Positions 1 to 64,000 of a stretch of 64,000 nucleotides of DNA are shown in pieces. Positions within the stretch are counted from its first letter, which is position 1. Each line of letters opens with the position of its first letter. The notes beneath the pieces are model-generated. The model was not told the origin of the DNA and searched no databases. It was given only the letters and a program-made list of their open reading frames with translations. Source of the DNA: Sedimentisphaerales bacterium (GTDB lineage Bacteria > Planctomycetota > Phycisphaerae > Sedimentisphaerales > Anaerobacaceae); NCBI GenBank assembly GCA_050012695.1, contig JBEKGR010000008.1, positions 11,092-75,091 on the forward strand. Direction: 5' to 3'. The position numbers were made by a program, and so were the translations under genes.

Positions 1-475
1 ATTTAACTGTCCCGCCCGTTTGCAATGGGACCTGAACTCCGAGGTCGGCCGTCTGGCTTTTATATTTTTGTGCTTGTTCAACTACAACCGATGGCTGGTC
101 TATGCTGCTATAACTTAAATTCGTGAAAAATGACGATTCGAACTTCGCTTCTTCTGCGCTTACCTGCCTGGCCGCCAACGTCGGCTCAATCAATTGAACC
201 TTCAAATCCAGGTTGTTCTTTAAAGTCATCGCCCGGCACTGCTCGATGCTGAGTTTTATCTCACCCTGCGCCGGTTTATTGACCTCTACTCCCTCATTCG
301 GGTCGTTCTTTTCTTCCAGTTTCAGCGTTTTAATCTCTCTGGTCTGCTCGGGCTTTACCTTTACCTCAAGAAAATCATCTTCTTTGGCAAACTCCTCACA
401 GCCGGCCAAAGCAATCGACATTCCCAGCACAAACATCAAAAATAAACTCTTCACAACAATCACTTTCCTACTCAT
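1..475 (-). CDS. TolC-family outer-membrane efflux lipoprotein, N-terminal part (continues past the left edge; absent from the supplied ORF track)
   Basis: Manual reverse translation from the ATG at 475 gives MSRKVIVVKSLFLMFVLGMSIALAGCEEFAKEDDFLEVKVKPEQ...IEQCRAMTLKNNLDLKVQLIEP. It has a signal peptide with an LAGC lipobox and a TolC/OMF-like N-terminal motif. The start overlaps the permease stop by 8 nt, so it is the last gene of the adaptor-ATPase-permease operon. Confidence 0.6.
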   Translation of the reverse strand, partial: MSRKVIVVKSLFLMFVLGMSIALAGCEEFAKEDDFLEVKVKPEQTREIKTLKLEEKNDPNEGVEVNKPAQGEIKLSIEQCRAMTLKNNLDLKVQLIEPTLAARQVSAEEAKFESSFFTNLSYSSIDQPSVVVEQAQKYKSQTADLGVQVPLQTGGTVK

Positions 476-1727
476 GTCTAAGCGATTCAATGGGGTCGAG
501 CCGGGCGGCTTTTATCGCCGGGAACATCCCGAAAACTATTCCAACTGTACCCGCGAAACCAAACGACAAAGCTATCGCCCAGGCGGGTATATATGTTTTT
601 TCCAGCAGCGGACTCATATGCGCTATCCCGAAAGTCAGAAGTTTGCCCACGCCGACGCCGACAAGACCGCCTACAAAGCACAGTATTATCGCCTCAATTA
701 AAAATTGCGTCAGTATGGCGGACTTCTTTGCGCCAACGGCTTTTCGCAGTCCTATTTCCTTCGTCCGCTCGGATATCGAGACGAGCATTATGTTCATAAT
801 GCCTACTCCGCCGACCAGCAGAGAAATTCCGACTATGCCACCGGCGACCAGCGTTACCACAAGTGATATATTATTAAATGTCTGTATCGCGCTTTTGAGG
901 GACTCAACCCTGAAGGTATCCGGCTCGTCAGGATTAAGGTGTCGTTCGCGGCGGAAAAAGAATTTCAGCTCACCAACACCTTCATCGACAACCTCTGCCG
1001 ACTTCCCATCGGCAAGTGCCCATATCCAGAATTCCCTCTGGAATTTTGAAGCCGCATCGAAAGGAACAATTATTTCGTATCGCTCCTGTCCCCCGCCGCC
1101 GAATTGAAGGTCGTTGCGTTTTTCAATAACCCCGATTACACGGAAGTTCCTGAATCCTATTCGAATCGTTTCACCGATGCAGTCCCGGTCCATACCCAGC
1201 TTATCACGAAGTTCCGGCTCAATCAGGCAAACCATTTTCCCCGTGTCTATATCCGACAGTTCGCGGCCTATGACAAGCGGCCTGTGTTCAATCGAATGCC
1301 ACGCCGGCTCAACGCCGTAAATGTGAGCGTTCTGCACCGACTTCTCATTGTATTTTATCGTGTACTGCCCGGCCTCACTTATCTTTGTGAAACGCTGTAG
1401 CGACGGGCAATGCTCCAGAAGCCCCTCGAAGTCCCTTATTTTAAATCTTACATCCCACCACGTCAGCGTGCGCTTAAGTCCTTTATCAGGCAATTGCGGC
1501 TGAACTATTATCGTGTTGCTGCCGAATGTCTCGACCTGGCTGAGTATTTTCGCCTTCAGGCCCGTCAGCGCCGCTATCACCGCCGTAACAGACGCGACAC
1601 CGATAACTATCCCAACCGTCGTAAGTATCGACCTCGTTTTGTTGGCCCATATCTGCCCAAGGGCAAGATAAACGCTTTGGTAAACAAGGCGGATGAACAT
1701 AAGCGGCACGGCAAACAATCCCCTCAT
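468..1727 (-). CDS. MacB/FtsX-family ABC efflux permease
   Basis: 419 aa with an N-terminal TM, a large periplasmic domain and a C-terminal FtsX-type TM bundle (GGIVGISLLVGGVGIMNIMLVSISERTKEIGLRKAVGA). It overlaps the upstream ATPase gene by 4 nt. Confidence 0.85.
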   Translation of the reverse strand: MRGLFAVPLMFIRLVYQSVYLALGQIWANKTRSILTTVGIVIGVASVTAVIAALTGLKAKILSQVETFGSNTIIVQPQLPDKGLKRTLTWWDVRFKIRDFEGLLEHCPSLQRFTKISEAGQYTIKYNEKSVQNAHIYGVEPAWHSIEHRPLVIGRELSDIDTGKMVCLIEPELRDKLGMDRDCIGETIRIGFRNFRVIGVIEKRNDLQFGGGGQERYEIIVPFDAASKFQREFWIWALADGKSAEVVDEGVGELKFFFRRERHLNPDEPDTFRVESLKSAIQTFNNISLVVTLVAGGIVGISLLVGGVGIMNIMLVSISERTKEIGLRKAVGAKKSAILTQFLIEAIILCFVGGLVGVGVGKLLTFGIAHMSPLLEKTYIPAWAIALSFGFAGTVGIVFGMFPAIKAARLDPIESLRHE

Positions 1728-2488
1728 TCTGCATCCTCCGCTTTTTGGCCTGGCTTTTGTTCGTGGATATTGTCCTCGTCCGTTGTCCTGTCACTGCAAA
1801 TGTTACCGTCCTGCATCCTTATTATTCTTTGGGCGTGCTGCGCGACGTCGTACTCGTGCGTTACCATCACAATCGTCTGTCCCTGCCTGTGAAGCTCGTC
1901 GAAAAGCGCTAATATGCTGTTACTTGTCTTGGTATCGAGATTTCCCGTCGGCTCGTCGGCAAGCAGTATGCTCGGATTACAAACCAGCGCCCTGGCAATC
2001 GCAACCCGCTGTTTTTCGCCGCCCGAAAGCTGATTCGGCTTGTGTTTAACCCTGTCGCCCAGTCCGACCCGCTCAAGGGCCTTTTTTGCTCTGGCCGCCC
2101 TTCCAAACCACCCGTCGCGGGCATACAGCAGCGGCATCTCGACATTTTTCAAGGCGTTCATCTGGGGCAAAAGCTCAAACGACTGAAACACAAAACCAAT
2201 CCTTTCGTTGCGTATCTTCGCCAGTTCCGAATCCGCAAGCTCCGTAACGTTGTCGCCGTCAAGCTCATACACTCCTTGGCTTGCCCGGTCTAAGCACCCC
2301 AGCACGTTCATAAGCGTACTTTTGCCCGACCCGGAATGGCCCATCACCGCGATATATTCGTTCTCCCGCACCTCCAAATCCACGCCGTCCAGCGCATGTA
2401 TCTCTTCCACGCCGACCCTGTAGAATCGTTTCAGCTCCCTTAGCCGGATTACCACTTTCTCGTTTGGATTACCTGCCTGCTGATTCAT
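1724..2488 (-). CDS. ABC transporter ATP-binding protein (MacB/LolD type)
   Basis: Walker A GHSGSGKST, signature LSGGEKQRVAIARAL, Walker B ILLADEPTGNLD and H-loop VTHE. Confidence 0.9.
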   Translation of the reverse strand: MNQQAGNPNEKVVIRLRELKRFYRVGVEEIHALDGVDLEVRENEYIAVMGHSGSGKSTLMNVLGCLDRASQGVYELDGDNVTELADSELAKIRNERIGFVFQSFELLPQMNALKNVEMPLLYARDGWFGRAARAKKALERVGLGDRVKHKPNQLSGGEKQRVAIARALVCNPSILLADEPTGNLDTKTSNSILALFDELHRQGQTIVMVTHEYDVAQHAQRIIRMQDGNICSDRTTDEDNIHEQKPGQKAEDAE

Positions 2489-3887
2489 TGCTGTCGCTCT
2501 TGCCGTTTTTGTTTTTGGATTTTCCTTTTGCTGTTTCCCGCTCGTCTTTCAATTTCTGGTCCTGCTTGAGATTGTCCAGAACCTTATAAGGTCCGACTAC
2601 AACCTTGTCGCCCTCTTTAAGCCCCGCCAGAACTATCGTATGTGTCAAATCGCTTTGCCTTGCCTGGACGGGTGTAGCAACGGCTTTGCCGTCAATAAAC
2701 CTGTAAACAACCGTCGCGAATTTCTTACCCTTATCAAGCTCGGCGCTTTTATCACGGATATCCACCGGCAAACTGTCAACCTCTCTTGCCAGTATCGCCT
2801 GACTCGGCACAGTGATAACGTCGGGGTGTTTCCTCGTCTCGATATCAATGTCCGCCGTCAATCCGGTATAAAGCTTTGAGACATTCGAGTCGTTATCAAG
2901 CAGGATTTCCGTGCGGTAATATCTTGTCCCGTTATTGCTGAACCTGTGTTTTAGCGCAATCTCATCGACTGCACCTCTGAACTTGACATTGGGAAATGCC
3001 TGCACGCTCACAATCGCTTTTTGCCCGACCTCAAGCGCCCCGATATCCGCTTCATCAACCTGCGCCACCACCAGCATCTTAGAGCGGTCCGACACCTCCA
3101 TTATCACCGTCCCCGGGTTATTCATCGTCCCGGTCATTACCATTTCACCCACCTTGGCATTGACACGCGTTACAACGCCGTTGATTGGCGAGGTTATCGT
3201 AGTGTAACTGTAGTATTCCTTCGCTTCTTCAATCCTGGCTTCCGCGGCGTCGAGATTATGCTTCAATACCGTTATATTCTTTTCAGACGCCTCCAGATTA
3301 TATTTGGCCGACAGATATTGCCCCGCAAGCTCATCGACCTTGTATTTTATCAGGTCAAAATCTGCCTTGCTTATGTCTCTCGATTCAAACAGCCCCTTTT
3401 TCCTTTCGAGGTCCTTTTGTGACTGCTCCAGTGTAGCAGCAAGAGCCACAAGATTCGCTTTGCTGCCCTCAATCCTCGATCTCTCAACCTCTACCTGTGC
3501 CTCCTCTGCCGACCTGCTGGCTTCAGCTAATTTCAACTGGCTCTCCAAATCCTTTGCGTCAAGCTTGACCAGCACCGACGCAGGTATCGGCGGGTTAGCG
3601 TTCGGGTCGCCGCAGGTAACAACGTTGCCCTCGTCATAGGGCATATCAATTATCCGGGCAGACACCTTTGCGCTTATCTGAACCATTTCCTTTGGCTCAA
3701 TCTCACCCGTTGCGCTTACTCGCTCGGTCAAATCCCCGCGCTTGACCTCCTCAATACGCACCACTTCCTCTTTGGCTTTTCCTTTGTAACTTTTGGCCGC
3801 CAGCCCGCCAATCACCAGCAGCACTAAAACCACCACTATTGTAATAATAATCCATGTTCTACGTTTTTTCACAACCACACCTCTCAC
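2469..3887 (-). CDS. HlyD/MacA-family periplasmic adaptor (membrane fusion protein)
   Basis: 472 aa with an N-terminal membrane anchor (WIIITIVVVLVLLVIGGLAA), a long coiled-coil hairpin region and a beta-barrel C-terminal part. It is the first gene of the efflux operon. Confidence 0.8.
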   Translation of the reverse strand: MRGVVVKKRRTWIIITIVVVLVLLVIGGLAAKSYKGKAKEEVVRIEEVKRGDLTERVSATGEIEPKEMVQISAKVSARIIDMPYDEGNVVTCGDPNANPPIPASVLVKLDAKDLESQLKLAEASRSAEEAQVEVERSRIEGSKANLVALAATLEQSQKDLERKKGLFESRDISKADFDLIKYKVDELAGQYLSAKYNLEASEKNITVLKHNLDAAEARIEEAKEYYSYTTITSPINGVVTRVNAKVGEMVMTGTMNNPGTVIMEVSDRSKMLVVAQVDEADIGALEVGQKAIVSVQAFPNVKFRGAVDEIALKHRFSNNGTRYYRTEILLDNDSNVSKLYTGLTADIDIETRKHPDVITVPSQAILAREVDSLPVDIRDKSAELDKGKKFATVVYRFIDGKAVATPVQARQSDLTHTIVLAGLKEGDKVVVGPYKVLDNLKQDQKLKDERETAKGKSKNKNGKSDSNESAGR

Positions 3888-4152
3888 GCTAAAAAAACTG
3901 TTACGGGGCCTCCCCTGCCTTATTATGTCCTTTACCTATTATAACGTGCAACGTTACCGTTTTATTATCATAGTTTGTGTTTTTTTGCGATTTCGGCATC
4001 ATTTATTAGCATTTTTGGGCCTATTTGAGCATTTCAAAGCTGTATTTGGGGGGACCAATATTTAGCTAATCGCTATGATATTTTTGAAAATAGCAATATT
4101 GGGGTAAAAAGCCGCTCCTCTCCGCTGAAGCAAAATATCCCTGCCTGTCCAC

Positions 4153-4226
4153 TACGCCCGACAGGATTCGAACCTGTGACCTACGGATTAGAAATCCGTT
4201 GCTCTATCCAGCTGAGCTACGGGCGC
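4153..4226 (-). tRNA. tRNA-Arg (anticodon TCT)
   Basis: The reverse complement reads GCGCCCGTAGCTCAGCTGGATAGAGCAACGGATTTCTAATCCGTAGGTCACAGGTTCGAATCCTGTCGGGCGTA. It folds as a cloverleaf with a 7-bp acceptor stem (G1-U72 wobble), an ACGGA/TCCGT anticodon stem, the loop TTTCTAA and a GGTTCGAATCC T-arm. CCA is not encoded. Confidence 0.9.
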
Positions 4227-4307
4227 TAAATTTTTAAGTGGTGGTAGTATAACAACTTCTATCTTGCTTTGCCAATATCTGAAATGTCTTAGGGAGTTAA
4301 AAAGTGT
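4188..4307. repeat. Direct repeat copy A (120 bp): tRNA-Arg positions 1-38 plus 81 bp of upstream promoter region
   Basis: 119/120 identical to 21419..21538, with a single mismatch at 4293/21524. The inner boundary falls exactly at the end of the anticodon loop. Confidence 0.95.
4246..4275 (-). promoter_or_regulatory. Putative tRNA-Arg promoter (-35 TTGGCA, 18-nt spacer, extended -10 TGTTATACT)
   Basis: The minus strand reads TTGGCAAAGCAAGATAGAAGTTGTTATACTACCACC, about 20 nt upstream of tRNA position 1. It lies entirely inside repeat A. Confidence 0.5.
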
Positions 4308-4483
4308 CAGTCGCCCCCTGTTTTGGCTTCTCTTAATCTCTTAAAATCACTATGATCTGTTTCTGCCTGAATCTTGTGCCACGCATTGTAAACGGATGCT
4401 GTCATGCCGGGGTTCTAATTATAAGTGGCTCAGTTTTCGGGGGTAAGGTCACCGATAATATTAATAACCGGAAAGTACAAGTT

Positions 4484-4924
4484 ATGAAGCATTCTGAAAA
4501 ACTTAAAATTCTGTTTCTTTGCACCGGCAACTCCTGTCGGAGCCAGATGGCCGAGGGCTGGGCGAGAAAGTTTAAAAGCGATTCGATTGAGCCGTATTCG
4601 GCTGGTATAGAGCCACACGGTCTTGACCCGATTGCTGTCAAGGTTATGGCTGAGGTCGGCGTCGATATATCGAATAATCGCTCAAAACACCTCGACGATT
4701 TCAAAGGCGTAAATTTTGATTTCGTTATCACCGTCTGTGACCACGCCCACGAACACTGCCCCATTTTCTCCGGAAAAACCAGAGTTCTTCATTTCGGTTT
4801 TGATGACCCGCCTCGACTGGCAAAACAGGCAGCAAACGAGCAGGAAGTATTGGACATTTATCGTAGAGTGCGTGATGAAATAAAGGCGTTTGTGGAACAT
4901 TTACCAGATAACCTGGCGGAATGA
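4484..4924 (+). CDS. arsC: Arsenate reductase, thioredoxin-coupled LMW-PTP family
   Basis: Starts MKHSEKLKILFLCTGNSCRSQMAEGW, carrying the CX5R P-loop. It also has the Cys pair VCDHAHEHCP, as in Cys10/82/89-type ArsC. The start was moved to ATG 4484, codon 45 of the tracked ORF. Confidence 0.85.
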   Translation: MKHSEKLKILFLCTGNSCRSQMAEGWARKFKSDSIEPYSAGIEPHGLDPIAVKVMAEVGVDISNNRSKHLDDFKGVNFDFVITVCDHAHEHCPIFSGKTRVLHFGFDDPPRLAKQAANEQEVLDIYRRVRDEIKAFVEHLPDNLAE

Positions 4925-4944
4925 TACAGAAGCCGATTCGGCTG

Positions 4945-5499
4945 CTACGCATTAACCATGTTCCCTGAGCAGCTTCGTTTAAAAGCGATATAATCCTGCT
5001 CCTGCTGGTTTTCATTTCTGCAAATTTCCAGCATTCGATGGTTCTCATAAAGCCACGATTCCGCCCCGGGGCTTTTACCCATATCGAGGACAAATCTGAT
5101 ATTGACGCTAATGTCTCTCAGTGGCTCGATACCAGGTTCGCTGGATGCAAACTCCATAATCTCATCGATGTCTTCTATTACAACGCCTGTATAATACTGT
5201 TGATGTTCCCAGCGGTGCGGCACAATCAGTACGCAGCTTAGATTACTGAATGCCGACGGCCGGCCGAGCAGCAAAATGCCTGGGTCTATGACGGGTATAT
5301 ATGAGCCGTTAAATTCTATAACGCCTCTTATATGAGTGGGCTTCTTGTAATCGAGCTTTATAAGTTCCCTACAGCCCAGGCAACGCAGGTTTAATTTTCG
5401 TGTCTTGGTTTCATGAGCAAGCAGAAAGGTCGTAAACCAGTAATATTTGCTTTGGCTGATTTCTTCAACTTGCTGTGGCTCTTTTGTCATCGTTACCAT
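4945..5499 (-). CDS. CheW-like domain protein
   Basis: The core IRGVIEFNGSYIPVIDPGILLLG...CVLIV...YTGVVIEDIDEIMEF follows the CheW pattern (GV.NLRG..vPVvDL ... ivv ... G.vVD.V.eV). The rest of the protein is unassignable. Confidence 0.5.
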   Translation of the reverse strand: MVTMTKEPQQVEEISQSKYYWFTTFLLAHETKTRKLNLRCLGCRELIKLDYKKPTHIRGVIEFNGSYIPVIDPGILLLGRPSAFSNLSCVLIVPHRWEHQQYYTGVVIEDIDEIMEFASSEPGIEPLRDISVNIRFVLDMGKSPGAESWLYENHRMLEICRNENQQEQDYIAFKRSCSGNMVNA

Positions 5500-5553
5500 T
5501 TCTTTCTCCTTAAACTTTGAACTATATCGAACTTCCTCAATTACTACGTCCTC

Positions 5554-5607
5554 AGATTAATAAAGGGTTGTCAGTGGTTTATTAAATTTCTGTTAGGAAT
5601 TGGTTAA
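5554..5607 (-). promoter_or_regulatory. Pho-box-type promoter for the CheW-like gene
   Basis: The minus strand reads TTAACC-N5-CTAACA-N5-TTAATA-N5-CTGACA. The 5-mer units start on the plus strand at 5603, 5592, 5581 and 5570, an exact 11-bp phase. Nine nt further on is TAATCT (5559..5554). Confidence 0.6.
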
Positions 5608-5685
5608 TCACCATCAATATGTGTATGCCTGAAATATTCAGGAGAGGACACAAATCAATTTGACGTTCATTGTGAAGCCGCAAAT

Positions 5686-5739
5686 TTAATTCTTTTCTAA
5701 TCGATGCCTAATCGCACATCAACAAAAACGCATTAGACT
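5686..5739 (+). promoter_or_regulatory. Pho-box-type promoter for the DUF1559 / PstS-dockerin genes
   Basis: TTAAT, CTAAT, CTAAT and TCAAC(A) sit at 5686, 5697, 5708 and 5719, an exact 11-bp phase. Nine nt further on is TAGACT (5734..5739). This implies a leader of about 230 nt before the ATG at 5974. Confidence 0.55.
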
Positions 5740-5973
5740 TCTCTTCCAAATTACAGGGTTGCAGTTCAAGTATGGTGATTAGGAAAAAAGGAATGTCGAA
5801 ACTAAAACCGGTATCGCGATCAGTCGGAAGGTGCAGAAAAACTATCCCCAAATTTTTTAAAATTTTGGATTTTGGCAACCGTTCCAATCTGAGAAATGCC
5901 GGTTTTTTGTATGTTACCCGGGCCTGGAGGTCCGGACTATGAATAAGGGTTTTATTGGCTAAGGAGCGGTTTT

Positions 5974-7095
5974 ATGAAGGAATCAATTGTGGAAGCAAAA
6001 CAGGACGGAGTTTCAAAACGAAAACGAAGTATTATGCAGCAGTCGGGGTTCACTTTGGTGGAGTTGCTTGTCGTGATAGCCATCATTGCCTTGTTAATGG
6101 GAATATTGCTGCCAAGCTTAAACAAGGCAAGACAAACGGCATATTGCGCTAAAACAGGCGGCAATCTGCATAACGTGGGGCTTGCGATAGAAACATTCGC
6201 AGCTGATTTCGGGTCTTATCCGCCCTCGTATTTGTATCCCAAAGATGCGACTGTCGATGACGTTAAGTCAATAATGTGCAATGAGGACGAAAGCCATCCG
6301 TACGGCTATGTGCACTGGTCATGGTTTCTGTTTGAAAGCGGACGCGTGGATGCAAGCGCATTTACCTGCCCCGCGGTCAAAGGCGGCGGATGTCCTCGCA
6401 CCAATCCGGGCAAGAAGTTGTCTGATTGGGAAAATGGCCAACAGGACCAGACCAGCAGCAGCGGACCAAACCCCACGCTTCAGGATAAGCAGGCGCCTCG
6501 AATGGCGTTTACCGCCAACGCGGTGATTATACCGAGGAATAAATTCACCTGCGATGACACAGCCGGTTTAGCAAGGCATAACCGGCTTGTGACCCCCACG
6601 GAAATTCAACGCCCTGCCGAGGTAATCCTCTTAACCGAGTTTAACGAGGATTGGCAGGCCATTGAGGCGGTGGACAGTGGCTCCGGAACACTAGTAAGTA
6701 AAAGCCACAGGCCTATTCTGCCTTTTACGCATAGCGCAGCCGGTTATGCCGGCTACGCCATATATAATGATGCAGGGACCCGTTTTGAATATGGGACGGG
6801 ATATAATACCGCGAATGTTTCCTGGGGGCTTAAGAACTTGGCGGATATTTCAAACCCAGCTAACCATTTCATTGACGGAGAAACCGGTCATCAGCTTAAC
6901 GCGGTAGGCAGACATCATCCCGGCACATGGAAAGCCACAACCGATAAGGGAGCAAACCAGGATATGGGCGGCACCACGATGTTCCTTTATTGCGACGGAC
7001 ATACCGAGAGAAAAACAATTCTGGAGACGGTTCAAAAACTCGAATGGGGCAAAAAATTCTACAGTGTAACGGGCGACCAGTTGGTCTTTTATTGA
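5974..7095 (+). CDS. DUF1559-type protein: prepilin-like N-terminal methylation domain plus a C-terminal H-X9-DG-like motif
   Basis: Has ...QQSG/FTLVELLVVIAIIALLMGILLPSL (class III signal, Glu at +5) and the C-terminal motif MFLYCDGHTE. An AAGGAG RBS lies 7 nt before the ATG at 5974. An alternative start at 6034 would give a short leader. Confidence 0.8.
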   Translation: MKESIVEAKQDGVSKRKRSIMQQSGFTLVELLVVIAIIALLMGILLPSLNKARQTAYCAKTGGNLHNVGLAIETFAADFGSYPPSYLYPKDATVDDVKSIMCNEDESHPYGYVHWSWFLFESGRVDASAFTCPAVKGGGCPRTNPGKKLSDWENGQQDQTSSSGPNPTLQDKQAPRMAFTANAVIIPRNKFTCDDTAGLARHNRLVTPTEIQRPAEVILLTEFNEDWQAIEAVDSGSGTLVSKSHRPILPFTHSAAGYAGYAIYNDAGTRFEYGTGYNTANVSWGLKNLADISNPANHFIDGETGHQLNAVGRHHPGTWKATTDKGANQDMGGTTMFLYCDGHTERKTILETVQKLEWGKKFYSVTGDQLVFY

Positions 7096-7292
7096 TAGCG
7101 GATGATATTTAGGTGGCCGCATAATAAATTAACAAAGAACTTATTTTATTGAGAATAAAAAAGAGTGAAGGAGAAAGGAGTGACTGTAAGGTAAAAAGCA
7201 AAACTGGCGACGGGCGAGGGTGTTGAACATTAATAAGTAAAATTTAATTTATGTGTATAACTTGATAACTTTAGGTATTGTTAGGAGGAAAA

Positions 7293-9890
7293 ATGAGTAT
7301 TAGGAAAACTGTTTTTACAATTACAGCTTTGTGCTGTATCCTGCAGGCCTCACTTTTTGCGGCTGCATACGGCAACAGAAACCAGGTAAATATCACAGGC
7401 GCGACTTTGTTTGCGAATTTCTTCGCGGCGCCCGCGGGAACCAATGACTACTTAGGCGTTGACCAGGGTCTTGATTATATGGACAGCACCGGCGCTCGCC
7501 TGTACACTGACGGAGATTTCTTCCGGCTCTATGACCCGTATAATGCCAACCTCCCTGACCAATTGGCATTCACCGACTGGACTTCGACTGACGCGAATAA
7601 CCGCTGGGTAGTGCAAAGTCGCGGCGTCGGCAGTGGTAACGGTTTGAAAGAGCTCGACCTGTTCTATAACAGCGCTCCTCCCGGTCCGGGCGACCCGAAT
7701 TTTGTACTCCCAAATGACAAGTCATATATCAACCGTACGCAATGGGGCTACTCCGGCGGATTGATGGGCCCCGGTAATGCAGCTAACCCGGGTGGATGCG
7801 TTGTAGTTCCGCCAAGAATTGATATGGCCGTTATGGATGTTCCGCCGACATGGTTTGTGATGGCAGGCACAGATGTAAATGCTGACTGGCAGGCACATCC
7901 GCTGGATGCGACAAATGGCTATGGCCGTAACCCGATTAAATCATGGGACACCGCCCAGAGCAATAAATTGAAATCCCTGACCAACCTGAATTTGAACAAA
8001 GACCTCGGTTTAGCCGCTAATGCGCTGACCATATATGACACCCAGGTAGCATGGGTTCCAATTGCGTTTATTGCCAGCCAGGGAACCGGCTTGCAAAATG
8101 TTACTCAGAATGATTTGGAATATCTGTATTTGACCGGTCGTATGCCCGGCGGTGAAAACCTTTATGCCTGCACACGCGACTCCGGTTCAGGCACTCGTAA
8201 CGCAGCAATGAACTCTCTTGGTTTTGACCCGAGCTGGGGCAGAGGCGACAATATGGGCACCAAGAACTCAAATGGTAACGTTTCTTATGTCGGACCAATC
8301 CATCAGTCAAGCAACCTCGACGGCACAAGTGTTATGGCAAATGCCGTTACGAGCCAGCGTTTGGCGGTCGGATACGTCGGTCTTACAACTGCTAACACAG
8401 CAACCGGCGCGTCCAACTCGGCTTATCAAATACTGAATCTCAAAAAGACAGGCGGCACACAATATGTCAGGCCTTCACGCGAAAACACCGTAGATAACAG
8501 TGGTATTGATACCGGCTGGCAAGTCGGCGGAAACGAGACCTTCGCGACAGTCGGCAGTCCTGACCCAACTGCTGCCTTCGTGATGCCTTACAACAGGGCT
8601 GCACGCGACTATCTCTGGAACATCAAAACGAGTATAGCCGAATTTATTGCCCCCACCGGCGCTGACGATTTGAATAATATGCCCGGTCAGTACCTGGCCA
8701 GGAACTGGTCGCTGGCTGCCGCTCTCACGGCAATTCCAGATGACGTTAATCATAACCCGAGCGTTTTCGTTGCAAATCCGAATTACAACGCGAATGTGAA
8801 TGCGTATTACAAGGCACTGGGCCCAGTTACACCGGCCTGGGTCGATGGCCCGGGTAAAGTCCCGACAAGAGTTGTCGGCCCCGTCTACAGCGATGGCACA
8901 ACCGGCTCGTACTACCTTGCTTCGGATGGAACACATCTTGCCAACGGCGGAAATCTGAATGCCCGTAACACAATTATGGGCGACTTCGACAACGACGGAA
9001 AACGCGACATCGGCGACATTCACGATATGATGGTTGCATTCTCCAATCCTCGCGGCTTCGAGACAGCCGGCGCAACCGGCGTTTGCCCGGAAATCATCGG
9101 CGACTTCACTGCCGACGGCAACTTCACAACCGATGATATTCGTTACTTTGCCGATGGTCTGGCAGTTGTTGACCCGGTCAGCAAACAGGTCAATCGCTCA
9201 GTTGGTTTTGCATTAGTTGACCAGGCCTGGACCGCAGCCCTTGCTGCTATCGATAGCAATCATCCGACAGCAGGTAACTTCTTCAATACGACTCTTGCAC
9301 ACGGCACCTATCAGGCCGGTTCCGGCTGGTCAAAGGCCGACGTCGCAACGCACAATTGGAGAACAACTAATCCGAACATTGGTTATGCCCCAAGCGCAGA
9401 TGGCACAATTGACGCCTGCGACATTGACTACATCTACTTCACACAGCGCGGCGGACTTAAGGCAAAGTCCTTTGGTCAGACCCTGGCTGCCAACTGCAAC
9501 TCGTGGCAGAAAGCTATGAGCTGGAGCAACCTTGATGACGCTATATGGATGGATTTGACCTGCGACCTCAATGGCGATATGAAAGTTGATATCGAAGACG
9601 TCAGAATCATCGTTGAAGACATCCTCGGAACACATTTCGGCGATATAAACCTAGATGGCGTTGTTAATGCTGCCGACATTGCGATTATTACCGCTCACCT
9701 TGGTCAACAGGGCGGCTGGGCACAGGGTGATGTGGATGGTGACGGCTGGATTACCCAGTGCGACCTCGATATCGCAAACGGCCTTGTACAAATAGGCGGA
9801 CAAGTCGGAAGTCCTGACCTCAACGGCGACCACTTTGTGGACTTCCAGGACTTTGCTATCTTTGCAAATAGCTGGCTGCAGAGTATTTAA
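7293..9890 (+). CDS. Secreted PstS-fold (PBP_like_2) substrate-binding domain protein with C-terminal dockerin/EF-hand-like repeats
   Basis: Signal peptide MSIRKTVFTITALCCILQASLFAAA. PstS-like landmarks are GVGSGNGL and YACTRDSGSGTRNAA (compare VSRDTSSGTYETF in the PstS at 16164..16982). There are at least five D-x-D/N-x-D-G Ca-loop repeats (DFDNDGKRDIGD, GDFTADGNFTTDD, DLNGDMKVDIED, GDINLDGVVNAAD, GDVDGDGWITQCD, DLNGDHFVDFQDF). An AGGAGG RBS precedes the ATG at 7293. Confidence 0.7.
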   Translation: MSIRKTVFTITALCCILQASLFAAAYGNRNQVNITGATLFANFFAAPAGTNDYLGVDQGLDYMDSTGARLYTDGDFFRLYDPYNANLPDQLAFTDWTSTDANNRWVVQSRGVGSGNGLKELDLFYNSAPPGPGDPNFVLPNDKSYINRTQWGYSGGLMGPGNAANPGGCVVVPPRIDMAVMDVPPTWFVMAGTDVNADWQAHPLDATNGYGRNPIKSWDTAQSNKLKSLTNLNLNKDLGLAANALTIYDTQVAWVPIAFIASQGTGLQNVTQNDLEYLYLTGRMPGGENLYACTRDSGSGTRNAAMNSLGFDPSWGRGDNMGTKNSNGNVSYVGPIHQSSNLDGTSVMANAVTSQRLAVGYVGLTTANTATGASNSAYQILNLKKTGGTQYVRPSRENTVDNSGIDTGWQVGGNETFATVGSPDPTAAFVMPYNRAARDYLWNIKTSIAEFIAPTGADDLNNMPGQYLARNWSLAAALTAIPDDVNHNPSVFVANPNYNANVNAYYKALGPVTPAWVDGPGKVPTRVVGPVYSDGTTGSYYLASDGTHLANGGNLNARNTIMGDFDNDGKRDIGDIHDMMVAFSNPRGFETAGATGVCPEIIGDFTADGNFTTDDIRYFADGLAVVDPVSKQVNRSVGFALVDQAWTAALAAIDSNHPTAGNFFNTTLAHGTYQAGSGWSKADVATHNWRTTNPNIGYAPSADGTIDACDIDYIYFTQRGGLKAKSFGQTLAANCNSWQKAMSWSNLDDAIWMDLTCDLNGDMKVDIEDVRIIVEDILGTHFGDINLDGVVNAADIAIITAHLGQQGGWAQGDVDGDGWITQCDLDIANGLVQIGGQVGSPDLNGDHFVDFQDFAIFANSWLQSI

Positions 9891-10001
9891 CTTAGGATTC
9901 CTTCATAGGCCGAGATAAGCTGCTGAGGCGAGTACCCGTCGTACCTCCAACGGCAGGCCCTGGGAGAAGTGAGCACATACTTTTCCTGGGGCCGCTCGGT
10001 T

Positions 10002-10421
10002 TTAAACGAGCAAATAAATACCCCAGATATTATACCAGGCAGCGAAAATATATACAACCGACGTGGTGAGGAAAATTGAATAGGCGAATTTTCTGCAGTA
10101 AATTGCCACGTACAGACACGCCGCCCACTTCCATAATGCCGCCACCATTGGCCCGGCAACGGGGCCAAATACGACGGAAGCGAATCGGACAACCGGATGT
10201 ATCTCCGCAGAAACGCCGAGGTATGACATAAAATAAACGGTGCTAAGACCATCCGCAAGCAAAGCCAGCGTAAATACGAATATGGCTATGCGATAAGTGT
10301 GCCAGAAGCCGCGGTAATTTAATTTTAAGCGATTACTAATTGGAAGAAGCCCCGCCTCCGCAGCTATCTGCTCGCAAGCAAGCACGTTAAAATTGTCCTT
10401 TTTGGCTTGCCCAAAGTGCAT
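10002..10421 (-). CDS. Small integral membrane protein (about 4 TM, possibly DUF5658-like)
   Basis: 139 aa and hydrophobic, with LADGLSTVYFMSYLGVSAEIHP resembling the D..T...G..E.NP motif. Chosen over the overlapping ORF 9887..10258. Confidence 0.35.
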   Translation of the reverse strand: MHFGQAKKDNFNVLACEQIAAEAGLLPISNRLKLNYRGFWHTYRIAIFVFTLALLADGLSTVYFMSYLGVSAEIHPVVRFASVVFGPVAGPMVAALWKWAACLYVAIYCRKFAYSIFLTTSVVYIFAAWYNIWGIYLLV

Positions 10422-10618
10422 TTTAACTTATCTCCACTTTTCCCGATATTCCAAAATCAACCCTATAATCGACAACTGACAGGACGCCCTTAACAAGTTC
10501 TACGTCGGCAATGTCCGCGAGTTTATTGAAAAAATAATGAAATACTAATAAAGTCCTAACGCATTTAGAAGATGGCTTCATCTTTAAGCTTTAACTTTGG
10601 CTGAATATCCCTGAAATT

Positions 10619-10672
10619 TTAATCGTATTTTAATTAGTTGCTAACGCAACTCCAACGTATCGCCGGTATCTT
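10619..10672 (+). promoter_or_regulatory. Pho-box-type promoter for the second DUF1559 gene
   Basis: TTAAT, TTAAT, CTAAC and CCAAC sit at 10619, 10630, 10641 and 10652, an exact 11-bp phase. Nine nt further on is TATCTT (10667..10672). The implied leader is about 160 nt. Confidence 0.5.
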
Positions 10673-10837
10673 ATCTCTATGTGTTGCGGGCAGATATGTG
10701 GCTGGTAGATGCCGTATCCCGCAGCAGGATTATGAAGTTGATACAAAGAATGGTTTTAGGGCTGGGGATACAGATATCTCCTCCTTGAAGGAATCGTAGA
10801 ATTGTTTTTTGGACAATGGATTGAGAAGGAGAAAAAG

Positions 10838-11848
10838 ATGCTTATGAAGAAAAAAGGATTTACGCTGGTAGAACTGTTAGTCGTCATTGCGATAATAGCG
10901 CTATTGATGGGCATTCTGCTGCCTTCATTGGCACGTGTCAAGGTAATCGCAAACAGGATGAAATGCGCCTCTCACCTGGCCGATGTCGGTAAATCTATGA
11001 TGATGTATGCGGAAGAGAACCGGCAGAGTTATCCGGTCGGAGGCATCCGTGGCAGCACATGGACACAATTTAATACAACTACCACCGGCATCTTGAAATG
11101 GGACGCATCAACAAGGGAATTGGCATTCGCAAACAACGGCAAGAATGCCACGATATCTTCGTGCCTGTTTTTATTGATTAAATACGGCAATATGGTGCCT
11201 AAACAATTCACCTGCCCGGACGATGCCGATGCCAAAGAATTTACTTTAGCCGATGAGTATAAGTCCATGGGTGTTACAGACACCACCAAAATGATCAGGG
11301 AACTTTCGGACGCCTGGGACTTTGGCGGCAACCCCGGCGCAAGCTGCAGTTATTCATATCATATGCCCTTCCCAAACACCGATGACGTCACAAAATCATA
11401 TTGTTTAGACCAAGTATCAAGTCCGGGAAGCCCGCTTTGTGCGGACAGAAATCCCTACCTGGATAAAAATGCCAAAGATTACCTGAAAGACCCGAGGATT
11501 CCTAATCCATATCTGGGAGCAACAGACGGGGAATACCACGATGACAAATTCAAAGGTAATTGTGCTTCTCATGGCCGCAAGGCGCAAAACGTTTTATTTA
11601 ACGACGGCCACGTCGCCGCCGAGTTGTATCCAAATTGCGGGGTAAACAACGACAATATATGGAAGTTCTGGCCTTCCTATACCACGGCGCCTACAAATAT
11701 ACAACTTGAAGTTGGAGCAGGGACAGCTCCTCCTCCGGCGTCGGCAAGCGCAGAAAATCTCCAATATACACCAGGCGCTGGTTCTGCATCTCCAAAGAGT
11801 AAAGACGATGCCTGCCTTGTCAACGAAAGAAACGATAATAAAGAGTAG
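10838..11848 (+). CDS. DUF1559-type protein: prepilin-like N-terminus plus an H-X9-DG-like motif
   Basis: Starts MLMKKKG/FTLVELLVVIAIIALLMGILLPSL and has the C-terminal motif HGRKAQNVLFNDGHV. An AAGGAG RBS precedes the ATG at 10838, codon 13 of the tracked ORF. Confidence 0.8.
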   Translation: MLMKKKGFTLVELLVVIAIIALLMGILLPSLARVKVIANRMKCASHLADVGKSMMMYAEENRQSYPVGGIRGSTWTQFNTTTTGILKWDASTRELAFANNGKNATISSCLFLLIKYGNMVPKQFTCPDDADAKEFTLADEYKSMGVTDTTKMIRELSDAWDFGGNPGASCSYSYHMPFPNTDDVTKSYCLDQVSSPGSPLCADRNPYLDKNAKDYLKDPRIPNPYLGATDGEYHDDKFKGNCASHGRKAQNVLFNDGHVAAELYPNCGVNNDNIWKFWPSYTTAPTNIQLEVGAGTAPPPASASAENLQYTPGAGSASPKSKDDACLVNERNDNKE

Positions 11849-11865
11849 TTTGCATTGCATTCGTA

Positions 11866-11901
11866 AGGGGCGGAGTATGGTCGTTCGGAACATCCGCCCC
11901 T
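11866..11901. terminator. Hairpin between convergent genes (candidate bidirectional terminator)
   Basis: AGGGGCGGA (11866..11874) pairs with TCCGCCCCT (11893..11901), a 9-bp GC-rich stem. The U-tract is weak (GTTCATTCT). Confidence 0.4.
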
Positions 11902-11974
11902 GTTCATTCTACAGATGGCGGGAATAAAACGACGCCGGTTTTATTACGAGTAAATATTGTGGGAAGTCAAATTT

Positions 11975-12640
11975 CTATTTGTATTCCTCTGTACGATGGC
12001 GGGCGATTTGTCCCTCGACCATATAGATAACGTCCTCAGCGATATTGGTAGCATGGTCGGCTATTCGCTCCAGGTGCCTTGACACAGACAACAGGTGAAT
12101 CAGCGACTCCAGTTGTTCGGGATTTCTTCTTATGGCGTCCTGAATTTTGATATACATCTGCCTATTCATCGCGTCAACGGCGTCATCACCGGCGCAAACC
12201 TCATGGGCCAGGCCGGAACTTAGACCGATAAGCGCATCCAGGGCGTGTTTGAGCATATCCTGCACTTTATCAACCATTTCAATCAGACCCAGAGAAAAAC
12301 CAACGGGAGGATGTTTCGACAGAAACGCCGACCGCTCCGCGATATTTACCGCCAGGTCGCCGATGCGTTCGAGGTCATTATTGATTTTCAGCACGGCAAC
12401 GATAAAACGCAAATCAATTGCAACCGGCTGATGCAGGGCGAGAATCTTGAGGCAGTCCTCCTCTACCCCGACCTCCATACTGTTAATCCGGGGGTCGTTT
12501 TGAATTATCCTCTGGGCAAGTTCGTAATCGCGGTTCTCAATCGAAAGCGTCGCGTCACGCACGGCCGTCTCAACCCTGGCGCTTAGTGTTAACAGTTTCT
12601 TTTTCAGGTTTTCAATTTCTCGCTGTAAATGAACCGGCAT
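11975..12640 (-). CDS. phoU: Phosphate signalling complex protein PhoU
   Basis: 221 aa with two PhoU repeats (ERIGDLAVNIAE and ERIADHATNIAEDV). It lies downstream of pstB. Confidence 0.9.
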   Translation of the reverse strand: MPVHLQREIENLKKKLLTLSARVETAVRDATLSIENRDYELAQRIIQNDPRINSMEVGVEEDCLKILALHQPVAIDLRFIVAVLKINNDLERIGDLAVNIAERSAFLSKHPPVGFSLGLIEMVDKVQDMLKHALDALIGLSSGLAHEVCAGDDAVDAMNRQMYIKIQDAIRRNPEQLESLIHLLSVSRHLERIADHATNIAEDVIYMVEGQIARHRTEEYK

Positions 12641-12665
12641 TTTTGAATCCTCATTATTAAAGTGT

Positions 12666-13529
12666 TTATCCGAATCTGCCTGTTATGTAATCTTCCGTCT
12701 TCTTGTTGGACGGGTTCTCGAAAATCTTTGAGGTAACATCATATTCTATAAGCTCGCCGAGGCAGAAGAACGCGGTCATCTCACTGACGCGTGCCGCCTG
12801 CTGCATATTGTGAGTAACGATAACAATTGTGTAACTGTCTTTGAGCTGACTTATGAGGTCTTCGATTTTGCCTGTGGCCAGCGGGTCAAGAGCGGAACAT
12901 GGTTCATCCATAAGCAGCACTCGCGGCTTAGTCGCAAGCGCGCGTGCAATGCACAGCCGTTGCTGCTGGCCGCCGGAAAGTGCTAAAGCGGATTTTCTCA
13001 AATTGTCTTTTACCTCTTCCCACAGGGCAGATGCCTTCAAACTCTGTTCGATAATTTCATCCAGTGCCGTCCTTTTTGTGATGCCCTGCAGACGTGGCCC
13101 ATATGCCACGTTGTCGAATATGCTTTTGGGAAACGGATTTGGTTTTTGGAAGACCATCCCGACCTGCTGGCGAAGATTTACAAGATTGACGCGTTTGTCG
13201 TAGATGTCCTGGCCGTCTACGACCAGCTTACCTTCTGTACGCACGCCCGGTATGAGGTCGTTCATTCGGTTTATGCTGCGAAGAAACGTGCTTTTGCCGC
13301 AGCCGCTCGGCCCGATTATTGCGGTAACACTGCACGGATTTATATTCATCGTAATGTTCTTCACGCCCATCGTTGCGCCATAGTAAAAATTGAAGTCCTT
13401 TGAGCTTATTATTGGACAGGCACATAGTGCGATTTGACCGTTTTGGGCTGTCTTGTCGTGCATATTCTCTTTCATAATCGGTTCAATCCTCTTTTGCTTC
13501 ACTAACTGTAAAAGTCGCATCGTCGCCAT
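12666..13529 (-). CDS. pstB: Phosphate ABC transporter ATP-binding protein PstB
   Basis: Walker [10 protein letters not shown], signature [15 protein letters not shown], Walker [13 protein letters not shown] and the PstB-typical C-terminus EDYITGRFG. The true start may be the internal ATG at 13475 (MKENMHDK). Confidence 0.9.
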
Positions 13530-13532
13530 TGT

Positions 13533-15158
13533 TTAATGACCCGCCAGTTTTTTAAACACCCTTGAACGAAGAACAATTGCCACGGTATTGAGACAGAGAA
13601 TCAGCAGCACCAGTGTAACGACCATTCCGAACTGGTTATGCGGCACCATTGCGGCCAGCTTGTCGCCGACTGCCATATCGTAGCTGCCGTAGGAAAGCGT
13701 TCGTGTCGGGTCAAATATGGACTTAGGCACCGGCCCAAGCGCAACCGCCCCCGTAAACAGGACCGGCGCCGTTTCACCTGCAACCCTGCTCAAGCTCAGT
13801 ATTACGCCCGTGAGAATCCCCGGCAGAGCCGCCGGCAGAGTTACTTTGACAAACGTGCGGAATCTGCTTGCGCCCAAAGCTAATGACGCTTCTTTGTAGG
13901 TCTGGGGCACGGCCCGAATCGCCTCTTCGCTTGCTCGTATCATAACAGGCAACGTCAATACAGCCAGCGTCATCGAGGCAGCCAGGATGCATCCCTTAGA
14001 AGGAGCTCCAAATATCGGCAGGAAAAACAATACGAAAAACGCGAGTCCAAAAAGCCCGAAAACAATACTGGGAACACCCGCGAGGGTATTGATGCTCATC
14101 CTGATAATTCTCATGACAAAATTATCGGATGCACATTCCACCAGGTAGGCAGCGGAAATAACGCCGAAAGGCACGACAAAAAGCATAGCGAGTATGGTTA
14201 ACAAAAGTGTTCCGAGAATTTCGGGGCCGACGCCGCCGAAGTAATGGCCGGGAGTGCTGTCGTCTATGAAATATTGCCAGTAAAAAGTCGGTCTTGGCTT
14301 GAGCATTTCAGGCAGATTCTGCTGAATGTAAGCGAAAAGCCCCTCAATCTCCGTGCCGGCAAACCTTTGCGAACGAGGCGTCAGATGTCTGACCATCGGC
14401 TGTCCCTGTCCCTGCTTAATCCATTCCTCATACCATAACAATCGGCCAAGCAGCTTTTGTGCCAGGTCCCAGCGGGTGGCCCCGAAACGATTCATCATCA
14501 AGGCCGGCGTTGCCGCTCCGGGCGCGGGACCCAGTAGTTCGATTAAAATATCCTCAACCTGTCGAAGCTCCTGATAATACCTTTGGCGTTCGGCAAGATT
14601 AATCCCGTGTATGTCTTTGCTGTATTGTTCGGCAAGCCCAATGAGACCTGCTGCGGAGGTATTCTTAAACCGTGGGTCGTCTTTGAAGTTGAGGACGTAT
14701 GCTAAGGATTCATTCACTTCTGCCGTGTTTGAGCTTGCGAAAGCCGATTCAAGCCGGTCGCGAATCTGCCTTGTAACAGACCTTAACTCAGCGACTTCCT
14801 CTGCGGTTTGGTCTGTTTGCCGGAGGTCGTTTCCGAACTGACGGTAAATTTGTCTTGCTTTCTCTATAAGGTTCCCGGAATCGATGCCGCCTTTGAATTT
14901 TTCGATTGTGCTGTAAATTTTCGCCCGTGCTGTTTCTGCCTGTCTGCTTTCCGCTGCTATCTTGTCCTCATCGCCCCGGCCGAACAGCACTAATTGCATC
15001 TTTCTGAATTCGACTGTTTCCTTGAATACGACCGCCGAACCTCCGCGCCAAAGCATCGGCCCAAGCACCGCCACCAGCACTAAGCACAGGCAAACCACCG
15101 AAGCTCCCGCAACAACGGTGAATATCTTGTCTATCGCAATTCGAACACCTGGTCTCAT
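13533..15158 (-). CDS. pstA: Phosphate ABC transporter permease PstA (long form)
   Basis: The C-terminal permease core carries EASLALGASRFRTFVKVTLPAALPGI. A hydrophilic insert of about 270 aa follows TM1. The start overlaps the pstC stop by 1 nt (TGATG). Confidence 0.85.
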   Translation of the reverse strand: MRPGVRIAIDKIFTVVAGASVVCLCLVLVAVLGPMLWRGGSAVVFKETVEFRKMQLVLFGRGDEDKIAAESRQAETARAKIYSTIEKFKGGIDSGNLIEKARQIYRQFGNDLRQTDQTAEEVAELRSVTRQIRDRLESAFASSNTAEVNESLAYVLNFKDDPRFKNTSAAGLIGLAEQYSKDIHGINLAERQRYYQELRQVEDILIELLGPAPGAATPALMMNRFGATRWDLAQKLLGRLLWYEEWIKQGQGQPMVRHLTPRSQRFAGTEIEGLFAYIQQNLPEMLKPRPTFYWQYFIDDSTPGHYFGGVGPEILGTLLLTILAMLFVVPFGVISAAYLVECASDNFVMRIIRMSINTLAGVPSIVFGLFGLAFFVLFFLPIFGAPSKGCILAASMTLAVLTLPVMIRASEEAIRAVPQTYKEASLALGASRFRTFVKVTLPAALPGILTGVILSLSRVAGETAPVLFTGAVALGPVPKSIFDPTRTLSYGSYDMAVGDKLAAMVPHNQFGMVVTLVLLILCLNTVAIVLRSRVFKKLAGH

Positions 15159-16156
15159 CAGCGTTTCCCGCCCGCCTTTTTGGCTCGTATAAGAAAATAT
15201 TCACTGACCATATTCAGGCACAAAGTTATAACCAGCAGAAGCAATCCCGCTGCAAAAAGCGCCCTGTAATGAGGGGAGCCCTTTTCTGTCTCGCCCATAT
15301 CGCCCGCGATTGTCGCCGTCAGGGTCCGAACCGATTGCGACAAGTCCCACCACGGATGCGGTATCTGTGCAGCGTTTCCCGACGCCATCCACACGACCAT
15401 TGTCTCGCCGATTGCCCTCATCATTCCAAGCACTATCCCGGCGATTATCCCGCTGTGTGCAGCCGGTATAACAACTTTGAAAATGGTCTCCATTCGCGTC
15501 GCGCCACACCCGTATGACGCCTCTCTCAATTCCCTTCCTATCGCTGAAATCGAATCTTCAGAAACACTTATTATCGTAGGTAATGCCATTACCGCCAAAA
15601 CAAGCGACGCGTTAAGGGCGTTGGTGCCCGTAGAAAACCCGAACTTTTGCTGCATCCACGGAGCCAGAACCATCACCGCGAAAAAACCGTAAGCAACCGA
15701 CGGTATCGCCGCGAGAATCTCAATAATCGGCTTTATAATGTTCCTGATTTTCATCGAAACAATGTCGCTCAGGAAAACCGCGGCTAAAATCCCCACCGGT
15801 ACGGCAAATATAATCGAGACAATTGTTACATAGCCAGAACCCACGAGTAACGCGAGTGTCCCGAATTTCGGTGTGACTGCTTCGGGATACCATGAGGTGC
15901 TTGTGAGAAACTCTGTTATGCTGAATTTGGCAAGAAACGGCAGCGCCTCTCTGATTACGAACAGGAAAATCAGGAACACCGCCAAGACAGAGGTGCATGT
16001 AACAAGAAAAAGAGCCATCCGGCCGAGGTGAAGCGTAAGGAAACCCCTGATATCCTCGGTCGGTGTAAGCACCAGCGGCCGATGTGAATCGGCCGCCGGC
16101 GCTAACGTGTCCAGTAAAGTTCCCTGCTTTGCTTTAATCGCTGAACTCTCCAACAA
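15158..16156 (-). CDS. pstC: Phosphate ABC transporter permease PstC
   Basis: 332 aa with 6 TM and the EAA-like loop EASYGCGATRMETIFKVVIPAAHSGI. Confidence 0.85.
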   Translation of the reverse strand: MLESSAIKAKQGTLLDTLAPAADSHRPLVLTPTEDIRGFLTLHLGRMALFLVTCTSVLAVFLIFLFVIREALPFLAKFSITEFLTSTSWYPEAVTPKFGTLALLVGSGYVTIVSIIFAVPVGILAAVFLSDIVSMKIRNIIKPIIEILAAIPSVAYGFFAVMVLAPWMQQKFGFSTGTNALNASLVLAVMALPTIISVSEDSISAIGRELREASYGCGATRMETIFKVVIPAAHSGIIAGIVLGMMRAIGETMVVWMASGNAAQIPHPWWDLSQSVRTLTATIAGDMGETEKGSPHYRALFAAGLLLLVITLCLNMVSEYFLIRAKKAGGKR

Positions 16157-16163
16157 CAGGTAA

Positions 16164-16982
16164 TTAGTAGTTCGTCACAGGAACAAACCCCTTCGCTAAA
16201 ATAATTTCCTGGCCCTTTTCGGTCAGATAGAACGTGCAGAACTTAAAGACCGTTGACCCAAGTTTCGGATAGCCATTTGTGAACATAAACAAAGGTCTTG
16301 CAACGGGGTAAGTACCGTTTGCAATGGTCTGCTTTGTCGGCGCAATTCCGTCGATTTTCAACGCCTTGACCTCGGCATCAACGAAACCAATACCGACGTA
16401 GCTGATTGCACCGGCGGTGGTTTTCACTCTTGCCTGTGCCTGCGGATTTGAGTTGACGTATTCGACGTTTTTGGCCAGCTCTTCCTTGTTCATAACCTTC
16501 TCGTGGAACGTCTCGTATGTTCCCGACGATGTGTCTCTGCTGACAATCACTATTTCCGCATCAGGTCCGCCTATTTCTTTCCAGTTCTTGGTTTTGCCAT
16601 TATAAATATCTCGCACCTGGGCCGTAGTCAGTGCGGCTACCGTGTTCGACGGATGCACGATGATACATACCCCGTCCATCGCAATCGCGTGTGCAACCGG
16701 GAATACGTTGTGGTCAACGGCGCTTTTGAATTCTTTGTCCTTCATAAACCGGCTCAAAGTCGCTATGTCGCACCGGCTGTCAATTAGTGCGGCAGCCCCG
16801 TCGCCACTACCGGTCTTTTTTACGGTAATCTCAAGACCGGGGTTGGTCCTCATAAAATATTCAGCAAAAGCATCTGCAATCGGACCGACAGTTGTCGAAC
16901 CATCGATTTGCAGCGTCTCCGCCCGCACCAGACCTGTGGCTGCGAGCATCAGTAAAGCTAAACTAAATACCAATCTCTTCAT
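16164..16982 (-). CDS. pstS: Phosphate-binding protein PstS
   Basis: Has a signal peptide, GSTTVGPIADAFAEYF and VSRDTSSGTYETF (PBP_like_2). It is the first gene of pstSCAB-phoU. Confidence 0.85.
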   Translation of the reverse strand: MKRLVFSLALLMLAATGLVRAETLQIDGSTTVGPIADAFAEYFMRTNPGLEITVKKTGSGDGAAALIDSRCDIATLSRFMKDKEFKSAVDHNVFPVAHAIAMDGVCIIVHPSNTVAALTTAQVRDIYNGKTKNWKEIGGPDAEIVIVSRDTSSGTYETFHEKVMNKEELAKNVEYVNSNPQAQARVKTTAGAISYVGIGFVDAEVKALKIDGIAPTKQTIANGTYPVARPLFMFTNGYPKLGSTVFKFCTFYLTEKGQEIILAKGFVPVTNY

Positions 16983-17003
16983 TTCGTTGTCTCCTTCTCA
17001 CTT

Positions 17004-17057
17004 AGTTTAAGTGAGCATTGTTAAAATTATGTTAATAATCGGTTAATCTTTCGTTAG
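17004..17057 (-). promoter_or_regulatory. Pho-box promoter of pstSCAB-phoU
   Basis: The minus strand reads CTAACG-N5-TTAACC-N5-TTAACA-N5-TTAACA. Plus-strand GTTAA/GTTAG units sit at 17053, 17042, 17031 and 17020. Nine nt further on is TAAACT (17009..17004). An 8-bp leader hairpin CTCACTTA/TAAGTGAG (16997..17015) follows. Confidence 0.7.
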
Positions 17058-17069
17058 AGCAAATCATCT

Positions 17070-18362
17070 CTAAAACTTGAAAACCAAATCCGCCTGCAGC
17101 CGGCGATATTTATCGTTCGTGGTTATATTTTCATCGATGAAGTAGCTCAGGCCGGTCTGGAAATTCTTCGCTAATTGATAGGTGAAGTTAAACCAGTGTC
17201 CTCTTGCATTTGTGCCGCCGCCGTTGAAATCGGAATCGTTGAATTGGCCTAACACGGCATCGGACTGAACTTCACGATAGTTATAGCCGAGTTGCCAGGA
17301 GCCGGGGTCTTTGGCCTTGTTGAACGTGGTTCCGATAAGCCAGGCATTGTTATGTGAACCGGGCGCATCCGTGTTACGAGCAGCATCGCCATACACTGCG
17401 ACCGGATAATCCGCGATTTTAGTGCCATATTCCGCGAAACCTTCTACGATGTCATAACCGTATTTGTATTTCCCGGCAGAAGCGGTGTTGCCGAAGAAAC
17501 TGTTCTTGCCCCACAGCGAGCTGACGTTGGGTTCATCCTCGATATGCCCGTATGTGTAATAGCCCAGGCCGCCCAGCAGGTAACTTTTATTCTCAAACGT
17601 ATTCTTCAGATAACCCTGTATTGCCCACAGTGATGTAGAAGCCCCAACTGCGGTATCGGGATTATCGGGATGCCCAACCCAGAATCCGCCGCCGTTGATA
17701 TATGCCTTTAGCGAATCGTTAATCGGCATTTCGTATTTGACAGCCAGTCCCTCCGGATTCAAATCGTCATCCCAGATTAACTGGTTGTCGCCAACGCGGT
17801 AGAATGGCTTGTTCATTTTGCCGCCGATGAAGTCAAAACCCTTTATATCTTTAGGATGCCAGTCGAAGTATGCAAGGTCGAGCCATATCGCCTTCTTGCT
17901 GAAAGCATCCCCCTCGGTCTGGTTTGTCGAGACAGGGTCAGCCGAACCTCCGGCTAAACGGAATCCAAGGTCAACCTCGTCATTGACTTTATCGTAAAGT
18001 CCAATTCTCGCGCGAAGCCGATTTCGTTCTACACTGTTGCTGTTGCCCTTGCTCGACCATTTACTTTTGCTCTGTGAATCAATTCCCTCGTAGCGGTATC
18101 TCAAATCGCCGCTGATTTTCATGTTCTCCACCCACTTGATACTGTCCGGCAATTTTGCCTGTTTCTGCTCTACGGCCTTGTTGACCTCCTCGGCGACGAC
18201 CTTCTTCTGCTGCGATTCCATCTGGTCAAGCCTGGCTTGCAAATCAGCGATCTGCTTTTTCATATCGCTGATATCGTCCGCCTTGACGCTGCAGGCGAAA
18301 ACCAAACTTAGCAGCAGACAACCACAAATCATCCTTAATTTATTCATTACTCGTACCTCCAT
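17070..18362 (-). CDS. Outer-membrane porin, probably phosphate-selective (OprO/OprP-like)
   Basis: Has a signal peptide, an N-terminal coiled coil (DISDMKKQIADLQARLDQMESQQKK), beta-strand-rich alternating sequence and the C-terminal LVFKF. It sits between phoR and pstS behind its own Pho box. Confidence 0.6.
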   Translation of the reverse strand: MEVRVMNKLRMICGCLLLSLVFACSVKADDISDMKKQIADLQARLDQMESQQKKVVAEEVNKAVEQKQAKLPDSIKWVENMKISGDLRYRYEGIDSQSKSKWSSKGNSNSVERNRLRARIGLYDKVNDEVDLGFRLAGGSADPVSTNQTEGDAFSKKAIWLDLAYFDWHPKDIKGFDFIGGKMNKPFYRVGDNQLIWDDDLNPEGLAVKYEMPINDSLKAYINGGGFWVGHPDNPDTAVGASTSLWAIQGYLKNTFENKSYLLGGLGYYTYGHIEDEPNVSSLWGKNSFFGNTASAGKYKYGYDIVEGFAEYGTKIADYPVAVYGDAARNTDAPGSHNNAWLIGTTFNKAKDPGSWQLGYNYREVQSDAVLGQFNDSDFNGGGTNARGHWFNFTYQLAKNFQTGLSYFIDENITTNDKYRRLQADLVFKF

Positions 18363-18432
18363 AAAACACTTCTTTATTACCTGAACGCTGACCCGAGACC
18401 ACCCCGGATGGCGATGTACCCGTTGAGGTCGG

Positions 18433-18486
18433 ATTTTACGTGAGTTTCGCTAAAGGCCCGTTAAATTGATGTTAGAATTGCGTTAA
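18433..18486 (-). promoter_or_regulatory. Pho-box promoter of the porin gene
   Basis: The minus strand reads TTAACG-N5-CTAACA-N5-TTAACG-N5-TTAGCG. Plus-strand units sit at 18482, 18471, 18460 and 18449. Nine nt further on is TAAAAT (18438..18433). Confidence 0.65.
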
Positions 18487-18524
18487 TTAAGGGGGTTATT
18501 GGAGTAAGTTGAGAAAATGTTTAT

Positions 18525-20351
18525 CTAAATAGGCAGGTGAATAGTGAAGGTGCTGCCCTGGCCGGGAGAGCTTTCGACAGAAACTGAGCCGCCGTGAAGA
18601 TTGGTGATATGCTTGACGATGGCAAGGCCAAGGCCCGTCCCGCCGAGTTTTCTCGTGCGGGCCTTGTCAACAACGTAGAACCGCTCGAATAAGCGTGAAA
18701 GATGGCTCTCTTCTATGCCGCAGCCCGAATCCTTCACCGCGATTGTCGCTTCCTTGTCGTCTTTTCTGGCGCTTATCTGAATCGTGCTATCGGCAGGACT
18801 ATATTTAATAGCGTTATCAACGAGATTCAAAACCGCCTGCTCGAGCAAAGTCGGGTTTATCAACGCCTCCAAATCGTCATCGCAATCAATCTCGATTTTG
18901 ATTTTCTTATCGCCTGCCTTCGGGCCGGAAAGCTCAATTGCTGATTCCAGCACTGGTCTGACCGTCAAATGTTCCCTCGCAATCATCCTCTTCTGGCCGT
19001 CTTCTTCCAGGCGGGACAAGCTCAGCAAATCTTCTATAATCGCCATCAATCTGTCCGTATGGCCCGCTATAATTTTGAGAAATCGCTGTGCCTGCTCGGG
19101 TTCGTTAATGGCGCCGTCTAAGAGCGTCTCAACGAATCCTTTGATGGAAGTAATCGGCGTTCTCAGCTCGTGCGAAACGTTGGCCACAAAGTCGCGCCTG
19201 ATGTTTTCCAGCCGCTGCATTCTTGTCATATCGCTTAATACGATAACGGCTCCGTTTTTATTGCCCTGATGGTCGGTGAGGTACGTGCCCCTTGCCCGCA
19301 GCGAAACGGGCTGCTCTGCTCCGCCATCGGCGCTGCCGATGGCGAGACCTCGCTCGTCCCTAAGGGACGAGGCGGGCGCCATAACAATATCCTCTTCGGT
19401 TGGCGTAGAGGACATCAGGGTATATCGCATAAATCGCTGGATATCCACGTTCCTGATGACCTCTTCAATACTGTGTCCCGTGGCTGAGACGACATCTATC
19501 TCAAGAAGCATCGCCGCTTTTTTATTGATGCTCACGACTCGTCCGTCCGAATCCACGGCTATCACGCCCTCGGCCATACTGCTTAAAATCGCTTCAAGCT
19601 GATTCTTCTGGTTTGTTATGGTTTCGATTGTTCGCTTCAGGCGGTCAGCGGTTTCGTTAAGCGCACCGGCAAGCTCGGCTAATTCTTCAGAATCCGGCAC
19701 CGGCACCCTGTGGTCCAACTGCCCCGTGGCAAACCGCTTCGCGGCGTCTTTCATTTGTTCGATTGGCTTGGTTATCTTGCGGGATACAACCAAAGTTACG
19801 CCCGCCGCACAAACCGCCGCCCCGATAACGCCCCACGCGATTTTTGCGTAAATATCATTTAGCGCCTTGTCAACAGCGATAACCGAAAGCGACCCGCGAA
19901 CTACAGCTATTGTTTGCTCCTGTTCTTTGAGAGGCACAGCGATATACATCATATTTTTGCCAAGGGTGTCGCTGAATCGCACGCTCCTGCCTGTCCGCCC
20001 GTTCATCGCCTGCCTGAATTCAGGACGGTCCGCGTGATTTTCCATTTTGGCCGGCTGCTGGTCCGAATCACCTACAACCCGGCCGTCAGGCAGTATCATC
20101 GTAAGCCGAATCCCGGCGGTTTGACCAAGCAATTTGCACACTTGGTCAACTTCCTCGAAATTTTTCTGGTTCACAGCGGGTAAAATCTGCTGCCCTGCAA
20201 GCCGGGTCCTCGATTCGAGGTTTTGCGCAATCTCATCGTAATAAAACCAGCGGAACGAATAAGACGCATACCAGCTTAAAAGAACAAGCGATAAGATAGT
20301 AATTATCAGGTAGGGAAGATAAAGCTGCCAAAGCAGCCGCTTCTTTGCCAT
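18525..20351 (-). CDS. phoR: Sensor histidine kinase PhoR
   Basis: 608 aa with 2 TM flanking a periplasmic domain, then HAMP, PAS, HisKA (SHELRTPITSIKGFVETL) and HATPase (GGTGLGLAIVKH). It lies 3 nt downstream of phoB. Confidence 0.85.
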   Translation of the reverse strand: MAKKRLLWQLYLPYLIITILSLVLLSWYASYSFRWFYYDEIAQNLESRTRLAGQQILPAVNQKNFEEVDQVCKLLGQTAGIRLTMILPDGRVVGDSDQQPAKMENHADRPEFRQAMNGRTGRSVRFSDTLGKNMMYIAVPLKEQEQTIAVVRGSLSVIAVDKALNDIYAKIAWGVIGAAVCAAGVTLVVSRKITKPIEQMKDAAKRFATGQLDHRVPVPDSEELAELAGALNETADRLKRTIETITNQKNQLEAILSSMAEGVIAVDSDGRVVSINKKAAMLLEIDVVSATGHSIEEVIRNVDIQRFMRYTLMSSTPTEEDIVMAPASSLRDERGLAIGSADGGAEQPVSLRARGTYLTDHQGNKNGAVIVLSDMTRMQRLENIRRDFVANVSHELRTPITSIKGFVETLLDGAINEPEQAQRFLKIIAGHTDRLMAIIEDLLSLSRLEEDGQKRMIAREHLTVRPVLESAIELSGPKAGDKKIKIEIDCDDDLEALINPTLLEQAVLNLVDNAIKYSPADSTIQISARKDDKEATIAVKDSGCGIEESHLSRLFERFYVVDKARTRKLGGTGLGLAIVKHITNLHGGSVSVESSPGQGSTFTIHLPI

Positions 20352-20354
20352 CCA

Positions 20355-21038
20355 TTAGTCCTTGAAACGATAGCCCACGCCTCTTACGGTCTCAATGTAT
20401 TTTCCGAACTGGCCGAGCTTGCGCCGCAGCGACACAATCTGCACATCCACGGCCCGGTCGGTCACAACATAATTGCTGCCGCGAATCGCGTCAACTATAT
20501 TGTATCTGCTTAGCACCAGTCCTGGTCTCTTCGCAAGCGTGTAAAGAATCATAAACTCCGTAAAGGTCAGTTCAACCGGCTTGTTTTTGAGTTTCACCTC
20601 GTATCGGGCGGGGTCTATTGTTAAATCGTGAATCTTGACGGGCGTATTTTCCTGCTTTGCTGCTGTGGCCCTGTATAGAATCCGCCGAACCCTGGCGATA
20701 AGAACCTTTGGGCTAAACGGCTTTGTTACATAATCATCCGCGCCGACCTCCAAGCCGGAGACAACATCGGACTCCTCACCTTTGGCAGTCAGCATTATTA
20801 TAGGTATTGAGCTGGTTTTCGAATCGGCCTTAAGCTGCCTGCAAACTTCGATGCCGTCTATCCCCGGCAGCATACGGTCAAGCAGTATGGCGCTGGGCGG
20901 GTTGGCCTTCGCCTTTTTCACCGCCTCTTCGCCGGTAACAGCCGTTTCAACTTTGAATCCTTCTTTGTTGAAGTTGTAACGCACCAGTTCCAGCACATCT
21001 TCTTCGTCATCTACAGCGAGTATGCTTCCTCTAACCAC
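20355..21038 (-). CDS. phoB: OmpR-family response regulator PhoB
   Basis: Receiver domain (DDEEDVLELV ... LDRMLPGIDG ... MLTAKG) plus a winged-helix domain (IETVRGVGYRF). Confidence 0.85.
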   Translation of the reverse strand: MVRGSILAVDDEEDVLELVRYNFNKEGFKVETAVTGEEAVKKAKANPPSAILLDRMLPGIDGIEVCRQLKADSKTSSIPIIMLTAKGEESDVVSGLEVGADDYVTKPFSPKVLIARVRRILYRATAAKQENTPVKIHDLTIDPARYEVKLKNKPVELTFTEFMILYTLAKRPGLVLSRYNIVDAIRGSNYVVTDRAVDVQIVSLRRKLGQFGKYIETVRGVGYRFKD

Positions 21039-21067
21039 TTGTATCCCTTTCCCTATGTTTCTTGGAT

Positions 21068-21121
21068 AGTATCCACTGTCTATGTTAGCAAATGATTAGT
21101 TTAATGTAAAAACTTTGTTAA
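21068..21121 (-). promoter_or_regulatory. Pho-box promoter of phoBR (autoregulation)
   Basis: The minus strand reads TTAACA-N5-TTTACA-N5-CTAATC-N5-CTAACA. Plus-strand units sit at 21117, 21106, 21095 and 21084. Nine nt further on is GATACT (21073..21068). Confidence 0.65.
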
Positions 21122-21418
21122 ACCAAAATTCCGGGAAGGTATGACATTATGTTACTTTACTGAAAAACACAAAAGCAGCACGTATAATTAAACAGGTTTG
21201 ATTGCAATCACTACTATTGTTCTTCGTTAGCAGCTATAGCATCGGTTGAGGGATTTGGTCAAGCATTGTCAACGGTGTCAAAAAAGTGTCAGTCGCCAGT
21301 GGTTTACCACTGTAAGTTCACTTGTAAACGAGTAGTTAACCACTTGTAATCCTCGTTTTTAGCCCAAAAACGAGATGCAACCCATTGTTAACACTATACT
21401 TACAACCACCATTTTGGG

Positions 21419-21457
21419 TTAGAAATCCGTTGCTCTATCCAGCTGAGCTACGGGCGC
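21419..21457 (-). pseudogene. Truncated tRNA-Arg(TCT) copy: positions 1-38 only (acceptor 5' strand, D-arm, anticodon stem 5' strand and loop)
   Basis: Identical to 4188..4226. No matching 3' half (no ggattcgaacc on the plus strand) occurs anywhere in 21039..21418. Confidence 0.9.
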
Positions 21458-21538
21458 TAAATTTTTAAGTGGTGGTAGTATAACAACTTCTATCTTGCTT
21501 TGCCAATATCTGAAATGTCTTAGAGAGTTAAAAAGTGT
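21419..21538. repeat. Direct repeat copy B (120 bp), including a second intact copy of the tRNA promoter (-10 at 21477..21482, -35 at 21501..21506)
   Basis: 119/120 identical to 4188..4307, offset by 17231 bp. Confidence 0.95.
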
Positions 21539-21753
21539 TTGACTTCGTCAATGACTAAGTACGTGCTTTTTTCCCCCGAAACTTCAAGTAATGTTTGGGA
21601 GAAATCCCGGGTAATTCTTCCCTTTTGCTTCTTGGTCAGTTTGCCGACCAGCTTCAGGTTAATGAACGATTATCTTGTTTAGCTTAACCAGCAGAATGTA
21701 CCCGATGGCCTCAAGGCCAATGCTGCTTAATTGCTCTCTCGCTTTCTCCGTAA

Positions 21754-22689
21754 TCATGTTTGTACTTCCTGGAACAGCCATGTGGAAAGGTATCGCTCGC
21801 CAGTATCGGGCAGAACAACAACGATTGTCTTTCCGGCACTTTCCGGTCGTTTCGCCACTTCCAGGGCCGCCCATAAAGCAGCTCCGCTTGAGATACCGCC
21901 GAGAATACCTTCCAGCTTCGCCAATCGTCTGGCAGTAGAGCCCGCGTCTGCGTCTTTTACTTTTATAATCTCGTCGATTATATCCCTGTTCAAAACCTGC
22001 GGCACAAAGCCAGCGCCGATACCCTGAATTTTGTGCGGGCCGGGTTTTCCTCCGGACAGCACCGGCGAGGATTCTGGTTCGACAGCAATCGCCTTGAATG
22101 TCTTTTTGCGTTGCTTGATTACCTCAGCTACGCCTGTGATAGTTCCGCCTGTCCCGACACCGGCCACGACGATATCCACCTTGCCGTCGGTATCGTTCCA
22201 GATTTCTTCAGCCGTCGTCCTGCGATGAATTTCAGGATTGGCAGGATTGTTGAACTGCTGCAGAATTATGCTGTTCGGCGTCGTTTTGGCAAGCTCTTCC
22301 GATTTTTCGACTGCGCCTTTCATTCCCTTCGGGCCTTCGGTAAGCACCAATTCCGCGCCGAAGATTTTGAATAACTGCCTCCTTTCGACGCTCATTGTTT
22401 CGGGCATCGTCAGTATCAGATGGTATCCCTTTGCCGCTGCAACAAACGCCAGCGCAATACCGGTATTGCCGCTCGTCGGCTCGATAATCACTGAGTCCTT
22501 GCCAAGCAGACCTCTTCTCTCGGCATCTTCAATCATCGATATCCCGATGCGGTCCTTTACGCTCGAAAGAGGATTGAACGATTCTATCTTAGCCAATACC
22601 GTGGCAGCGGTACCTTCCGTAATTCTGTTTAGTTGCACCAAAGGCGTGTTGCCTATGGTCCTGGTTATATCTTTAAATATCCTGCTCAT
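21754..22689 (-). CDS. cysK: Cysteine synthase A (O-acetylserine sulfhydrylase)
   Basis: [18 protein letters not shown], the PLP lysine in [15 protein letters not shown] and [18 protein letters not shown] precedes the ATG at 22689; the tracked ORF begins at an upstream GTG. Confidence 0.9.
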
Positions 22690-22710
22690 TTTATTTCTCC
22701 TCACTTATGT

Positions 22711-24857
<2,147 letters not shown>

Positions 24858-24992
24858 CTGAAAATCTCCTTACTGTCTGGCAGGGGTTTCCAGATGACTG
24901 GTTGTTCCCGCGGGCAATTAATATTTTTTATTCAAACGTTATACTACTTCAGTCAACACGGCCTGACCGCTTGACCCAAAACACCGCTTATG

Positions 24993-25187
24993 CTAAATGC
25001 CACCCCCTTTCTCAACTAAGCCGCCGTCATCATAACGTCTCTTATGAGTTATCTCAATTTGTGTTATTTTTGAGTTGTGCACCTTTATCGTTACCGTTCC
25101 ATAATCAAGACCTACAATCGCATTCCGAATATCTGTAATGATGGCGTCGTTTGCCGCATTTTCATTACCATTTTTTCTTTCGCTCAT
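24993..25187 (-). CDS. yezD: YezD-family small protein (DUF2292)
   Basis: 64 aa. YGTVTIKVHNSKITQIEITHKRR matches the GsVtI.vqdgkv.qie...K motif. This family is typically linked to sulfur-assimilation genes. Confidence 0.6.
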   Translation of the reverse strand: MSERKNGNENAANDAIITDIRNAIVGLDYGTVTIKVHNSKITQIEITHKRRYDDGGLVEKGGGI

Positions 25188-25219
25188 ATATAAGTTCTTT
25201 CTTACCTGAACTCACCTAT

Positions 25220-25237
25220 TTCCCACTATTCCCACTA
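25220..25237. repeat. Tandem 9-bp duplication TTCCCACTA x2 in the yezD leader
   Basis: Read directly: TTCCCACTA at 25220..25228 and at 25229..25237. On the transcribed strand this is TAGTGGGAATAGTGGGAA. Confidence 0.8.
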
Positions 25238-25238
25238 A

Positions 25239-25276
25239 TATGGTAGCAATTATACCATACTCAAGGCCATTGTCAA
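25239..25276 (-). promoter_or_regulatory. Near-consensus sigma-70-type promoter of the yezD-OMP-metY-cysK operon, with an overlapping palindromic operator
   Basis: The minus strand reads TTGACA(25276..25271)-16 nt-TGgTATAAT(-10 at 25254..25249). The inverted repeat TATGGTA(25239..25245)-N7-TACCATA(25253..25259) straddles the -10 and the start site. Confidence 0.6.
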
Positions 25277-25373
25277 ACACTTTTTTTAAATTTTTTGCAA
25301 ATTTTTTAGTAACTAAGGTCGATTGGCTTGCATAATACACTACTATTGTAGTAGGAATAATAAGATATAACTC

Positions 25374-25666
25374 ATGAAATTATCGACTCGAACAAGATAT
25401 GCGATGCCTGCAATATTGGAACTGGCGGACCATTTTGGCAAAGGGCCTCTCCAGACCAAGGTGACTGCTAAGCACCAGGATATTTCGGTTAAATATCTCG
25501 AGTAACTGATGGTGATACTAAAATCGGCGGGCCTTATAAGGGGGGATATATTTTGGTTCAACCGCCGGAAATGATTAAGCTCAGTGAGATATTCGATGTT
25601 CTTGAAGGGCCGGTCATAACCGTTGAGTGCATGATGAACGAAAGCTCTTGCGCACGGGCCGACTAA
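25374..25666 (+). pseudogene. Rrf2-family (IscR/CymR-like) transcriptional regulator, disrupted
   Basis: Translation gives MKLSTRTRYAMPAILELADHFGKGPLQTKVTAKHQDISVKYLE, then an in-frame TAA at 25503 where family members have Q. Next comes LMVILKSAGLI. A frame change at the G-run aagggggga then continues as KGGYILVQPPEMIKLSEIFDVLEGPVITVECMMNESSCARAD*. Confidence 0.7.
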
Positions 25667-25728
25667 TTTCAACAAAATAAGCCGCTTAGAAGAATAAATC
25701 TATGCTGCTTTTTCAACAGCTTGTCTGT

Positions 25729-26127
25729 TCATCGCATTCGTAACAGTTCCGCACCATCAATGGCAAGTTTCTTAACAGAACTGAGTCGTTGTCTGGCTTT
25801 ACTACAGGATGTTTTTATTTCGACTTGCGATTTGCCCTTTTCTCCGACTAACAGCTTGACATTCAAGGCCGCTTTTTTAATCCCCATATCCGCAGTATCC
25901 AATTCAACAGTAGCGGCTGTGGTCATTAAGGTATTAGAATTCTTCTTCGCCCAAGCCAACCCGCTCGCGGTAAGATTCTGCTGGCACGCCTCAAGGTACG
26001 CCCGGTCGGCCTGAAAAATAAATGTATTCGCATCGGAGGCCAAAACAATCATATACATCCCAATCAGTGCGAGGATAGAAATGACAATCAGCATGACAAA
26101 ACCGTTATTTCTCGCTTTGAGATTCAT
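25729..26127 (-). CDS. Minor pseudopilin-like protein (GspK-like N-terminus without Glu+5)
   Basis: ARNNG/FVMLIVISILALIGMYMIV forms a hydrophobic N-terminal helix. It is the last gene of the T2SS-like operon and overlaps the previous gene by 4 nt. Confidence 0.5.
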   Translation of the reverse strand: MNLKARNNGFVMLIVISILALIGMYMIVLASDANTFIFQADRAYLEACQQNLTASGLAWAKKNSNTLMTTAATVELDTADMGIKKAALNVKLLVGEKGKSQVEIKTSCSKARQRLSSVKKLAIDGAELLRMR

Positions 26128-26633
26128 TCAGCCGCTCCCCATAACGCACCTGCAAAAAATAAATTACTATTGGCCATCTTTTTTCTTATCTGACCGAAGT
26201 TTTTGTCCTCGATGCAGGTTCTTACCTCGACCGCATAACCCGCCGTGCCTTTGCTCCATACCTGCCATTCAATCCAGCCGTGAGGGACCAACCAAACCAT
26301 ATCGCCTGCCGTTACGCCTGTTGTGCCTCTGGTAAAACTGCGAAGAATCCGGCCATTACTGAACTTATAAGAAATCACACCATTCGGCATTTTCATCAAC
26401 AGCGTATTAGGTTCGTCAGGGCCATTGACGGATTCCGACAAAGTTTTTGCTGAAACGACATCAGCCCGTATATGACTTACCACATTGTTAAGAGTGATGT
26501 TTTCCTGAATAAGCCGGGAATCCCTCGGCAAATCAAATGCGAATGTCCCCCAAAAACGATCAAAAATCCCACCGACCATTGCCATAACAGCCAGGACTAC
26601 CAATATTTCGACAAGTAAATAACCCTTGCGCAT
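26124..26633 (-). CDS. Pseudopilin-like protein with a prepilin-type N-terminus
   Basis: MRKG/YLLVEILVVLAVMAMVGG has Glu at +5. The start was set to ATG 26633, directly after the upstream stop; the tracked ORF extends to 26729 by overlap. Confidence 0.55.
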   Translation of the reverse strand: MRKGYLLVEILVVLAVMAMVGGIFDRFWGTFAFDLPRDSRLIQENITLNNVVSHIRADVVSAKTLSESVNGPDEPNTLLMKMPNGVISYKFSNGRILRSFTRGTTGVTAGDMVWLVPHGWIEWQVWSKGTAGYAVEVRTCIEDKNFGQIRKKMANSNLFFAGALWGAAE

Positions 26634-26634
26634 C

Positions 26635-27066
26635 TTAATGCTCCTGCAAAACGGGCATATCGCCTGCTTTAATACTGTTGGTCGAAAAATATCTCGATAA
26701 GCGGACTTCAACCTTTTTGTTGCGGACATCGGCTCCGGCTGTCACGCTAATCAAATCCATACCTTTCCACTGGCCGGCCCCCTGCGATTTGTCGATTTTA
26801 ATAACCACGCCCGGCCACAGCCGTTTCAAATCATTGCCATTAATCGCAGCGCCGGTCGCGGCTATACTATCAAGCGTCGCCTGCGCCGCCGACACACAGC
26901 GTTGTTTTGTAAAATGATAATGGTTCAGCCGCCTGAAACCATCAAGCGATATCGCGAAGGCAACCATAATCATTCCAAGAACCGTCAGCGAGACAATCAG
27001 TTCGGTCATCATCAGGCCGCGATATTTGACACGTTTAGTAATCATTTGTTTCCGTCTTTCATACAA
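26635..27066 (-). CDS. Pseudopilin-like protein with a prepilin-type N-terminus
   Basis: KYRG/LMMTELIVSLTVLGMIMVAFAI has Glu at +5. An alternative start is at 27045. Confidence 0.55.
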   Translation of the reverse strand: MYERRKQMITKRVKYRGLMMTELIVSLTVLGMIMVAFAISLDGFRRLNHYHFTKQRCVSAAQATLDSIAATGAAINGNDLKRLWPGVVIKIDKSQGAGQWKGMDLISVTAGADVRNKKVEVRLSRYFSTNSIKAGDMPVLQEH

Positions 27067-28515
27067 TCAGGGTGCAATCGAACGCGCCGTTGCATATATT
27101 ATGGTTACTATCGGAGAAAACATAGCGTAGGCGATGAACCCAACCATCAGCCCAAGGCAAATTGTCTCACAGGGGCCTATTATGAACCTGGCCAACGTGG
27201 CCGCCCGGCTGTAACCCCAGCGATATGATGTTTCAAGCGTTTCGAGAATATCGAGAGTATTTCGATGGTTATGCACGTCTGCAAAGGCCCATGCCATTGC
27301 GCTTCCCATACCGCACTGCCGGGCTGACAGGCCTATATCGTCTCCGCGTTCAACCATTGCCAGCCAGTTTTTAACTTCTCTCCTGAAGCATTCGTTTATA
27401 TCCAGCCGGAGTGCATTGGCTATCGCCTCGTTGACGGTGCAGCCGGCATTAAGCGAAAGCCGAAGCATACCGGCTACCCGCTGCATCGCGCAACACCACG
27501 CATACCACCGTATAAAAGGCAGATGCCACTTTAAAAAATCGCCTATGCGGGAAATCAAATACGGTTTTTCAACTCGACGCGGTCTGGACCTGACGCGAAT
27601 ATAAATAATGCCGCAAACCAATAGCAACAGGCCCGACAGCAGGATAATCAACGACCCGAACCCCTTCGTAAAAAATTCAGCTATTGATATCAAAGCAATT
27701 GTTGCCGCCGGTAATTTGCCTTCGACCATCTCCATGAGGACAGATTGATACTTCGGTATGATAAATGTCATCAGCATTAACACTACAACAAACATCACAA
27801 GCAGCACTAACGGCGGATATAACAAGGGAATGTGCCTGACTTTTTTGCTGGTGTTTGCCTTTAATACCAAATCCTGCTCGAGGGCGCCAATCGCCTGCGG
27901 CACCTGGCCTATTCGCTCGCCGGCAGCCACCATCGACGTGATATAACCGGGACATTTAGGATACCCACGTCTTAAGGATTCGCTCAAAGAGTATCCCTCA
28001 ACAAGCCACTTCTTTATATTTCGAAGTGTGCCTGCTCTTTTCTCATCCTGACCTACAGCAGCCATTTCCAGCGCCATAGGCAGCGGAAGATTCTGCTTCA
28101 TACTCGCACCAATCGTGGTTATTACATAAGAAGACCTGGCCAGTTCTGATGTAGCGAACGCGCCGATTACCGCCCCTATAAACAACTGCACAAAAACCAA
28201 CCCAAATCCTCCCCAGGCGCCAAAAGCAGCAAATGCAGCAATCGTAAACAGAATCAGGACACAGGCCATCAGGACCCTTCTTGCCCAGATTCTGGCCCAT
28301 CCGGAACCCTCCCTGCGAGGACGGAAAGCAATTATCAACAGCGTAACAAAAAAAATGATAGGTGCAGATACATATATCTCCACTTCTTCGAATATAATGC
28401 CTTGAATCCACATAACAACGCTGAACAAAATGCCGGCAACAAATCCCAGACCCGGCTTATAAAAAGCAAGCACTCCAGAGGCGACCAACAATACAATTGC
28501 CAAAGCAACCAGCAT
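27067..28515 (-). CDS. GspF/PilC-family platform protein paralog with an N-terminal extension of about 125 aa and 4 TM
   Basis: Has two T2SSF-like halves (IGASMKQNLPLPMALEMAAVG...SMVAAGERIGQVPQAIGAL and LRLSLNAGCTVNEAIANALRL...). They are preceded by four hydrophobic helices that are absent from the neighbouring canonical GspF. Confidence 0.6.
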   Translation of the reverse strand: MLVALAIVLLVASGVLAFYKPGLGFVAGILFSVVMWIQGIIFEEVEIYVSAPIIFFVTLLIIAFRPRREGSGWARIWARRVLMACVLILFTIAAFAAFGAWGGFGLVFVQLFIGAVIGAFATSELARSSYVITTIGASMKQNLPLPMALEMAAVGQDEKRAGTLRNIKKWLVEGYSLSESLRRGYPKCPGYITSMVAAGERIGQVPQAIGALEQDLVLKANTSKKVRHIPLLYPPLVLLVMFVVVLMLMTFIIPKYQSVLMEMVEGKLPAATIALISIAEFFTKGFGSLIILLSGLLLLVCGIIYIRVRSRPRRVEKPYLISRIGDFLKWHLPFIRWYAWCCAMQRVAGMLRLSLNAGCTVNEAIANALRLDINECFRREVKNWLAMVERGDDIGLSARQCGMGSAMAWAFADVHNHRNTLDILETLETSYRWGYSRAATLARFIIGPCETICLGLMVGFIAYAMFSPIVTIIYATARSIAP

Positions 28516-28523
28516 AAAAATCC

Positions 28524-29729
28524 TTAACCACCAACATTAAGAACTGAAATTATCTTTATCATTGGCAAAAACATCGCCATGACGGACATCATTATAAAAA
28601 CGCCCACAACAATAATCATAACGGGCAGCAGTAATCCCTGCAGGCGAACTTGGGCACTGCGAACCTGCTGGGCATACATATCGCCCAAGCTTCGCATGTT
28701 GTCTTCCAGCTCATTTCGCTGCGAACCCAATTGAATTGAATAAAGGAAGAACCGGGGCATAACCCGGCAGAATTGGCCGGCATCAAGAATACTTACCCCT
28801 TTCTCAATTTGCCCGGCGATAATGTTACCCTCCTTTATCAGTGTTTCACTGCCCGCCGCGTCAGGCGCAAGCCGCAGGCACGTCGGCATATCGCAGCCGG
28901 CTGCAACCATCATTGCCATCGCCTCAGCCATCTTGCTCAATATGGTGCTGTGATACAAAGGCCCGAACGCGGGTATGTGTAAAATTATCGCTTCCCTGAT
29001 TCGCCGTCCTTCCGGGAATGACCGGAGAATAGTATTGATTCCAGCAATCGCGACAACCAGACAGCCAACCACCAGCCAGAAATATAAAATATGATCCGAC
29101 ATAGATAAGGCGAACTGCGTCACCATAGGCAATCCATTCCCTCCCAGCATTTCTATTAAAACATCCCTGAATTTTGGAATCAAAAACACGAGCACAAAAG
29201 TCATAATAATGGAACCCATAACAAAGACAACCGCCGGATAGGCCATCGCCTCGAATACTATCCGTCTTGTCTGGTTGGTAATCTCAATGTGCCTGTTCAA
29301 GCTCGTCAGCATTTCACTGAGCCGGCCCGTCTCTACGCCGGCCTTGAGTATCCGGCCATAGAGCGGCGGGAAATGTTCTTTCCTTTTCTCAAAGGCCCGC
29401 TCAATGCTCATTCCCGTCTCGAGGTCCAAGGCAATCGAATCTATCAGCTTGCGCATCGGCTTCGAGGCCACGTCCTTCGACAACTCTCGCAATCCTTTTT
29501 CGAGTGGGATTCCCGCTTTTGTAAGCGAGGCAAGCTGCTGATTGAAAAGCAAAAACTCGGTCCTGGCAATAGGCGTCTTGGGCCTTTCGGATTTGGCTTT
29601 TTCGAGCGAATTGACTTTGAGCTGCATCTGCTCAAGCAATTCAGATGCTTCCTGCACCGACCCGGCTTCGATAATACCTTTCATCAGCCGGTCGGAAGCC
29701 GTCATCGCACTATATTCAAAAGTCGCCAT
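28524..29729 (-). CDS. gspF: Type II secretion / type IV pilus platform protein GspF/PilC
   Basis: 401 aa with two T2SSF domains (FNQQLASLTKAGIPLEKGLREL...LKAGVETGRLSEML and MAMMVAAGCDMPTCLRL...IQLGSQRNELEDNM) and 3 TM. Confidence 0.8.
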   Translation of the reverse strand: MATFEYSAMTASDRLMKGIIEAGSVQEASELLEQMQLKVNSLEKAKSERPKTPIARTEFLLFNQQLASLTKAGIPLEKGLRELSKDVASKPMRKLIDSIALDLETGMSIERAFEKRKEHFPPLYGRILKAGVETGRLSEMLTSLNRHIEITNQTRRIVFEAMAYPAVVFVMGSIIMTFVLVFLIPKFRDVLIEMLGGNGLPMVTQFALSMSDHILYFWLVVGCLVVAIAGINTILRSFPEGRRIREAIILHIPAFGPLYHSTILSKMAEAMAMMVAAGCDMPTCLRLAPDAAGSETLIKEGNIIAGQIEKGVSILDAGQFCRVMPRFFLYSIQLGSQRNELEDNMRSLGDMYAQQVRSAQVRLQGLLLPVMIIVVGVFIMMSVMAMFLPMIKIISVLNVGG

Positions 29730-29757
29730 CCTGAATCTCCCGTCTTAAATCAACCTG

Positions 29758-30933
29758 TCAAATATCCCCTGCCGAACCGCATACCTTATCCAGCTCATCC
29801 TGTGTGGTCAGGCCATCGGCAACCAGTCGCCTGCCGTCTTCAACCATACCAGTGTGCCCTTTATTAGTCAGGACTTTCTCAATTTCATCAGTATCGGTCC
29901 TGGCGAGAATCGCTTTTCGCAACTGGCTGTCAAGCCGGACAAGCTCGGCAATCAACATCCTGCCTCTAAATCCCGTTCCAAAACAATTATCGCATCCTAC
30001 CGGTTCGTAATTGCCGGCTGTGGTCTGCTTCTTGCATTTGTCGCATAGTCGGCGGATGAGCCGTTGATTCAGAACAGCCGATATGCTTGACGTCACCTGG
30101 TATGGCTCGATACCCATCTCCAGAAGGCGTAGAATCGCCGTCGCGGCTGAGCCGCTGTGCATTGTGCTCATCAGCAGATGCCCCGTAAGGCCGGCTTCAA
30201 TTGCTATCTTCGCTGTTTCAGCATCCCGAATCTCACCTATCATCAGAACTTGGGGGTCCTGGCGAAGGAGTGAACGCAGAGCCGTCGGGAAAGTCATCGG
30301 ACCGAAAGGCGTGATTTGAACCTGGGTAACGCCGTCGAGTCGAATCTCCACAGGGTCTTCCAGAGTGACGATGCTTTTACCCGGAAATTGTTTCTGGATA
30401 TGCCGCAGAACCGCACCTAAGGTAGTGCTTTTGCCGCTGCCCGCCGGTCCGGTTACCAGCAGAACACCCTGATTAGCATAGGTGATTTGCTTCAACGCAG
30501 CATATATCTCTGGTGCGAATCCGAGTTGTCCAAGGTCTGTCAACTCGGAGTTCTGGTAGAAAATTCTTACAACGGCCCTTTGACCGTATATTGTCGGAAA
30601 TACCGAGAGCCGACGGTCAATAATATTTGTATGACCGTTATTGGTTTCCATTCGCCCTTCCTGCGGCACGTCGTTGCGATACGTCAGAAGTCCGCCCAGA
30701 ACCTTCAGGCGAGAAATCACATTGTCCGAAACGGCTTTTGGCAAAGATTCGACCGTGTTCAGCACCCCGTCAAGACGAAATTTTACTATCAGGTCTGAAC
30801 CGGTGGGTTCAAAATGAATGTCGCTGGCGCCTGTATCCACAGCTTTTGTGAGCAGTTCATCCACAAGGACGACAACATCACCCGGTTGTGTTTTTTGCTC
30901 GTAAGATTTGTTCCCATAAGGAGTTAAAGCCAT
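29758..30933 (-). CDS. gspE: GspE/PilB-family secretion ATPase, short form
   Basis: Walker A GPAGSGKST, Asp and His boxes, and the tetracysteine motif CDKCKK...CDNCFGTGFRGR. That motif is typical of GspE/PilB and not of PilT. At 391 aa it lacks the N1E-type N-terminal domain. Confidence 0.8.
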   Translation of the reverse strand: MALTPYGNKSYEQKTQPGDVVVLVDELLTKAVDTGASDIHFEPTGSDLIVKFRLDGVLNTVESLPKAVSDNVISRLKVLGGLLTYRNDVPQEGRMETNNGHTNIIDRRLSVFPTIYGQRAVVRIFYQNSELTDLGQLGFAPEIYAALKQITYANQGVLLVTGPAGSGKSTTLGAVLRHIQKQFPGKSIVTLEDPVEIRLDGVTQVQITPFGPMTFPTALRSLLRQDPQVLMIGEIRDAETAKIAIEAGLTGHLLMSTMHSGSAATAILRLLEMGIEPYQVTSSISAVLNQRLIRRLCDKCKKQTTAGNYEPVGCDNCFGTGFRGRMLIAELVRLDSQLRKAILARTDTDEIEKVLTNKGHTGMVEDGRRLVADGLTTQDELDKVCGSAGDI

Positions 30934-31102
30934 TTCCCGGTACTCCTAACAAACGTATTACCGCTTTTTTCTCCTCCCTCCTGTAGATTCAGACGCGCCG
31001 GCAGGGTCAAATGTTATTCAGAAAAATGAGATTTTTAACCATTTAGCACCGAATCGGTGTTAACATAATGTCAGGCAGCGCGTCTTAATAATCGGAGAAA
31101 TT

Positions 31103-31663
31103 ATGACTGGCAGAGCTGTCAGTATCGAGTTGTTGTGGGATATTCCAATCCCAAAAGCGTTGGAAAAAACGCAGGGTTGGGTTCTCTGCGCTATGCAGCG
31201 ACATGGCCGGGAGCTGGTTAATATGCTGTGGCGAATACTCGGCAACGAACAGGATGTCTGCGACGCATATCAGGATACGTTTCTGAAACTCGCACATCAC
31301 GAGTACGGATGCAAACCCGAAAATGTAAAGGCATATGTCTTTCGTTCGGCAAGCAACATAGCCATATCAATCCTGAGACATAAACTTGTCGAAAAGAAGC
31401 ATCTTCCGCCGGTAATAACCACACAGAACAATACTAACTCCCCCGCCAGTGAGCTTGATACACGGTATTTAACTGAGACATTAAGAGCGGGTATCACGGA
31501 GCTGCCGGATCATTTTCGTGATGTCGTAACTCTGCACGACCTCGGAGATTTGCCCTATGAGCAGGTCGCAAAGGTTATGGGAATCACGGCCGCGACCGCA
31601 AGGGTTTACAGATGCAAAGCAGTGCAGCTTCTGGCTGCGCGAATGAGAAAGGAAACAAGGTAA
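31103..31663 (+). CDS. ECF-type sigma-70 family sigma factor
   Basis: Region 2 (DVCDAYQDTFLKL) and region 4 HTH (LPYEQVAKVMGITAATARVYRCKAVQLL). It is divergent from gspE. The start may be at 31193 (MQRHGREL). Confidence 0.75.
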   Translation: MTGRAVSIELLWDIPIPKALEKTQGWVLCAMQRHGRELVNMLWRILGNEQDVCDAYQDTFLKLAHHEYGCKPENVKAYVFRSASNIAISILRHKLVEKKHLPPVITTQNNTNSPASELDTRYLTETLRAGITELPDHFRDVVTLHDLGDLPYEQVAKVMGITAATARVYRCKAVQLLAARMRKETR

Positions 31664-31667
31664 TTAT

Positions 31668-32168
31668 ATGTGGGCCTCGAAGGGGAAAAATTACTGCAGA
31701 CAACTTAGAGACCGGGCGCTTCGGCTGATGGCCAACAGTTTCAGTCCTGACCGACACTGGATACAAAATCATATTGCCGACTGCCCGCGTTGCCAGCGAC
31801 GATTGGCGCGTCTCGGCAAGGTTGAGCTTGCAATATCCATGCTAAAATCTCAGCCGCACAATCTCAATCTGCTGATGCGAGCCAATACACAGGCAATAGG
31901 TGTGCTCAAGCACTGCCTGCGAACAACTGCTAAAGCTGAACATCTCCGAAATATCCGCCCGGATATGAGCATTATCGAAAGGTGTGCCAGATATAAAAAT
32001 TCATTCACCAGCGTTGCCGCATGCATAATCATCGCCATTTTGATGAAAAACGGCGCATTTTCTTCAGCAAAAATGTTCGAAAGCAAAGGCCAGAAAGCAG
32101 TTGAGCACTACTACGCCAGCAACGCAGGCGAAGATATCGCCCGCGATATCTTCACAACAAACGCATAA
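31668..32168 (+). CDS. Zinc-finger (ZAS-type) anti-sigma factor, single-pass membrane protein
   Basis: Has the H-x3-C-x2-C motif HIADCPRCQRRL and a TM segment FTSVAACIIIAILM. It lies 4 nt after the sigma-factor gene. Confidence 0.6.
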   Translation: MWASKGKNYCRQLRDRALRLMANSFSPDRHWIQNHIADCPRCQRRLARLGKVELAISMLKSQPHNLNLLMRANTQAIGVLKHCLRTTAKAEHLRNIRPDMSIIERCARYKNSFTSVAACIIIAILMKNGAFSSAKMFESKGQKAVEHYYASNAGEDIARDIFTTNA

Positions 32169-32260
32169 TCATTTGCCCCGTGTTATCGCAATTAAAATTG
32201 ATGCTTTGCAATCTGCCGCATTAAATTAGAAAGCACAGTCAAGAATTCTCAAACAGCTTG

Positions 32261-32545
32261 TTATTTCTCGAAGTGAATACCGCAGGCAGTTTGTGTGACG
32301 TGTTCAGATTCGGTCCTTGGGTATTTTCGGCAGTTCATAGGACGCAGGTGGTAAATTTTGCAGATAGCTTTGCCCTGGGCGTCAAATTGAAGCCAGGGGC
32401 AGACATTGGGGAGTTTGCAGCATTGACCACAGCGGAGACACTGGCCCCGGCGTTTACTTGAGACAGGCAAAAAGGCGGTTACAGTCCGCTTGAATTTGGC
32501 GGCCCATGTGTTTTTTGACGAAGGTTTTACTTCTGTTATGGCCAT
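32261..32545 (-). CDS. YkgJ-family cysteine-cluster protein (CxxCxxCC, UPF0153)
   Basis: CLRCGQCCKLPNVCP...MNCRKYP matches the family's Zn/Fe-chelating motif. Confidence 0.65.
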   Translation of the reverse strand: MAITEVKPSSKNTWAAKFKRTVTAFLPVSSKRRGQCLRCGQCCKLPNVCPWLQFDAQGKAICKIYHLRPMNCRKYPRTESEHVTQTACGIHFEK

Positions 32546-32631
32546 AGTTGGGATATAAGTATAGTGATTCTGCGTGTAAATGCAATAAACAAGCGGTCAG
32601 ATGCGTCTAACTAAGTGAAAAATGGCCAATT

Positions 32632-33159
32632 ATGGCGCAGCGTGATATTGAGCAGGTAATTATAGGATGCAAGAAAGGCGACGAGGGATGCTTTACGCAA
32701 CTCGTCGATATATATGGCAGGCGATGCTTCGGATATTTCTACCGCTTGACAGGCAACAGAGATTTGAGCGAAGAATTGCTTAGCGAGCTATTTGCAAAGT
32801 TAGTGGAAAAGATAGGCAGTTACCGCGGCGGCAGCTTTGACGGGTGGGTGTTCACAATGGCATCGAACATCTTCCATGACCATTTACGGTTCAAACAGCG
32901 GCAGACGCGACTTCTGGATGAACACAGCAAACGAATAATGTCGCAATCGGCGGGTGTTTCAAGTGGAAAAAATGATGACTTCGACAAGCTGCAAATGGCG
33001 CTGGTGGAATTAGACAGCGACGTGCGGGAACTGATAATGATGAGATTTTACTCGCAGATGTCGTTCAAGGAGATTGCGGAATCAAGACGAGAACCAATCG
33101 GGACGACATTATCAAAGGTGCACCGTGGATTAAAGAAATTACGGGAGTTGATGGGATAA
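32632..33159 (+). CDS. ECF-type sigma factor
   Basis: Region 2 (FTQLVDIYGRRCFGYFYRLTGNRDLSEELLSELF) and region 4 (MSFKEIAESRREPIGTTLSKVHRGLKKL). Confidence 0.75.
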   Translation: MAQRDIEQVIIGCKKGDEGCFTQLVDIYGRRCFGYFYRLTGNRDLSEELLSELFAKLVEKIGSYRGGSFDGWVFTMASNIFHDHLRFKQRQTRLLDEHSKRIMSQSAGVSSGKNDDFDKLQMALVELDSDVRELIMMRFYSQMSFKEIAESRREPIGTTLSKVHRGLKKLRELMG

Positions 33160-33165
33160 CCATAT

Positions 33166-33681
33166 ATGAATAATTCAGTGAATGAAAATTTGAGAGAGTT
33201 GCTGGTCGGCTTCATGGATGAGGCGGCAGCCCGGCAGACGGCTGAGGATATAGAAAAGGGTGAAGAAATTCTGGGGGCGAATCAATCGCCTCAGCCGGAT
33301 GAACGGGTACTCGCCGAGGTGAAGAAAAACGTCGTGGCCGCTCTAAGACAACGGCGGACAGTCGTCTTTCAGAGAAGGATACTGATTGGCGCTGTCGCTG
33401 CGGCAGTTATTCTGATAGCGGTCATTACCCAAATGCATTATGACAACCTGCAGAACAGCCGGCAAACCAGGATAGTCGCAAGGTCGGTATCAATACCGTC
33501 ACAGGTATGGGAAGGCGCGGATGACGCGGATGTTACCGTGCTGAGGGCGGAAATAGAAAATATACAGAGTGAGTTGTCGGGGGCTCAATCTGACTCCATC
33601 AGCACCGGCGGCACAAACTCAGCCGCCGGGGATTTGGAAACAGAATTAATCGAAGTTAACGGCGATATGTGGAAAGGATAA
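33166..33681 (+). CDS. Putative anti-sigma factor (single TM)
   Basis: Assigned by position, immediately after the ECF sigma gene, and by one TM segment (ILIGAVAAAVILIAVITQM). No recognisable motif was found. Confidence 0.4.
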   Translation: MNNSVNENLRELLVGFMDEAAARQTAEDIEKGEEILGANQSPQPDERVLAEVKKNVVAALRQRRTVVFQRRILIGAVAAAVILIAVITQMHYDNLQNSRQTRIVARSVSIPSQVWEGADDADVTVLRAEIENIQSELSGAQSDSISTGGTNSAAGDLETELIEVNGDMWKG

Positions 33682-33685
33682 GGAT

Positions 33686-34621
33686 ATGAGAATAAACTTA
33701 TGGAACGCGATCTTGGTTGCGGTCTGCGTAATGGCAATGACAGGCATAACCCAGACAAAAGCGGGAGATCTCGCACAGGAAGAGCAGATTAGCGCCGCCC
33801 CGCCGGGACCTGATGGACCAATGATGGGAGGTAAAGGGCAACCTGAGCTGACGCCGGCACAGATGGACCACATATTGGCCGAGATAAAGGAGAAGAACCC
33901 TCAAGAGGCCAACGAGCTTACACAGCTAAGGCAAAAAGACCCCAATGCCTTCAGGATTGAGCTGCGAAACCATATGCGAGAGCAGTTTATGTCGCGTATG
34001 CTTGAGCAGAGAGGAACACAGCAAGGCGGACCTGCGGGGCAACAGCATGCAATGCCCGGACTTGGCGCACCGCCTAAGGCCGGGCACGATATGCCCGGAC
34101 CGGAATTTATGCGTGAAAGAATCCAGGAAAGAACCGATGAGTACCTCAAATGCCTCAAGGAAAATTACCCGGACGAAGCAACAAAGCTGGAACAACTCAA
34201 AAAAGACAATCCCGAACAGTATGTCAGAGCGTTAATGATTAGCGGGAAAAAATACGGCAGGATTTGCGATGCGGTCAAAGACGACCCGAATCTTGCAAAA
34301 GTGCTGAAACAGCAAATGGAGCTTAAAGACAAGCGAGCAGAACTGTTGAAACAAATCAGGGCTACGACTGATGAAAAGCAGAAGAAAACGCTGACCACGA
34401 ATTTAGAGCAGATTGTCGGCCAGCAGTTTGACCTGATTGTTAAGCGAAAACAAATGGCGTACGAAGACCTGACCAGGAAACTGGCGGACCTGCAAAAAGA
34501 GGTCAACCAGAGAAAGGCCGAGGTTGAGAAATGGAATGGCAAGGATTTCAAGAGTCAGAAGGTTAAGGAGCGCGTTACCGAGCTTGTCAACCAGCCGGAA
34601 AAGTTCGAGTGGGACAACTGA
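33686..34621 (+). CDS. Secreted helical-repeat protein with a His/Met/Pro-rich segment (Spy/CpxP/ZraP-like role suspected)
   Basis: Has a signal peptide. An internal repeat pairs IKEKNPQEANELTQLRQKDPNAF with LKENYPDEATKLEQLKKDNPEQY. The His/Met-rich stretch is QQHAMPGLGAPPKAGHDMPGPEFM. It is the third gene of the ECF module. Confidence 0.4.
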   Translation: MRINLWNAILVAVCVMAMTGITQTKAGDLAQEEQISAAPPGPDGPMMGGKGQPELTPAQMDHILAEIKEKNPQEANELTQLRQKDPNAFRIELRNHMREQFMSRMLEQRGTQQGGPAGQQHAMPGLGAPPKAGHDMPGPEFMRERIQERTDEYLKCLKENYPDEATKLEQLKKDNPEQYVRALMISGKKYGRICDAVKDDPNLAKVLKQQMELKDKRAELLKQIRATTDEKQKKTLTTNLEQIVGQQFDLIVKRKQMAYEDLTRKLADLQKEVNQRKAEVEKWNGKDFKSQKVKERVTELVNQPEKFEWDN

Positions 34622-34624
34622 TTG

Positions 34625-34652
34625 TAGATTGCAGATTTCAGATTATGGATTT
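34625..34652. repeat. Intergenic heptanucleotide tandem repeat (YAGATTN x4)
   Basis: tagattg cagattt cagatta tggattt. The reverse complement is AAATCYR-like, the same unit family as the in-CDS array at 48597..48631. Confidence 0.7.
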
Positions 34653-34656
34653 AAAT

Positions 34657-34694
34657 GAGGCCTTGCGAGTTATTCGCAGGGCCTCGCTGTTTTT
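34657..34694 (+). terminator. Rho-independent terminator
   Basis: GAGGCCTTGCGA-gttat-TCGCAGGGCCTC forms a 12-bp stem with one G-U pair, followed by GCTGTTTTTG. It sits between convergent genes. Confidence 0.7.
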
Positions 34695-34695
34695 G

Positions 34696-35556
34696 TTATT
34701 TACGCAGGCGTTCCTGTTCGAAATGGGTCGCTTTTTTAAGGATACGCTTTTCCGACGCGGTTAAGGATTGTATCCCATTATCGTGAACCTTCTTGAGAAT
34801 ACGGTCCACCTCGAGGCGAAGCCGGCGTTCGGATTCGATATACTTCTCCCATTTTGACGCCTTGAAGCGTAATTTAAAGTCGGTCCGCCAGGAATCTGAC
34901 AGAACATATATCGCCCCCACGGCAATACCGGCAAAATGACACGCCTCGCCGCCGGCGTTTGCGCCTTTGGAGAGAACGGTAAAAAAGGCGATACCCATCA
35001 GGATGACCGCGGCAACACGGATAGGCACAGGGAAAATAACGATAAATACGACGAAGTGCGGGAAGAGAATCGCGCAGGCGGTGAGAACGCCGAGGATTGC
35101 CCCTGACGCGCCTAACATCGGCCCGGCAGACAAAAATCCGGTCATAACCAGAAGGATAAAAAAGAGCCCCCCTGCCACGCCGCAGGAAAGGTAAAAGGTG
35201 AGAAACTTTTTGCCGCCCCACTGGCGCTCAAGCGACGGGCCTAAGAAGAACAGGCCGAGCATATTCCAGAATATGTGGCCCAGGTCCGAGTGAAGGAACT
35301 GGTAAGTAATGAGCCGCCACAGTTGGAGAGTGAGCATCGGGGTGGCAGGTATAAGGGCAAATAAACTCTTTAACGGCGTCAGCTCGTTTTTTTGGCCGGA
35401 TGAGAAAATAAAATCGATTAAGAAAACGGATACATTGATGATAAGAAGCCACATTACGACGGGAGTTAAAGAAGGAAAACCCAGGCGCATCTGCGGCGCA
35501 TATCGCGACTGCGCATCATTTTGTTCCTGGGTATAATCTCTGTCGTAAAGCCCCAT
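34696..35556 (-). CDS. Rhomboid-family intramembrane serine protease
   Basis: HSDLGHIFWNM, the catalytic GASGAI and the later AHFAGIAVG histidine, plus a C-terminal cytoplasmic tail. Confidence 0.8.
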   Translation of the reverse strand: MGLYDRDYTQEQNDAQSRYAPQMRLGFPSLTPVVMWLLIINVSVFLIDFIFSSGQKNELTPLKSLFALIPATPMLTLQLWRLITYQFLHSDLGHIFWNMLGLFFLGPSLERQWGGKKFLTFYLSCGVAGGLFFILLVMTGFLSAGPMLGASGAILGVLTACAILFPHFVVFIVIFPVPIRVAAVILMGIAFFTVLSKGANAGGEACHFAGIAVGAIYVLSDSWRTDFKLRFKASKWEKYIESERRLRLEVDRILKKVHDNGIQSLTASEKRILKKATHFEQERLRK

Positions 35557-35617
35557 AGTATCCTTAAGAAAACAGTTGTTACTATTATATCAAAAGCCCG
35601 TGAATCATTCAGAAAAA

Positions 35618-36601
35618 TCAGCGGGTTTTGGATGATTGTTTATCGGCAGGAAGCATCTGGAAAATGAGCGTCAGGACAACGCCGAAGATGAGCATATAAA
35701 TGGAGAGATTCTGGGAGATAGTGCCGCCCTTGTAAATCATCCACCATGCGTATTCGAACGGGTTGTCGTCACGGAGAAACTCTTCAAAAAAGCGGACGCA
35801 GGAGTAAAGGATGAACATAAGGGCGAAGGTGCCGCCCGGTTTTGTGAGTGGTTTGAGGAAGTTTTTGGCTTTTTGGGCGTTTTGTGCCCTTCTCCAGAAC
35901 AGGTATAACAAGCCGGCGATGATAGCCGCGTCTGCGGAGGAATACAATTCCGTAGGGTGGACTGCCATGCAGCGGTAAGGGCCTGTTGTAACCATTTCTT
36001 TTTGCTGTGGGGTCAATTGGTCATAGGGTTTCAGTCCGCCGGAATTAAAAAAGTCGTCGGACAGCCGCATCTGGGGCAAGGTGCGATTTCGAGCGGGGTT
36101 TGGCTCGACCTGGCTTGTGTAGGCAAATGAACCGTAAGGGAATCTGACTGCCCAGGGTAAATCACATGGTTTGCCGAAACAGCAGCCGTTGAGGAAACAG
36201 CCGATTCTGCCAAAAGAGAGCGTAAACATAAGCCCGATTACGAGGATGTCGAGATATTGGCGTATGGGCAACTTGTGATATCTAAGGTAAAGGACAATTA
36301 TCCCAATAGTGCCAAGAACGCCGCCCAGAAGCTCAAGCCCCCCTTCCCAGATTGCAAAGACGCTCATCAAGTTGTATTTGAAATTGTCGAAGTGATGCAG
36401 AACGTAAAATATTCGAGCGCCGATTACGCCCGTTACAAGGGCGTACAGCGCGGCGTTGGTAATCATCTGCGGGTCGGGCGTGATGTTTCTGCTGAGGCGT
36501 CTGATGACATGCATGGCAAGCAGAAAACCAATGACAAGCATCAGGCCGTAGCCCTTAACCGTCAACGACGTAAAAGGTATTCTGAATAGTTCAGGATGCA
36601 T
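35618..36601 (-). CDS. lgt: Prolipoprotein diacylglyceryl transferase
   Basis: N-terminus MHPELFRIPF..LTVKGYGLMLVIGFLLA and a GRIGCFLNGCCFGKP signature region. Confidence 0.8.
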   Translation of the reverse strand: MHPELFRIPFTSLTVKGYGLMLVIGFLLAMHVIRRLSRNITPDPQMITNAALYALVTGVIGARIFYVLHHFDNFKYNLMSVFAIWEGGLELLGGVLGTIGIIVLYLRYHKLPIRQYLDILVIGLMFTLSFGRIGCFLNGCCFGKPCDLPWAVRFPYGSFAYTSQVEPNPARNRTLPQMRLSDDFFNSGGLKPYDQLTPQQKEMVTTGPYRCMAVHPTELYSSADAAIIAGLLYLFWRRAQNAQKAKNFLKPLTKPGGTFALMFILYSCVRFFEEFLRDDNPFEYAWWMIYKGGTISQNLSIYMLIFGVVLTLIFQMLPADKQSSKTR

Positions 36602-36623
36602 CTATAAACTTTTTACTGCCAAT

Positions 36624-36986
36624 TTATTGTTTAAGCGGTTTTCGGATTTTGTTGTGTTCGTCAAGGAGGATAACCTTTGGTTTAAGCTTTTTCGCCTCAG
36701 CCGGAGTGCAATAGGCGAAGCTGAAGATTATGACTATGTCCTTTTTATTCATCAATTGCGCCGCTGCGCCGAGGACTACTATCTGGCCCGAGTTTGCCGG
36801 CGCGGGCACGGCGTAGGTCTCGACTCTGCTGCCGTTAGTCAGGTCGGCTATTAGAACACCCTCATAAGGCAAAATGCCCGTCGCCTTCATCAGTGCCGAG
36901 TCGATTAGAATGCTGCCTGGATAGTGAAGCCGGGTCTCGGTTACGCGTGCCCGGTGCAGTTTCGATTTTAACATCTTTAGAAGCAT
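36624..36986 (-). CDS. panD: Aspartate 1-decarboxylase
   Basis: MLKSKLHRARVTETRLHYPGSILID carries the G24-S25 self-processing site, and GSRVETYAV follows. Confidence 0.9.
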   Translation of the reverse strand: MLLKMLKSKLHRARVTETRLHYPGSILIDSALMKATGILPYEGVLIADLTNGSRVETYAVPAPANSGQIVVLGAAAQLMNKKDIVIIFSFAYCTPAEAKKLKPKVILLDEHNKIRKPLKQ

Positions 36987-37032
36987 TGTTATTTGCCTGC
37001 CTTCTTATAAAATTAAAAACGCTTATTATACA

Positions 37033-37890
37033 TCATCTTGTCCGGCAGTCCACTGTCAGGTTGTCAATTAGCCGGGTCGAGCCGAATCTTGCCGCAATGG
37101 CAATCAGCACCTTGCCTGTAACTCGGCTGACATCCTGAAATGTCTCGGCGTCAACGATGCTTATGTAATCGATGCTGCTGAGCGATTTTGCGGCGGTAAT
37201 TATCTTACGAACCTTAGAGGCGATTGTTTTGGGATTTGTCTGCCCCACTTTAATCATTTCGTGGGCGGTTTTAAGCGAACGGTAAATGCAGGTCGTGTCT
37301 TTTCTCTGCTGGGGCGACAAATACCGGTTTCTGCTGCTAAGCGCAAGGCCGTCAGCTTCGCGCACGGTCGGGCAGCCCACGATTTTAAGCGGAAAATTGA
37401 GGTCGGCGACCATCCGCCTTATCACGGCAAGCTGCTGGGCGTCCTTTTGGCCAAAATACGCGATATCGGGCTGCACGATATTGAAAAGTTTCGCGCAAAC
37501 GGTAGCGACCCCACGAAAATGCCCCGGCCGAAAACGCCCGCACAGGGATTCCGAAATTTTATCCACATTGACCCAGGTCAGCTCTTCTTCCCGGTACATT
37601 TCCTCTGCGTCGGGGACAAATACCACATCAACGCCGTGGTCTTCGCAGATTCGCAAGTCCTCCCGCAGGGGCCTTGGGTATTTGGCAAGGTCCTCTTTGG
37701 GGCCGAACTGCGTCGGGTTGACAAAGATACTGACCACGACAAAATCACCGTGTTTCGATGAGCGTTCGATAAGTGATATGTGTCCCCGGTGCAGCGCGCC
37801 CATCGTCGGGACAAGACCGATTGTCCTGCCTGATTTACGGGCGGCTTTAATAGCTGCCCTGACCGATTTAATTGTCTTCGCGACCTTCAT
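37033..37890 (-). CDS. panC: Pantoate--beta-alanine ligase
   Basis: VPTMGALHRGHISLI together with FVNPTQFGP. Confidence 0.9.
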   Translation of the reverse strand: MKVAKTIKSVRAAIKAARKSGRTIGLVPTMGALHRGHISLIERSSKHGDFVVVSIFVNPTQFGPKEDLAKYPRPLREDLRICEDHGVDVVFVPDAEEMYREEELTWVNVDKISESLCGRFRPGHFRGVATVCAKLFNIVQPDIAYFGQKDAQQLAVIRRMVADLNFPLKIVGCPTVREADGLALSSRNRYLSPQQRKDTTCIYRSLKTAHEMIKVGQTNPKTIASKVRKIITAAKSLSSIDYISIVDAETFQDVSRVTGKVLIAIAARFGSTRLIDNLTVDCRTR

Positions 37891-37900
37891 TTCGTTTCTA

Positions 37901-38983
37901 TTATCCGCATGCGATATAATATTTCAACTGTCTGACGAGCAAATCGACCGAGTTTTTGTCAAAGCAGTCGAAATCGAGGAGCCGGATGACGGGGCAAATT
38001 TTCCAGTCGCGTAAACCCTGCTCGTAACCGGCGCCGACGGCCTCGAGAAAACTGTTTTCAATTCGCTGCTCATAGGGTCTGCTCCGTTTGTGAATCCGCT
38101 CGAGGCACTGCTTCGGCAGGTTTTGCAGATATATTACGACAACAGGATTGGTAATCGCGGGCGACACAATCGAATAAAATTTTTGATACAACGCCAATTG
38201 CTCAGTATTCAAAAGCAATTTCGCGTATATCTGCTCTTTTTGGAAGAGGTAATCGGTAACGACGGGCCTTCCTTTTTCGAGCGATGCCTGGTTCAACTGC
38301 TCCAGCCGCGTAAAAAGAAAATACAACTGACTATCGAGGGCAAGGTCATGATTGCCGGCATAAACTTTAGCCAAAAACGGATTGGTGTCGTATGCCTCGA
38401 AAATCGCTCTGCATTTAAATGCCTCGGCAAGTATTTTCGTAAGTGTCGTTTTTCCCGCGCCGATATTGCCCGCGATACTTATAAGCTGCGGCATATCGGG
38501 CCTGAGAGCAAAATCGCCACCGTTCAGCCAGCTTGCAAGCATATCAACTGTCTCATTGAGAACAGGATGCAACAACTTCGGATTCAACTGGCGCAGACCC
38601 GCCAGCACAAACGAACGCAGGTGCATTTGCGAATGAGGAACGGTAAGCGTATCGCTGTTTATCACCTCATTGCCGAACAGCAGCAGGTCAATATCAATGG
38701 TTCTCGACGCCCATTTTTCGCTTCTTTGCCTGCCGAGCGAGTTCTCGATTCGAATGAGATGCTGATGAAGTTTTGCGGCTGTAAGCGAAGTTCGTATTTC
38801 CGCGACGCAATTCAAATACTTCGGCTGTTCCGCGCCGCTCAAAGGTTTGGTTTCGACAACGGCTGAAACACGCTCGACCGAAACATCCGGCGTTTCACGC
38901 AGAGATTGAACGGCCTTATCGATATGGTTTTCCCGGTCGCCAAGATTACCGCCAAAACCAATGTATGCGATTATGTCGCTCAT
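37901..38983 (-). CDS. folK: Fusion protein: HPPK (FolK) N-terminal domain plus deoxynucleoside-kinase-family C-terminal domain
   Basis: The N-terminal part has [14 protein letters not shown]...[11 protein letters not shown]...[14 protein letters not shown] (HPPK). The C-terminal part has [14 protein letters not shown] (P-loop), [10 protein letters not shown] and VVIYLQ (dNK family). It is a single 360-codon ORF. Confidence 0.75.
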
Positions 38984-40215
38984 TTAGATATGGCCTTGAT
39001 TCGACCGAGCGCCTCGACAACATCAGGAGGATTGCCAAACGCCGTCAATCGCACATATCCCTCCCCTGCCGGACCGAACCCTGCGCCGGGGGTTGTTACG
39101 ACGTGTGCTTTATTGAGCAACAGGTCAAAGAATTGCCACGAGCCAACACCCTCAGGAGTTTTAACCCAGATATATGGTGCGTTAATGCCGCCATACACTT
39201 TATATCCCAAAGCGGTGAGCGATTCACGAATCACCTTTGCGTTGTTCATATAAATATCAATCGTTTTGCGAATCTGCTTTTTGCCCTCATCGGAATACAC
39301 CGCGGCAGCCGCTGACTGAGTAACATACGATACGCCGTTGAACTTGGTGCAGAGTCGCCTGTTCCAAAGCGGATTCAGGGCGACACTTTGCCCCGCCCTG
39401 GTAAACGCCCGAAGCTCTTTCGGCACAACGGTAAAAGCACAGCGAAGCCCCGTAAAACCGGCTGTCTTGGAAAAACTGCGAAACTCAATCGCAACTTCTT
39501 TTGCGCCTTCGATTTCATATATCGAGTGCGGTATCTGCGAATCGCTTATATACGCCTCGTATGCGGCGTCGAAAAGAATTATGGCCTTATTTTCCTTCGC
39601 ATAATCTACCCATTTTTTTAACTGTTCTTTGGTCGCAACCGCGCCGGTGGGGTTATTCGGAAAGCACAGGTAAATCATATCCGCCTTTTCCTTAGGCAGC
39701 TCAGGAACGAAATTATTATCTGCTGTCGCGGGCATATATACGATTTTCAAATACGTGCCCTGCCCCGCGACCGCACCCGTCCGCCCCGCCATAACGTTTG
39801 TATCGACGTAAACGGGATACACCGGGTCAGCCACCGCTATTATGTTATCGAGGCCGAACAGCTCCTGTATGTTGGCGGTATCGGATTTTGCGCCGTCGCT
39901 GACGAAAATCTCGTCGATATCGATACTGACGCCGCGTGACTTGAAATCGTTTTTGGCGATCGCCTCCCTGAGAAAAGCATAACCGATGCCGCCGTCGTCG
40001 TAGCCGCGAAACGTCTCTTTTTTGCCCATTTCATCGACGGCCTTGTGCATCGCCTCGATTACCGCCGGGGCAAGCGGCTGCGTAACATCGCCGATTCCCA
40101 TACTGATTATTTTCGCGTCCGGATGCGCCTGCTGAAAAGCCCGCCTGCGTTTGCCTATTTCGGGAAATAAATACCCCGCCTGCAATTTCAAAAAATTCTC
40201 GTTTACTGTTGCCAT
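38980..40215 (-). CDS. dapL: LL-diaminopimelate aminotransferase
   Basis: The N-terminus [24 protein letters not shown] is characteristic of DapL. The fold is that of a class I aminotransferase, with [12 protein letters not shown] carrying the PLP lysine. Confidence 0.8.
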
Positions 40216-40299
40216 AGCGTATTTCGTCCTGCAGAATTAAAAATAATACTTCCCGATTCTATTGATTACGTAATCGCACGTCAACTTTCAGGTTGAAGA

Positions 40300-40977
40300 T
40301 TACTTTTTTAAGATTAGACAATAGAGCAGTCCTACGAATCTGGTTTGGCCCTGCTTAAACAAAGTGGGTTGAGCAAGGGATGCGAAATTCCGGCGGTCGT
40401 AAAACGGCTCTTCGAAACCATGCAGCCAGAATAAAAACGTCCTTAACCTGCCTATTTCCCGGCTGAACTTTTCAAGTATCTCTTTGGGCATATTGCTCAC
40501 AATGTCGTATATAAGTGCGAAACTGTTATCTTTCAGGACGCGATAAATCTCATTGAGGCAGGCCTCGGGCTGCTTCCAATGGTGCATCGAGACGGTGCTG
40601 ACAACAATATCGAAGGACTGGTCAGGAAACGGGATGCGACTTGCGCTGCCCTCTTTTATCTCGATGAATTCCGACATGCCCGCCTGGGCGACGTTTTGTT
40701 TCGCCTGTGTTATCATTGCGGCTGACGAGTCAATCCCGACCAGACGCATCCCCGGCGATTGCTGATGCAGCTTTAACAAGAGGCGAGCGGGGCCTGTTCC
40801 GATATCGAGCAACGTCCCCTGCGAGCAATGGCTCAATATGTCTTCCGCCGCAAGCTCGTAGTGCTTCATAAATATCGTCGACGAACTAAGAGCGTTATAG
40901 AAAACCGAGCCGGGCCACGGTATCCCCTCCGGATGAATCAGCTTCATTAAACGTCGCATCGGTGAAAGTTTTGCCAT
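40300..40977 (-). CDS. Class I SAM-dependent methyltransferase
   Basis: Motif I LLDIGTGPARLL, then FDIVVSTVSMHHW. Confidence 0.7.
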   Translation of the reverse strand: MAKLSPMRRLMKLIHPEGIPWPGSVFYNALSSSTIFMKHYELAAEDILSHCSQGTLLDIGTGPARLLLKLHQQSPGMRLVGIDSSAAMITQAKQNVAQAGMSEFIEIKEGSASRIPFPDQSFDIVVSTVSMHHWKQPEACLNEIYRVLKDNSFALIYDIVSNMPKEILEKFSREIGRLRTFLFWLHGFEEPFYDRRNFASLAQPTLFKQGQTRFVGLLYCLILKK

Positions 40978-40979
40978 AT

Positions 40980-43715
40980 TTATTTCTCCGCGAGCCAGCT
41001 TGGGCCGAAAGTAACATCAACTTTTAGAGGAACGTCGAGTTTAATCGCACCGGTCATTTCCTCGGCAATCCACTTCGAGTGCCGCTCGGCCTCGGCGATA
41101 GGCAGCTCGAATACCAACTCATCGTGAACCTGCAAAATCATTTTAACGGGCAGATTTTCCGATTCAATTTTTCGCTGGATATTGACCATAGCGACCTTAA
41201 TCAAATCAGCCGCGGAACCCTGTATGACCGTATTTACGGCTAATCGCTTCGCCTGCGCCTTTTTGCCGGGGTTCGGGCTTTCCAGGTTAAGAATTTTTCG
41301 CCTACGGTGCAGAATCGTCTCGACGTAGCCGTTTCTCGTTGCCTGTTCGACTATGCTGTCCATAAACTGGCGAATAGAACTGTATCTGGCGAAATAATCT
41401 TCGATGAATTTTTTTGCCTCTGCCAGGGTCAGCCCTGTCCCGTGCGCCAAACCAAGAGCCCCCTGCCCGTAAATTATCCCGAAATTCACCGCCTTGCACC
41501 GCGAGCGCATCTCGGACGTAACTTTTTCAATAGGAACATTAAAAATCTGCGATGCGACAAAACGGTGAATATCCATATCCGCGGCAAATGCCTCACGCAG
41601 CGCCTTATCACCCGAAAATTGCGCCAGCAGGCGAAGCTCTATCTGCGAATAATCCGCGCTGAGGATGCAATCGGTTTTGTTTTTCGGAATAAATGCTGAG
41701 CGAATTTTAGCGCCCAAAGGCGTGCGAATCGGGATATTCTGCAAATTGGGATCGCTTGAGCTTAATCGGCCCGTCGCGGTTATCGTCTGGTTGAACGACG
41801 CGTGAACCCTGCCCGTGCGGCGATTCACAAGATAGCCCAGCTTGTCAACATAAGTGTTTTTCAGTTTGCTGAGCGTGCGGTATTCGAGAATAAGATTGAT
41901 AATCGGGTGCTCCTCGGCAAGCTCATCCAGAACGCCCGCGTCGGTACTTTGGCCTGTTTTGCCCGAGCGAACGGATTTTAATCCCAGCCGGCCAAAAAGT
42001 ACTTCGGCAAGCTGTTTTGGCGAATCGATATTAAACGGAGCGCCCGCCGTCTGATAGATCTCGTCAACCAGGCGGTTAATCGACGCTGTTATGTCCTCCG
42101 ACATATCCGAAAGAATCTCGGTATCCAGCGAAACGCCATTGTATTCTATCTCCGCGAGAACGGTTACCAAAGGCATCTCAACCTTGTAAAACAAGGGCTG
42201 TATCTGAGGTCTTTTTTCTAACTGCGCCGTGAAATACTGATACAGCCGCCACGTCAGGTCCGAATCCTCCGCGGAATACTCGCAGGCCGCAGCAGTATCG
42301 ACCATATCGAAAGTGAGTTGATTTTTCCCCTTGCCGATGAGTGCGGATATCGGAATGCTCGTATAACTGAGGAAATCCAGCGCCATATTATCAAGTGAAT
42401 GACTGTTTCGCAGCGGGTCCAGACAATACGACGCGACCATCGTATCGAAATACACACCCGCAAGAGGCAATCCCGCGTTGCGCAAGACCAGCATATCGTA
42501 TTTGATATTCTGTCCGATTTTTTTAATCGTCTTGTCGGCGAATATCGGGGCGAGTTTCTCCCGCACCATCGCTAAAGGCAGACGTTTTGCCCCCATCGGC
42601 GCACGCACCGGAATATAAAACCCTGTCTTCGCCTGCCAGGAAAAACTTATCCCCACCAAATCCGCTCTCATTGGCACAATAGAGGTTGTCTCTGTATCAA
42701 CGGCAAACGATTTCTGCTTTTTCAACTCCTCGAAAAACTCCTCGAATTTTTTGGGCGTATCGATAAGTTGATAGTTATGTTCCGCTGTCGCCGCCGAAAC
42801 AGGCCCCTCGCCAGCCGTTACGCCCTGCTGTTGCTGTGTTTGAACTTGCTGTTCAGTCGGCAAAAGCCCCATTTGCCCAAGCAGCCGGGCAAAACCAAGC
42901 TCGTTGAATATCTGTGTCAGCCGTGCTTCATCAATCGGCTTTACTGCAAACGCCTCGTAATCAATCTTCACAGGAACATCACAGTCAATCGTTACCAGGC
43001 GTTTGCTGAGATTAATAATCTCTTTCGATTTGCGAAGGTTATCGCCGCGTTTGCCCGTGATTTCGTCGGCGTGTGCCAGGAGGTTATCAACCGAGCCATA
43101 TTTTTGTATCCACTCAATCGCCGTCTTGGGGCCGACGTCCGCAACGCCGGGGACATTATCAGCGGTATCCCCCTGAAGCGCCAGAACGTCGATAAACTGG
43201 GCTGGAGAAATTTTCATCTCCGCCTTAACCGATGCTTCATCAGTTACCTCGCCCGTCTTGATATCATATCCAAAGACATGCTCATCAATAAGCTGGAGAA
43301 TATCCTTGTCCTTTGTGCATATATAAACGTCAATACCCTCTTTCGAGACCTTTTTGGCAAGCGTTCCGATTATATCATCCGCCTCGAATCCGTTGATTCG
43401 CAGCATAGGTATATTCATCGCCGAAAGAATCTGCTCGATACGATTTATCTGCACGGGCATATCGTCGGGCATAGGAGGCCGATGCGCCTTGTAATCGGAA
43501 TACATCTCATTCCTGAACGTCGGTCCCTTGCTGTCCATCGCCACGACGAGCATATCGGGTTTGCAGTTTTTTATCAGCCCAAGAATCGCGGTAGTAAATA
43601 TGTATGTGGCCTTAGTGGGTTCGCCCGATGGGCTGGTCAGCCGCTGCCGCATAGGCGCAAAATACGCGGCGTAGATATGCGCATGGCCATCAATTATGTA
43701 AAGGGTTCTGGACAT
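40980..43715 (-). CDS. polA: DNA polymerase I
   Basis: 911 aa with a 5'-3' exonuclease N-terminus (LYIIDGHAHIYAAYFA), a 3'-5' exonuclease domain and polymerase motifs (DYSQIELRLLA, QVHDELVFE). Confidence 0.95.
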   Translation of the reverse strand: MSRTLYIIDGHAHIYAAYFAPMRQRLTSPSGEPTKATYIFTTAILGLIKNCKPDMLVVAMDSKGPTFRNEMYSDYKAHRPPMPDDMPVQINRIEQILSAMNIPMLRINGFEADDIIGTLAKKVSKEGIDVYICTKDKDILQLIDEHVFGYDIKTGEVTDEASVKAEMKISPAQFIDVLALQGDTADNVPGVADVGPKTAIEWIQKYGSVDNLLAHADEITGKRGDNLRKSKEIINLSKRLVTIDCDVPVKIDYEAFAVKPIDEARLTQIFNELGFARLLGQMGLLPTEQQVQTQQQQGVTAGEGPVSAATAEHNYQLIDTPKKFEEFFEELKKQKSFAVDTETTSIVPMRADLVGISFSWQAKTGFYIPVRAPMGAKRLPLAMVREKLAPIFADKTIKKIGQNIKYDMLVLRNAGLPLAGVYFDTMVASYCLDPLRNSHSLDNMALDFLSYTSIPISALIGKGKNQLTFDMVDTAAACEYSAEDSDLTWRLYQYFTAQLEKRPQIQPLFYKVEMPLVTVLAEIEYNGVSLDTEILSDMSEDITASINRLVDEIYQTAGAPFNIDSPKQLAEVLFGRLGLKSVRSGKTGQSTDAGVLDELAEEHPIINLILEYRTLSKLKNTYVDKLGYLVNRRTGRVHASFNQTITATGRLSSSDPNLQNIPIRTPLGAKIRSAFIPKNKTDCILSADYSQIELRLLAQFSGDKALREAFAADMDIHRFVASQIFNVPIEKVTSEMRSRCKAVNFGIIYGQGALGLAHGTGLTLAEAKKFIEDYFARYSSIRQFMDSIVEQATRNGYVETILHRRRKILNLESPNPGKKAQAKRLAVNTVIQGSAADLIKVAMVNIQRKIESENLPVKMILQVHDELVFELPIAEAERHSKWIAEEMTGAIKLDVPLKVDVTFGPSWLAEK

Positions 43716-43849
43716 CAGAAGAAACTCTATTTGCAGACGGGGTAACTGTCAAGCAGGATTGTTTTTATCATTGGCGTTGTCGCTGCCTGATAAGCTGCTG
43801 TCTTAACTCAATCGCCTCGCTTCACCCAGGCGCTATTCGAATAATCTCA

Positions 43850-44635
43850 TCACATTGCTTTTCGGTTATTTGGAAACAGTGATGATTTTATGAGGTTCAT
43901 TTTCGCCAGGCGAAACTTTAATCCCGTCCACAAACAGCCGAAACCGTATTTGGTGCTGCGACAGAAGTTAATTGATGACGCCTCAGGAAAGTATTTCGTC
44001 GGGCAGCTTACCTCGGCTATCGTGTACCCAAACCACAGTATCTGGGCGAGCATCTGGTTGTCAAAAATAAAATCGTCGGAATTGCCGTCCAGAGGCAGAC
44101 GCTCCAGCAACTGCCTGGAAAAAGCGCGGTAGCCCGTATGATACTCGGACAGCTTCGCACCCGTAAGAATGTTTTCTGCAAGCGTGAGAAACCGGTTTGA
44201 CACATATTTGTAAACCGGCATATTGCCCGCCAGCGCATGACCGCCGAGGATTCGCGAACCCAGCACACAATGGTAAAGCCCGTTTGCAATCATAGACGCC
44301 ATCGCCGGTATCAGCAAAGGCGTGTACTGGTAATCGGGATGCACCATTATTACGATGTCGGCCCCGTTTTCGAGGGCAAGTTTATAGCAGGTCTTCTGGT
44401 TGGCGCCATACCCGCGGTTTTGCGGATGCGTATTGACAACGGCATGAGGCAGTTTTGACGCCACATCGACCGTCCCGTCTTTGCTTGCGTCATCAACGAT
44501 AACAACAAGGTCAACGATTCCCTGCGCCATCACCTCCTCATAGGTCTTGCGAAGGGTCTTCTCAGCGTTATAAGCCGGCATCACAACAACTACTTTTTTA
44601 TTCGCTAACATAAGGACATTATAGCGGTTCTTCAT
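43850..44635 (-). CDS. Family 2 glycosyltransferase (polyprenol-phosphate sugar synthase-like)
   Basis: VVVVMPAYNAEKTL...VVIVDDASKDGT. Confidence 0.75.
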   Translation of the reverse strand: MKNRYNVLMLANKKVVVVMPAYNAEKTLRKTYEEVMAQGIVDLVVIVDDASKDGTVDVASKLPHAVVNTHPQNRGYGANQKTCYKLALENGADIVIMVHPDYQYTPLLIPAMASMIANGLYHCVLGSRILGGHALAGNMPVYKYVSNRFLTLAENILTGAKLSEYHTGYRAFSRQLLERLPLDGNSDDFIFDNQMLAQILWFGYTIAEVSCPTKYFPEASSINFCRSTKYGFGCLWTGLKFRLAKMNLIKSSLFPNNRKAM

Positions 44636-44666
44636 TATCCTCGGTAGCGCAAAACCGCTTCCGGTA

Positions 44667-46313
44667 TCATTGTTTCCTCTTTAAAACAACAACCGATGTT
44701 ATCGATACTGGTGTATAATAGGTTGCCTGACTGTTCCACCGCCAGATAGTCGGCTCATCACCAAAAATGTCGGCGATACCGACCTTCTTGTAATGTGTGA
44801 ACAAATATGAGTGAAACCACCCGAATATCCTTTTAGCGGAATTTGGTTTTGCCATCCATGACATGGGAACATTTACAAAAACCACAAATTCAGGGTTGGC
44901 GGTCTCAATTTGAGCAATCATTTCTTCCTGCATCTGCATGGCGTACGGCTGTGACTCCATAAGCGGATAAGTATAAATATATTTGGTAGCCGAACATCTG
45001 TCGGAATAGAAGTAGATTTGCGGTTCGGAGCCGATAACAGCTATTGGGGCATCGGGACGCGTATTACCCCGGATAAATTCCGCTATCTGCAGCGACTCCG
45101 GGAACGGGTTGCCGGTATAAATCTTCCGGCAAACATCTTCCGGTGAAAGCTCAAATAAACACTCCCGCTGGTTATACAACGTATAGCCGATGACAACCAA
45201 AACAAGCGAGCCGGTTATAATAACTCGCAATATAACAGGAATTACCCTTTGAAATAAAACATCGATGGCTGCAAGTCCCGCTCCGGCTAAAACAGCAAGC
45301 GATGGCAAAAGAAAAATGAAATAATGTCCCCGGAAATAAAAACCGGGGCAAACGGCCAAAAATGAAAAAATAAAAAATCCCACGACTAATGCCGTTAATT
45401 GACGATATCTCTTCATAACAACAACTGCTAAAAAACCAAAAACAGAAAGAAACCATATTGGAAAACCTTCATAGAACACCGTCCCTGCCTGATCTACGAA
45501 AATCTTCCAGGCGGCTTCCAGAGGAACGACCGCCGCATACTCGCGGGAGTATGTGAACGTCCAGAACCAGAACTTATCAAAGGTGCCGTAAAACCAGTAA
45601 AAAAGACATACTATAAGAAACGGCAGAAAAACCATAGCGTTAAAACCAATCTGAGAGATAATGACTTTTAGCCATTGAATCGGCTTTTGTCGCAAACCGG
45701 AATAAAGCAAATACAACGCGCCAAAAATGGCAAACATAATGCCGTGCTGCTTGATAATAAACGCAAGACCGAAAAGCAGTCCTGCAATCAGCAATCGAAC
45801 ATACCCTGTTTTGCCGTTGCTGTTACAAATGAGTAACAGGCCCACAAGCGCCGGCAGAACAACAAAATGCTCCGCGTTCGCCCAAAGTCCCGTTACTCCC
45901 GAAGTCATGGATAACACAGCATAGACACCGCCGGCGGCAACCGCGGCAATCGACCCAAATAATTTTTTGGCAAGCAAAAATACCACAAATATCGTCGCGG
46001 CGTTAAAGATTAGAAGACCGAGGTGAATACCCGTATGCGTCTGTCCAAACAAGGTCATTATCAGGGCATACACAACATAGATTCCCGGCAGCTTCATACT
46101 GTACGCCGAGATGTAAGGAGGAACACCCTTTAACATTTGCTGCGCTATATAAGCATATTCGCCTTCGTCACGCTCTAATGGCACAGAGAGCAGCCGACCT
46201 CGAATAACTGCCGCTGCGATTATCACCCCGATAATCGCCACCCAGGGCCAAATCCGGGATAAACATACTGTTACCTGTTTTCCTTCATTATCCCTGCTCT
46301 TTGTCTGCCCCAT
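44667..46313 (-). CDS. GT-C fold membrane glycosyltransferase (ArnT/PMT, GT39/83-like)
   Basis: 548 aa and polytopic, with an N-terminal ERDEGEYAYIAQQM loop followed by multiple TM segments. It pairs with the downstream GT2 gene. Confidence 0.6.
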   Translation of the reverse strand: MGQTKSRDNEGKQVTVCLSRIWPWVAIIGVIIAAAVIRGRLLSVPLERDEGEYAYIAQQMLKGVPPYISAYSMKLPGIYVVYALIMTLFGQTHTGIHLGLLIFNAATIFVVFLLAKKLFGSIAAVAAGGVYAVLSMTSGVTGLWANAEHFVVLPALVGLLLICNSNGKTGYVRLLIAGLLFGLAFIIKQHGIMFAIFGALYLLYSGLRQKPIQWLKVIISQIGFNAMVFLPFLIVCLFYWFYGTFDKFWFWTFTYSREYAAVVPLEAAWKIFVDQAGTVFYEGFPIWFLSVFGFLAVVVMKRYRQLTALVVGFFIFSFLAVCPGFYFRGHYFIFLLPSLAVLAGAGLAAIDVLFQRVIPVILRVIITGSLVLVVIGYTLYNQRECLFELSPEDVCRKIYTGNPFPESLQIAEFIRGNTRPDAPIAVIGSEPQIYFYSDRCSATKYIYTYPLMESQPYAMQMQEEMIAQIETANPEFVVFVNVPMSWMAKPNSAKRIFGWFHSYLFTHYKKVGIADIFGDEPTIWRWNSQATYYTPVSITSVVVLKRKQ

Positions 46314-46493
46314 CAGTTCATCCTCTCGTAAATAACGACGTTACGCTCGTCTGTATCGGTTCGGAACAACCGTTCGTCCGGACTTTCCCTGTTCTCAAAT
46401 TTATCGTTATCCCGCCACTTGTCAACAGCGAAAAATCGGTTATAGTAATGTGTCCCTGACGGTTACGAGATTCAGGGGACCAGGAAGCCGAAT

Positions 46494-49400
46494 ATGGAGC
46501 AAGGACAGCCGAAAATTATTTCATCAAAGACAACCAAGGGACTCAGCCTCGAACTTCTCAGAGGCACAAGAGCTCTTTTTCTCGGTATTGACATCGGCTC
46601 AACCAGCAGTGACGTCGTAGTTCTTGATGACCAGAACGGAATTGTCCTTTCGGACTACAGGCGGACAAAAGGAAAACCCGTAGAGACATTCCGCACGCAA
46701 TTGCGGGAGATATTCGCGAAGATAAATCCCGCCAACGTCGAGACAATCGCGGCGACCGGCTCCGCCGCACGATTGCCCGCCAAATTACTGGGAATTCCCT
46801 TCGTAAACGAAGTGGCTGCGCAGGCCGCCGCCGTATCGTATCTGTATCCGGATATTCAAAATGCCACCGTCATTGAAATGGGCGGCCAGGACAGCAAACT
46901 AATTTTCCTGCACAACGAGCCAGGCGCGGTACGGGTGAAAGATTTTGCCTTAAATACCGTATGTGCCGCGGGGACCGGCTCATTTCTTGACCAGCAGGCG
47001 GACCGCTTAGGCATAAATATAGAGGAAGAATTCGGCCGGCTGGCGATTGAAAGCGAAAACGTCCCGCGAATGGCGGGCCGATGCTCGGTCTTCGCCAAAA
47101 GCGATATGATTCACCTCCAGCAGCAGGCGACGCCGGTGGTCGATATCCTCGCGGGGCTTTGCCTGGCCCTTGCCCGTAATCTCAAAAGCAACCTCGGCTG
47201 CGGACGTGAGTTTATAAAGCCAATCATCTTTACGGGAGGCGTAGCCGCGAATGCCGGCGTTGTAAAGGCAATCTCCGAGGTCTTTGAAACCACAGACGGC
47301 CAACTCATCGTCCCCGAGGCCCATTTTTTCACCGGCGCAATCGGCGCTTGTCTCACCGCAAAAAGCAAAGGATTGCAACATAGCATCTCTGCCGACTCGC
47401 TGATTGAGAATATCGACGAATATATCAGTCAGCAGGGTTCATCACTTCAAAACGCCCCTCGCAGGGAACCACTCGCAACACCGGTTTTGCCTCCTCCGAA
47501 AAATAATGTTCACAATAACCTGCTTGCAAAAGCTGCTGAACCAATAGAGGCATACCTCGGCATCGATGTCGGCTCATTAAGCACAAAGGCAATCGTGATG
47601 GACAGACAAAAACACATCCTCGCCAAAATCTACCTTATGACCGCCGGCAGGCCTTTAGACGCGATACATCAGGTGATAAAAGCAATCGGCGAACAGGTTA
47701 AGGATAAAGTGAAAATCATCGGCGCAGCCAGCACCGGCTCCGGGCGGTACCTCACGGGCGACTTTATCGGTGCGGATGTCGTTATAAATGAAATTACCGC
47801 CCAGGCCACCGGGGCAGCCATCATAAATCCCAAAGTGGACACCATTTTCGAAATAGGCGGCCAGGACAGTAAATACATCTCGCTGAACAACGGCGTGGTC
47901 GTGGATTTCGAAATGAATCATGCCTGTGCCGCGGGGACAGGTTCATTCATCGAAGAGCAGGCAAGTCGATTGGGAATAAGCATTAAAGAAGAGTTTGCCC
48001 GGCTTGCCTTCGCGAGCAAATCGCCCGTCAAATTGGGCGAGCGATGCACGGTTTTTATGGAATCGGATTTGCTGAGTTATCAACAGCAGGGAGCGATTAC
48101 TGAAGACCTCGTCGCGGGTCTTGCTTACTCCATTGTCGCGAATTACCTCAACCGCGTCGTCGGGCGACGAAAAATCGGAGATAACATCTGCTTCCAGGGC
48201 GGCACGGCTTTTAACACGGCTGTCTGGGCAGCTTTCGAAAAAGTAACCGGCAAACCCATTATGGTCCCTGACCACCATGAAGTTACCGGCGCTCTCGGCG
48301 CGGCAGCAATTGCTGCCGAACATATCGAACAGACCGCTAAACAATCAGGCATCAGGGCCGGGAGCAAGTTCAAAGGATTCGAAAATCTTGTCAATGCCAA
48401 TTATACCGTAGAGTCGTTCACCTGTGACCATTGTCCGAACCATTGCGAGATAAAGAAGGTGCAATTAGCCGGCTCGGAACCATTATATTACGGGTCACGA
48501 TGCGACAGGTATAACCTGAAGAAAACCGCCCAAAAGAAAAGCCGATTCAGCGCATTCGAATACCGCCAAAAAAAGATGCTTGAATTTGCGGGCCTCAATC
48601 TCAAATCTAAAATCTCAAATCTTAAATCTAAAACTATCGGCATCCCTATGGCGATTGCGTCCTGGCAGTTGTTGCCCACATTTTCGCAATTTTTCAGAGA
48701 GCTGGGTTTCGATGTCGTTTTATCGGGTCGAACAAACAAAGAAACGGTTCGCAAGGGTTTGGAATCGGTAACGGCTCAACCCTGTTTTCCGATTAAAGTC
48801 GCTTATGGTCATATCGTTGAGCTGATTGAAAAAGGCGTGGATTATATATTTCTGCCAAGCATAGTTTCCGTAACGGGCAGCTTCCCACAGAACAAGCACA
48901 ATCATTTTTGCCCGTATGTTCAATCGTTTCCATACCAGGTGCGAAGCGCATTCGGCGATAAGCTTGGCAAAACGAAGCTATTAATTGCCACGCTGCGTCT
49001 CGGCGAGGGCGATAGTATTACGCAAAAGACATTCGCGGAACTCGGCAAAAAATTAAATGTCCCATCATCGCTGGTTCGCAAGGCGATGATAAAAGGATTC
49101 GAGACACAACAGGGATTTGAGCAGGCGCTGTTGGACAAAGGCAAAGAGATTCTGGCCAATGTCGGACCAAATGAGAAATTGTTTGTGTTAGTCAGCAGGC
49201 CATACAACGGCTGCGACGAAGGCGTGAGCTTGCAATTGCCCGGAAAATTCGTCGACGCCGGCGTGGAAATGATGCCGATGGAGATGCTCGACCTCAAAGA
49301 AGCCCGGCTAAGCGATGAAAAACTGCACAGTGAAATTTACTGGTCATACGGACAAAAAATTCTGCGCGCAGCGGAAATTATCAAACGGGACAACCGCCTC

Positions 49401-50870
49401 TTCGCGGTGTATCTGTCCAATTTCAGTTGCGGGCCTGATTCGTTTTTGATGCCCCTCTTCAAAAACATAATGGGAAATAAGCCCTGCCTGCAACTGGAAA
49501 TCGACGAACACTCCGCGGACGCGGGGGTAGTAACGCGAATTGAGGCGTTCCTCGAAAGCTTGAAGAATTATCGTTTCCTGTCTCACGTTGTCTGTCCCTC
49601 TGCCGCAATACGCAATACGCACGACGCACAACAAAATACGAAGCGAACTCTTTACATACCCTACATTGGTGACACGTCACTCGGGATGGCAGCATGTCTG
49701 CGGGCATACGGGCAGCCGGCAGAGGTTATGCCGATTGCGGATGAGGCGGCGCTTATGCGAGGCAGGACTTATACCACAGGCAAAGAGTGCCTGCCCTGCG
49801 CGATAACAATTGGGGAAATGCTTAAAGTCCTGGAGCAAGACGGCGTAAAGCCGGAAAACACGGCATTCTTTATGCCCGGCACATCAGGCCCCTGCAGATT
49901 CGGCCTGTATCACTGCATGCATCAGCTTGTCTTAAAACACGCAGGCGTCGATGAGGCTGTTATCTTCTCGCCTAACCAAGACAGCAACTTCTACAGCCAT
50001 TTCGTGAGCAATTTCGACGGCGCGGGGCCGGTGACTTTTATGAAAGACATCTGGACCTCAATCGTCGGCATCGACCTGCTGTATAAATTGATTTTGCGGT
50101 TGCGCCCGTTTGCGATTGATACCAGGCAAGCACAGCAGGTATATGAAAATTGTGTTCAGCAATGGACCTGGCATCTGGAGAATCGCAGCCGATTTTCAGA
50201 CAAGGTTCTGCTTTTTAAACAGTTTGTCGAAGAGTTTGCAAAAGTAAAACTGAACAACAAACTGCAAAAGCCCAGGATTGGCATCGTGGGCGAGATATAC
50301 GTCCGCAACCACCCGTTCGCAAATCTCAATATCATTCGTCGGCTTGAAGAACTTGGGGCGGCCTGCGACCTCGCCCCGCTCGCGGAATGGATTTATTATA
50401 CGAATTTCACACGCCACAAAATGGCGTATCGCAGAGGTCAGTGGAAAAACCTGCTCAATAACGCGGTTCAGGATTTCTTCCAGCACAGAATTGAACGGGC
50501 GCTGGCAGAGCCGATGGAGAAAAAATTTGGCCGGCTTGCCGAACATCCCACAAAACATACAATCGACTTCGCAAAACCATATATCGACGCATCATTTGAA
50601 GGTGAAGCGATACTAAGCATAGGCAAAATGGTCGAATACCACAAAGACGGCTTCGGCGGCGTGGTAAACGTAATGCCCTTTACCTGTATGCCCTCGACGA
50701 TAGTCAGCACACAGACAAGACGATTGAGCGCCGACTGTAATGAGATGCCGATTCTGAATCTCAGCTTCGACGGCCAGGAAGACGCGACGCTGACGACCCG
50801 ATTAGAGGCGTTTGTCGAGCAGGTCGCCGCGAGGCAGAAGGTCGGGGTGGCGGAAATGGTTGCAACATAG
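46494..50870 (+). CDS. Giant fusion: two BadF/BadG/BcrA/BcrD-type ATPase (activase) modules plus a 2-hydroxyacyl-CoA-dehydratase-like / DUF2229 C-terminal half
   Basis: The two activase modules share duplicated ASKHA motifs: LGIDIGSTSSDVVV...VCAAGTGSFLDQQA and LGIDVGSLSTKAIV...ACAAGTGSFIEEQA. A Cys motif CDHCPNHCEI follows, then the dehydratase-like domains. Confidence 0.75.
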   Translation: MEQGQPKIISSKTTKGLSLELLRGTRALFLGIDIGSTSSDVVVLDDQNGIVLSDYRRTKGKPVETFRTQLREIFAKINPANVETIAATGSAARLPAKLLGIPFVNEVAAQAAAVSYLYPDIQNATVIEMGGQDSKLIFLHNEPGAVRVKDFALNTVCAAGTGSFLDQQADRLGINIEEEFGRLAIESENVPRMAGRCSVFAKSDMIHLQQQATPVVDILAGLCLALARNLKSNLGCGREFIKPIIFTGGVAANAGVVKAISEVFETTDGQLIVPEAHFFTGAIGACLTAKSKGLQHSISADSLIENIDEYISQQGSSLQNAPRREPLATPVLPPPKNNVHNNLLAKAAEPIEAYLGIDVGSLSTKAIVMDRQKHILAKIYLMTAGRPLDAIHQVIKAIGEQVKDKVKIIGAASTGSGRYLTGDFIGADVVINEITAQATGAAIINPKVDTIFEIGGQDSKYISLNNGVVVDFEMNHACAAGTGSFIEEQASRLGISIKEEFARLAFASKSPVKLGERCTVFMESDLLSYQQQGAITEDLVAGLAYSIVANYLNRVVGRRKIGDNICFQGGTAFNTAVWAAFEKVTGKPIMVPDHHEVTGALGAAAIAAEHIEQTAKQSGIRAGSKFKGFENLVNANYTVESFTCDHCPNHCEIKKVQLAGSEPLYYGSRCDRYNLKKTAQKKSRFSAFEYRQKKMLEFAGLNLKSKISNLKSKTIGIPMAIASWQLLPTFSQFFRELGFDVVLSGRTNKETVRKGLESVTAQPCFPIKVAYGHIVELIEKGVDYIFLPSIVSVTGSFPQNKHNHFCPYVQSFPYQVRSAFGDKLGKTKLLIATLRLGEGDSITQKTFAELGKKLNVPSSLVRKAMIKGFETQQGFEQALLDKGKEILANVGPNEKLFVLVSRPYNGCDEGVSLQLPGKFVDAGVEMMPMEMLDLKEARLSDEKLHSEIYWSYGQKILRAAEIIKRDNRLFAVYLSNFSCGPDSFLMPLFKNIMGNKPCLQLEIDEHSADAGVVTRIEAFLESLKNYRFLSHVVCPSAAIRNTHDAQQNTKRTLYIPYIGDTSLGMAACLRAYGQPAEVMPIADEAALMRGRTYTTGKECLPCAITIGEMLKVLEQDGVKPENTAFFMPGTSGPCRFGLYHCMHQLVLKHAGVDEAVIFSPNQDSNFYSHFVSNFDGAGPVTFMKDIWTSIVGIDLLYKLILRLRPFAIDTRQAQQVYENCVQQWTWHLENRSRFSDKVLLFKQFVEEFAKVKLNNKLQKPRIGIVGEIYVRNHPFANLNIIRRLEELGAACDLAPLAEWIYYTNFTRHKMAYRRGQWKNLLNNAVQDFFQHRIERALAEPMEKKFGRLAEHPTKHTIDFAKPYIDASFEGEAILSIGKMVEYHKDGFGGVVNVMPFTCMPSTIVSTQTRRLSADCNEMPILNLSFDGQEDATLTTRLEAFVEQVAARQKVGVAEMVAT
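48597..48631 (+). repeat. Heptanucleotide tandem repeat inside the CDS (AATCTNA x5 plus a partial sixth unit)
   Basis: aatctca aatctaa aatctca aatctta aatctaa aac... It encodes NLKSKISNLKSK in a linker of the 1458-aa protein. Confidence 0.9.
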
Positions 50871-50918
50871 GGTTATTTGTGATTTCAGATGCGGGTTCAG
50901 TATACCCGTGGCGGACAT

Positions 50919-51590
50919 TCAATAGCTAAATGGTTGTTTGCCTTCGGCGATTCTGGTTTCGGACTGCATTTGTCTCATTGTATTGGTCAACATAGCGGCG
51001 AAATCGTCGTCTTCCATACCTGTTATTTTTTCAACCGATATCGGTTGGCCATAAGCAACGGTAATCTTCGAGCCGATTTTGAATAACTTTCGATGCCTGG
51101 GCCAGCATTCGAATGCGCCATCAATCAATACGGGAATGACAGGGGCGTTACCCCGGCGAGACAAAAGCGTGAAGCCGCCTTTAAAGGGAGCGATTTTGCC
51201 GTCGGTTGTGCGTGTCGCCTCGGGAAAAAGGCAAACGCCATCGCCCTGCTTCAACCTGGCGATAATGGCCTTTATCGACGCGAGGTCGGCTTGTCCCCTG
51301 CGGACGGGTATCGCCTTGATAGATTTAAGAAACGAGCCGAAAATTTTGTTTTTGAAGAGTGAGTCGCGGGCCATAAAGCAAAGCGGCCCTTTAAACATAA
51401 TGCCGGCAAATATCGGGTCCAAAAAACTCTGGTGATTGACGGCGAGAATAAAAGGCCCGCTCGTTGGGATATTTTCCAGGCCGATAAACCGCATACGGAA
51501 AACCAGACGACAGAATAACCGGCTACACCACCGTGCAAATAAACTCCAGCGATTTTTAAAAGTTTCATTCAGCATTTCTGTTTCACGCAA
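50919..51590 (-). CDS. plsC: 1-acyl-sn-glycerol-3-phosphate acyltransferase
   Basis: NHQSFLDP (HX4D) and FPEATRT. It overlaps the cmk 3' end by 22 nt. Confidence 0.8.
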   Translation of the reverse strand: MRETEMLNETFKNRWSLFARWCSRLFCRLVFRMRFIGLENIPTSGPFILAVNHQSFLDPIFAGIMFKGPLCFMARDSLFKNKIFGSFLKSIKAIPVRRGQADLASIKAIIARLKQGDGVCLFPEATRTTDGKIAPFKGGFTLLSRRGNAPVIPVLIDGAFECWPRHRKLFKIGSKITVAYGQPISVEKITGMEDDDFAAMLTNTMRQMQSETRIAEGKQPFSY

Positions 51591-52240
51591 TCAACCAGCT
51601 TTTCAACGACCTCATCGATAGACAAGCCGGTGGTATCGACGATAATCGCGTCATCAGCCGGTTTCAAAGGCCCGACGGTTCTGTTTTCGTCGCTCTGGTC
51701 TCTTTTGAGAATGGCCTGGCGGATTTCATCATCGGTTTGCTGTATTGCTTTGGCTTTCAGCTCCGCCCGTCTTCGGCGTGCCCTCTCGTTGAGGTCGGCG
51801 GTCAGGAAAAATTTGACGTTAGCATCGGGAAAAGCAACCGTGCCCTGGTCCCTGCCCTCGGTAACAATCCTTTCGTATGCCTTGGCGAATTGCCTCTGCA
51901 TATCGACCAGACGCTCGCGCGCGGGAGCAAGACAAGCGACGTAACGGGCATTTGCGGTAACTTTGGGGTCACGTATTTGCGCAGTAGCATCAACACCGTC
52001 GATTTGCACAAGCATACCATCCGGGGTCGCTTTAAATTCAAATACCGTTTCATCCAGCACTTCGAGTATGCGCTGTTGATTGGTCAGGTCCGCACCATCG
52101 AGCATCGCGGCGAGAGTGGCAGCCCGATACATCGCGCCGGTATCGAGAAACACAGCGTCAAGTTTCGTCGCCAGTAAGCGGGCAACGGTGCTTTTGCCGC
52201 TGGCGGCTGGACCATCAATAGTAATTACAAGTCGAGCCAT
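51569..52240 (-). CDS. cmk: Cytidylate kinase
   Basis: ITIDGPAASGKSTVARLLA together with the family-wide layout. Confidence 0.9.
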   Translation of the reverse strand: MARLVITIDGPAASGKSTVARLLATKLDAVFLDTGAMYRAATLAAMLDGADLTNQQRILEVLDETVFEFKATPDGMLVQIDGVDATAQIRDPKVTANARYVACLAPARERLVDMQRQFAKAYERIVTEGRDQGTVAFPDANVKFFLTADLNERARRRRAELKAKAIQQTDDEIRQAILKRDQSDENRTVGPLKPADDAIIVDTTGLSIDEVVEKLVDCVKQKC

Positions 52241-52277
52241 AAATTTAACCGTAGAGACCGCATAAAATTTTAACTAT

Positions 52278-53579
52278 CTAACGCATAAGCGGGTCAGCCG
52301 GTTTTGCGACCCTGACGACGACCATACTCGTGTCATCCACCTGCCGGGCCAGACCTACAAATCGTCTGCGGTATGCGAGTATATTATTAATCACCTGGGA
52401 GGCAGAACCCATATGGCATTTACCGAAGCTCTTGAGAAGCTGCTCCCTGCCCCATGTATCGCCCTCGAAATTGGCGGCGTCAATCAGTCCGTCGGTATAA
52501 AAAAGCAGATAATCATTTTCGTTTAACTGGACGGTTTCCGACTGGTACTCGGCATTCGGCAAAACGCCAAGGACAAGGCCACCCTTGTTCAGGTCAATGA
52601 TATGTTTGTCCCTGTATAGAGCAGGTGGTTCGTGGCCGCAGTTGCAATAGGTGATGGTCTTTTTGCTCGCGTCGATAATGCCATAAAACAGGGAGATAAA
52701 TTCTCCGGCAGCGCATTCCTTGCACGCCATTTTATTGAGCCGACGAACAGTTTCGAGCAGCTCATCGGTCCATTCAGAATAAGCCCGCAGCGCACCGCGA
52801 AACGAGCTTGTCATAATCGCAGCCGGGATACCTTTGCCGATAACATCAGCAATGACGATACCGATTTTGTTGTCGCCCAGTTCCAGAAAATCATAAAAAT
52901 CGCCGCCCACGTCGAAACAGGGGATATACGTAGCCGCTATATCAAGTCCTGAGACCTGAGGCGCTTTTTCCGGAATCATTCGCCGCTGGATATGCCCCGC
53001 GAGGCGCATCTGTTCGGTGATTCTGGCGCCCTCAATTGCCTCGGCGTAAAGCTTGGCATTGGTGATAGCAACGGCGCACTGCGAACCGATGGCTCTTGCA
53101 AGGTCAATATCATCATCTTCAAAATGCACGGGTTTTCCGCTGTAAAGTCGCAGGACGCCGATGGGCTTATCTCTGAATTTCATCGCGACGGTGAGCTGGC
53201 CGACGAGTCCTTCTTTTATCGTGGATTCCCTGAATGAGACCCTGTCGTCATCCTGCATATCATCGAGGACGACGGCTTCGCCCGCGAAGGCGGCCTTGAT
53301 TACGGGGTCGTCTTTGGTGACAACGCCCTTGTTTCGGTATTCTTCACTCAGCCCGTAGGTACTGCGCATCTTCAGGTCACCGGCATCTTCGTCGAGCAGG
53401 CGAATCGAGCAGGCCTTGAGGCCGGTGATTTTGACCGCGGCTTCGGCAAGTTTGTCGAGCGCTTCCTGGAGCGTAAAGCGACCGGCTACCAGCGTTGTTA
53501 TCTGGTATATCTGCTCATCTCGTTCAATTTGTTCTTTCGTTCTTACAGGCATAGCCAACCAATACTGATAAAACCGCAC
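52278..53579 (-). CDS. GAF-domain / PP2C (SpoIIE-RsbU type) protein phosphatase
   Basis: An N-terminal GAF domain, then GGDFYDF, ADVIGKGIPAA and FYTDGL. Confidence 0.75.
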   Translation of the reverse strand: MRFYQYWLAMPVRTKEQIERDEQIYQITTLVAGRFTLQEALDKLAEAAVKITGLKACSIRLLDEDAGDLKMRSTYGLSEEYRNKGVVTKDDPVIKAAFAGEAVVLDDMQDDDRVSFRESTIKEGLVGQLTVAMKFRDKPIGVLRLYSGKPVHFEDDDIDLARAIGSQCAVAITNAKLYAEAIEGARITEQMRLAGHIQRRMIPEKAPQVSGLDIAATYIPCFDVGGDFYDFLELGDNKIGIVIADVIGKGIPAAIMTSSFRGALRAYSEWTDELLETVRRLNKMACKECAAGEFISLFYGIIDASKKTITYCNCGHEPPALYRDKHIIDLNKGGLVLGVLPNAEYQSETVQLNENDYLLFYTDGLIDAANFEGDTWGREQLLKSFGKCHMGSASQVINNILAYRRRFVGLARQVDDTSMVVVRVAKPADPLMR

Positions 53580-53749
53580 AGTTGTGCGGAAAAATCATCA
53601 TTTTTCGTAATAAACAATCGGAAGATTATACCCGACGTCAGGCCATCCGTGAATATCAAATTAGCCATTAACGCGCCCTTGCATATAATATGTTTTTTGG
53701 TTAGCATAGAATGTTGAGAAAGTTAGTTTTTTGCGATAAGACATTATCT

Positions 53750-54025
53750 ATGGACGTGATTGCAAAACATATTGTTTTTTCGGGACGCATTCAGGGCGTA
53801 GGGTTTCGCTTTACGGCCCTGAATATAGCCAACCGATGTGGTCTAACGGGCTACGTGCGAAATATGCCGGACGGCGACGTCGAAATGCTCGCCCAGGGGC
53901 CAGCGGAAATGATAGACAACTGCGTCCGCGACCTGCAAGATTCTTTCGTAGGGACCATAAGCCATATAGATATTGAGGATGTGACGCCCGACCCGAAACT
54001 CACCGATTTCAGAATCACTTTCTAA
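53750..54025 (+). CDS. acyP: Acylphosphatase
   Basis: VFSGRIQGVGFRFTALNIANRCGLTGYVRNMPDGDVEMLAQG. The start was set at ATG 53750. Confidence 0.85.
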   Translation: MDVIAKHIVFSGRIQGVGFRFTALNIANRCGLTGYVRNMPDGDVEMLAQGPAEMIDNCVRDLQDSFVGTISHIDIEDVTPDPKLTDFRITF

Positions 54026-54063
54026 CCGCTAAATAATCAGGCCAGCGACCAGCCATTTATAAA

Positions 54064-54777
54064 TTATCTTGGGACTTCCAGTCCGTGACTCGTCATAAGT
54101 TTTGAATCAGACATTATCTTTTTTGCAGGGCCGGCGGCAATAACCCTTCCGCCGTCAATCACCGCCGCCTCATCCGCAACAGCGGCGGCAAAATCCATAT
54201 TGCAGGTCGCTATAACAAGCGTCTGAGATAACCCGGCAAGCAGCTTGACAAGATTATTGCGGTTTCGCGGGTCCAGCGAGCCATCCGGCTCATCGAGCGT
54301 AATAATCTTCGGGGACATTGACAGCACAGTAGCTATTGCCGCAGCGCGTTTCTGGCCTGCGGAAAGGTGATGTGGCGCACGCTCGGCCATTCCTGCAAGA
54401 CCGACTTCGGCCAGGGCAAGATTTACCCGTTCTTTCACCTGTTGCGAATCAAGGCCCATATTCAACGGGCCGAACGCCACGTCATCGAAAAGCGTCGGCA
54501 TAAAAAGCTGGTCTTCAGGGTTTTCAAGACAACAACCGATTCGTGAACGCACCTGCTTTAGATTACCGTTTGTGATTTCCAGCCCGTCAATAACCACCCT
54601 GCCCGTTCCCCTGACAAAGCCCGTAATCGCCAAAAGCAGCGTGGATTTGCCCGCACCGTTGGGACCTATCAGGGCAAGACACTCGCCATATTCGACATCG
54701 AGCGTAACGCCGTTGAGAGCAATCGTCCCATCAGGATACTTGTATGAAAAATTTTCAACCTTTATCGCTTTTACCAT
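54064..54777 (-). CDS. cbiO: ECF-type Co/Ni transporter ATPase
   Basis: GPNGAGKSTLL, LSAGQKRAAAIATVL and ITLDEPDGSLD. Confidence 0.8.
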   Translation of the reverse strand: MVKAIKVENFSYKYPDGTIALNGVTLDVEYGECLALIGPNGAGKSTLLLAITGFVRGTGRVVIDGLEITNGNLKQVRSRIGCCLENPEDQLFMPTLFDDVAFGPLNMGLDSQQVKERVNLALAEVGLAGMAERAPHHLSAGQKRAAAIATVLSMSPKIITLDEPDGSLDPRNRNNLVKLLAGLSQTLVIATCNMDFAAAVADEAAVIDGGRVIAAGPAKKIMSDSKLMTSHGLEVPR

Positions 54778-54783
54778 AGCCGG

Positions 54784-55560
54784 CTATCCCAAAACAGGTT
54801 TGACAAAAAAATACAATCCAACAATAAAACAGGCGGCAATAACAATAAAAACGTAATCAGCGACACGGACTTCCAGCCGATTGATAGTTCGCCAGTTGCC
54901 GTCGAAACCGCGTGCCTGCATAGCGGCGTTTATATGCTCCGCGGTATCAATGCTGCGGACAAATAATGACCCGACCATAGCCGCGGCAAATTTGACTCCC
55001 CTGCCGAAAGCCACTCCGCCCGCCGAGCGAGCGGCACGGGCACGCAGGATATGATGGGCGCTGTCAATCAAAAGAAAAATGTATCGATATAAAAAACCCA
55101 TCTGGATAACCAGCAATCTGGGCATGCCGAGCCGTTGAAGGCCAGCAAGCAGATTCGCAAAACGGGTAGTCGAAATCAGCGCAATCAGGGCCAGCATAGT
55201 AACCACAAATTTACCGAGGATACTCCAGCAACGAAGCCAGCCGACGGTCGTATGCCAAATCCAAGGGCCAAAAGCAACTGCCGCGGCTGTCCTGTCATAC
55301 CAGGGACCGGTAAACGCCAGCACAAGCACAAACGGGCTGACATACAGGATATGCTTAAGCACAAAACGAAGCGGTATGCCGCCCATAACCAAAACGACAA
55401 AAGGCCCGACGGCATAACAAAATAAGATACTGACCGAAGTGCGAGGCAGAGAAATTACCACAGCGGTAAAAACAACCGTGATAATAAACTTCACCCTTGC
55501 GTCAAGGCGATGTATCGACGAATCCTGGTAAGCGAATTTATCTATGTACGCGTGGTGCAT
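54784..55560 (-). CDS. cbiQ: ECF transporter transmembrane (T) component
   Basis: 258 aa with 5-6 TM and a conserved Ala-Arg-Gly region (MQARGF). It sits between cbiM and cbiO. Confidence 0.75.
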   Translation of the reverse strand: MHHAYIDKFAYQDSSIHRLDARVKFIITVVFTAVVISLPRTSVSILFCYAVGPFVVLVMGGIPLRFVLKHILYVSPFVLVLAFTGPWYDRTAAAVAFGPWIWHTTVGWLRCWSILGKFVVTMLALIALISTTRFANLLAGLQRLGMPRLLVIQMGFLYRYIFLLIDSAHHILRARAARSAGGVAFGRGVKFAAAMVGSLFVRSIDTAEHINAAMQARGFDGNWRTINRLEVRVADYVFIVIAACFIVGLYFFVKPVLG

Positions 55561-56577
55561 TTACGAACCACTCATCGCCTTTGCTTCTTTTCTTCTCATC
55601 AGCGACATACCCGCCCAGACCGCCAGCATAGTCAGGAGTGAACCCGAAACACCCGCGAAGCTTGTCCAGCCCTTTGAAGTTTCGGCGGATGCGCCTCGCA
55701 GGGTATAGTCGGGCAGAGGCGTGTATTTTGACTGCAACTGGTCAACTGCCTCTATTGTTGTATTCTCATTCGTGATAACCGGCTTGAAACCGGGCTGGTC
55801 GGGTCTTTCGCGATAGCTCCACTCAAGCCCATCGGGCATTTTCGACGCCAGCAACGAAAGCCCGGCGGCTGCAATCATCGCGAAGACCAGCAATGTAACA
55901 AGCACAGTTTTCCGGCTTAGCCGGATTTTGCCGGGCAGTGAATCCAAAACCAAATCGGGTCTTACCTGCTGAATATAGCCGAGAACCGCCACGGTAATCA
56001 GCCCCTCAACTAAGCCAACAAGAAAATGCACGCCTACCATTGTTACAAGAAAAGTCGAGAAGGGAACCGCAAGCACACCGGACAAAGTCGCCTCGACGGG
56101 AACTAAAACCGCTCCACTTTCCAGGGCAACCAGGCAAGCCAGCATTGCACCAATGTATATTCGCCGGCTGCTGCTTTGGCCTGCGGTTACCATTTTATAA
56201 AGAAAATAACCGACGTAAGACGGAACAAGACCCATATTTATGATGTTACAGCCGAGGGCAAGCAAACCGCCGTCCTGGAAGATGAGGCACTGCACAATAA
56301 TAACCGATGAAATGACAATCGCCGCCAGATGCGGGCCTAATATAATCGCCAGCAGGACCGCCCCGACCATATGCCCGCTTGTGCCGGGCATCGCGGGAAA
56401 CTGAAAGTTGACCATTTGCGCTGCAAATATGAACGCGCCGAGAATACCCATCAGGGGCAATTTATCCGAGCTGACAATCTTGCTGACTTTTCTGCAAATC
56501 AGCCCCAGCCCCCCCGCCGCTATCGCCAATGTTCCAGTGGCCACCGGCACTGACAATAATTCATTCGCCATATGCAT
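55561..56577 (-). CDS. cbiM: CbiM/NikM-type substrate-capture component fused to a C-terminal PDGLE (CbiN-like) domain
   Basis: The start is set at MHMANELLS (ATG 56577), because a Met-His N-terminus is functionally required in this family. It also has GTSGHMVG, a C-terminal KMPDGLEW and a final TM. Confidence 0.7.
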   Translation of the reverse strand: MHMANELLSVPVATGTLAIAAGGLGLICRKVSKIVSSDKLPLMGILGAFIFAAQMVNFQFPAMPGTSGHMVGAVLLAIILGPHLAAIVISSVIIVQCLIFQDGGLLALGCNIINMGLVPSYVGYFLYKMVTAGQSSSRRIYIGAMLACLVALESGAVLVPVEATLSGVLAVPFSTFLVTMVGVHFLVGLVEGLITVAVLGYIQQVRPDLVLDSLPGKIRLSRKTVLVTLLVFAMIAAAGLSLLASKMPDGLEWSYRERPDQPGFKPVITNENTTIEAVDQLQSKYTPLPDYTLRGASAETSKGWTSFAGVSGSLLTMLAVWAGMSLMRRKEAKAMSGS

Positions 56578-56726
56578 AATTTGTTTTCCCTTTAGACGCA
56601 CCTCAATCGCACTCTCGTAATCATCTGTATAAGGAGTTTCCGTCTGCGCATAATAATATATTAATAGTGCTACTTAGTCAACAGGGAATTCCTATGAAAC
56701 CAAAAATATTTTAAAAAGGCCGGTAA

Positions 56727-57197
56727 CTACGCAATATGAGACATGAACTCCAATATTTTCTGGAATCGCTGCTTGTGTCCGACCTCTTCCTGGGCCAGAG
56801 CAAGTAGTATCTCCTTGGAATGAGCGTCTGAAATCATCTCCGCAAGGTCAACATAAAGCTTGATTGACGCCTCTTCCTTCTGTATGCCCATCAGCATAAT
56901 ATCTTTGTAATTCATTTTAATTTTGGGCGACATATAATCCTGCGGCTCATCGCGAAATCCAGCCGGGGTCTTGTTCTCATTAACCACCCTTCCGGTTTTC
57001 ATAATCTCCAGCTCTATTTTGGCCTTGTGTTCGAGTTCCTCAGCCGCCAGCATTTCGAATATCTTTTTTATACGGGGATTTTCCACACGCGCGGCAAGGG
57101 CAAGGTAAAACCTGTTGGCGTCCACCTCGCGGGCAACGGCCATTTCGAGAATCTCGTCGTCGATAAATTCCGCCATAGACAAAACAGAATACACCAC
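56727..57197 (-). CDS. Rubrerythrin/ferritin-like di-iron domain protein
   Basis: Two E-x-x-H helices are present: AAEELEHKAKIE and AQEEVGHKQRF. Confidence 0.65.
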   Translation of the reverse strand: MVYSVLSMAEFIDDEILEMAVAREVDANRFYLALAARVENPRIKKIFEMLAAEELEHKAKIELEIMKTGRVVNENKTPAGFRDEPQDYMSPKIKMNYKDIMLMGIQKEEASIKLYVDLAEMISDAHSKEILLALAQEEVGHKQRFQKILEFMSHIA

Positions 57198-57292
57198 AGG
57201 TGATTAAACGTCAATGCGGAGACAAATTAAATAATGAATGGCTTCTGGAGACAGGGGATATGCGACAAAATCGCCTATACCCTAAAAACTGT

Positions 57293-58438
57293 TTACTTTC
57301 GCACGAACATACTGCCCGGCAACTGCTTGACCAGACCTTTCAATCGGAGCGAAACAATCGAGGCGTTTACGCTTCCCGCGGGCAATTGCGAATCCTCGAT
57401 AATCTGCTCAATATGAACAGGTTCGCTATGCAGACACTCATACACCGACTTTTCACCGGGGCTGAGGTTCAACTGGGCGATATCGAACAAAGGCATCTCG
57501 GCTTTAGCCGTAAGCAAATCGGCCCGCTGACTGACGTATCCTCTTATTTTATCGCCTATGTACCCAAGCGACTCCATTATGTCATCGACACAGTCAACTA
57601 ATTTGGCCCCCTGTTTAATCAACTGATTGGCGCCCCGGCTGAGCGGAGAATCTATTTTGCCCGGCACAGCCATAACTTCGCGATTATATTCAAGAGCCGA
57701 TTTGGCGGTATGAAGCGCACCGGAATTGCTGCCCGCCTCGATAATGATTGTCCCCAGAGATAAGCCGGCTATAATCCTGTTGCGAGGAGGAAAATTCTCA
57801 GCCAAAGGTTCATAATGAAGAGGCAATTCGCTTATGCATGCGCCGGATTCGGCAATTGAATCGAATAACTTTTTATTTTCGGGTGGAAAGACATTGGCTA
57901 ATCCGCAGCCCTGGACAGCGATAGTGCGCCCGCCCGCCGCGAGAGCCCCCTGATGAGCCGCGGTATCGATGCCGCGCGCCAATCCTGAGCATATTGTAAA
58001 ACCCGCGCCTGCCAATATGTGTGCGAATCGCGATGCCTGCTCGCTGCCGTATAAACTGCACCGCCGAGACCCCACTATCGCCACACTAAGATTATCCGAC
58101 TCGACGAGAGTCCCCTTGACATATAAAACAGGAGGCGGGTCGTAAATAAGTTTTAGCTGTGCCGGGTAACGTTCATCCTGAAGATGAATAATCCATACCC
58201 CAAGCTTTTCAGCCAATGTCAGCTCGGCTTCGGCATCCGTTTTGTCGCGACTGGCCGCAATTTTTTCCGCGGTGTGAAGACCTATCCCATCAACTTTCGC
58301 CAGTTCATAAGCCGACGCGCCAAGAACTATTTCCGGCGAACCGAAATAAGCGAGCAGCTTGCCGAAAGTAACCGGACCGACACCTTCCGCGCCTGCCACT
58401 TTCAGCCACTTCTCGATATCTGGTGAATTTGGGTGCAT
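57293..58438 (-). CDS. dprA: DNA processing protein DprA
   Basis: VAIVGSRRCSLYGSEQA, SGLARGIDTAAHQGAL and a C-terminal winged-helix-like tail. Confidence 0.85.
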   Translation of the reverse strand: MHPNSPDIEKWLKVAGAEGVGPVTFGKLLAYFGSPEIVLGASAYELAKVDGIGLHTAEKIAASRDKTDAEAELTLAEKLGVWIIHLQDERYPAQLKLIYDPPPVLYVKGTLVESDNLSVAIVGSRRCSLYGSEQASRFAHILAGAGFTICSGLARGIDTAAHQGALAAGGRTIAVQGCGLANVFPPENKKLFDSIAESGACISELPLHYEPLAENFPPRNRIIAGLSLGTIIIEAGSNSGALHTAKSALEYNREVMAVPGKIDSPLSRGANQLIKQGAKLVDCVDDIMESLGYIGDKIRGYVSQRADLLTAKAEMPLFDIAQLNLSPGEKSVYECLHSEPVHIEQIIEDSQLPAGSVNASIVSLRLKGLVKQLPGSMFVRK

Positions 58439-58843
58439 CGAACAACCTGAATTATTATAAAATGATTAGCATAAAAGTATATGTCACCATTGCGTAAGGT
58501 CAAGTCAAATTACGAATGATTATAAAGATATAAGCATACGAGGGTATATACAATTTGTCCTTGCCGCCGGGTGAACAAACACCCGTTAATTTCGTAAATA
58601 ATCTCAATTTGGGCTTGGTAGCTTATGAATTTCTATTGCACTATAAGCACTCATAATAACGTATTTCGAGTTTCTAATACCATGGCTCGTCCCAAGCAAA
58701 AGAACCGTACTATTATCGCACTCACAACCTTATATTCAACAAAGAGTTATGTTTGTTGTGGGCCTGTAAAAAACGGCATTCTGTGCGATTAACAGGCTTA
58801 TTAAGTTGAAAAGCACAATATATTGTGTTATATTTGATTTTTT

Positions 58844-60259
58844 ATGGTACGAAGCGTTACGAAAACTCGGAAGAAACAGGCAAAGGGCCACACCTCTAAA
58901 ACGGCGGTGGTGGTTTCGCGCAAACCCTTCAAAACATACGATGAGGCAATCAAATACCTTTTCAATAGAACTAACTACGAGCAGGAAAAGCACTTACGAT
59001 ATAACGTTGATACGTTCAACCTGAAGCGGATGGAGCATTTGCTTTCGCGGATAGGCAATCCTCACACCAAAATCGATACAGTCCATATAGCCGGTACAAA
59101 AGGTAAAGGCAGCACAGCCACAATGCTGGCGAATATGCTCGAAGCAAACGGCTATAAAGTCGGTCTGTACACCTCGCCGCACGTGGTTAACCTGCACGAG
59201 CGAATTATGGTCAACTCTGAAATGATAACTAAAACCGCGATGCTCGGTTTGCTTAACCGTATATACAAAGCGGTCGAAACCGTTTCAAAAACCAGCGCCC
59301 CGACTTTCTTTGAGATAATGACGGCGCTCGCCTTTATGCACTTTGTTGATTCTAAGGCGGATGTCGCGGTAATTGAGACGGGCCTTGGCGGTCGATTAGA
59401 CAGCACCAATGTGATAAAGCCCAAGGTCGTCGGCATCACCAATCTGAGCTTCGACCATCAGAAACAACTGGGAAGCACAATAGAAGAAATCGCGAAGGAA
59501 AAGGCCGGTATTTTCAAGCATGGTGTCCCCATCGTAACGGTCCAGCAGGACCCTAACGCGATGCGGGTGCTGAGGGCGCAGGCCGCGGCAGTCAAGGCGC
59601 CAATCAGCGTAACCGGCGTAGATATCGATTTCTCGCATCGCTTTGAAACATCGCCTGAGCATGGGCCGCATAATCGCGTGTGCCTGACAACACCCACCAG
59701 CAAATTTGAGCACTTTCGAGTCCCGCTGCTTGGCATTCATCAGGCGGTAAACTGCGGTCTCGCCCTTGCGATGCTCGACAAGCTCAAGAGTTGCGGTTTC
59801 GAGATAGATAACGATAAAACGGTCTCAGGCCTTGCAAAAGTCAAATTGTCGGGCCGCATGGAGATGATTTGTGAAGACCCGCGAATTCTCATAGACGGTG
59901 CGCACAACGCCGCGAGCATAAGAGCGCTTATGCACGCAATAGGCCAGAGCATCCCTTACGATTCGATGATAGTAATCTTCGGCTGCAACGATGATAAAGA
60001 CGTCGCTGGAATGCTCCAGGAGCTGCAATTCGGCGCCGACAAGGTGATTTTCACTCGCAGCAACTCCCTCAAAGCGATGTCGCCTGATGAGCTGGCTGAA
60101 AAATACATTGCCATATCCGGCAAGATGTGCCAAACCGCCCCAGCTCTTGGGGAGGCACTTCGTCTGGCAAAAAACGCGGTAGGCAAGGAAGACCTTGTCT
60201 GCATTACGGGAAGTTTCTATCTCATCGGCCAGGCCAAGGTCCGTTTCCAGGCAAGCTAA
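58844..60259 (+). CDS. folC: Folylpolyglutamate synthase / dihydrofolate synthase
   Basis: TYDEAIKYLF...LKRMEHLLSRIGNP...VHIAGTKGKGST (Mur-ligase P-loop). The basic N-terminal extension of about 28 aa and the lack of an RBS make the exact start uncertain. Confidence 0.8.
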   Translation: MVRSVTKTRKKQAKGHTSKTAVVVSRKPFKTYDEAIKYLFNRTNYEQEKHLRYNVDTFNLKRMEHLLSRIGNPHTKIDTVHIAGTKGKGSTATMLANMLEANGYKVGLYTSPHVVNLHERIMVNSEMITKTAMLGLLNRIYKAVETVSKTSAPTFFEIMTALAFMHFVDSKADVAVIETGLGGRLDSTNVIKPKVVGITNLSFDHQKQLGSTIEEIAKEKAGIFKHGVPIVTVQQDPNAMRVLRAQAAAVKAPISVTGVDIDFSHRFETSPEHGPHNRVCLTTPTSKFEHFRVPLLGIHQAVNCGLALAMLDKLKSCGFEIDNDKTVSGLAKVKLSGRMEMICEDPRILIDGAHNAASIRALMHAIGQSIPYDSMIVIFGCNDDKDVAGMLQELQFGADKVIFTRSNSLKAMSPDELAEKYIAISGKMCQTAPALGEALRLAKNAVGKEDLVCITGSFYLIGQAKVRFQAS

Positions 60260-60292
60260 ACCTGTCCCCAGATGCGAGATTCAAGGAACCTG

Positions 60293-61012
60293 ATGAAGCT
60301 GTCAATCGTCATCCCTGCATTTAACGAATGCGGCAAAATTGGACGCGATGTCGAATCCGCCTGCGAATTTCTCCTGAAAAACAGCTTCGACGGGGAAGTT
60401 ATAGTTGCCGACGACGGCAGCAGCGACACAACGGCTGACGAAGCACAAAAAGCAGGCGACAAATATAACAGCCGGATACGAATCAATGTAATCCGAAACC
60501 GGCAGCACTACGGCAAAGGATATGCCGTTCGCAGCGGAATAATACAATCGACCGGCGATTACGTGATGTTCGCGGACAGCGGCAGTTGTGCCCCTCCGGA
60601 TAACATCCTGCGAGGACTGGAACTGCTCAAGACCGGCAAATGCGATATCGCTCACGGCTCTCGCAGATTAGCCGGAACGCACCTCGTAAAAGACCAGGGA
60701 CTTTACAGGCATATCTGCTCGGCGATTTTTCACTGGTTTGTAATACGAATGATGAAACTGCCTCCCCGGCTCACGGACACTCAGTGCGGCTTCAAAATTT
60801 ACCGCGGCGACGTCGCTCGCCTGCTTTACGGTCAGTGCCAAACCAACGGCTTTATGTTCGATATCGAAATAATCAGGCGGGCTATAAATCAGCATTACAG
60901 AATTGCGGAATTTCCCATCGACTGGACATGCGACCCGGACAGTCGGCTTTCACCAACAAAAAGCTCATGGCGAATACTTTCAGAACTGCTGAAAATAAGA
61001 AAAGCGATTTAA
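60293..61012 (+). CDS. Family 2 glycosyltransferase (dolichyl/polyprenyl-phosphate hexose synthase-like)
   Basis: MKLSIVIPAFNE...VIVADDGSSDTT...TDTQCGFK. Confidence 0.75.
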   Translation: MKLSIVIPAFNECGKIGRDVESACEFLLKNSFDGEVIVADDGSSDTTADEAQKAGDKYNSRIRINVIRNRQHYGKGYAVRSGIIQSTGDYVMFADSGSCAPPDNILRGLELLKTGKCDIAHGSRRLAGTHLVKDQGLYRHICSAIFHWFVIRMMKLPPRLTDTQCGFKIYRGDVARLLYGQCQTNGFMFDIEIIRRAINQHYRIAEFPIDWTCDPDSRLSPTKSSWRILSELLKIRKAI

Positions 61013-61026
61013 ATAAATATCCCGCA

Positions 61027-62007
61027 TTACTTCGAATAAAAATTCGCCTTACCCCATCGCCCGAAACGCAGGATTCGACCACCTGTCTTTTTGCTTTTAC
61101 CCAACAGAACCAGTAGTGCGGAAGCGTCCTTGCGTTTCTTGCAAAAAGATTGCACCGCGTTAACCGGCATCACCATAAAAGCCGTTGAAAGTGCGTCCGC
61201 CTCGGCAGCCGTCTTTGCCATCGACCAGGCGCCCGGCCTTGTAACCGGTTTTCCTGAATGCGGATTGATTATGTGCTGTCCTTTGCGCAATCCCGATGCG
61301 CTAATCGCCCTGCCCGCCAGGTTAATCTTCGCAATAAGTCGGCTGTAATCCGCCGGGTCTGACAATGATATAGGCCAGCCCGCTAAACCATCCGGGACGC
61401 CAACAGGCAAAATCGTGCTTTGTCCCGCTGATATGAGAACAACCTTTATCCCCCACTCGCCGAGTAACTGTGCGATTTTGTCCGCGGCATAACCTTTGCC
61501 GACAGCGCCGAAATCAATTCTGACATCGTCGCTTCGCAGTATAACGGTATGTTCGAATTCGTTAAGCACAAGCAAATTGCTGCCCGTTTTTTCAAGCGCC
61601 ACCTCAATATCCTTTTTCGATGGCTTACGCGGCGTCCTGTCTTTATCAAGCCAGCAATCATACAACGGGCCGATTGTAACATCAAAAGCGCCTTTTGTTT
61701 GTATATACAACTCGATACTTGTCGCCAGACATTCAAAAGCCGCTGGGCCAAGTTGCAGCGGCTGATTTGCGGCAAGAGCGTTAATTCGCGAAACGTCGCT
61801 GTTATCCATAAATCGGCTGAGATTGTTTTCGATGCGGTCAAGCTCTTCAAACGCCGCCCACGCGGCCTGTTCAGCGTAAACTGCATCTCGATGAACTATG
61901 AATATCTCGAACATCGCCGCCATTGCGTTATGTTTAAACGACCTGAGATTGGCGATTCCGCACCGGTCTTTTTCAAACGAGATTGTATCAGGTTGCTGCT
62001 CAGCCAT
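61027..62007 (-). CDS. apbE: FAD:protein FMN transferase
   Basis: FDVTIGPLYDCW, AVGKGYAADK, LISAGQSTI and IINPHSGKP. Confidence 0.8.
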   Translation of the reverse strand: MAEQQPDTISFEKDRCGIANLRSFKHNAMAAMFEIFIVHRDAVYAEQAAWAAFEELDRIENNLSRFMDNSDVSRINALAANQPLQLGPAAFECLATSIELYIQTKGAFDVTIGPLYDCWLDKDRTPRKPSKKDIEVALEKTGSNLLVLNEFEHTVILRSDDVRIDFGAVGKGYAADKIAQLLGEWGIKVVLISAGQSTILPVGVPDGLAGWPISLSDPADYSRLIAKINLAGRAISASGLRKGQHIINPHSGKPVTRPGAWSMAKTAAEADALSTAFMVMPVNAVQSFCKKRKDASALLVLLGKSKKTGGRILRFGRWGKANFYSK

Positions 62008-62016
62008 AACTTGCTC

Positions 62017-63597
62017 TCATTTGACGGCCTGATTATCGGATTTGCTCGTTTGCCATTCGTCCCACAGGTCTTTTGTTACATAGCCGCGAAGCTCGACCTG
62101 CGGCCTAAGCTCAATGCCTTTATCAAACAGGGGAACATAAAGATTTTTCTGCCCTGCCGGCGAAATATCAAACAATCGGCCTATAAGCCGCTCCTCAAAA
62201 CCGGCGGACGCGATTACGACCGGCGCAGGCGCGCTAATCTCGTTAACATCATTATAATAGCCCACGTTTTTGAATGAGCGCAGATACCACGGCAGCGGCC
62301 AATAATCACCCTCGGGACAAACCACCAGTACCGGCATATCACTCCCCGCCGGATACGCCCGCGAAACTTCCCCGACTCGCCGGGCGATTGTCAGCACGTC
62401 TTTCGTCGGATGAGCATATACATAAGGATTACCGGCATTAACATCATAAACGCGGCTTGCCAGAAACGCCTCTAAGCACAGGTCCGTTGCGAACACCAGA
62501 AAAAACAGGACCATTATTATTCGAGACAACACCCGCCCAAGCGAATTAACTACCGCGACGACGGCAACCGCCGCCAGCAGAATCATACCCTGATAAAAAC
62601 TCAGCAGACACCACGGCGTCTTATAGGGTATCGCCGAATAAACGACGGTCATTATCACAGTGTAGCAGGCAATAAATTTAAGCAGATTAGAATCGAGGCC
62701 GGATACGCCCCGCCCGCTTATAATAACTAACAGGCCAACCAAAGCCATTACCACTACAAACCCTTCAGTCCACGGCGGCCCCATCCCGGCCTTATTGTAA
62801 ATCAGCAACTGCAGATAATAATACCACGGATGAATATGAAGCTGATTATGGCCCGCTCGCTCAAAATATATCGCGTAGGTTCGGAATGAATCGATAAATC
62901 CCGCCGGATTTTTGAAAAAGGAAGAATAAAATAATCCCCATATGACTATCGCACCAATAATCGCTAAAACCAAATGACCGGGACGCACCAGGTCAAGCGT
63001 CGCCCTGCCGTCTTTTCGGGTTAGCAGCACAATCGACAAAGCAACTATAACCGCCCCAAAAGCGATTATGGACGTTTCTTTTGTGGCAAAGCACAACGCC
63101 GCAAATACTCCCGTCCGCAGCGCCCATATCCACTTTTGGCTGCGGGCGTATCTGTATCCCGATACAATCATCCCGAAAGTAAAACAAACAAGCAGCATTT
63201 CCGGGATATAGTATCGGCTGTAGAAAACAAACGCGGGCGATATGGCGGTAAACGCAGCGGCAATCACCGCGAAAGGTCTGCCAAGACCATCCATCAGCAG
63301 CAAAGGCATCAGGACTAAAATCAGTCCGAAAAATACTGGCACAATTCGCAGCGTGATTTCTGTAAGACAAGTGTAGGTATGCTGCCCGGAAAGCAACGCG
63401 GGAACCAGCGTAAAATAATTCAGCGTCGGCCCGTGGAATTCGGTCGGGTCGTAGCGATAGTTGTTTGCCTCGAGAAGCTGCCCGAAACGGTAAGCGTGGA
63501 CCGCCTCATCGCCGTGCATCGGGCGGATATCCAAACGGGAAATCCGCAATGCTGCGGCCAAAATCAGTACGGCTGATACTGCAAGCCAGTATCTCAT
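62017..63597 (-). CDS. GT-C-like polytopic membrane protein (TIGR03663 / ArnT-PMT-related)
   Basis: N-terminus RISRLDIRPMHGDEAVHAYRFGQLLE...YDPTEFHGPTLNYF, followed by about 12 TM. Confidence 0.55.
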   Translation of the reverse strand: MRYWLAVSAVLILAAALRISRLDIRPMHGDEAVHAYRFGQLLEANNYRYDPTEFHGPTLNYFTLVPALLSGQHTYTCLTEITLRIVPVFFGLILVLMPLLLMDGLGRPFAVIAAAFTAISPAFVFYSRYYIPEMLLVCFTFGMIVSGYRYARSQKWIWALRTGVFAALCFATKETSIIAFGAVIVALSIVLLTRKDGRATLDLVRPGHLVLAIIGAIVIWGLFYSSFFKNPAGFIDSFRTYAIYFERAGHNQLHIHPWYYYLQLLIYNKAGMGPPWTEGFVVVMALVGLLVIISGRGVSGLDSNLLKFIACYTVIMTVVYSAIPYKTPWCLLSFYQGMILLAAVAVVAVVNSLGRVLSRIIMVLFFLVFATDLCLEAFLASRVYDVNAGNPYVYAHPTKDVLTIARRVGEVSRAYPAGSDMPVLVVCPEGDYWPLPWYLRSFKNVGYYNDVNEISAPAPVVIASAGFEERLIGRLFDISPAGQKNLYVPLFDKGIELRPQVELRGYVTKDLWDEWQTSKSDNQAVK

Positions 63598-63602
63598 CTA
63601 CT

Positions 63603-64000
63603 TCATTTCGCAGGCGTTCCGTAAACCTCGACCTCAATATAATTATTCAGGTCGTTGGCGCTGTTGCCGTTGCTGTAACACCTGACATACCGCCCCACCA
63701 CGCCCTTGGCATCGATAAGCCTGCCCTCGGCGGTCTCAACATAATTCCTGTCTTTGCCGGCGCCGAGGCCCAGTGTATTGTCTGTGTCATTGTTGAAAAC
63801 CGTCTGGACGTTCTTAATGAAATCCGGGTCGCCGGCGATCTGCACAATAACATCCTTATAAACGCGGGGCTGCTTGTGATAATGCCAGACAATAACGGCA
63901 TAGATATTGTATGACGCCCCAAGGTCTATGGTTACATTTTGTTTTAACGGGCCTAATTCGACGTAGCTGCCGTCCGTCGCTTCCTTGTCCCCGTCGGTAA
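63603..64000 (-). CDS. C-terminal discoidin (F5/8 type C)-like domain of a larger protein (5' part lies beyond the right edge)
   Basis: Manual extension of the frame upstream of the tracked GTG gives ...TDGDKEATDGSYVELGPLKQNVTIDLGASYNIYAVIVWHYHKQPRVYKDVIVQIAGDPDF...GRYVRCYSNGNSANDLNNYIEVEVYGTPAK*. Confidence 0.6.
   Translation of the reverse strand, partial: TDGDKEATDGSYVELGPLKQNVTIDLGASYNIYAVIVWHYHKQPRVYKDVIVQIAGDPDFIKNVQTVFNNDTDNTLGLGAGKDRNYVETAEGRLIDAKGVVGRYVRCYSNGNSANDLNNYIEVEVYGTPAK

Follow-up and report, generated by a model that had tools for sequence, protein, structure and literature searches.

A promoter-bearing tRNA-Arg 5′ half upstream of phoB as a possible site-specific recombination scar in a Sedimentisphaerales genome

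Upstream of phoB, the 64,000-nucleotide stretch of DNA analysed here (the window) carries a dead but promoter-bearing 5′ half of the lineage's own tRNA-Arg(UCU) gene. We give about an even chance to the reading that this half, derived from the gene 17.2 kb away, is an att-type scar in a tRNA-linked hotspot upstream of phoB; the type of recombinase and the route are the parts that we infer. The 17.2 kb between the two repeat copies is a vertically inherited Pho cluster and not imported cargo, and this cluster adjoined tRNA-Arg already before the second copy (copy B) arose. The features concerned are listed in Table 1.

Table 1. Coordinates of the repeat copies and the surrounding features in the window
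Feature	Coordinates	Strand	Basis or remark
tRNA-Arg(UCU), intact	4153..4226	-	ARAGORN; sole tRNA called in window
Repeat copy A: tRNA nt 1-39 plus 81 bp with promoter	4188..4307	-	
ctxA, native tRNA-Arg upstream context past the repeat end	4299..4345	-	holds GGCGACTGACACTTTTT box
Genes between the repeats	4352..21038		Pfam
Proximal phoB promoter region	21039..21135	-	kept in all relatives
Conserved 283-bp module, between copy B and the phoB promoter	21136..21418	-	
Repeat copy B: intact promoter plus tRNA-Arg 5′ half cut at the anticodon loop, fused to the module	21419..21538	-	
Spacer, cysK stop to copy B	21539..21753	-	
Block X	21754..32237		Pfam, L015 synteny, 8-mer search

Direct comparison of the two copies confirmed the 119/120 identity reported in a first-pass annotation, with the sole mismatch at 4293/21524. 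Lengthened by 3 nt, the pair matches at 121/123 positions, the second mismatch lying at 4187/21418, and a repeat search of the window pairs 4185-4307 with 21416-21538. The copies start 17,231 bp apart and lie on the same (minus) strand, copy B being upstream in the orientation of the tRNA. The final base of the repeated tRNA part (nt 1-39, standard positions 1-38) is the last base of the anticodon loop; ARAGORN and the alignment agree with the earlier description that identity stops there and that only copy A continues into a complete tRNA. In both copies, the 81 bp upstream contain a sigma-70-like promoter, TTGGCA-18-TATACT with an extended TG (copy A: -35 TTGGCA at 4275..4270, -10 TATACT at 4251..4246; copy B: promoter at 21506..21477, tRNA fragment at 21419..21457). 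A terminator scan placed a terminator-like hairpin after the intact tRNA-Arg, at 4133..4112.

Misassembly of the repeat, a concern of the first-pass annotation, is very unlikely because independent assemblies of several samples contain each junction. Contigs of three ENA samples (L104-L106) and of two further JGI samples (L115, L116) span cysK, copy B and phoB at 99.99-100%, and the same junction is spanned in strains at 97.5-99.9% identity (L108, L117, L121). The copy A junction (arsC, copy A, efflux operon) is present in contigs L001 and L002; none of the contigs fetched spans both junctions. Several short-read contigs (L107, L109, L118-L120) stop inside or beside copy B, as at repeats, but spanning at 97.5-100% identity in at least five samples from two sequencing projects, and ENA contig names (k141) that point to a final k-mer of 141, exceeding the 120-bp repeat, leave almost no probability for a chimeric repeat or junction.

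We determined the content of the interval with Pfam. It encodes (4352..21038) an LMW phosphatase/ArsC-like protein, a CheW-like protein, two N-methyl-motif proteins, an 870-aa dockerin protein and a 139-aa hypothetical protein, followed by phoU, pstBACS, a porin gene, phoR and phoB. The content listed in the first-pass annotation was broadly right, except that its two DUF1559 proteins match the N-terminal methylation motif only, and that its PstS-dockerin protein, which does have the dockerin, matches no other Pfam domain over its 870 aa. Phage_integrase or transposase domains were found in none of the large ORFs of this interval, as had been remarked before, and neither an integrase nor a transposase among the other window ORFs scanned. 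The phoB-phoR-porin-pst-phoU order is syntenic in 12 related Sedimentisphaerales species (L008-L019; PhoR identity 84-92%). GC is flat across the window, at about 0.49-0.50, and the tetranucleotide L1 distance of the Pho segment is 0.109, compared with 0.090-0.125 for other 17-kb window segments. Neither the patchy distribution nor the atypical base composition of a horizontally acquired island was thus found, and the earlier view of the Pho segment as acquired cargo is not borne out: it is syntenic in 12/12 close relatives and unremarkable in GC and tetranucleotides. The phoB promoter region contains TTAACA-N5-TTTACA direct repeats (21105..21121) and a -10 TAACAT; direct repeats of the phoB type also lie upstream of pstS, at 17019..17046.

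The complete chromosome L015 bears on the age of copy B. L015 has the phoB...cheW-arsC-tRNA-Arg-efflux order without copy B; its Pho cluster lies between the same flanking blocks as in the window, and the genes of window 32264..43748 stand directly upstream of phoB. At positions 4262, 4261, 4243 and 4227, copies A and B agree and both differ from L015, L006 and L005. These four lineage-specific substitutions common to both copies imply that copy A served as the template for copy B, or that the two were last homogenised, after the L015 split. Judged by this alignment, copy B is younger than the arsC-tRNA-Arg-efflux junction, unless gene conversion acted. In the synteny comparison proposed in the first-pass annotation, the arsC-tRNA-Arg-efflux junction was found in L015, but an empty site, with cysK next to tRNA-efflux, was absent from all contigs examined. 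All contigs recovered with identical PhoB or HlyD show the occupied arrangement, and a search via cysK relatives gave as its closest hit L024 (90% identity), with unrelated downstream genes and no spacer homologue.

Copy A sits in its native surroundings. The GGCGACTGACACTTTTT box, a 17-mer at 4299..4315, had been said to span the outer junction of copy A and, at its second occurrence, to hint at a degraded third junction. It actually spans the inner end, facing the Pho segment, and is a conserved TGACA-repeat box native to the tRNA-Arg upstream region; relatives also have such a box in their conserved sequence upstream of phoB. Within the window, the 17-mer has exactly two occurrences (4299-4315 and 21281-21297; 0.09 expected by chance), and no further match was found in the 64 kb with up to 3 mismatches allowed. 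Upstream of tRNA-Arg, ctxA is kept in L015, L006, L005 and L113, and the genes farther upstream differ. Copy A and the upstream box including the 17-mer form an orthologous tRNA-Arg unit in five species, preceded, depending on the species, by Pho genes, sugar ABC genes, glycoside hydrolases or IS110/Hcp; from this conservation, we regard the copy A context, 17-mer included, as the native tRNA-Arg upstream region. The 17-mer was also considered as a general Pho box and rejected, because the 64 kb contain no more than two matches even with 3 mismatches allowed. The Pho-box-like repeats, TTAACA-N5-TTAACA, stand upstream of pstS and phoB; the TGACA repeat of the 17-mer box is related to them and is found upstream of tRNA promoters too. 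L003 has a differing promoter allele at the tRNA, on a contig that stops 157 bp upstream; viral contigs searched for this allele gave no match.

On the phoB side, copy B is fused to the conserved module. Its components are a proximal stretch of 64 nt that is variable, a hairpin at 21352..21374, direct repeats of the ACAAGTG type (about 21305..21352) and, at 21265..21297, a TGACA-repeat box with the second 17-mer. The module is orthologous and adjoins phoB in L011 (88% identity) and L017 (82-84%), and is present in L018/L122 (76%). Its other neighbour is a tRNA piece in each case. Specifically, the L018 piece is a tRNA-Met 5′ half that shows no difference from the intact gene of L012 and L016 through ...CTCATAATCC; the L011 piece, the 5′ half of a second tRNA-Met, is likewise identical to the intact L031 tRNA-Met through ...TTCATAAGCCC; and L017 has an inverted, Gly-like tRNA 3′ half ending at the loop. 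The four pieces (Arg, two Met, Gly-like), each from a different gene, end at their own loops, and the distance from the loop end to a GAGG(A/T)TT(A/G)CAAGT motif is exactly 64 nt in 4/4 genomes (window, L011, L017 and L018, the only module-bearing species in the comparison; a search for more via PhoB cluster members yielded the window's own or already sampled species only). A breakpoint at the anticodon loop, as in the att junctions of tyrosine recombinases, is therefore present at the same partner coordinate throughout. That the module is joined to other anticodon loops at the same nucleotide in three other species argues for site-specific recombination. The join between copy B and the module most likely represents an att-type scar left at anticodon loops by recombination of the tyrosine-integrase class. 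Within the module, the ACAAGTG and TGACAC direct repeats are candidates for the corresponding arm-type sites.

The same register bears on a non-specific event, in which template switching or break repair copied a 120-bp tRNA-Arg patch into a rearrangement junction and the loop end is a coincidence. Such an event would suit a recent copy whose template lies 17 kb away on the same chromosome, in a genome family that rearranges often, with neighbours at boundaries differing in nearly every species. We nevertheless hold it to be highly improbable, since four independent tRNA pieces from four genes have their loop ends in one 64-nt register, and random breakpoints are therefore very unlikely. Against an att-type scar stands the low identity of the first 64 nt of the module, only 44-56% between species at constant length; compared with L011, the homology of the window truly breaks off ~48 nt into the module. 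Also against it, the sequences of the four anticodon loops are not alike, so that a single att core could not share an identical overlap region with all of them. No second copies of the tRNA fragments were found in the L011, L017 and L018 loci within 10 kb downstream of phoR.

Other identities for the module were considered and discarded. Rfam gave no match on 20900..21800 at E up to 1, so the module belongs to no known RNA family and is neither a group I intron nor a riboswitch. The module start is not a decayed tRNA 3′ half, having no T-arm or acceptor complement; for the same reason, and with the intact gene 17 kb distant, the module is not the intron of a split tRNA. An IS200/IS605-type insertion, prompted by the subterminal hairpin, was dismissed, since simply inserting such an element would leave the tRNA 5′ half in a single copy. 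Viral contigs searched for the module core gave no match.

Further relatives also show tRNA genes or mobile-element remains upstream of phoB: intact tRNA-Tyr and tRNA-Met in L008 and L012, a Mutator transposase fragment with a tRNA 3′ piece in L014, and a Phage_integrase ORF (E = 1e-18) in L013, the only species with an integrase seen there. Collectively, these arrangements suggest that, in this family, a tRNA-linked hotspot of rearrangement lies immediately upstream of phoB.

Could the Pho segment nevertheless be an island? The 17.2 kb from the module through copy A may represent an old 5′-fragment island in the tRNA-Arg anticodon loop that brought its own promoter and 5′ half, with the integrase lost or acting in trans and the copies kept identical by gene conversion. 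The segment passes the Islander filters (PMC4383910) for a full tRNA with a cognate end fragment, for configuration and orientation, and for length (2-200 kb); a tyrosine integrase inside or overlapping the interval is lacking. Measured from the loop, the 17-mer box stands ~135 nt away upstream of copy A and ~125-150 nt away on the opposite side, in the module, and the box pair together with the ACAAGTG direct repeats resembles two attP arms. Each species has different DNA ahead of the tRNA-Arg unit, as expected for 5′-side insertion, and the module-phoB linkage goes with different tRNA partners in L011, L017 and L018. We still consider this reading unlikely. The segment between the repeats has no integrase and is core, syntenic and compositionally native; the right-hand junction of L015 is orthologous yet without copy B; and the derived substitutions common to both copies would need concerted evolution. 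Moreover, the cysK-side spacer is upstream of tRNA-Arg in no relative, no empty site was found, and the inverted 3′-half junction of L017 is not an island attL. Of the island proposed in the first-pass annotation, the anticodon-loop end and the 5′-fragment geometry thus stand, but not the acquired Pho cargo.

A more mobile version of this idea is clearly improbable in our estimate. Here, the Pho cluster would be an integrase-less 5′-fragment island mobilised in trans that hops between tRNA genes of different species, each time leaving a live tRNA promoter into phoBR; of its two att arms, one would be the module, and the other would consist of the box, tRNA promoter and 5′ half. If true, a stable-RNA promoter would have been wired onto the phosphate regulator.

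Alternatively, the DNA beyond copy B may have moved. Block X comprises cysK, metY, DUF3034, small ORFs, T2SS F/F/E-like genes, an ECF sigma factor and a putative anti-sigma factor. L015 lacks it at the corresponding place, along with the spacer, copy B and the module. The spacer has no clear homologue in the fetched loci (only L037, weak, 70% over 114 nt), and its last bases, GAAGTCAA abutting ACAC, are a degenerate half of a TGACAC box. At the distal end of block X, TTTCTAAT at 32225..32232 (minus strand) matches the tRNA-Arg anticodon loop; on the window minus strand, it occurs there and in tRNA-Arg only, and it lies 5 nt past the end of the L015 synteny. Block X, spacer and copy B (21419..32232) could have moved as a 5′-type element with the tRNA-Arg promoter and 5′ half at its end, the left end of the module serving as a secondary landing site in place of tRNA-Arg itself. 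The extra DNA of the window relative to L015 is indeed block X, spacer, copy B and module, and the block is bracketed by TTTCTAA in direct orientation (rough post hoc chance probability about 1e-3). However, block X contains no integrase, and distant relatives keep DUF3034-metY-cysK as a conserved housekeeping trio. The module is absent from L015 as well, which hence is not a clean empty site; L128, the third species tried for polarising block X, has yet another neighbour at the relevant boundary and so gives no polarity; and the TTTCTAAT 8-mer match was spotted after the fact. Overall, movement of block X appears quite unlikely.

We return to the att-type scar as the preferred reading. A tandem duplication would arise if the left end of the module and the anticodon loop of tRNA-Arg underwent unequal exchange, and it would then collapse by deletion between two TGACAC boxes; this route would fit both repeat boundaries. 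The tRNA promoter of copy B likely reads through the module into phoBR, as no terminator-like site was found in the module or elsewhere between this promoter and phoBR.

Acquired islands are routinely recognised by a tRNA gene with a tRNA fragment. Here, this pair brackets core, vertically inherited genes, and the island rule would therefore give a false positive. The repeated in-register fusion of promoter-bearing tRNA halves to one conserved phoBR-upstream sequence suggests that anticodon-loop recombinases may reshuffle chromosomal neighbourhoods in Planctomycetota, beyond inserting foreign DNA, and they may also bring strong tRNA promoters to a place ahead of a global regulator. Should this be confirmed, the locus would be a tractable example of the poorly studied 5′-fragment class of tRNA integration.

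Among known systems, tandem duplication and collapse leave scars, and short dispersed repeats undergo RecA-dependent gene conversion, in bacteria generally. Like duplication-collapse scars, the window has two near-identical direct repeats around a native segment and a copy younger than the synteny. In contrast to them, the repeat ends at the anticodon loop and the junction recurs elsewhere with other tRNAs, which ordinary duplication does not predict. In Prochlorococcus, variable islands flanked by tRNA genes and partial tRNA repeats reportedly carry phosphate-acquisition genes (work of Coleman and of Martiny and their colleagues in 2006); their gene content is said to vary between strains, and the repeats to be 3′ tRNA pieces. 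The likeness lies in phosphate-regulon genes within a tRNA-bounded, rearrangement-prone region; here, however, the Pho cluster itself is conserved and only the flanks vary. Closest in geometry are the islands that leave a 5′ tRNA-gene fragment, with attP sites centred on the anticodon, which are documented but rare (159/3919 in Islander; Hudson, Lau and Williams 2015, PMC4383910). Unlike these, our interval has no integrase and its genes are core, syntenic and compositionally native; the identity runs 81 bp into non-coding promoter DNA with lineage-specific substitutions, and a relative of this genome has the regenerated-tRNA junction without the fragment. As in these islands, an intact tRNA gene is accompanied by a cognate fragment in the same orientation, displaced upstream, the crossover coincides with the anticodon loop, and an interval of 17 kb is of a usual size.

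Direct comparison of the repeat at 4188..4307 (copy A) with that at 21419..21538 (copy B) gave 119/120 identity, with a lone mismatch at 4293/21524; the repeat search paired 4185-4307 with 21416-21538, and with these 3 nt added the identity is 121/123, the second mismatch being at 4187/21418. The repeat comprises nucleotides 1-39 of a tRNA and 81 bp upstream, ends with the final base of the anticodon loop TTTCTAA, and contains a sigma-70-like promoter (TTGGCA-18-TATACT, extended TG) that is identical in the two copies. The tRNA is complete at copy A alone, and a terminator-like hairpin comes after it. This tRNA-Arg(tct) gene (4153..4226, minus strand) is the sole tRNA gene found in the window by the tRNA scan. 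The first-pass annotation had described near-identical direct repeats ending at the anticodon loop, with a complete tRNA at copy A alone, and these results confirm it.

The window derives from a Sedimentisphaerales (Planctomycetota) MAG. Among loci from related strains, species and metagenome samples (L-numbers), three ENA samples (L104-L106) and two JGI samples (L115, L116) yielded contigs that are 99.99-100% identical to it over the stretch from cysK through copy B to phoB. The strain occurs in the peat metagenomes ERZ27250006, ERZ27250060 and ERZ27250117 and in JGI samples 3300017941 and 3300018021. Strains of 97.5-99.9% identity (L108, L117, L121) likewise span the copy B junction, while the copy A junction is carried by L001 and L002. 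The evidence thus consists of separate contigs for each junction, both being together on no single fetched contig; with contigs of several samples crossing each junction, the artefact that the earlier annotation had considered is a very unlikely source of the repeat structure.

The Pho cluster between the copies is native and not the imported cargo proposed earlier. The gene content broadly matches the earlier list (Pfam). The order phoB-phoR-porin-pst-phoU is identical in 12/12 related species (PhoR 84-92% identity), followed beyond phoU by either the N-methyl, 139-aa and dockerin genes or by cheW-arsC. GC is level throughout the window, and 4308..21418 differs from the remainder by a tetranucleotide distance of 0.109, within the range of other 17-kb segments (0.090-0.125). 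In agreement with the first reading, none of the large ORFs between the repeats gave a Pfam integrase or transposase domain, and neither did the other ORFs of the window that were scanned; the segment is surrounded by housekeeping genes, e.g. polA, lgt, panC, cmk and dprA. Within the segment, the N-methyl and dockerin proteins of L002:330-4259 (= window 5974..9890) are just 81-85% identical to those of the window, while the efflux and ArsC-like proteins are identical, which suggests a local hotspot of recombination or diversification in this interior part. The genes pstS/C/A are replaced by a distant type in L015:13300-17216 and L009:13340-17248 (pstC about 28%, pstB 57% identical), yet phoB, phoR, porin and phoU are still orthologous there, indicating mosaic exchange inside the cluster.

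Copy B is joined to a sequence that we call the module (see table). Its orthologue adjoins phoB in L011 (88%; contig JBEKTD010000007.1) and L017 (82-84%; contig JBEKZA010000004.1). L018/L122 (contigs PMZJ01000025.1 and Ga0334819_000015) have the module as well, with polyphosphate genes (ppk1, ppx, CHAD, ppk2) as a block inside it. An Rfam search of the module yielded no match. The tRNA piece at the module end differs between genomes, but in all four a GAGG(A/T)TT(A/G)CAAGT motif lies exactly 64 nt from the loop end; these 64 nt are 44-56% identical between species, as compared with up to 92% in the distal module part. Random breakage is a very poor explanation for four different tRNA pieces that end at their loops in one register. 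Site-specific recombination at anticodon loops would produce such recurrent junctions, and the fixed core-to-repeat distance may correspond to that in integrase attachment-site arms.

Module, tRNA junctions and mobile-element traces at the phoB-upstream locus
Feature	Locus	Position	Description
Module	window	21136..21418 (minus)	283 bp; starts right after copy B anticodon loop, reaches proximal phoB promoter
Module hairpin	window	21352..21374	
Module direct repeats	window		ACAAGTG-type, two or three copies
Module block	window		nearly invariant, GACTGACACTTTTTTGACACCGTTGA..TTGACC; contains second 17-mer
tRNA-Arg 5' half	window		loop TTTCTAA, joined to module; intact gene at 4153..4226
tRNA-Met 5' half	L018/L122		own promoter, loop CTCATAA; equals L012 and L016 tRNA-Met through ...CTCATAATCC
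Different tRNA-Met 5' half	L011		own promoter, loop TTCATAA; equals L031 tRNA-Met through ...TTCATAAGCCC
Inverted Gly-like tRNA 3' half	L017		stops at loop (TTGGGAA as read); identified by eye, no tRNA call by ARAGORN
Mutator-family transposase fragment and tRNA 3' piece	L014	1531-2076 and 2500-2553	upstream of phoB
Tyrosine integrase ORF	L013	6623-7744	full Phage_integrase, E = 1e-18
Short ORF	L019	1033-1353	like integrase N-terminus; weak, below Pfam threshold

The region just upstream of phoB is a hotspot. While the proximal phoB promoter is kept in all relatives, the DNA past it is different in every species and includes intact tRNA genes in L008 (Tyr), L012 (Met) and L009 (Ser), as well as tRNA debris in L014 and a second piece in L018. 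Direct repeats of the TTAACA-N5-TTAACA type with 11-bp spacing lie on the minus strand by pstS (17019..17046) and by phoB (21105..21121, reading TTAACA-N5-TTTACA), directly upstream of the gene in both cases. They are probably the Pho box of this organism, and they resemble Bacillus PhoP boxes (TT[A/T/C]ACA repeats). Because the promoter of copy B is intact and a terminator scan found no terminator-like site between copy B and phoB, it is plausible that this tRNA promoter reads through into phoBR, the transcripts being expected to begin near 21470. A divergent polyphosphate block (ppk1, ppx, HD, CHAD, ppk2) lies upstream of phoB in L018:677-8560, L122:1364-9247, L124:1-7290 and L010:5791-6606, but not in the window; its position in L018/L122 is precisely between the module's -35-like and -10-like parts. 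The phoB RBS and GTG start (21032..21048, GGGATACAAGTGGTTA) match a module ACAAGTG repeat (21337..21353, AGGATTACAAGTGGTTA) at 15/17 positions, which could be chance or the trace of an old duplication.

A 17-mer shared by the copy A region (4299-4315) and the module (21281-21297) occurs exactly twice in the window, with no other occurrence at up to 3 mismatches. At copy A it crosses the inner end of the repeat and not, as had been stated, the outer junction, and its reading as a decayed att site or degraded third junction was rejected. The module box matches the box upstream of tRNA-Arg in L005 at 21/22 bases, and a similar one precedes the tRNA-Met fragment promoter of L011; because the same box recurs upstream of these tRNAs in relatives, the 17-mer site represents a conserved cis element.

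At copy A, tRNA-Arg, its promoter and about 40 bases further upstream, GGCGACTGACACTTTTT box included, form one conserved unit that is kept in L015, L006, L005 and L113, whereas the genes beyond differ per species (Pho genes, a sugar ABC operon, glycoside hydrolases, IS110/Hcp). In L113:5417-10000 (MAG SPRUCE_266) the unit is complete; between the tRNA 3' end and the efflux-operon upstream region, however, there are about 4.5 kb with a CBM_4_9 gene. Window homology resumes directly after this stretch, and the Pho cluster is on a separate contig (L010). In L003:1-233 (= window 4153..4263; sample ERZ27250006), the efflux operon and tRNA are 99.7% identical to the window. Its promoter allele differs, being roughly 75% similar over 37 nt beside the tRNA and unrelated farther, with the TGACAC box missing; the contig stops 157 bp upstream of the tRNA, and what sits 5' of tRNA-Arg in this strain may be another element or allele.

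The complete 2.6-Mb chromosome of a relative, L015, has the order phoB...phoU-cheW-arsC-tRNA-Arg-efflux with the junction as at copy A; therefore, the Pho cluster adjoined tRNA-Arg in the common ancestor of both lineages. Copy B is absent from L015, and the genes of window 32264..43748 lie directly upstream of phoB instead. At positions 4262, 4261, 4243 and 4227 copies A and B are alike and unlike L015, L006 and L005, while at the sole promoter difference between the copies copy B retains the ancestral base. Therefore, the copying of copy B from copy A, or the latest homogenisation of the two, took place after the L015 split. That an integrase inserted the Pho segment as an island, with gene conversion added, is unlikely: it is favoured by the box lying to either side of the loop and by the DNA upstream of tRNA-Arg, which varies in every species, but the integrase is absent, the genes are core, and the L015 state and the inverted L017 junction are further evidence against it.

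We give roughly even odds to the view that copy B is a part of the resident tRNA-Arg gene that was recently copied within the chromosome and became fixed at an att-type junction, in the hotspot upstream of a native Pho cluster. Unequal exchange between the left end of the module and the tRNA-Arg anticodon loop would have created a tandem duplication with the copy B/module joint, which would then have shrunk via deletion between two TGACAC boxes. The spacer on the cysK side of copy B (21539..21753) ends in the half-box GAAGTCAA|ACAC, and the promoter-side end of the repeat lies inside the box, both of which this route would explain; duplication and collapse would thus fit both repeat ends. On the cysK side, 32225..32232 (minus strand, TTTCTAAT) equals the tRNA-Arg anticodon loop plus one base; directly oriented TTTCTAA thus brackets the unit formed by copy B and the cysK-to-ECF sigma block (21754..32237). 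The second TTTCTAA lies 5 nt past the end of L015 synteny, a placement with a chance of about 1e-3 (rough and post hoc). Mobility of this block, landing at the module with copy B at its end, is nevertheless quite improbable given the absence of an integrase and the conserved housekeeping trio within, and a third species gave no polarity for it.

Among known kinds of locus, the nearest are tRNA-gene islands whose displaced fragment is the 5' one, a minority class: Islander lists 159 such islands versus 3760 with a 3' fragment, and 2083 anticodon-centred attP (PMC4383910). Our locus agrees with the Islander criteria in fragment, configuration, orientation and length, but lacks the integrase, and it shows neither of the general marks of acquisition, absence from relatives and odd composition. 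For these reasons we advise against classing it as a genomic island. While tRNA-gene islands with 5' fragments are known, a recurrent junction with different tRNAs beside a core regulator is new and merits a wider survey.

Follow-up and report, generated by a model that had tools for sequence, protein, structure and literature searches.

The 474-bp intergenic region between a CheW-like gene and a pseudopilin-like gene contains two four-unit Pho-box arrays, one on each strand, and in our view it probably consists of two divergent PhoB-dependent promoters that evolved independently. Each array is composed of four YTAAYN hexamers in exact 11-bp phase, followed by 9 nt and a -10 hexamer of the TAnnnT type, and arrays of the same kind precede pstS, a porin gene and phoB in the window (the whole 64-kb stretch of DNA analyzed; Table 1). 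Based on these sequence features, phosphate control of the CheW-like gene, the pseudopilin gene and the PstS-like gene downstream of it is a well-supported prediction of regulon membership. The prediction is of a classical kind and is credible because the promoter architecture is textbook; its interest lies in the genes that would be controlled, which are unusual members of such a regulon.

The region (5500..5973) is AT-rich (GC 0.43) and is flanked by ATG 5499 on the minus strand and ATG 5974 on the plus strand, in agreement with the span given in the first-pass annotation of this DNA, whose box strings and coordinates also match the sequence to the base on both strands. The arrays had been described there as two copies of the same 54-bp module. 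The architecture is indeed the same and the sequence is not, as ~52% of the bases (our own count) are common to the two 54-mers, mostly within the boxes. A recent inverted duplication as the origin of the two arrays was therefore rejected, identity being confined to the box positions. The plus-strand boxes are the weaker matches (TAAT vs. TAAC cores) and had the lowest scores of the six arrays in a PWM scan.

Table 1. Features of the window, with positions counted from its first base.
Feature	Position	Strand	Remarks
CheW-like protein gene	4945..5499	-	184 aa; divergent, single-domain
Minus-strand Pho-box array	5554..5607	-	Faces CheW-like gene; TTAACC (5607-5602), CTAACA (5596-5591), TTAATA (5585-5580), CTGACA (5574-5569); 9 nt; -10 TAATCT (5559-5554); ~48 nt left to ATG 5499
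Plus-strand Pho-box array	5686..5739	+	Faces pseudopilin gene; TTAATT (5686-5691), CTAATC (5697-5702), CTAATC (5708-5713), TCAACA (5719-5724); 9 nt; -10 TAGACT (5734-5739), TAGAAT or TAAAAT in most relatives
Leader	5740..5973	+	234 nt; conserved, non-coding
Long imperfect hairpin	5804..5908	+	Terminator- or attenuator-like
Second, short GC-rich hairpin	5918..5935	+	CCGGGCC/GGTCCGG; between U-tract and ribosome-binding site
Pseudopilin-like gene	5974..7095	+	373 aa; prepilin-type N-methyl, GspG-like N-terminus
PstS/DING-like dockerin gene	7293..9890	+	865 aa; secreted, signal-peptide-like N-terminus
Auxiliary two-unit box	10545-10561		Near third array, before second pseudopilin gene
Third array	10619..10672	+	Precedes second pseudopilin gene (10838..11848); conserved in relatives
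pstS reference array	17004..17057	-	Perfect 20/20
Porin_5 gene reference array	18433..18486	-	From window scan
phoR	18525..20351	-	With phoB, presumed cognate regulator pair
phoB	20355..21038	-	With phoR, presumed cognate regulator pair
phoB reference array	21068..21121	-	From window scan; read as autoregulation

We scanned both strands of the window (128 kb) for four 11-bp-phased YTAAY pentamers, ignoring gene positions. Only six sites scored at least 19/20 [5607(-), 5686(+), 10619(+), 17057(-), 18486(-), and 21121(-)]; all are intergenic and each points toward the adjacent gene. A -10-like hexamer lies exactly 9 nt past box 4 at every one of the six (TAATCT, TAGACT, TATCTT, TAAACT, TAAAAT, and GATACT). 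This blind scan recovered the pstS, porin and phoB promoters, whose phasing and 9-nt gap the first-pass annotation had likened to those of the two arrays. When the window was shuffled 200 times with dinucleotides preserved, sites of this score averaged 0.0, vs. the six observed. Shuffling only the 474-bp region, 20,000 times, gave a probability of 1e-4 for at least one site and never produced two. The top 20 matches to a two-unit PWM, the core information content of which peaks at TAAC, all fell within the six arrays; as these six sites also served to build the PWM, the result speaks for their consistency and is not independent support.

Both arrays are present in every orthologous locus in which the gene pair is retained, including those with only 61-63% protein identity (L001-L003, L077, L078, L079, L081, L086, and L075/76). 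In L075/76, where the PstS-like protein is 63% identical, the 11-bp phase and the 9-nt gap are intact despite rewritten spacers and a reduction of the inter-array distance from 78 to 15 bp. The arrays, with their footprint, are conserved in 17 loci on the CheW-like side and 12 loci, nine of them unique, on the pseudopilin side. Among the 17 unique minus arrays, non-consensus bases account for 3.3% of the box cores, compared to 25% of the spacers, 28% of the 9-nt gap and 11% of the -10 (Mann-Whitney p = 9e-5); the corresponding values for the plus arrays are 3.7% for boxes, 8.9% for spacers, and 16% for the gap (p = 0.009). In 67 distant Phycisphaerae loci, scores for the best phased set of four YTnAC units upstream of the pseudopilin gene favored the sense over the antisense strand in 46 cases and the reverse in 8 (p = 1e-6), and the same comparison in two control regions gave no bias. 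The first-pass annotation had suggested checking whether orthologous pseudopilin/PstS-like loci keep the arrays; they do, with a footprint that sets boxes apart from spacers.

A complete Pho system, phoU-pstBACS-porin-phoR-phoB, is adjacent in the window. The best NCBIfam match of the PhoB protein is PhoB TIGR02154 at 238 bits and, because this is below the equivalog cut-off of 296, its identity is based on best match and context. The PhoR-type kinase scored 309 bits vs. a cut-off of 334, and both genes adjoin pstSCAB-phoU. The pseudopilin/PstS-like pair is conserved across Phycisphaerae, often among pst/phoBR genes. In L004 (44% identity), for example, the pair lies between phoBR and pstSCAB-phoU and has its own array; in L010 and L053 it is also flanked by pst/phoBR, and in L040 and L056 there is a receiver-domain gene just upstream of the pseudopilin gene. 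The pilin cassette is absent from three loci (L082, L087, and L089), in which the CheW-like gene directly follows pstB-phoU and retains its array. Elsewhere the neighbors of the CheW-like subfamily are phoU, phoB or polyphosphate genes: remote homologs (36-41% identity) are divergent from or convergent with phoB (L092, L091), another adjoins polyphosphate genes and has a three-box array upstream (L093), and one immediately follows a fragment of a pilin2-like gene (L094). As read from these sequences, gene neighborhood supports an independent tie of both target gene sets to pst/phoBR. The left flanks of the relatives, aligned to delimit a tRNA-bounded island, were unrelated.

The label "CheW-like" proved apt. 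Pfam CheW (PF01584) matches the protein at 24.6 bits vs. a cut-off of 23.5, over profile positions 33-98 of 138 only, and the best three matches in a PDB profile search were CheW (E ~0.1). A profile of its family, searched against 1.8 billion proteins, matched proteins (E ~1e-7 to 1e-5) that themselves score 108-385 bits for CheW. These profile matches indicate that the protein belongs to a divergent but real CheW-domain subfamily. There are no cheA or MCP genes within the 64-kb window, and the fact that the subfamily travels with phoU, phoB or polyphosphate genes suggests that the CheW fold has been recruited outside chemotaxis.

The pseudopilin had been called a DUF1559 protein, of which the prepilin part stands. 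The prepilin-type N-terminal methylation domain (PF07963 / TIGR02532), characterized by a GFTLxE motif and a hydrophobic helix, is present in the product at 31.4 bits vs. a cut-off of 21.2 (sequence GFTLVELLVVIAIIALL). Its score for DUF1559 / SBP_bac_10 (PF07596) was 13.2 bits vs. a cut-off of 23.3, over profile positions 3-46 of 268 only, and no NCBIfam match to the H-X9-DG family was obtained; both labels were dropped. The product resembles DUF1559, and by sequence it can safely be called only a prepilin-type N-methyl protein. Its ortholog is directly upstream of the PstS-like gene in ~70 of 74 sampled Phycisphaerae genome loci. In the window the two genes are 197 nt apart and probably form one operon, co-transcription being assumed. 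Cultured carriers of the pair include Poriferisphaera corsica KS4 (KS4_32210), strain ZRK32 (CP066225) and Sedimentisphaera spp.

The second protein of the pair has a PstS/DING-like phosphate-binding fold with large insertions, along with repeated dockerin/EF-hand-like Ca-binding modules. The dockerin half of its earlier designation, "PstS-dockerin," is borne out by Dockerin type I (PF00404; 30.4 bits vs. a cut-off of 22.9), which matches 13 of 14 homologs, and the PstS half by fold and not by sequence profiles. PstS profiles (PBP_like_2 / TIGR02136) had no match in the 865-aa protein, only one of 14 homologs searched with the PstS profile reached E = 0.035, hhalign against the window's own PstS gave a probability of 1%, and two PDB profile searches had dockerins and EF-hands only among the matches listed. 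An AlphaFold model based on a 14-sequence alignment (pLDDT 37) was replaced by a 97-sequence run with a pLDDT of 89.3, for which the top 41 Foldseek PDB matches are all PstS/PhoX/DING phosphate-binding proteins (E down to 2e-6; probability 1.0 for the first 39). It is only through this modeled fold, in which we are confident, that the protein can be identified as PstS-like. Across 97 homologs, GATLF, GVGSGNG, D182 and TRDSGSGT vary little or not at all; by motif order they parallel GSTTVGP, TGSGDG and SRDTSSGT of the window PstS. The phosphate-ligand motifs of Escherichia coli PstS are T-F, S, D and R-x3-S-G-T; their putative counterparts here, assigned by order, would be T38/F40, S114, D182, R295, and S299-G300-T301, equally invariant or nearly so. 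In the PstS-like proteins of other lineages, PEP-CTERM takes the place of the dockerin modules.

The arrays resemble the PhoP core binding region of Bacillus subtilis and the double PHO box of the E. coli pstS type, in which four coding-strand repeats in 11-bp phase span roughly -60 to -22, standing in for a -35, and the -10 follows the last repeat by ~9-10 bp. The B. subtilis PhoP consensus is reportedly TT(A/T/C)ACA with 5-bp spacers (Eder, Liu and Hulett 1999), which is nearly the TTAACA-like hexamer consensus found here, whereas the core here, YTAA(C/T), is unlike CTGTCAT of E. coli. Cyanobacterial SphR Pho boxes, PyTTAAPyPy(T/A), are reported to be TTAA-centered and to lie upstream of pst genes (Suzuki et al. 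2004; Su et al. 2007); a TTAA-centered core in 11-bp phase is likewise seen here. The SphR unit, however, is reportedly 8 bp long and separated by 3 bp from the next, with three copies as a rule, in contrast to our four hexamer units. Also unlike the B. subtilis and E. coli cases, two promoters stand back-to-back, one with a 234-nt structured leader. PHO boxes have been defined as at least two direct-repeat units of 11 nt that share a conserved core (PMC4415409). In a PhoB-dependent promoter the box is expected in place of the -35, about 10 bp upstream of the -10. There are four such units per strand here, with the same motif upstream of pstS and phoB, and a 9-nt gap at both predicted promoters; verified PHO boxes are sometimes without a Pi response (PMC4415409). 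A literature search for Pho boxes or phosphate regulation in Planctomycetes (including Sedimentisphaerales) or for DUF1559 proteins returned nothing relevant.

We propose that under phosphate limitation PhoR would phosphorylate PhoB, two dimers of which would occupy the four 11-bp direct repeats of each array in a head-to-tail arrangement, as in the established PHO-box model. With the promoter-proximal unit at the place of a -35, 9 nt before the TAnnnT -10, bound PhoB would recruit a sigma-70-type holoenzyme. The leftward promoter would then yield the CheW-like transcript and the rightward promoter a structured leader of ~227 nt, with the pseudopilin gene and, probably in the same operon, the PstS/DING-like dockerin gene behind it. 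In function, the pair is likely a module for phosphate capture in the envelope or outside the cell, which would feed the classical PstSCAB transporter encoded 2 kb away.

The long leader of about 230 nt that the first-pass annotation implied is present and conserved in relatives. Close relatives are ~90% identical over the leader, which is better conserved than the coding DNA next to it, and its exact motifs, searched across all loci, are confined to the close clade. No conserved ORF occurs in it, the relatives having frame-breaking indels; a 57-codon ORF from 5773 was ruled out by these and by early stops in L075. Rfam gave no match to the leader at gathering or E<=1 thresholds, and a consensus scan found no sigma-70-like promoter inside it. 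Consensus scanning of 4900-7400 for sigma-70 promoters and terminators found nothing relevant; the promoters are without a -35, and the loop of the long hairpin exceeds what the scanner allows. That hairpin, which is terminator-like and separates the plus promoter from the pseudopilin gene, was not mentioned in the earlier annotation. In its basal stem AAAACCGGTATC (5804-5815) pairs with GAAATGCCGGTTTT (5893-5906) and runs into T6 (5903-5908). With a hairpin and U-tract upstream of the pseudopilin gene, promoter activity alone may not suffice for expression.

Every in silico test that we ran (the array shared with pstS, porin and phoB, the footprint, and the neighborhood) favors the Pho-box reading. 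A possible refinement of it, not exclusive of it and in our opinion rather doubtful, is that the plus promoter mainly makes a short terminated RNA of ~165 nt (5746 to ~5908), either a PhoB-dependent small RNA or an attenuated leader, such that the genes would be expressed only on read-through under a second layer of control. Conservation of the stem and the U6-7 tract extends to 12 loci, among them L080 and L083, which are divergent and have changed flanks, although L004 has a short hairpin only, without a U-tract. The long-hairpin shape is also predicted for L075 (z = -2.8); in the window sequence, folding is not better than in shuffled controls (z = -0.06). Despite 96% of cells in the hairpin alignment being paired, covariation is not significant: a score as high as the observed one arises in 87 of 500 shuffles, and the pairs are mostly invariant. 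The leader's conservation relative to coding DNA, its lack of a conserved ORF, and the lack of a promoter-like site between the U-tract and ATG 5974 are consistent with a terminated RNA; the 80-nt interior of the hairpin is atypical of an intrinsic terminator, the terminator scanner reports none, and the leader has no Rfam family.

The remaining explanations concern the arrays themselves. They might be operators of another OmpR-family regulator that shares or overlaps the specificity of PhoB and responds to a signal other than phosphate, since direct repeats in 11-bp phase are a general feature of OmpR/PhoB-family sites. The plus boxes (CTAATC) are somewhat unlike the pstS boxes (TTAACA), and the receiver-domain gene of L040 and L056 could be viewed in the same light. 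We regard a different regulator as improbable, however, based on the identity of core, phase, gap and -10 type with those at pstS and phoB of the same locus, the several independent arrangements in which the target genes accompany pst/phoBR, and the phosphate-binding-protein fold of one target. It is very unlikely that PhoB binds and represses one or both genes: the orientation, position and -10 distance are identical to those at pstS and the porin gene, where activation is required if the system is to work, and there is no separate -35 for the boxes to occlude, even though the sign of regulation is not given by binding position alone and PhoB/PhoP can repress at some promoters (PMC4415409). 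Finally, the AT-richness of the region might suggest that the arrays arose by chance or are remnants of repeat elements. This is effectively refuted at the sequence level by the shuffles, with no sites expected and six observed, and by the footprint, with arrays in register across loci with diverged spacers; moreover, the two arrays are alike at box positions only. Two PhoB-activated promoters remain our preferred reading.

The statement in the first-pass annotation that neither gene family is a recognized Pho-regulon member was too strong. In Pseudomonas, Pi-induced secreted PstS-like/DING proteins are exported by a type II system (PMC2225411, PMC2242829), and PstS and CtpL are linked in chemotaxis (PMC4926252). 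One PstS-related protein, induced by Pi limitation, is exported past the periplasm via pseudopilin-containing type II machinery and was proposed to scavenge extracellular phosphate for Pst (PMC2225411), and PstS-rich surface appendages occur under Pi limitation (PMC2242829). The binding protein described here differs in its length (865 aa), large insertions and C-terminal dockerin modules, and is accompanied by one dedicated pseudopilin-like gene, not a full hxc cluster, in a pair that is class-wide in Phycisphaerae. Furthermore, P. fluorescens hxcR itself was not Pi-regulated, whereas the pseudopilin gene here carries a Pho array. Pi chemotaxis in P. aeruginosa involves CtpH, and CtpL with PstS (PMC4926252), and similarly links a chemosensory component to low Pi and PstS. 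There, however, the Pi-regulated parts are chemoreceptors, in contrast to a stand-alone divergent CheW-domain protein without chemotaxis genes in the window.

In planctomycetes, prepilin-type "DUF1559-like" proteins of no known function are encoded in numbers ranging from dozens to hundreds. The group described here is locked to a ~850-aa PstS-like protein and, as the pair is locked in ~70 of 74 genomes and, in several lineages, embedded in the pho locus behind Pho-type operators, a concrete hypothesis is surface or pseudopilus-assisted phosphate scavenging. If true, it would assign a function, for the first time, to one of the pseudopilin-like genes that have expanded so hugely in planctomycetes. 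More tentatively, and with considerable doubt, we suggest that Phycisphaerae have a class-wide PhoB-controlled device made up of a surface PstS/DING-like protein with its pseudopilin, a Pho-dedicated CheW-domain protein and a structured leader RNA. In such a device the giant PstS/DING-like protein may be displayed outside the cell by dockerin or PEP-CTERM anchoring together with the dedicated pseudopilin, the divergent CheW-domain protein may be an accessory of the Pho/polyphosphate system and not of chemotaxis, and the leader may be a new PhoB-dependent structured or attenuator RNA. The motif itself, (T/C)TAA(C/T)N in 11-bp phase, is the first Pho-box model for the class Phycisphaerae and can serve to predict regulons in MAGs from peatland and sediment, habitats in which phosphorus limitation is ecologically important.

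The 474-bp spacer between the CheW-like gene and the prepilin-type gene (pseudopilin), bounded by ORF starts at 5499 (minus) and 5974 (plus), contains two divergent arrays of four boxes in 11-bp phase, each followed by a -10-like hexamer. Reading 5400..6100 bore out all of the array strings and coordinates that the first-pass annotation had claimed for this spacer. When both strands of the window were scored position by position for runs of four YTAAY pentamers phased at 11 bp, ignoring gene positions, only six sites reached at least 19/20 (see table). The mean number of such sites in 200 dinucleotide-preserving shuffles of the window was 0.0, and in shuffles of the spacer only (n=20,000) at least one site arose in 0.01% and two sites in none. 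All six arrays are intergenic and oriented toward the neighboring gene, and in each the hexamer (TAATCT, TAGACT, TATCTT, TAAACT, TAAAAT, and GATACT) lies 9 nt past box four. Based on the annotation map, the four remaining arrays are the promoters of pstS, the porin gene, phoB, and the second pseudopilin; the proposal that the spacer arrays share their phasing and 9-nt gap with the pstS, porin, and phoB promoters was thus borne out by an unbiased scan. The 20 top window matches to a two-unit PWM made from the 24 units of the six arrays all fell within the arrays, with the best background match lower, although this is a consistency check only because the PWM was derived from those very sites. 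The second pseudopilin also has an auxiliary phased half-array 58 bp before its main one, with the strong two-unit box CTAATAaagtcCTAACG at 10545; this half-array is kept in the relatives' loci L001-L003, L077, and L078.

Features of the window, with genes from Pfam and NCBIfam annotation (array positions are box starts)
Feature	Position	Strand
MacB/ABC/HlyD genes	468-3887	-
tRNA-Arg(TCT)	4153-4226	-
63-nt direct repeat, two copies	4188-4250; 21419-21481	-
LMW phosphatase (ArsC-like)	4352-4924	+
CheW-like gene	4945-5499	-
Minus array, TTAACC, CTAACA, TTAATA, CTGACA	5607, 5596, 5585, 5574	-
Minus array -10, TAATCT	5559..5554	-
Plus array, TTAATT, CTAATC, CTAATC, TCAACA	5686, 5697, 5708, 5719	+
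Plus array -10, TAGACT	5734..5739	+
Leader	5740..5973	
Long imperfect hairpin	5804-5906	
Short GC-rich hairpin	5918-5935	
Prepilin-type protein (pseudopilin)	5974-7095	+
865-aa dockerin protein (PstS-like)	7293-9890	+
Small unknown ORF	10002-10421	-
Auxiliary half-array	10523-10561	+
Further arrays	10619	+
	17057, 18486, 21121	-
Second prepilin-type protein	10838-11848	+
phoU, pstB, pstA, pstC, pstS, Porin_5, phoR, phoB	11975-21038	-
T2SSE (type II/IV secretion ATPase), two T2SSF platform genes	27067-30933	-
Two ECF sigma factor genes, unknown downstream partners	31103-33681	
1458-aa fusion (BcrAD_BadFG activase, DUF2229, HGD-D)	46494-50870	+

To compare the arrays among relatives, we used 293 homologs of the 865-aa protein, a genome scan that gave 74 loci, and extra contigs obtained by looking up exact proteins and by scanning metagenomes with the CheW-like family. 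Judging by the names of the homologs, the source organism belongs to Sedimentisphaerales (Phycisphaerae, Planctomycetota). Orthologous loci keep the arrays wherever the CheW-like/pseudopilin arrangement persists, with both present in every such locus (L001-L003, L075/76, L077-L079, L081, and L086), and both are also kept in L080 and L083, contigs that end too soon to show the pseudopilin gene. In L075/76, whose proteins are 61-63% identical, the spacers are rewritten and the inter-array distance is 15 bp vs 78, yet the 11-bp phasing is kept, as are the gap of 9 nt and a TAnnnT hexamer. Among 17 unique minus and 9 unique plus arrays, the respective percentages of non-consensus were 3.3 and 0.7 for box core positions 2-5, 7.1 and 3.7 for all box positions, 25 and 8.9 for spacers, 28 and 16 for the 9-nt gap, and 11 and 5.6 for the -10 hexamer. 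Boxes varied less than spacers and gap in both minus (Mann-Whitney p=9e-5) and plus arrays (p=0.009), a pattern that is the footprint expected for a phased direct-repeat operator with its -10.

The pseudopilin has a clear prepilin N-terminus (Pfam, NCBIfam); its previous DUF1559 label was not upheld, as the DUF1559 model scored 13.2 bits vs a cut-off of 23.3. The PstS-dockerin label of the 865-aa protein stood in part: sequence methods detected dockerin and EF-hand modules only, and hhalign against the window's PstS was insignificant, but the predicted fold supports PstS. Its AlphaFold model (97-sequence alignment) is confident (pLDDT 89.3, pTM 0.88), and in a Foldseek search of the PDB the 41 best hits, with E as low as 2e-6, were without exception phosphate-binding proteins of the PstS, PhoX, or DING type. 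The family shows little or no variation in GATLF, GVGSGNG, D182, and TRDSGSGT, motifs that run parallel to GSTTVGP, TGSGDG, and SRDTSSGT of the window's own PstS; we infer that they are phosphate ligands. In other lineages' homologs the dockerin is swapped for PEP-CTERM, implying a surface location.

At ~70 of the 74 genome loci, the PstS-like gene is immediately preceded by a pseudopilin ortholog. The order in L004 (44% identity) is phoB-phoR-pseudopilin-PstS-like-x-pstSCAB-phoU, with arrays preceding phoB, pseudopilin, x, and pstS and a terminator hairpin between phoR and the pseudopilin array, while pst or phoBR genes flank the pair in L010 and L053. The 300 bp preceding the pseudopilin were scored for phased YTnAC x4 at 67 distant loci, most of them rich in GC: the sense strand had the better top score at 46 and the antisense strand at 8 (Wilcoxon p=1e-6), and the same test found no sense bias upstream of the PstS-like gene or within the pseudopilin coding region. 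In two distant loci, L040 and L056 (strain ZRK32), a ~95-aa receiver-domain-like ORF (8342-8635) is directly 5' of the pseudopilin gene. The cassette from pseudopilin through PstS-like gene and small ORF to pseudopilin-2 (~6.4 kb; compared over 5554-11900) is a presence/absence polymorphism.

Metagenome contigs L082, L087, and L089 lack this entire cassette, and in them the CheW-like gene and its array directly follow pstA-pstB-phoU, the gene being convergent with the same LMW phosphatase as in the window. Searching 1.8 billion representatives with a profile gave remote members of the CheW-like subfamily (36-41% identity): one diverges from a phoB ortholog that shares 69% identity with the window's gene (L092), one is convergent with phoB (L091), and one lies 3' of a fragmentary gene similar to the second pseudopilin (L094). 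In L093 (119-6500), the remote member has a three-box phased array 5' of it and a polyphosphate-type context of PFK, two Ppx-GppA_III/HD proteins, guanylate-kinase-like, CHAD, and Metallophos. The window protein's Pfam CheW match is marginal and of partial coverage (24.6 bits vs a cut-off of 23.5), and a PDB profile search gave weak matches, the best three all CheW. Since the family profile reaches proteins with CheW scores of 108-385 bits, the homology is real and the subfamily divergent; only 46 close homologs were found, all at least 62% identical. A ~75-nt insertion in the CheW-like 5' leader of L002 (~8128-8203), and at equivalent sites in L003 and L078, is absent from the window; it has an internal hairpin (CGCTGGGGTG...CACCCAGCG), shifts the array from ~108 to ~184 nt before the start codon, and is possibly a small mobile repeat.

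The pseudopilin leader is ~90% identical among relatives vs 79-86% for the flanking proteins; it contained no ORF conserved among the relatives compared, no Rfam match, and no internal promoter-like site. Two hairpins were shared by alignment folds and by the structures obtained when the window and L075 sequences were folded separately: a long one whose 3' strand enters a U6-7 tract, and a short one downstream. L080 and L083 retain the U-tract too, divergent as their leaders are. Because the 96% pairing is reached largely via invariance, the covariation score was not above shuffles (87/500), and the window fold has z = -0.06, we regard a function as attenuator or small RNA as a plausible but rather doubtful refinement, not a result.

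Several other features of the window were observed. The LMW phosphatase ORF encodes 190 aa vs 146-150 aa in orthologs, which begin MQQHGKLKILF, and its true start is probably internal; speculatively, an ArsC-like enzyme beside pst would suit detoxification of arsenate imported by Pst. The exact 63-nt repeat covers the 5' half of tRNA-Arg(TCT), as far as the anticodon loop, together with the 24 nt preceding the tRNA. One copy belongs to the intact tRNA, and the other, upstream of phoB, is a truncated tRNA. The two copies enclose precisely the entire Pho block, from LMW phosphatase to phoB (17.2 kb), which contains no integrase. The block's left flank in relatives is unrelated DNA, with tRNA-Met abutting in L002 and tRNA-Ser 2 kb off in L003. 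The repeat resembles an att-type scar from a "phosphate island" that is mobile or has recombined; its duplication of a 5' half is unusual. The ECF genes follow the T2SSE/T2SSF genes, and the 1458-aa fusion, of the 2-hydroxyacyl-CoA dehydratase activase type, is unrelated to the arrays.

The best explanation for the spacer is a predicted pair of divergent PhoB-activated promoters, each with four 11-nt units (as defined in PMC4415409) at roughly -60 to -22 replacing the -35, which we assign to the B. subtilis PhoP/E. coli double-PHO-box type. Pi limitation would induce a CheW-domain accessory protein leftward and a leader-pseudopilin-PstS-like operon rightward. Functionally, this putative operon most resembles the P. 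fluorescens Psp/DING protein, which is Pi-induced and exported via the type II system Hxc (PMC2225411); P. aeruginosa offers a further analogue in its PstS surface appendages, induced by Pi limitation (PMC2242829). The pseudopilins could conceivably be served by the window's type II/IV E-F genes, which lie ~20 kb away. For the CheW-like gene, CtpL/PstS-mediated Pi taxis (PMC4926252) is the only precedent tying chemosensory components to low Pi. Literature searches found no Pho box, nor phosphate regulation of these gene families, described in Planctomycetes. Phosphate control of both promoters, as first proposed, is supported in silico once the gene labels are corrected. The regulatory element is of a known kind, and the predicted regulon content is unusual and conserved. 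We consider this a strong, testable prediction that reveals no new mechanism and would extend the classical regulon.

Follow-up and report, generated by a model that had tools for sequence, protein, structure and literature searches.

The closest functional precedent for the gene pair described here is the Psp/DING-Hxc system of Pseudomonas, in which Psp is a Pho-regulated, type-II-secreted DING protein (PMC2225411). A PstS fold, induction under phosphate limitation, pseudopilin-aided export and scavenging for the Pst transporter are common to that system and to what we propose for the second gene of the pair. In the 64-kb window (the whole stretch of DNA that was analysed), gene A (5974-7095, + strand) encodes a 373-aa prepilin-type protein, and gene B (7293-9890, + strand) encodes an exported protein of 865 aa that joins a PstS-fold domain to a tail of Ca-binding loops with a dockerin. 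Both open reading frames had been proposed in a first-pass annotation of this DNA and are present as claimed, with small corrections only. On balance we lean towards reading the two genes as a Pho-regulated, envelope-tethered phosphate-capture module, pilin partner included.

The differences from Pseudomonas are substantial. Gene B lacks the DINGGG N-terminus and encodes 865 aa, as against about 40 kDa for DING proteins; unlike Psp/DING it has a dockerin and, in all, seven Ca loops, other lineages showing a PEP-CTERM tail; its genetic setting is one dedicated pilin gene of DUF1559 type, not a full hxc cluster; and its hosts are Planctomycetota. The first-pass annotation knew of no characterised example of such an arrangement. 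That holds for the architecture, which is new, but not for the function, for which Psp is a precedent; our literature searches returned nothing relevant on a PstS-plus-dockerin architecture or on DUF1559 function.

Gene A had been described as a pseudopilin-like DUF1559 protein, and the first part of that description stands. Its prepilin cleavage motif (G-FTLVELL, residues 25-32) is matched by the Pfam N_methyl model (PF07963, E = 1.2e-7), and a score of 28.4 bits against TIGR02532 (cut-off 16.3) identifies a prepilin N-terminus. The DUF1559 label fared less well, since the window's protein scores 13.2 bits against PF07596 (DUF1559/SBP_bac_10), under the Pfam cut-off of 23.3, and has no match at E ≤ 1 to TIGR04294 of NCBIfam. 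Eighteen of 40 gene A orthologues do match PF07596 at E ≤ 0.01, and relatives go under the JGI name of H-X9-DG proteins. With other DUF1559/H-X9-DG proteins (Planctomycetota, Verrucomicrobiota) gene A shares the prepilin motif, a long N-terminal helix and a C-terminal ...H...DGH... pattern; it differs in belonging to a distinct subfamily and in having a fixed partner gene downstream. Its divergent DUF1559/H-X9-DG-type head shows no relationship to the head encoded by the window's second prepilin gene. The AF2 model is of moderate quality (pLDDT 65), and a fold search with it gave type IV pilins alone, as weak matches, and no informative match for the head. Gene A does not qualify as a T2SS major pseudopilin GspG: TIGR01710 scores 37.8 bits (cut-off 88.85) over the N-terminal 61 residues only, and there is no full-length match.

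The promoter of the pair follows the same Pho-box design as that of the canonical pstS. The Pho-box control claimed for gene A was borne out by a forward array at 5686-5723 (+ strand; TTAAT-N6-CTAAT-N6-CTAAT-N6-TCAAC, 11-bp period), followed by a -10-like hexamer, TAGACT (5734-5739, + strand), 15 nt downstream of where the last box begins. Five sites in the 64-kb window combine an array with such a -10, against 0.085 expected from shuffles; the same box-to--10 spacing recurs at pstS (-10 at 17009-17004), a porin gene (18438-18433), orf184 (5559-5554) and the second-pilin promoter (10667-10672). The gene A design (four boxes plus TAnnnT at +15) is identical to that of the pstS and porin promoters. 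Across nine related genomes the array is the best-conserved intergenic block, near-invariant between variable flanks. Another array, at 5607-5559, is directed toward the minus-strand CheW-like gene; the idea that it is the sole array, which would have counted against Pho-box control of gene A, was dropped in view of this conserved forward one. Arrays that score as Pho boxes at p ≤ 0.05 also precede 33 of 64 distant gene A orthologues, compared with 16 of 264 control regions; about half of the distant orthologues have no significant TTAAC array, and the box consensus may differ there.

Between promoter and gene A lies a putative 5' leader (5746-5973, + strand; ~228 nt) that is conserved and non-coding; a small ORF within it was discounted, since relatives differ there by indels whose lengths are not divisible by three. 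The leader contains a long imperfect hairpin and a U-run at about 5803-5908, but a structured RNA is not supported there (z = +0.43 against shuffles, two compensatory pairs, no Rfam match). The 197-nt gap between the two genes (7096-7292, + strand) holds, as had been noted before, neither a Pho-box array nor a terminator-like site, and an intrinsic-terminator-like hairpin of 16 pairs with a T-run follows gene B (9956-9993, + strand), likely marking the operon end. Genes A and B thus probably form one operon transcribed from the Pho-box promoter of gene A.

The mechanical ORF of gene B (7278-9890, TTG start) gives the 870 aa originally reported. The most likely start is ATG 7293, which is preceded by a ribosome-binding site (AGGAGGA, 7283-7289), and the length is then probably 865 aa; the earlier call of a signal-peptide protein stands. 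The signal peptide (7293-7367, + strand; residues 1-25), read from the sequence, is presumably cleaved after AAA; inspection revealed no lipobox in it, AF2 models this N-terminus as one helix at low pLDDT, and the mature protein would begin YGNRNQVNITGATLF. The family forms a separate clade of ~500 clusters at 50% identity, spread over at least 310 species genomes.

The PstS-fold domain of gene B (7383-8852, + strand; residues about 31-520) was delimited from Foldseek, profile and hhalign matches and from invariant columns. The AF2 model of the N-terminal half is confident (pLDDT 85.2, pTM 0.85), and its first 45 Foldseek hits in the PDB were all PstS/PhoX/DING phosphate-binding proteins, with probabilities of 0.90-1.00 (mostly 1.00), a best E of 3e-6 and, over those 45 hits, target-normalised TM-scores of 0.36-0.68. 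The structural check proposed with the first-pass annotation therefore came out in its favour: the modelled core has a type II periplasmic-binding fold that superposes on solved PstS. We also considered gene B as a DING protein proper, and rejected this given its N-terminus, its 865 aa and the rank of DING structures, only 39-44, in the fold search.

Sequence comparisons place the core at a great distance from PstS. The PBP_like_2 search proposed earlier failed, PF12849 giving no match at E ≤ 1; TIGR02136 scored 11.3 bits (cut-off 206.6), and gene B exceeded the cut-off of none of the curated PstS models (PF12849, TIGR02136/TIGR00975), unlike the window's own PstS (16164-16982), which scores 136 and 264 bits. 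BLASTP between gene B and that PstS gave no significant match, and phmmer against PDB sequences found dockerin/EF-hand matches only. Because a full-length family profile was dominated by dockerins, we built an N-terminal-only alignment, whose profile found five PDB sequences, all of them PstS. With hhalign, the family aligned collinearly to 18 PstS sequences; single-sequence templates yielded short local matches only. Compared with canonical PstS, then, gene B escapes the curated HMMs, has a core about twice as long owing to conserved insertions, bears a C-terminal tether and has no permease genes of its own downstream.

What gene B does share with canonical PstS, besides the type II fold, is the order of its motifs: an N-terminal Thr, G-S-G, Asp and R-x3-S-G-T. 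The phosphate ligands of E. coli PstS are T10, the F11 backbone, S38, D56, R135, S139, G140 and T141, among which the Asp selects protonated phosphate. Local, collinear alignments bring T10/F11, S38, D56, R135 and S139-T141 into line with the gene B motifs, so that by motif position the candidate ligands are T38/L39, S114, D182, R295, S299, G300 and T301. Two of these motifs lie in the landmarks by which the fold had first been recognized, GVGSGNGL (residues 111-118) and TRDSGSGTRNAA (residues 294-305), both of which are present. In 45 relatives G36-A-T38-L39, G-S114-G, D182-V-P and R295-D-x-G-S299-G300-T301 are invariant, and the motifs are retained in family members at only 30-37% identity. 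At the level of motifs, the question of whether the coordinating Ser, Thr, Asp and Arg residues are kept is thus answered positively, the motif positions of all eight E. coli ligands being invariant in the family.

Since gene B keeps the complete orthophosphate motif set, its most likely ligand is inorganic phosphate. The pocket might instead hold phosphite, arsenate, the end of a phosphate monoester or a polyphosphate terminus, a reading to which the strong divergence from PstS and the large, conserved, family-specific insertions lend some weight, as do an LMW phosphatase/ArsC-like gene and ppk/ppx near the pair in close relatives and an extracellular Endonuclease_1 gene near it in one locus (L085). 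We hold this to be quite unlikely, as all eight orthophosphate ligand positions, including the Asp for protonated phosphate, are invariant and all of the nearest structures belong to proteins that bind orthophosphate. The large insertions could nevertheless alter the ligand or obstruct docking to PstCAB.

The C-terminal region (8973-9887, + strand; residues 561-865) contains seven Ca-binding loop motifs, starting near residues 564, 604, 701, 757, 784, 813 and 841, so that the earlier count of at least five is correct. The Dockerin_1 search proposed at that stage succeeded (9639-9773, + strand; residues 783-827; E = 4e-7, 30.5 bits against a gathering score of 22.9), and a profile of the gene B family hits dockerins of known structure (E from 1e-8 to 1e-5). 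Like the type I dockerins of cellulosomal enzymes, the tail has duplicated Ca-binding F-hand loops, but these number seven rather than two, and a binding protein takes the place of the glycoside hydrolase as cargo. A PEP-CTERM tail follows the Ca-loop region in 18 of 115 homologues. We found no cohesin among the window proteins scanned (a subset of ORFs), and cohesin-domain neighbours of the pair were seen in a single locus (L090).

Dockerin and PEP-CTERM tails are a common mark of proteins at the surface or in the matrix, and surface-remodelling genes do occur in Pho regulons. Both facts would suit a protein in which the PstS fold is a co-opted, ligand-free scaffold, the pair being a starvation-induced adhesin or envelope-remodelling factor. 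Such a role appears highly improbable to us, because, if nothing were bound, there would be little reason for the full ligand set to stay invariant in members as low as 30% identical.

Conservation of the pair is strict. In 75 of the 80 species loci, gene B is immediately preceded by a gene A orthologue in the same orientation, and four of the five exceptions are contig edges, leaving 75 of 76 testable loci paired; the co-occurrence test proposed with the first-pass annotation thus came out in its favour. Look-ups starting from gene A gave the same pairing (three of three), and hundreds of Phycisphaerae genomes retain the pair. The pst/pho cluster of the window was confirmed by NCBIfam, and the proposed link to pst genes also held elsewhere, the pair adjoining them repeatedly in differing arrangements: several loci have the order geneA-geneB-porin-pstS-pstC-pstA, and in one (L086), where PhoB/R-like genes stand upstream, the order is geneA-geneB-pstSCAB-phoU. 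Seven of nine close loci and 10 of 71 distant loci (17 of 80 in total) have two or more pst/phoU genes within 10 kb. The two close loci without pst linkage have ppk/ppx, and in about 80% of the distant loci pst genes are absent from this range.

Other neighbours vary. Divergently upstream of the pair, in the window and close relatives only, is a CheW-like gene that has a Pho-box promoter to itself; transcription-regulator or two-component genes lie directly upstream in several distant loci; and the LMW phosphatase/ArsC-like and Endonuclease_1 genes mentioned above occur near the pair in close relatives and in L085, respectively.

The pst adjacency, together with the PstS fold, the ligand motifs and a Sec signal peptide, would also fit an additional periplasmic PstS paralogue feeding PstCAB, whose tail stabilizes or oligomerizes it and whose co-transcribed pilin is unrelated; any passage of gene B through the outer membrane is our suggestion. 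We regard this as fairly unlikely. In linked loci a canonical PstS always stands beside PstCAB, so gene B is no replacement for it; gene B, with extra segments inserted around the lobes, is three times as large as PstS; PEP-CTERM and dockerin tails serve exported surface proteins for sorting or tethering; and chance would not yield so strict a pairing with one pilin subfamily, seen in 75 of 76 testable loci. The CheW-like gene and the upstream regulators, for their part, would fit a pair that, instead of scavenging phosphate, senses it outside the cell and signals to a pathway linked to the pilus or resembling chemotaxis. This seems very doubtful: the CheW-like gene is limited to close relatives, the two-component genes themselves resemble PhoB/PhoR, and Pfam/NCBIfam profile searches found no signalling domain in either protein.

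Under the phosphate-capture reading, which we prefer, the pair probably captures phosphate at the cell envelope. PhoB, the phosphate-starvation regulator, would control the operon, Sec would export gene B, and the Ca-loop dockerin/EF-hand array (with the PEP-CTERM anchor added in other lineages) would tether it to the envelope or a surface structure, perhaps outside the outer membrane. Gene A would be its dedicated pilin-like partner, either built into a short fibre bearing gene B by T2SS or type IV pilus machinery, or acting as an adaptor for gene B export; T2SSE and T2SSF genes are found in the same window. During phosphate limitation the module would concentrate phosphate at the envelope, to be passed through the Pho-regulated porin to PstS and on to PstCAB.

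In Poriferisphaera corsica we observed a second pair of a pilin and a dockerin/PEP-CTERM protein, with an unrelated cargo domain, which hints that the design of pilin plus tailed cargo is modular. A bolder and distinctly tentative proposal is that Phycisphaerae possess a hitherto unrecognised surface-display or export system, consisting of a dedicated DUF1559-type pilin and a dockerin/PEP-CTERM-tailed cargo, of which genes A and B are the phosphate-harvesting version, a PstS-derived binder borne on a pilus or fibre and feeding porin and Pst. If true, this would open a first way into the function of the very large DUF1559 family.

In current annotations gene B relatives go by no more than 'dockerin domain protein' or 'hypothetical', and envelope phosphate capture under Pho control gives this family a testable role; it also connects one DUF1559/H-X9-DG subfamily of Planctomycetota with a defined partner and a defined physiological signal. 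With the Pho-box design defined here for Sedimentisphaerales-type genomes (TTAAC-type boxes, 11-bp period, -10 at 15 nt past where the last box begins), the Pho regulons of such genomes can be mapped. Finally, many of the source genomes are MAGs from peat, fen and sediment, and the module may therefore matter for phosphorus acquisition in such phosphate-poor anoxic habitats.

Gene B, directly 3' of the prepilin-type gene A, had been proposed in the first-pass annotation to encode an 870-aa PstS-fold protein with a dockerin tail. The ORF as listed, with a TTG start at 7278, does give that length, but an ATG at 7293 comes after a perfect AGGAGGA, which makes 865 aa the most likely length. Standard models failed to recognize its core: PBP_like_2, the model suggested in the annotation, gave no match, TIGR02136 scored 11 bits (cut-off 206.6), and BLASTP against the window's own PstS found nothing. 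More sensitive methods, in contrast, all assign the core to the PstS fold, as judged from profiles and a predicted structure. An N-terminal-domain profile built from 15 relatives matched only five PDB sequences, each a PstS (top match 4ecf, E 0.005), and hhalign of this profile with 18 PstS proteins from related loci gave a single collinear local alignment (query 60–423 to PstS 30–253), in which GVGSGNG, RDSGSGT and AVGYVGL of the gene B profile pair with GSGDG, RDTSSGT and AISYVGI. AlphaFold2 gave a confident model from 45 homologues (pLDDT 85.2, pTM 0.85), and in a Foldseek search of the PDB the first 45 ranks were all PstS, PhoX or DING phosphate-binding proteins (E to 3e-6, probability mostly 1.00, range 0.90–1.00), with unrelated binding folds appearing only past rank 45. 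The modelled order of secondary structure also fits class II periplasmic binding protein topology: a strand then G-A-T, a strand then G-S-G and a helix, a strand then D, a long crossover strand, and a strand then R-D-x-G-S-G-T and a helix.

Both PstS landmarks named in the first-pass annotation were located, at residues 111–118 and 294–305. The phosphate ligands of E. coli PstS, which we take to be T10, F11 (backbone), S38, D56, R135, S139, G140 and T141 (numbering checked on the sequence), correspond by motif to T38/L39, S114, D182, R295, S299, G300 and T301 of gene B. These residues are invariant in 45 relatives with identities down to 38%, and are kept in three members at 30–37% identity, so that the phosphate-coordinating positions appear to be retained. 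They count against a rival reading, in which the ligand is a different oxyanion or a phosphoester.

Gene B starts with a Sec-type signal peptide that has no lipobox, and its sole significant Pfam match is Dockerin_1 (E 4e-7); seven Ca-loop motifs lie between residues 564 and 858, where at least five had been claimed. Loops 1–4 fall in a region invariant across the family, while the terminal dockerin varies, and 18 of 115 full-length homologues have a PEP-CTERM sorting signal after it. Poriferisphaera corsica (L003, 13367–16262) has a second pilin-like gene, and the gene after it encodes a 623-aa protein whose common part with gene B is the dockerin plus PEP-CTERM tail alone. At another locus (L090, 1–4634), two large proteins with Cohesin and Dockerin domains (Pfam) are encoded directly upstream of the gene A–gene B pair, and the tail might dock to them. 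Because of these tails, the P. corsica pair and the cohesins, all of them indirect evidence, we favour a gene B protein that would be exported and tethered, and see a hint of a modular design of pilin plus tailed cargo. Two rivals are less likely: a purely periplasmic extra PstS, which the signal peptide and PstS-like core would also suit, and an adhesin without ligand, which the docking tail would suit but which the invariant ligand motifs count against.

Gene A (5974–7095), a 373-aa ORF co-oriented with gene B, has at its N-terminus a basic leader followed by the prepilin motif G-FTLVELLVVIAIIALL. It matches the Pfam N_methyl model (E 1.2e-7); the GspG model stayed below cut-off, its match confined to the first 61 residues. 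The gene had been called DUF1559. The window protein itself scores below threshold against PF07596 (13.2 versus 23.3 bits), but 18 of 40 orthologues match that family (E<=0.01) and relatives carry the JGI label 'H-X9-DG protein', so that 'divergent DUF1559-type pilin-like protein' describes it fairly. Its AlphaFold2 model is moderate (pLDDT 65), with a long pilin helix (residues 28–79) and a mixed head, and a fold search with it returned type IV pilins alone, all weak. At position −1 of the cleavage motif, 22 of 75 orthologues have Ala for the canonical Gly (AFTLIELL; L005–L084).

Three minus-strand genes in the window encode a T2SSE ATPase of T2SS/T4P assembly (29758–30933) and two T2SSF platform proteins (28524–29729 and 27067–28515); the window thus does encode machinery that could assemble a prepilin. 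No prepilin-motif gene adjoins this 27067–30933 cluster, and no Pho box of the design described below lies near it.

The window's bona fide Pho promoters, those of pstS, the porin gene and phoB, have TTAAC-like boxes with an 11-bp period. One such array, 5607–5559, points at the minus-strand gene 4945–5499 rather than at gene A, which is faced by its own array at 5686–5723 (TTAAT-N6-CTAAT-N6-CTAAT-N6-TCAAC), the most conserved intergenic block across nine genomes, with adjoining stretches varying. A search for four boxes (>=14/20 matches) and a TAnnnT exactly 15 nt past the start of the last box found exactly five sites on both strands of the 64-kb window (shuffles expect 0.085), upstream of pstS, the porin gene, a CheW-like gene, gene A and a second prepilin-type gene, all intergenic and oriented with their gene. 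On this result gene A is very probably a PhoB target, as had been proposed. Among 64 distant gene A orthologues, forward TTAAC-type arrays were significant upstream of 33, versus 16 of 264 other regions of the same loci (significance against dinucleotide shuffles; positive-control pstS and porin promoters, 8 of 11 significant). The earlier claim that gene B lacks its own array and a terminator before it also held: the gap showed no array and nothing resembling a terminator. Because of this, and of a 16-pair hairpin with a T-run 3' of gene B (9956–9993), genes A and B would most simply form one operon. The inferred gene A leader of about 228 nt (5746–5973, +) is strongly conserved and non-coding, and holds a long hairpin, imperfectly paired, that ends in GCCGG-TTTTTT (about 5803–5908); a structured RNA is not supported there, with stability not above shuffles, minimal covariation and no Rfam match.

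The CheW-like gene (4945–5499, −; 184 aa, 24.6 bits in Pfam, barely over cut-off) is divergent from gene A, has a four-box Pho promoter at 5607–5554 and is kept in close relatives only; Pho regulation of such a gene is unusual. The second prepilin-type gene (10838–11848, +; 336 aa) has a promoter of the same design at 10619–10672 and also follows the pair in L001 and L002.

Relatives of gene B occur in at least 310 species-representative genomes, and a scan of all 1.84 billion representatives gave 511 clusters (E<=0.001); the clade is compact and stays separate from canonical PstS. The best 80 loci are almost all from Phycisphaerae or other Planctomycetota, the closest being peat and fen Sedimentisphaerales MAGs. 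The expected co-occurrence of the two families was borne out: a gene A orthologue (36–90% identity, at least half of gene A length) sits immediately 5' of gene B, in the same orientation, in 75 of these 80 loci; of the five exceptions, four fall at contig edges (true absence in L065 only), and in the reverse look-up all three gene A orthologues had a gene B family member next. The pairing is subfamily-specific, because no relation was found between the heads of gene A and the second prepilin.

Two or more pst/phoU genes are found within 10 kb of the pair in 7 of 9 close and 10 of 71 distant loci, and one in three further distant loci, the chance for a random gene being estimated at about 1%; the two other close relatives have ppk1-ppx-CHAD-ppk2 instead. 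The pst genes are downstream and co-oriented or upstream and divergent. Five loci share the order geneA-geneB-porin-pstS-pstC-pstA, and L086 has geneA-geneB-pstSCAB-phoU with PhoB/PhoR-like genes upstream. A less likely rival reading takes the module for a sensor. The best-supported reading, towards which we lean modestly, is uptake: a Pho-regulated module in which a Ca-stabilized, tethered PstS-derived binder would capture orthophosphate at the envelope and pass it along the porin-PstS-PstCAB route, with the dedicated pilin-like partner as anchor or export adaptor. The original observation is confirmed, and sequence analysis, as far as it can reach, supports its interpretation.

By predicted function, Psp/DING of Pseudomonas comes nearest: Psp, a PstS homologue that is Pho-induced, leaves the cell mainly by the Hxc type II system and is proposed as a phosphate scavenger for Pst (PMC2225411). 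Another close case is that of the P. aeruginosa surface appendages that contain PstS (PMC2242829). Gene B was rejected as a DING protein, having no DINGGG N-terminus and about twice the DING size. Our literature search found no paper on a PstS-dockerin or PstS-PEP-CTERM protein, nor a reported function for any DUF1559 subfamily. Gene B also fails curated PstS HMMs yet has the predicted fold and ligand motifs, and we class it as a putative new variant among the exported phosphate binders of the PstS family that belong to the Pho regulon.

Several smaller features accompany the module. The polyphosphate-metabolism genes ppk1-ppx-CHAD-ppk2 replace the pst-pho cluster beside it in some close relatives (L001, L002, L008 and L012). 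A low-molecular-weight phosphotyrosine phosphatase/ArsC-type gene (4484–4924, +) is kept upstream in close relatives, and just before it lies tRNA-Arg(TCT) (4153–4226, −). At about 21415–21455 (−), GCGCCCGTAGCTCAGCTGGATAGAGCAACGGATT resembles a tRNA 5' half, although ARAGORN calls no gene there, and inverted and direct repeats lie nearby at 21298–21349, upstream of phoB.

Follow-up and report, generated by a model that had tools for sequence, protein, structure and literature searches.

A probable type IV filament assembly operon with two platform genes and a divergent ECF sigma factor gene in Phycisphaerae-type Planctomycetota

Genetic organization and conservation of the locus

The window, a 64-kb stretch of DNA from a peat-bog planctomycete (Sedimentisphaerales bacterium), carries six minus-strand open reading frames at positions 25729-30933, in the order E-F-F'-p1-p2-p3. 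They are tightly spaced or overlapping, with 28, 8, 21, 1 and -4 nt between successive genes from E to p3. The first-pass annotation had described six tightly packed genes in one operon, and all six reading frames are found where it placed them. Genes for an ECF sigma factor and a candidate anti-sigma factor lie divergently upstream. The features are as follows (arrows stand between residues -1 and +1):

29758..30933, minus strand: E, GspE/PilB-class assembly ATPase, 391 aa, consisting of an N2 and a C-terminal domain; tetracysteine Zn motif present, N1E absent
28524..29729, minus strand: F, platform protein, 401 aa, with T2SSF_N, two T2SSF repeats and 3 TM segments
27067..28515, minus strand: F', divergent second platform protein, 482 aa, with an N-terminal extension, two T2SSF repeats and 3 TM segments
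26635..27045, minus strand: p1, prepilin-like, 136 aa from the ATG at 27045 (143 aa from the TTG at 27066); KYRG↓LMMTE, Glu+5
26124..26633, minus strand: p2, prepilin-like, 169 aa; MRKG↓YLLVE, Glu+5
25729..26127, minus strand: p3, prepilin-like, 132 aa; NG↓FVMLI, no Glu+5; candidate filament cap
30991..31016, minus strand: P_E, predicted ECF-type promoter of the operon, TAACAT-N15-CGTCT, ending 57 nt upstream of the E start codon
31061..31085, plus strand: P_ecf, predicted autoregulatory ECF-type promoter, TAACAT-N14-CGTCT, whose -10 element ends 17 nt before the sigma factor ATG
31103..31663, plus strand: ECF sigma factor, 186 aa, with Sigma70_r2 and r4_2 domains
31668..32168, plus strand: candidate anti-sigma factor, 166 aa; zinc motif of the HxxxCxxC type (HIADCPRC); a single TM segment (about residues 113-134), followed by a short external tail

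The E-F-F'-p1-p2-p3 order is kept in 80 species-level Phycisphaerae/Sedimentisphaerales genomes, and the E-F-F' trio is still present in very divergent members of the group. No terminator was detected 3' of p3. In relatives, genes for exported TPR-like and Peptidase_MA-like (lipo)proteins are inserted between E and F, and a pilT gene scoring above the curated cut-off directly follows p3 in 20 of 62; some relatives have two ATPases (E and PilT) within one operon. As the distant relatives add these genes, the version in the window appears to be a trimmed one. The operon had been called minimal, which is right for this clade but not for the distant relatives, with PilT and the exported proteins in the same operon.

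Pfam scans of essentially all window ORFs of at least 150 aa gave no secretin, peptidase A24, GspC/L/M or PilMNOP, and PilMNOPQ, PilT and ComEA/EC are also missing from the 64 kb. The lack of a secretin, GspC/L/M, PilMNOP, a prepilin peptidase and a GspG-like major pilin, already pointed out for the window, extends to the operon neighbourhoods of the 80 relatives. Since no major pilin, peptidase or secretin lies beside the operon in any of these 80 loci, a filament as its product is something that we infer. The domain searches agree with the initial description of a T2SS/T4P-like operon that lacks a secretin and encodes a short ATPase with a Zn finger, along with two full-length platform paralogues that differ from each other. 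No description of such a two-platform operon was found in the literature searched.

The assembly ATPase and the two platform proteins

The ATPase E matches T2SSE (PF00437) with an E-value of 3.7e-107. It lacks N1E, because its alignment to the GspE model (TIGR02533) begins at model position 104; in every E orthologue at most 49 residues lie upstream. All of the 64 orthologues keep the cysteines C297/C300/C314/C317 and the Walker A, Asp, Walker B and His boxes without change. The reading of E as a 391-aa ATPase with a tetracysteine Zn motif and no N1E is thus upheld.

The two platform proteins are only 20% identical to each other. In F' the T2SSF repeats begin at residue 133, and a polytopic N-terminal extension of about 125 aa takes the place of T2SSF_N. 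This extension had been reported with four TM segments; its presence was confirmed, but there are about five hydrophobic segments. Within 21,479 T2SSF-family matches at E<=1e-3, the F' subfamily comprises about 333 clusters (50% identity, E<=1e-30), nearly all full length, and among the genome loci even F' proteins of only about 40% identity have their full length. F' is therefore a distinct subfamily and not a pseudogene; the degeneration in relatives that had been envisaged as a counter-argument was not seen.

In GspF/PilC platforms the channel is lined by conserved pairs of a polar residue and proline, Tyr-Pro being located in TMS1 and Glu-Pro in TMS3 (PMC10790770); the TMS3 glutamate is said to occur in all proteins of this type. 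Tyr-Pro is kept in 73 of 73 F sequences; in F' it is kept in 79 of 79, its proline in 76 of the 79. In TMS3, F has Leu-Pro where canonical platforms have Glu-Pro, with leucine in 70 of 73 sequences, and F' has Gly-Pro in the window protein and mostly Trp (52) or Gly (20) at this position among the 79 sequences. The comparison set of E. coli GspF, HofC and one canonical planctomycete paralogue retains Glu-Pro. Neither F nor F' thus has the canonical platform core, and with the TMS3 glutamate missing from both, their mechanism may differ from the canonical one. F had been annotated as a canonical 401-aa GspF; it is indeed a GspF-type platform of that length, but not a canonical one, since it lacks the channel glutamate and scores 214 bits against a curated cut-off of 424 (TIGR02120).

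The low identity between F and F' and the membrane domain replacing the N-domain in F' could mean that they do not work in one complex. They would then be alternative platforms for two substrate sets or two ATPases, as the presence of both E and PilT in the operon of some relatives might suggest, or F' would be a non-catalytic regulatory or anchoring subunit. Nevertheless, F adjoins F' in every locus whose sequence permits checking, the E-F-F' trio is retained even in loci without pilins and PilT, and F' keeps both T2SSF repeats as well as the Tyr-Pro and Pro of the core helices, which makes separate roles very unlikely. We therefore favor a platform to which F and F' both contribute, most likely by forming a hetero-oligomer, which would be one of several possible arrangements.

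Of all steps in T4F assembly, the one understood least is how the platform makes a filament grow from the motion of the ATPase, and both the stoichiometry of the platform (dimer or trimer) and its proposed role as an ion channel are still debated. Two co-conserved and very different full-length platforms, neither with the "universal" channel glutamate, offer a natural test of platform models. The membrane domain added to one of them, and an ATPase working without an N1 domain and without scaffold proteins, can be tested in the same system.

The prepilin-like proteins

For p1 the ATG at 27045 is favored over the TTG at 27066 because of the conserved motif KYxG↓(F/L)xxxE. A start of p2 at 26729 was replaced by the one at 26633, which gives the 169-aa protein listed above. 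Gly-1 and Glu+5 are conserved in the p1 and p2 families, while the p3 family conserves Gly-1 and Phe+1 and lacks Glu+5 throughout; the distinction first drawn between two pilin-like proteins with Glu+5 and a third without it therefore holds family-wide. Matches to TIGR02532 and N_methyl reach about 1e-6 across the three families. In hhalign comparisons the similarity to E. coli GspG-K is confined to the N-terminal helix, and so are the matches of p2 to PpdD (93% probability) and GspJ (87%). The AlphaFold2 models (pLDDT 79 and 81) resemble pilins in their layout, with a long helix and then a beta-sheet: a 60-residue N-terminal helix precedes eight strands in p2 and a four-stranded sheet in p3. 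Foldseek searches with these two models returned no pilin match (best E-values 0.05 and 0.11). The protein p3 had been called GspK-like, a likeness that comes down to the missing Glu+5: it has no GspK similarity, and only 2 of 74 family members match GspK.

Two further prepilin-like genes of the window lie far from the operon, at 5974-7095 and 10802-11848. The only significant domain in their products is N_methyl. The assignment to DUF1559/SBP_bac_10 (PF07596) was rejected, as one product scores 13.2 bits (E=0.093) against a gathering threshold of 23.3 and the other gives no match. These genes had been put forward as DUF1559 proteins and possible substrates of the operon, a proposal that has lost its domain label. 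Neither carries the ECF promoter motif described below, so the window holds no evidence of co-regulation.

Comparison with known type IV filament systems

The generic model of the T4F superfamily consists of an ATPase, an inner-membrane platform and a pilin (Denise et al. 2019, PMC6668835), and the locus has these parts together, with a T2SSE ATPase, T2SSF platforms and at least one prepilin-type protein. Assignment to a described class is another matter. The NCBIfam equivalog cut-offs are 630 bits for GspE (TIGR02533), 675 for PilB, 700 for PilC, 300 for ComGA, 240 for ComGB and 373 for TadA, besides the one for GspF given above. Against these, the scores were 401 for GspE with E, 87 for GspF with F', 369 for PilB, 165 for PilC, 228 for ComGA, 104 for ComGB and 42 for TadA. 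None of the curated cut-offs for T2SS, T4aP, Com or Tad was reached. It had been anticipated that the cluster might group within a characterised subclass with the missing parts encoded nearby; no class cut-off is attained, and in the 80 genomes these parts are not nearby.

Among the NCBIfam models, GspE and GspF score highest with E, F and F', E shares 40% identity with GspE of E. coli and has its tetracysteine motif, and the three pilin-like genes occupy the I-J-K position, p1 and p2 being close to GspI and GspJ in size and the last lacking Glu+5. The operon could thus belong to a true T2SS whose secretin, GspC/L/M, GspG and peptidase are encoded elsewhere in the genome, with the three pilin-like proteins as the pseudopilus tip; the exported (lipo)proteins encoded between E and F in relatives could then be cargo or pilotins. 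However, the scores fall far under the cut-offs, E lacks the domain that binds GspL, and GspC, D, L and M are missing from the window and the 80 loci. A second full-length platform, the loss of the TMS3 glutamate, the absence of GspK similarity in p3 and the PilT gene after p3 in relatives, unexpected for a T2SS, also set the locus apart. A true T2SS is therefore unlikely.

The Com pilus (ComGA-ComGG) shares with the locus a short ATPase without N1 followed by a platform and small pilins, the lack of an alignment subcomplex and a peptidase encoded elsewhere. A Com-like or T4aP-like retractile pilus for adhesion or for DNA or polymer uptake, its major pilin drawn from scattered GFTLVELL-type prepilin genes, would also agree with PilT in relatives, with Thermus PilF as the top match of E among solved structures, and with weak matches across the families to ComGE (in 38 members) and ComGF (in 25, with a best E-value of 3.7e-7). 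The latter are far below the cut-offs, however, and the ComGA and ComGB scores are lower than those with the GspE and GspF models. The locus also differs in its diderm host, its two platforms, its ECF control and its three pilin-like genes instead of five, none an obvious major pilin. As the window contains no PilT, PilMNOPQ or ComEA/EC and its two distal prepilin-like genes lack the ECF promoter motif, a retractile pilus of this kind seems improbable.

Among described T4F classes, Tad/Flp (T4cP) alone has a tandem pair of non-identical platform genes, encoding TadB and TadC (PMC10191384, PMC6668835). These proteins are half-size products of gene fission with one platform repeat each, whereas F and F' are full length and contain two T2SSF stretches each; moreover, the ATPase is of the GspE/PilB class, and the locus lacks both Flp-type pilins and a TadV peptidase. 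The locus is thus unlike Tad despite its tandem platforms, as had been recognized at the outset. It is a lineage-specific, ECF-regulated variant of type IV filament machinery.

Predicted regulation by an ECF sigma factor

The sigma factor/anti-sigma factor pair and the two promoters were absent from the first-pass annotation. In all 58 loci whose upstream sequence is long enough, the sigma factor gene adjoins E; in one divergent locus (L085) it is still linked, but co-directional. Anti-sigma factor homologues follow it in 54 loci. The zf-HC2 match of the candidate anti-sigma factor is weak and sub-threshold (residues 28-43, E=0.024, 15 bits). Nevertheless, the region 2 and region 4 domains of the sigma factor, the HxxxCxxC motif and TM segment of its neighbour, and a -35/-10 motif shared by both promoters are together the features of an ECF sigma/ZAS anti-sigma pair. 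The common motif, TAAC(A/G)T-N13-16-CGTCT, has three matches in the window against 0.18 expected. It is present at P_ecf in 52 of 59 loci and at P_E in 48 of 59, with only 12 other matches across 1.17 Mb of loci. Two divergent predicted promoters would drive the sigma factor gene and the operon. The sigma factor and its motif define a predictable regulon, and a genome-wide motif search could reveal the filament subunits or cargo.

Proposed function

The region probably encodes the inner-membrane assembly module of a T4F machine that is specific to Phycisphaerae-type Planctomycetota, and with it a dedicated regulator. A presumed envelope signal would free the sigma factor from the membrane-bound zinc anti-sigma factor, and the sigma factor would then direct transcription from P_ecf, in front of its own gene, and from P_E, in front of the six-gene operon. 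Without N1E and without a GspL or PilM partner, E would, as a short hexameric ATPase, dock straight onto the platform's cytoplasmic domains; in this platform the polytopic N-domain of F' may stand in for the dispensable cytoplasmic N-domain of canonical platforms. ATP-driven movements would lift the prepilin-like subunits from the membrane. In the presumed order, p3, without Glu+5, would cap the fibre and p1 and p2 would come next, either as a complex that primes the fibre or by making up the short fibre themselves. The prepilin peptidase, any major subunit, the outer-membrane channel and the retraction ATPase would have to be encoded elsewhere. The machine could produce either a surface pilus or a periplasmic pseudopilus.

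The archaeal bindosome (BasEF + BasABC) has a similar gene set, with an ATPase, a platform, three small pilin-like proteins and no major pilin, and is thought to handle many binding proteins bearing pilin signals. It is an archaeal system, and the BasE model gives only 20 bits with E. A far-reaching and quite unlikely extension of our proposal is that E, F and F' form an obligate hetero-oligomeric motor without the channel glutamate, the N-domain of F' replacing the GspL/M or PilMNO scaffold, and that on an envelope signal this machine processes or displays the expanded Planctomycetota prepilin-type (DUF1559-like) family, as a bacterial counterpart of the bindosome and not a classical pilus or secretion system. 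The system, from uncultured but abundant peat and sediment bacteria, may bear on why Planctomycetota hold so many prepilin-like proteins. In Planctopirus limnophila, the essential locus Plim_0401-0410 is annotated as encoding E, PilT, E, one F and six hypothetical proteins (PMC10632474). No second platform is reported there, but it is likewise a planctomycete T2S/T4P-like operon, in which conserved genes for ATPase and platform are joined by small proteins that are peculiar to planctomycetes and have no known function.

Operon organization and the ATPase

Our ORF listing places six minus-strand ORFs back to back at 25729-30933, with intergenic gaps of 28, 8, 21, 1 and -4 nt, which bears out the tightly packed operon described in the first-pass annotation. 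The first three genes encode the core components:

29758-30933, minus strand: E, a GspE/PilB-class ATPase of 391 aa (PF00437 T2SSE, E=3.7e-107)
28524-29729, minus strand: F, a platform protein of 401 aa with T2SSF_N and two T2SSF stretches
27067-28515, minus strand: F', a platform protein of 482 aa with two T2SSF stretches and no T2SSF_N

The alignments of E to its best NCBIfam models, GspE (401 bits) and PilB (369 bits), both start approximately 100-170 positions into the model, and E thus lacks N1E and consists of just the N2 and C-terminal domains. The proposal of a short ATPase with a tetracysteine motif and no N1E domain holds across the family, as C297, C300, C314 and C317 are invariant in 64 orthologues and none of these has room for N1E. 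No variation is seen in the same set at the Walker A, Asp, Walker B and His boxes either, nor at a fifth cysteine near the C-terminus, Cys385 (window 29779-29781; 64/64), which lies outside the tetracysteine motif. In pairwise comparisons E shares about 40% identity both with E. coli GspE and with the long ATPase of MshEN type from the same phylum; among solved structures Thermus PilF is its best match, with Vibrio EpsE next. The window contains no other T2SSE ATPase, and a tblastn search of plasmids with E returned only GspE-/PilQ-type ATPases, 26-42% identical, with no closer system.

Two full-length platform proteins

Hydropathy gives F the canonical three transmembrane segments, and F' carries about five additional hydrophobic segments at its N-terminus. 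The two proteins share 20% identity (37 bits). F is nearly equidistant from E. coli GspF, HofC and the canonical planctomycete paralogue (91-98 bits in pairwise comparison), and F' is more remote from the same three (37-50 bits). A word-indexed search recovered 841 homologues of F' at E<=1e-5; nearly all of the best 120 of these, down to 45% identity, are approximately 470-495 aa long, so that F' is not a degenerate pseudogene in relatives. The few named sources among these 120 are Sedimentisphaerales, Phycisphaerae and Planctomycetota MAGs. In an exhaustive profile search F' accounted for 333 clusters (50% identity) at E<=1e-30, as against 21,479 T2SSF proteins at E<=1e-3, and it therefore constitutes a small, distinct subfamily.

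The channel reported for PulF is lined by Tyr168 (TMS1) and Glu370 (TMS3), each beside an invariant proline, and these polar residues were described as highly conserved across GspF/PilC (PMC10790770). In our alignment both Tyr-Pro and Glu-Pro are present in E. coli GspF, HofC and the canonical planctomycete paralogue. Tyr-Pro is retained in all sequences of F (73/73) and F' (79/79). At the TMS3 glutamate position F has Leu (70 of 73 sequences) and F' has Trp (52) or Gly (20) among its 79 sequences; the glutamate is replaced in both platforms, an unexpected property for proteins of this type. The cytoplasmic N-domain proved peripheral and dispensable in the PulF study (PMC10790770), and it is in place of this domain that the additional membrane domain of F' stands.

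Pilin-like proteins and missing components

Gene callers and family alignments move two of the starts, that of p2 to 26633 (169 aa) and that of p1 most likely to the ATG at 27045 (136 aa). The families of the three prepilin-like proteins have the N-terminal motifs KYxG|(F/L)xxxE (p1), MRKG|(F/Y)(S/T)L(V/I)E (p2) and G|F(V/A)(L/M) with a hydrophobic residue at +5 (p3). The window copies are barely detectable with Pfam or NCBIfam, and prepilin N-terminal models are matched by 29-34 of 74 family members, with a best E of about 1e-6. Weaker family-wide matches are to ComGE, ComGF, E. coli Ppd proteins and GspH. The two alignment-based AF2 models, with pLDDT 79 and 81, predict for p2 and p3 an N-terminal helix of about 60 residues followed by a beta domain, 8-stranded in p2 and 4-stranded in p3, which as modelled is the general pilin layout.

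Beyond the helix no relationship was detected: profiles of p1-p3 gave only weak N-terminal-helix matches among PDB sequences, Foldseek of the p2 and p3 models against the PDB found nothing better than E=0.05, and in local hhalign comparisons with E. coli GspG-K and PpdD the similarity was confined to the helix. The three proteins are therefore pilin-like, with no assignment to GspI/J/K, PilV/W/X or ComGD-G possible. An assignment of p2 and p3 as GspJ and GspK is unsupported, with no Foldseek match in the PDB under E=0.05. The earlier description of p3 as GspK-like is not supported, since the GspK model is matched by only 2 of 74 family members and hhalign adds nothing past the helix.

Pfam scans of essentially all window ORFs of at least 150 aa were negative for secretin, prepilin peptidase, GspC/L/M and PilMNOP, in agreement with the first reading. 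A search of 80 loci for a canonical major-pilin gene that recurs within 10 kb of the operon found none, and the only recurrent canonical motif is that of p2. The window has two further genes of prepilin type:

5974-7095 and 10802-11848 (span 5974-11848), plus strand: prepilin-type genes with GFTLVELLVVIAIIALL N-termini

Their products match N_methyl and the GspG N-terminus, and both miss the PF07596 threshold, so that their DUF1559 label is not supported. They are approximately 350-373 aa long, with identical GFTLVELLVVIAIIALLMGILLPSL N-termini and a C-terminal H...DG-like motif, and an 870-aa dockerin-domain protein is encoded between them.

Control by an ECF sigma factor

A sigma gene and two opposed promoter motifs accompany the operon:

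31103-31663, plus strand (divergent from E): ECF sigma gene, adjoining E in 58/58 loci with enough sequence
31061-31085, plus strand: P_ecf, the motif copy toward the sigma gene
30991-31016, minus strand: P_E, the motif copy toward E

In 54 loci the sigma gene is followed by a gene for a 166-aa protein with HxxxCxxC (HIADCPRC), a weak zf-HC2 match and one transmembrane segment, features that make it a candidate zinc-binding anti-sigma factor. The 169-bp region between the sigma gene and E holds both copies of TAAC(A/G)T-N13-16-CGTCT, which has three matches in the window against 0.18 expected; the third, on the opposite strand inside an HlyD-type gene, is probably due to chance. Of 59 loci, 48 have the motif facing E and 52 have it facing the sigma gene. 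Elsewhere only 12 matches occur in 1.17 Mb of loci, several of them the same promoter in uncounted loci, and a search upstream of the window's two prepilin-like genes found none. The sigma linkage and the paired motifs together form the classic pattern of an ECF sigma factor that controls its own gene and a single neighbouring operon.

Immediately beyond this sigma/anti-sigma pair, at 32632-34621 (plus strand), lies a further ECF sigma gene (175 aa); after it come genes for an anti-sigma-like protein of 171 aa with one TM segment and for a signal-peptide protein of 311 aa that is rich in charged, coiled-coil-like sequence.

Conservation among relatives

A genome scan recovered 80 species-level loci, and the order E-F-F'-p1-p2-p3 is kept in all that are long enough to judge. 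Where F' identity is 49% or less the operon is often bigger. One or two exported TPR-like paralogues, sometimes with a Peptidase_MA-like lipoprotein, are inserted between E and F in 34/65 loci, and such exported proteins would be in keeping with secretion as the output of the system. PilT above its curated cut-off directly follows p3 in 20/62 loci, and its presence speaks for a dynamic pilus. The inserts and PilT in more distant relatives indicate that the window's clade has a trimmed version; the operon may thus be called minimal, as first proposed, for this clade and not for the distant relatives.

The TPR-like paralogues are about 340 aa and the lipoproteins 520-1073 aa long (e.g. L017:4427-8707, L046:5001-8728, L050:6719-8768), and neither these nor PilT genes occur in the window's clade. 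Two very divergent members still have the E-F-F' trio, and one of them lacks the pilin genes entirely. In the other, L085, which comes from a 5.9 Mb contig, the sigma and anti-sigma genes run in the same direction as E, and an IS110-family transposase (L085:12724-13737) separates p2 from the operon's last small gene. Some relatives have a different conserved trio beside the system (clusters 8 and 11, 13-16 loci), upstream of the ECF pair on the opposite strand. It encodes a GspE/PilB ATPase of 620-645 aa that carries an MshEN domain (c-di-GMP-binding type), together with one GrpE-like and one Hsp70-like protein (L022, L028, L032, L046, L047, L049, L050, L052, L054, L064, L074, L080).

Relation to known systems and proposed function

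The comparison of E, F and F' with known classes used HMM and pairwise scores. None of the curated equivalog cut-offs for T2SS, T4aP, Com or Tad components was reached, and the system would belong to the "generic" class of Denise et al. (PMC6668835). Reviews report two platform genes for Tad only, each a half-size fission product (PMC10191384, PMC6668835), whereas F and F' are both full length. The nearest published planctomycete analogue, compared by annotation, is the essential Planctopirus limnophila locus Plim_0401-0410 (PMC10632474), which differs in composition, with E, PilT, E, F and six unknown proteins. The literature searched contained no account of the E-F-F' architecture, its ECF control or the loss of the channel glutamate.

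The gene content, its co-conservation, the sigma linkage and the promoters support a reading of the region as an assembly module under ECF control, the inner-membrane part of a lineage-specific type IV filament machine. In such a module E would dock directly on an F/F' hetero-oligomer and p3 may cap a fibre primed by p1 and p2; the peptidase, any major subunit, any outer-membrane conduit and PilT would be supplied in trans. Three outputs are candidates. Besides a dynamic pilus, to which PilT in relatives points, secretion is also favoured by scores leaning toward GspE/GspF, and the comG-like layout speaks for a minimal uptake pilus. The E-F-F' system should be of moderate to high interest to type IV filament specialists.

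Genomic surroundings

Just past the operon, a perfect sigma-70 consensus promoter (TTGACA-16-TATAAT with a TG extension; 25249-25276, minus strand) marks a separate transcription unit, with a 64-aa DUF2292 ORF (24993-25187, minus strand) and a DUF3034 gene. Neither gene is conserved beside the operon in any related locus, and DUF3034 was rejected as an outer-membrane partner on account of this absence. A phosphate-uptake block at 11975-21038 (minus strand) comprises PhoU, PstB, two Pst permeases, a PstS-like binding protein and a Porin_5 porin; a PhoB-type response regulator and a histidine kinase with Cache, HAMP and PAS domains come after it. At 46494-50870 (plus strand) a 1458-aa fusion joins two BcrAD_BadFG activator ATPase domains, DUF2229 and an HGD-D dehydratase-like domain. 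A gene for DprA (DNA-processing protein A) lies at 57293-58438 (minus strand), 26 kb from the operon, with no link between the two seen in relatives.
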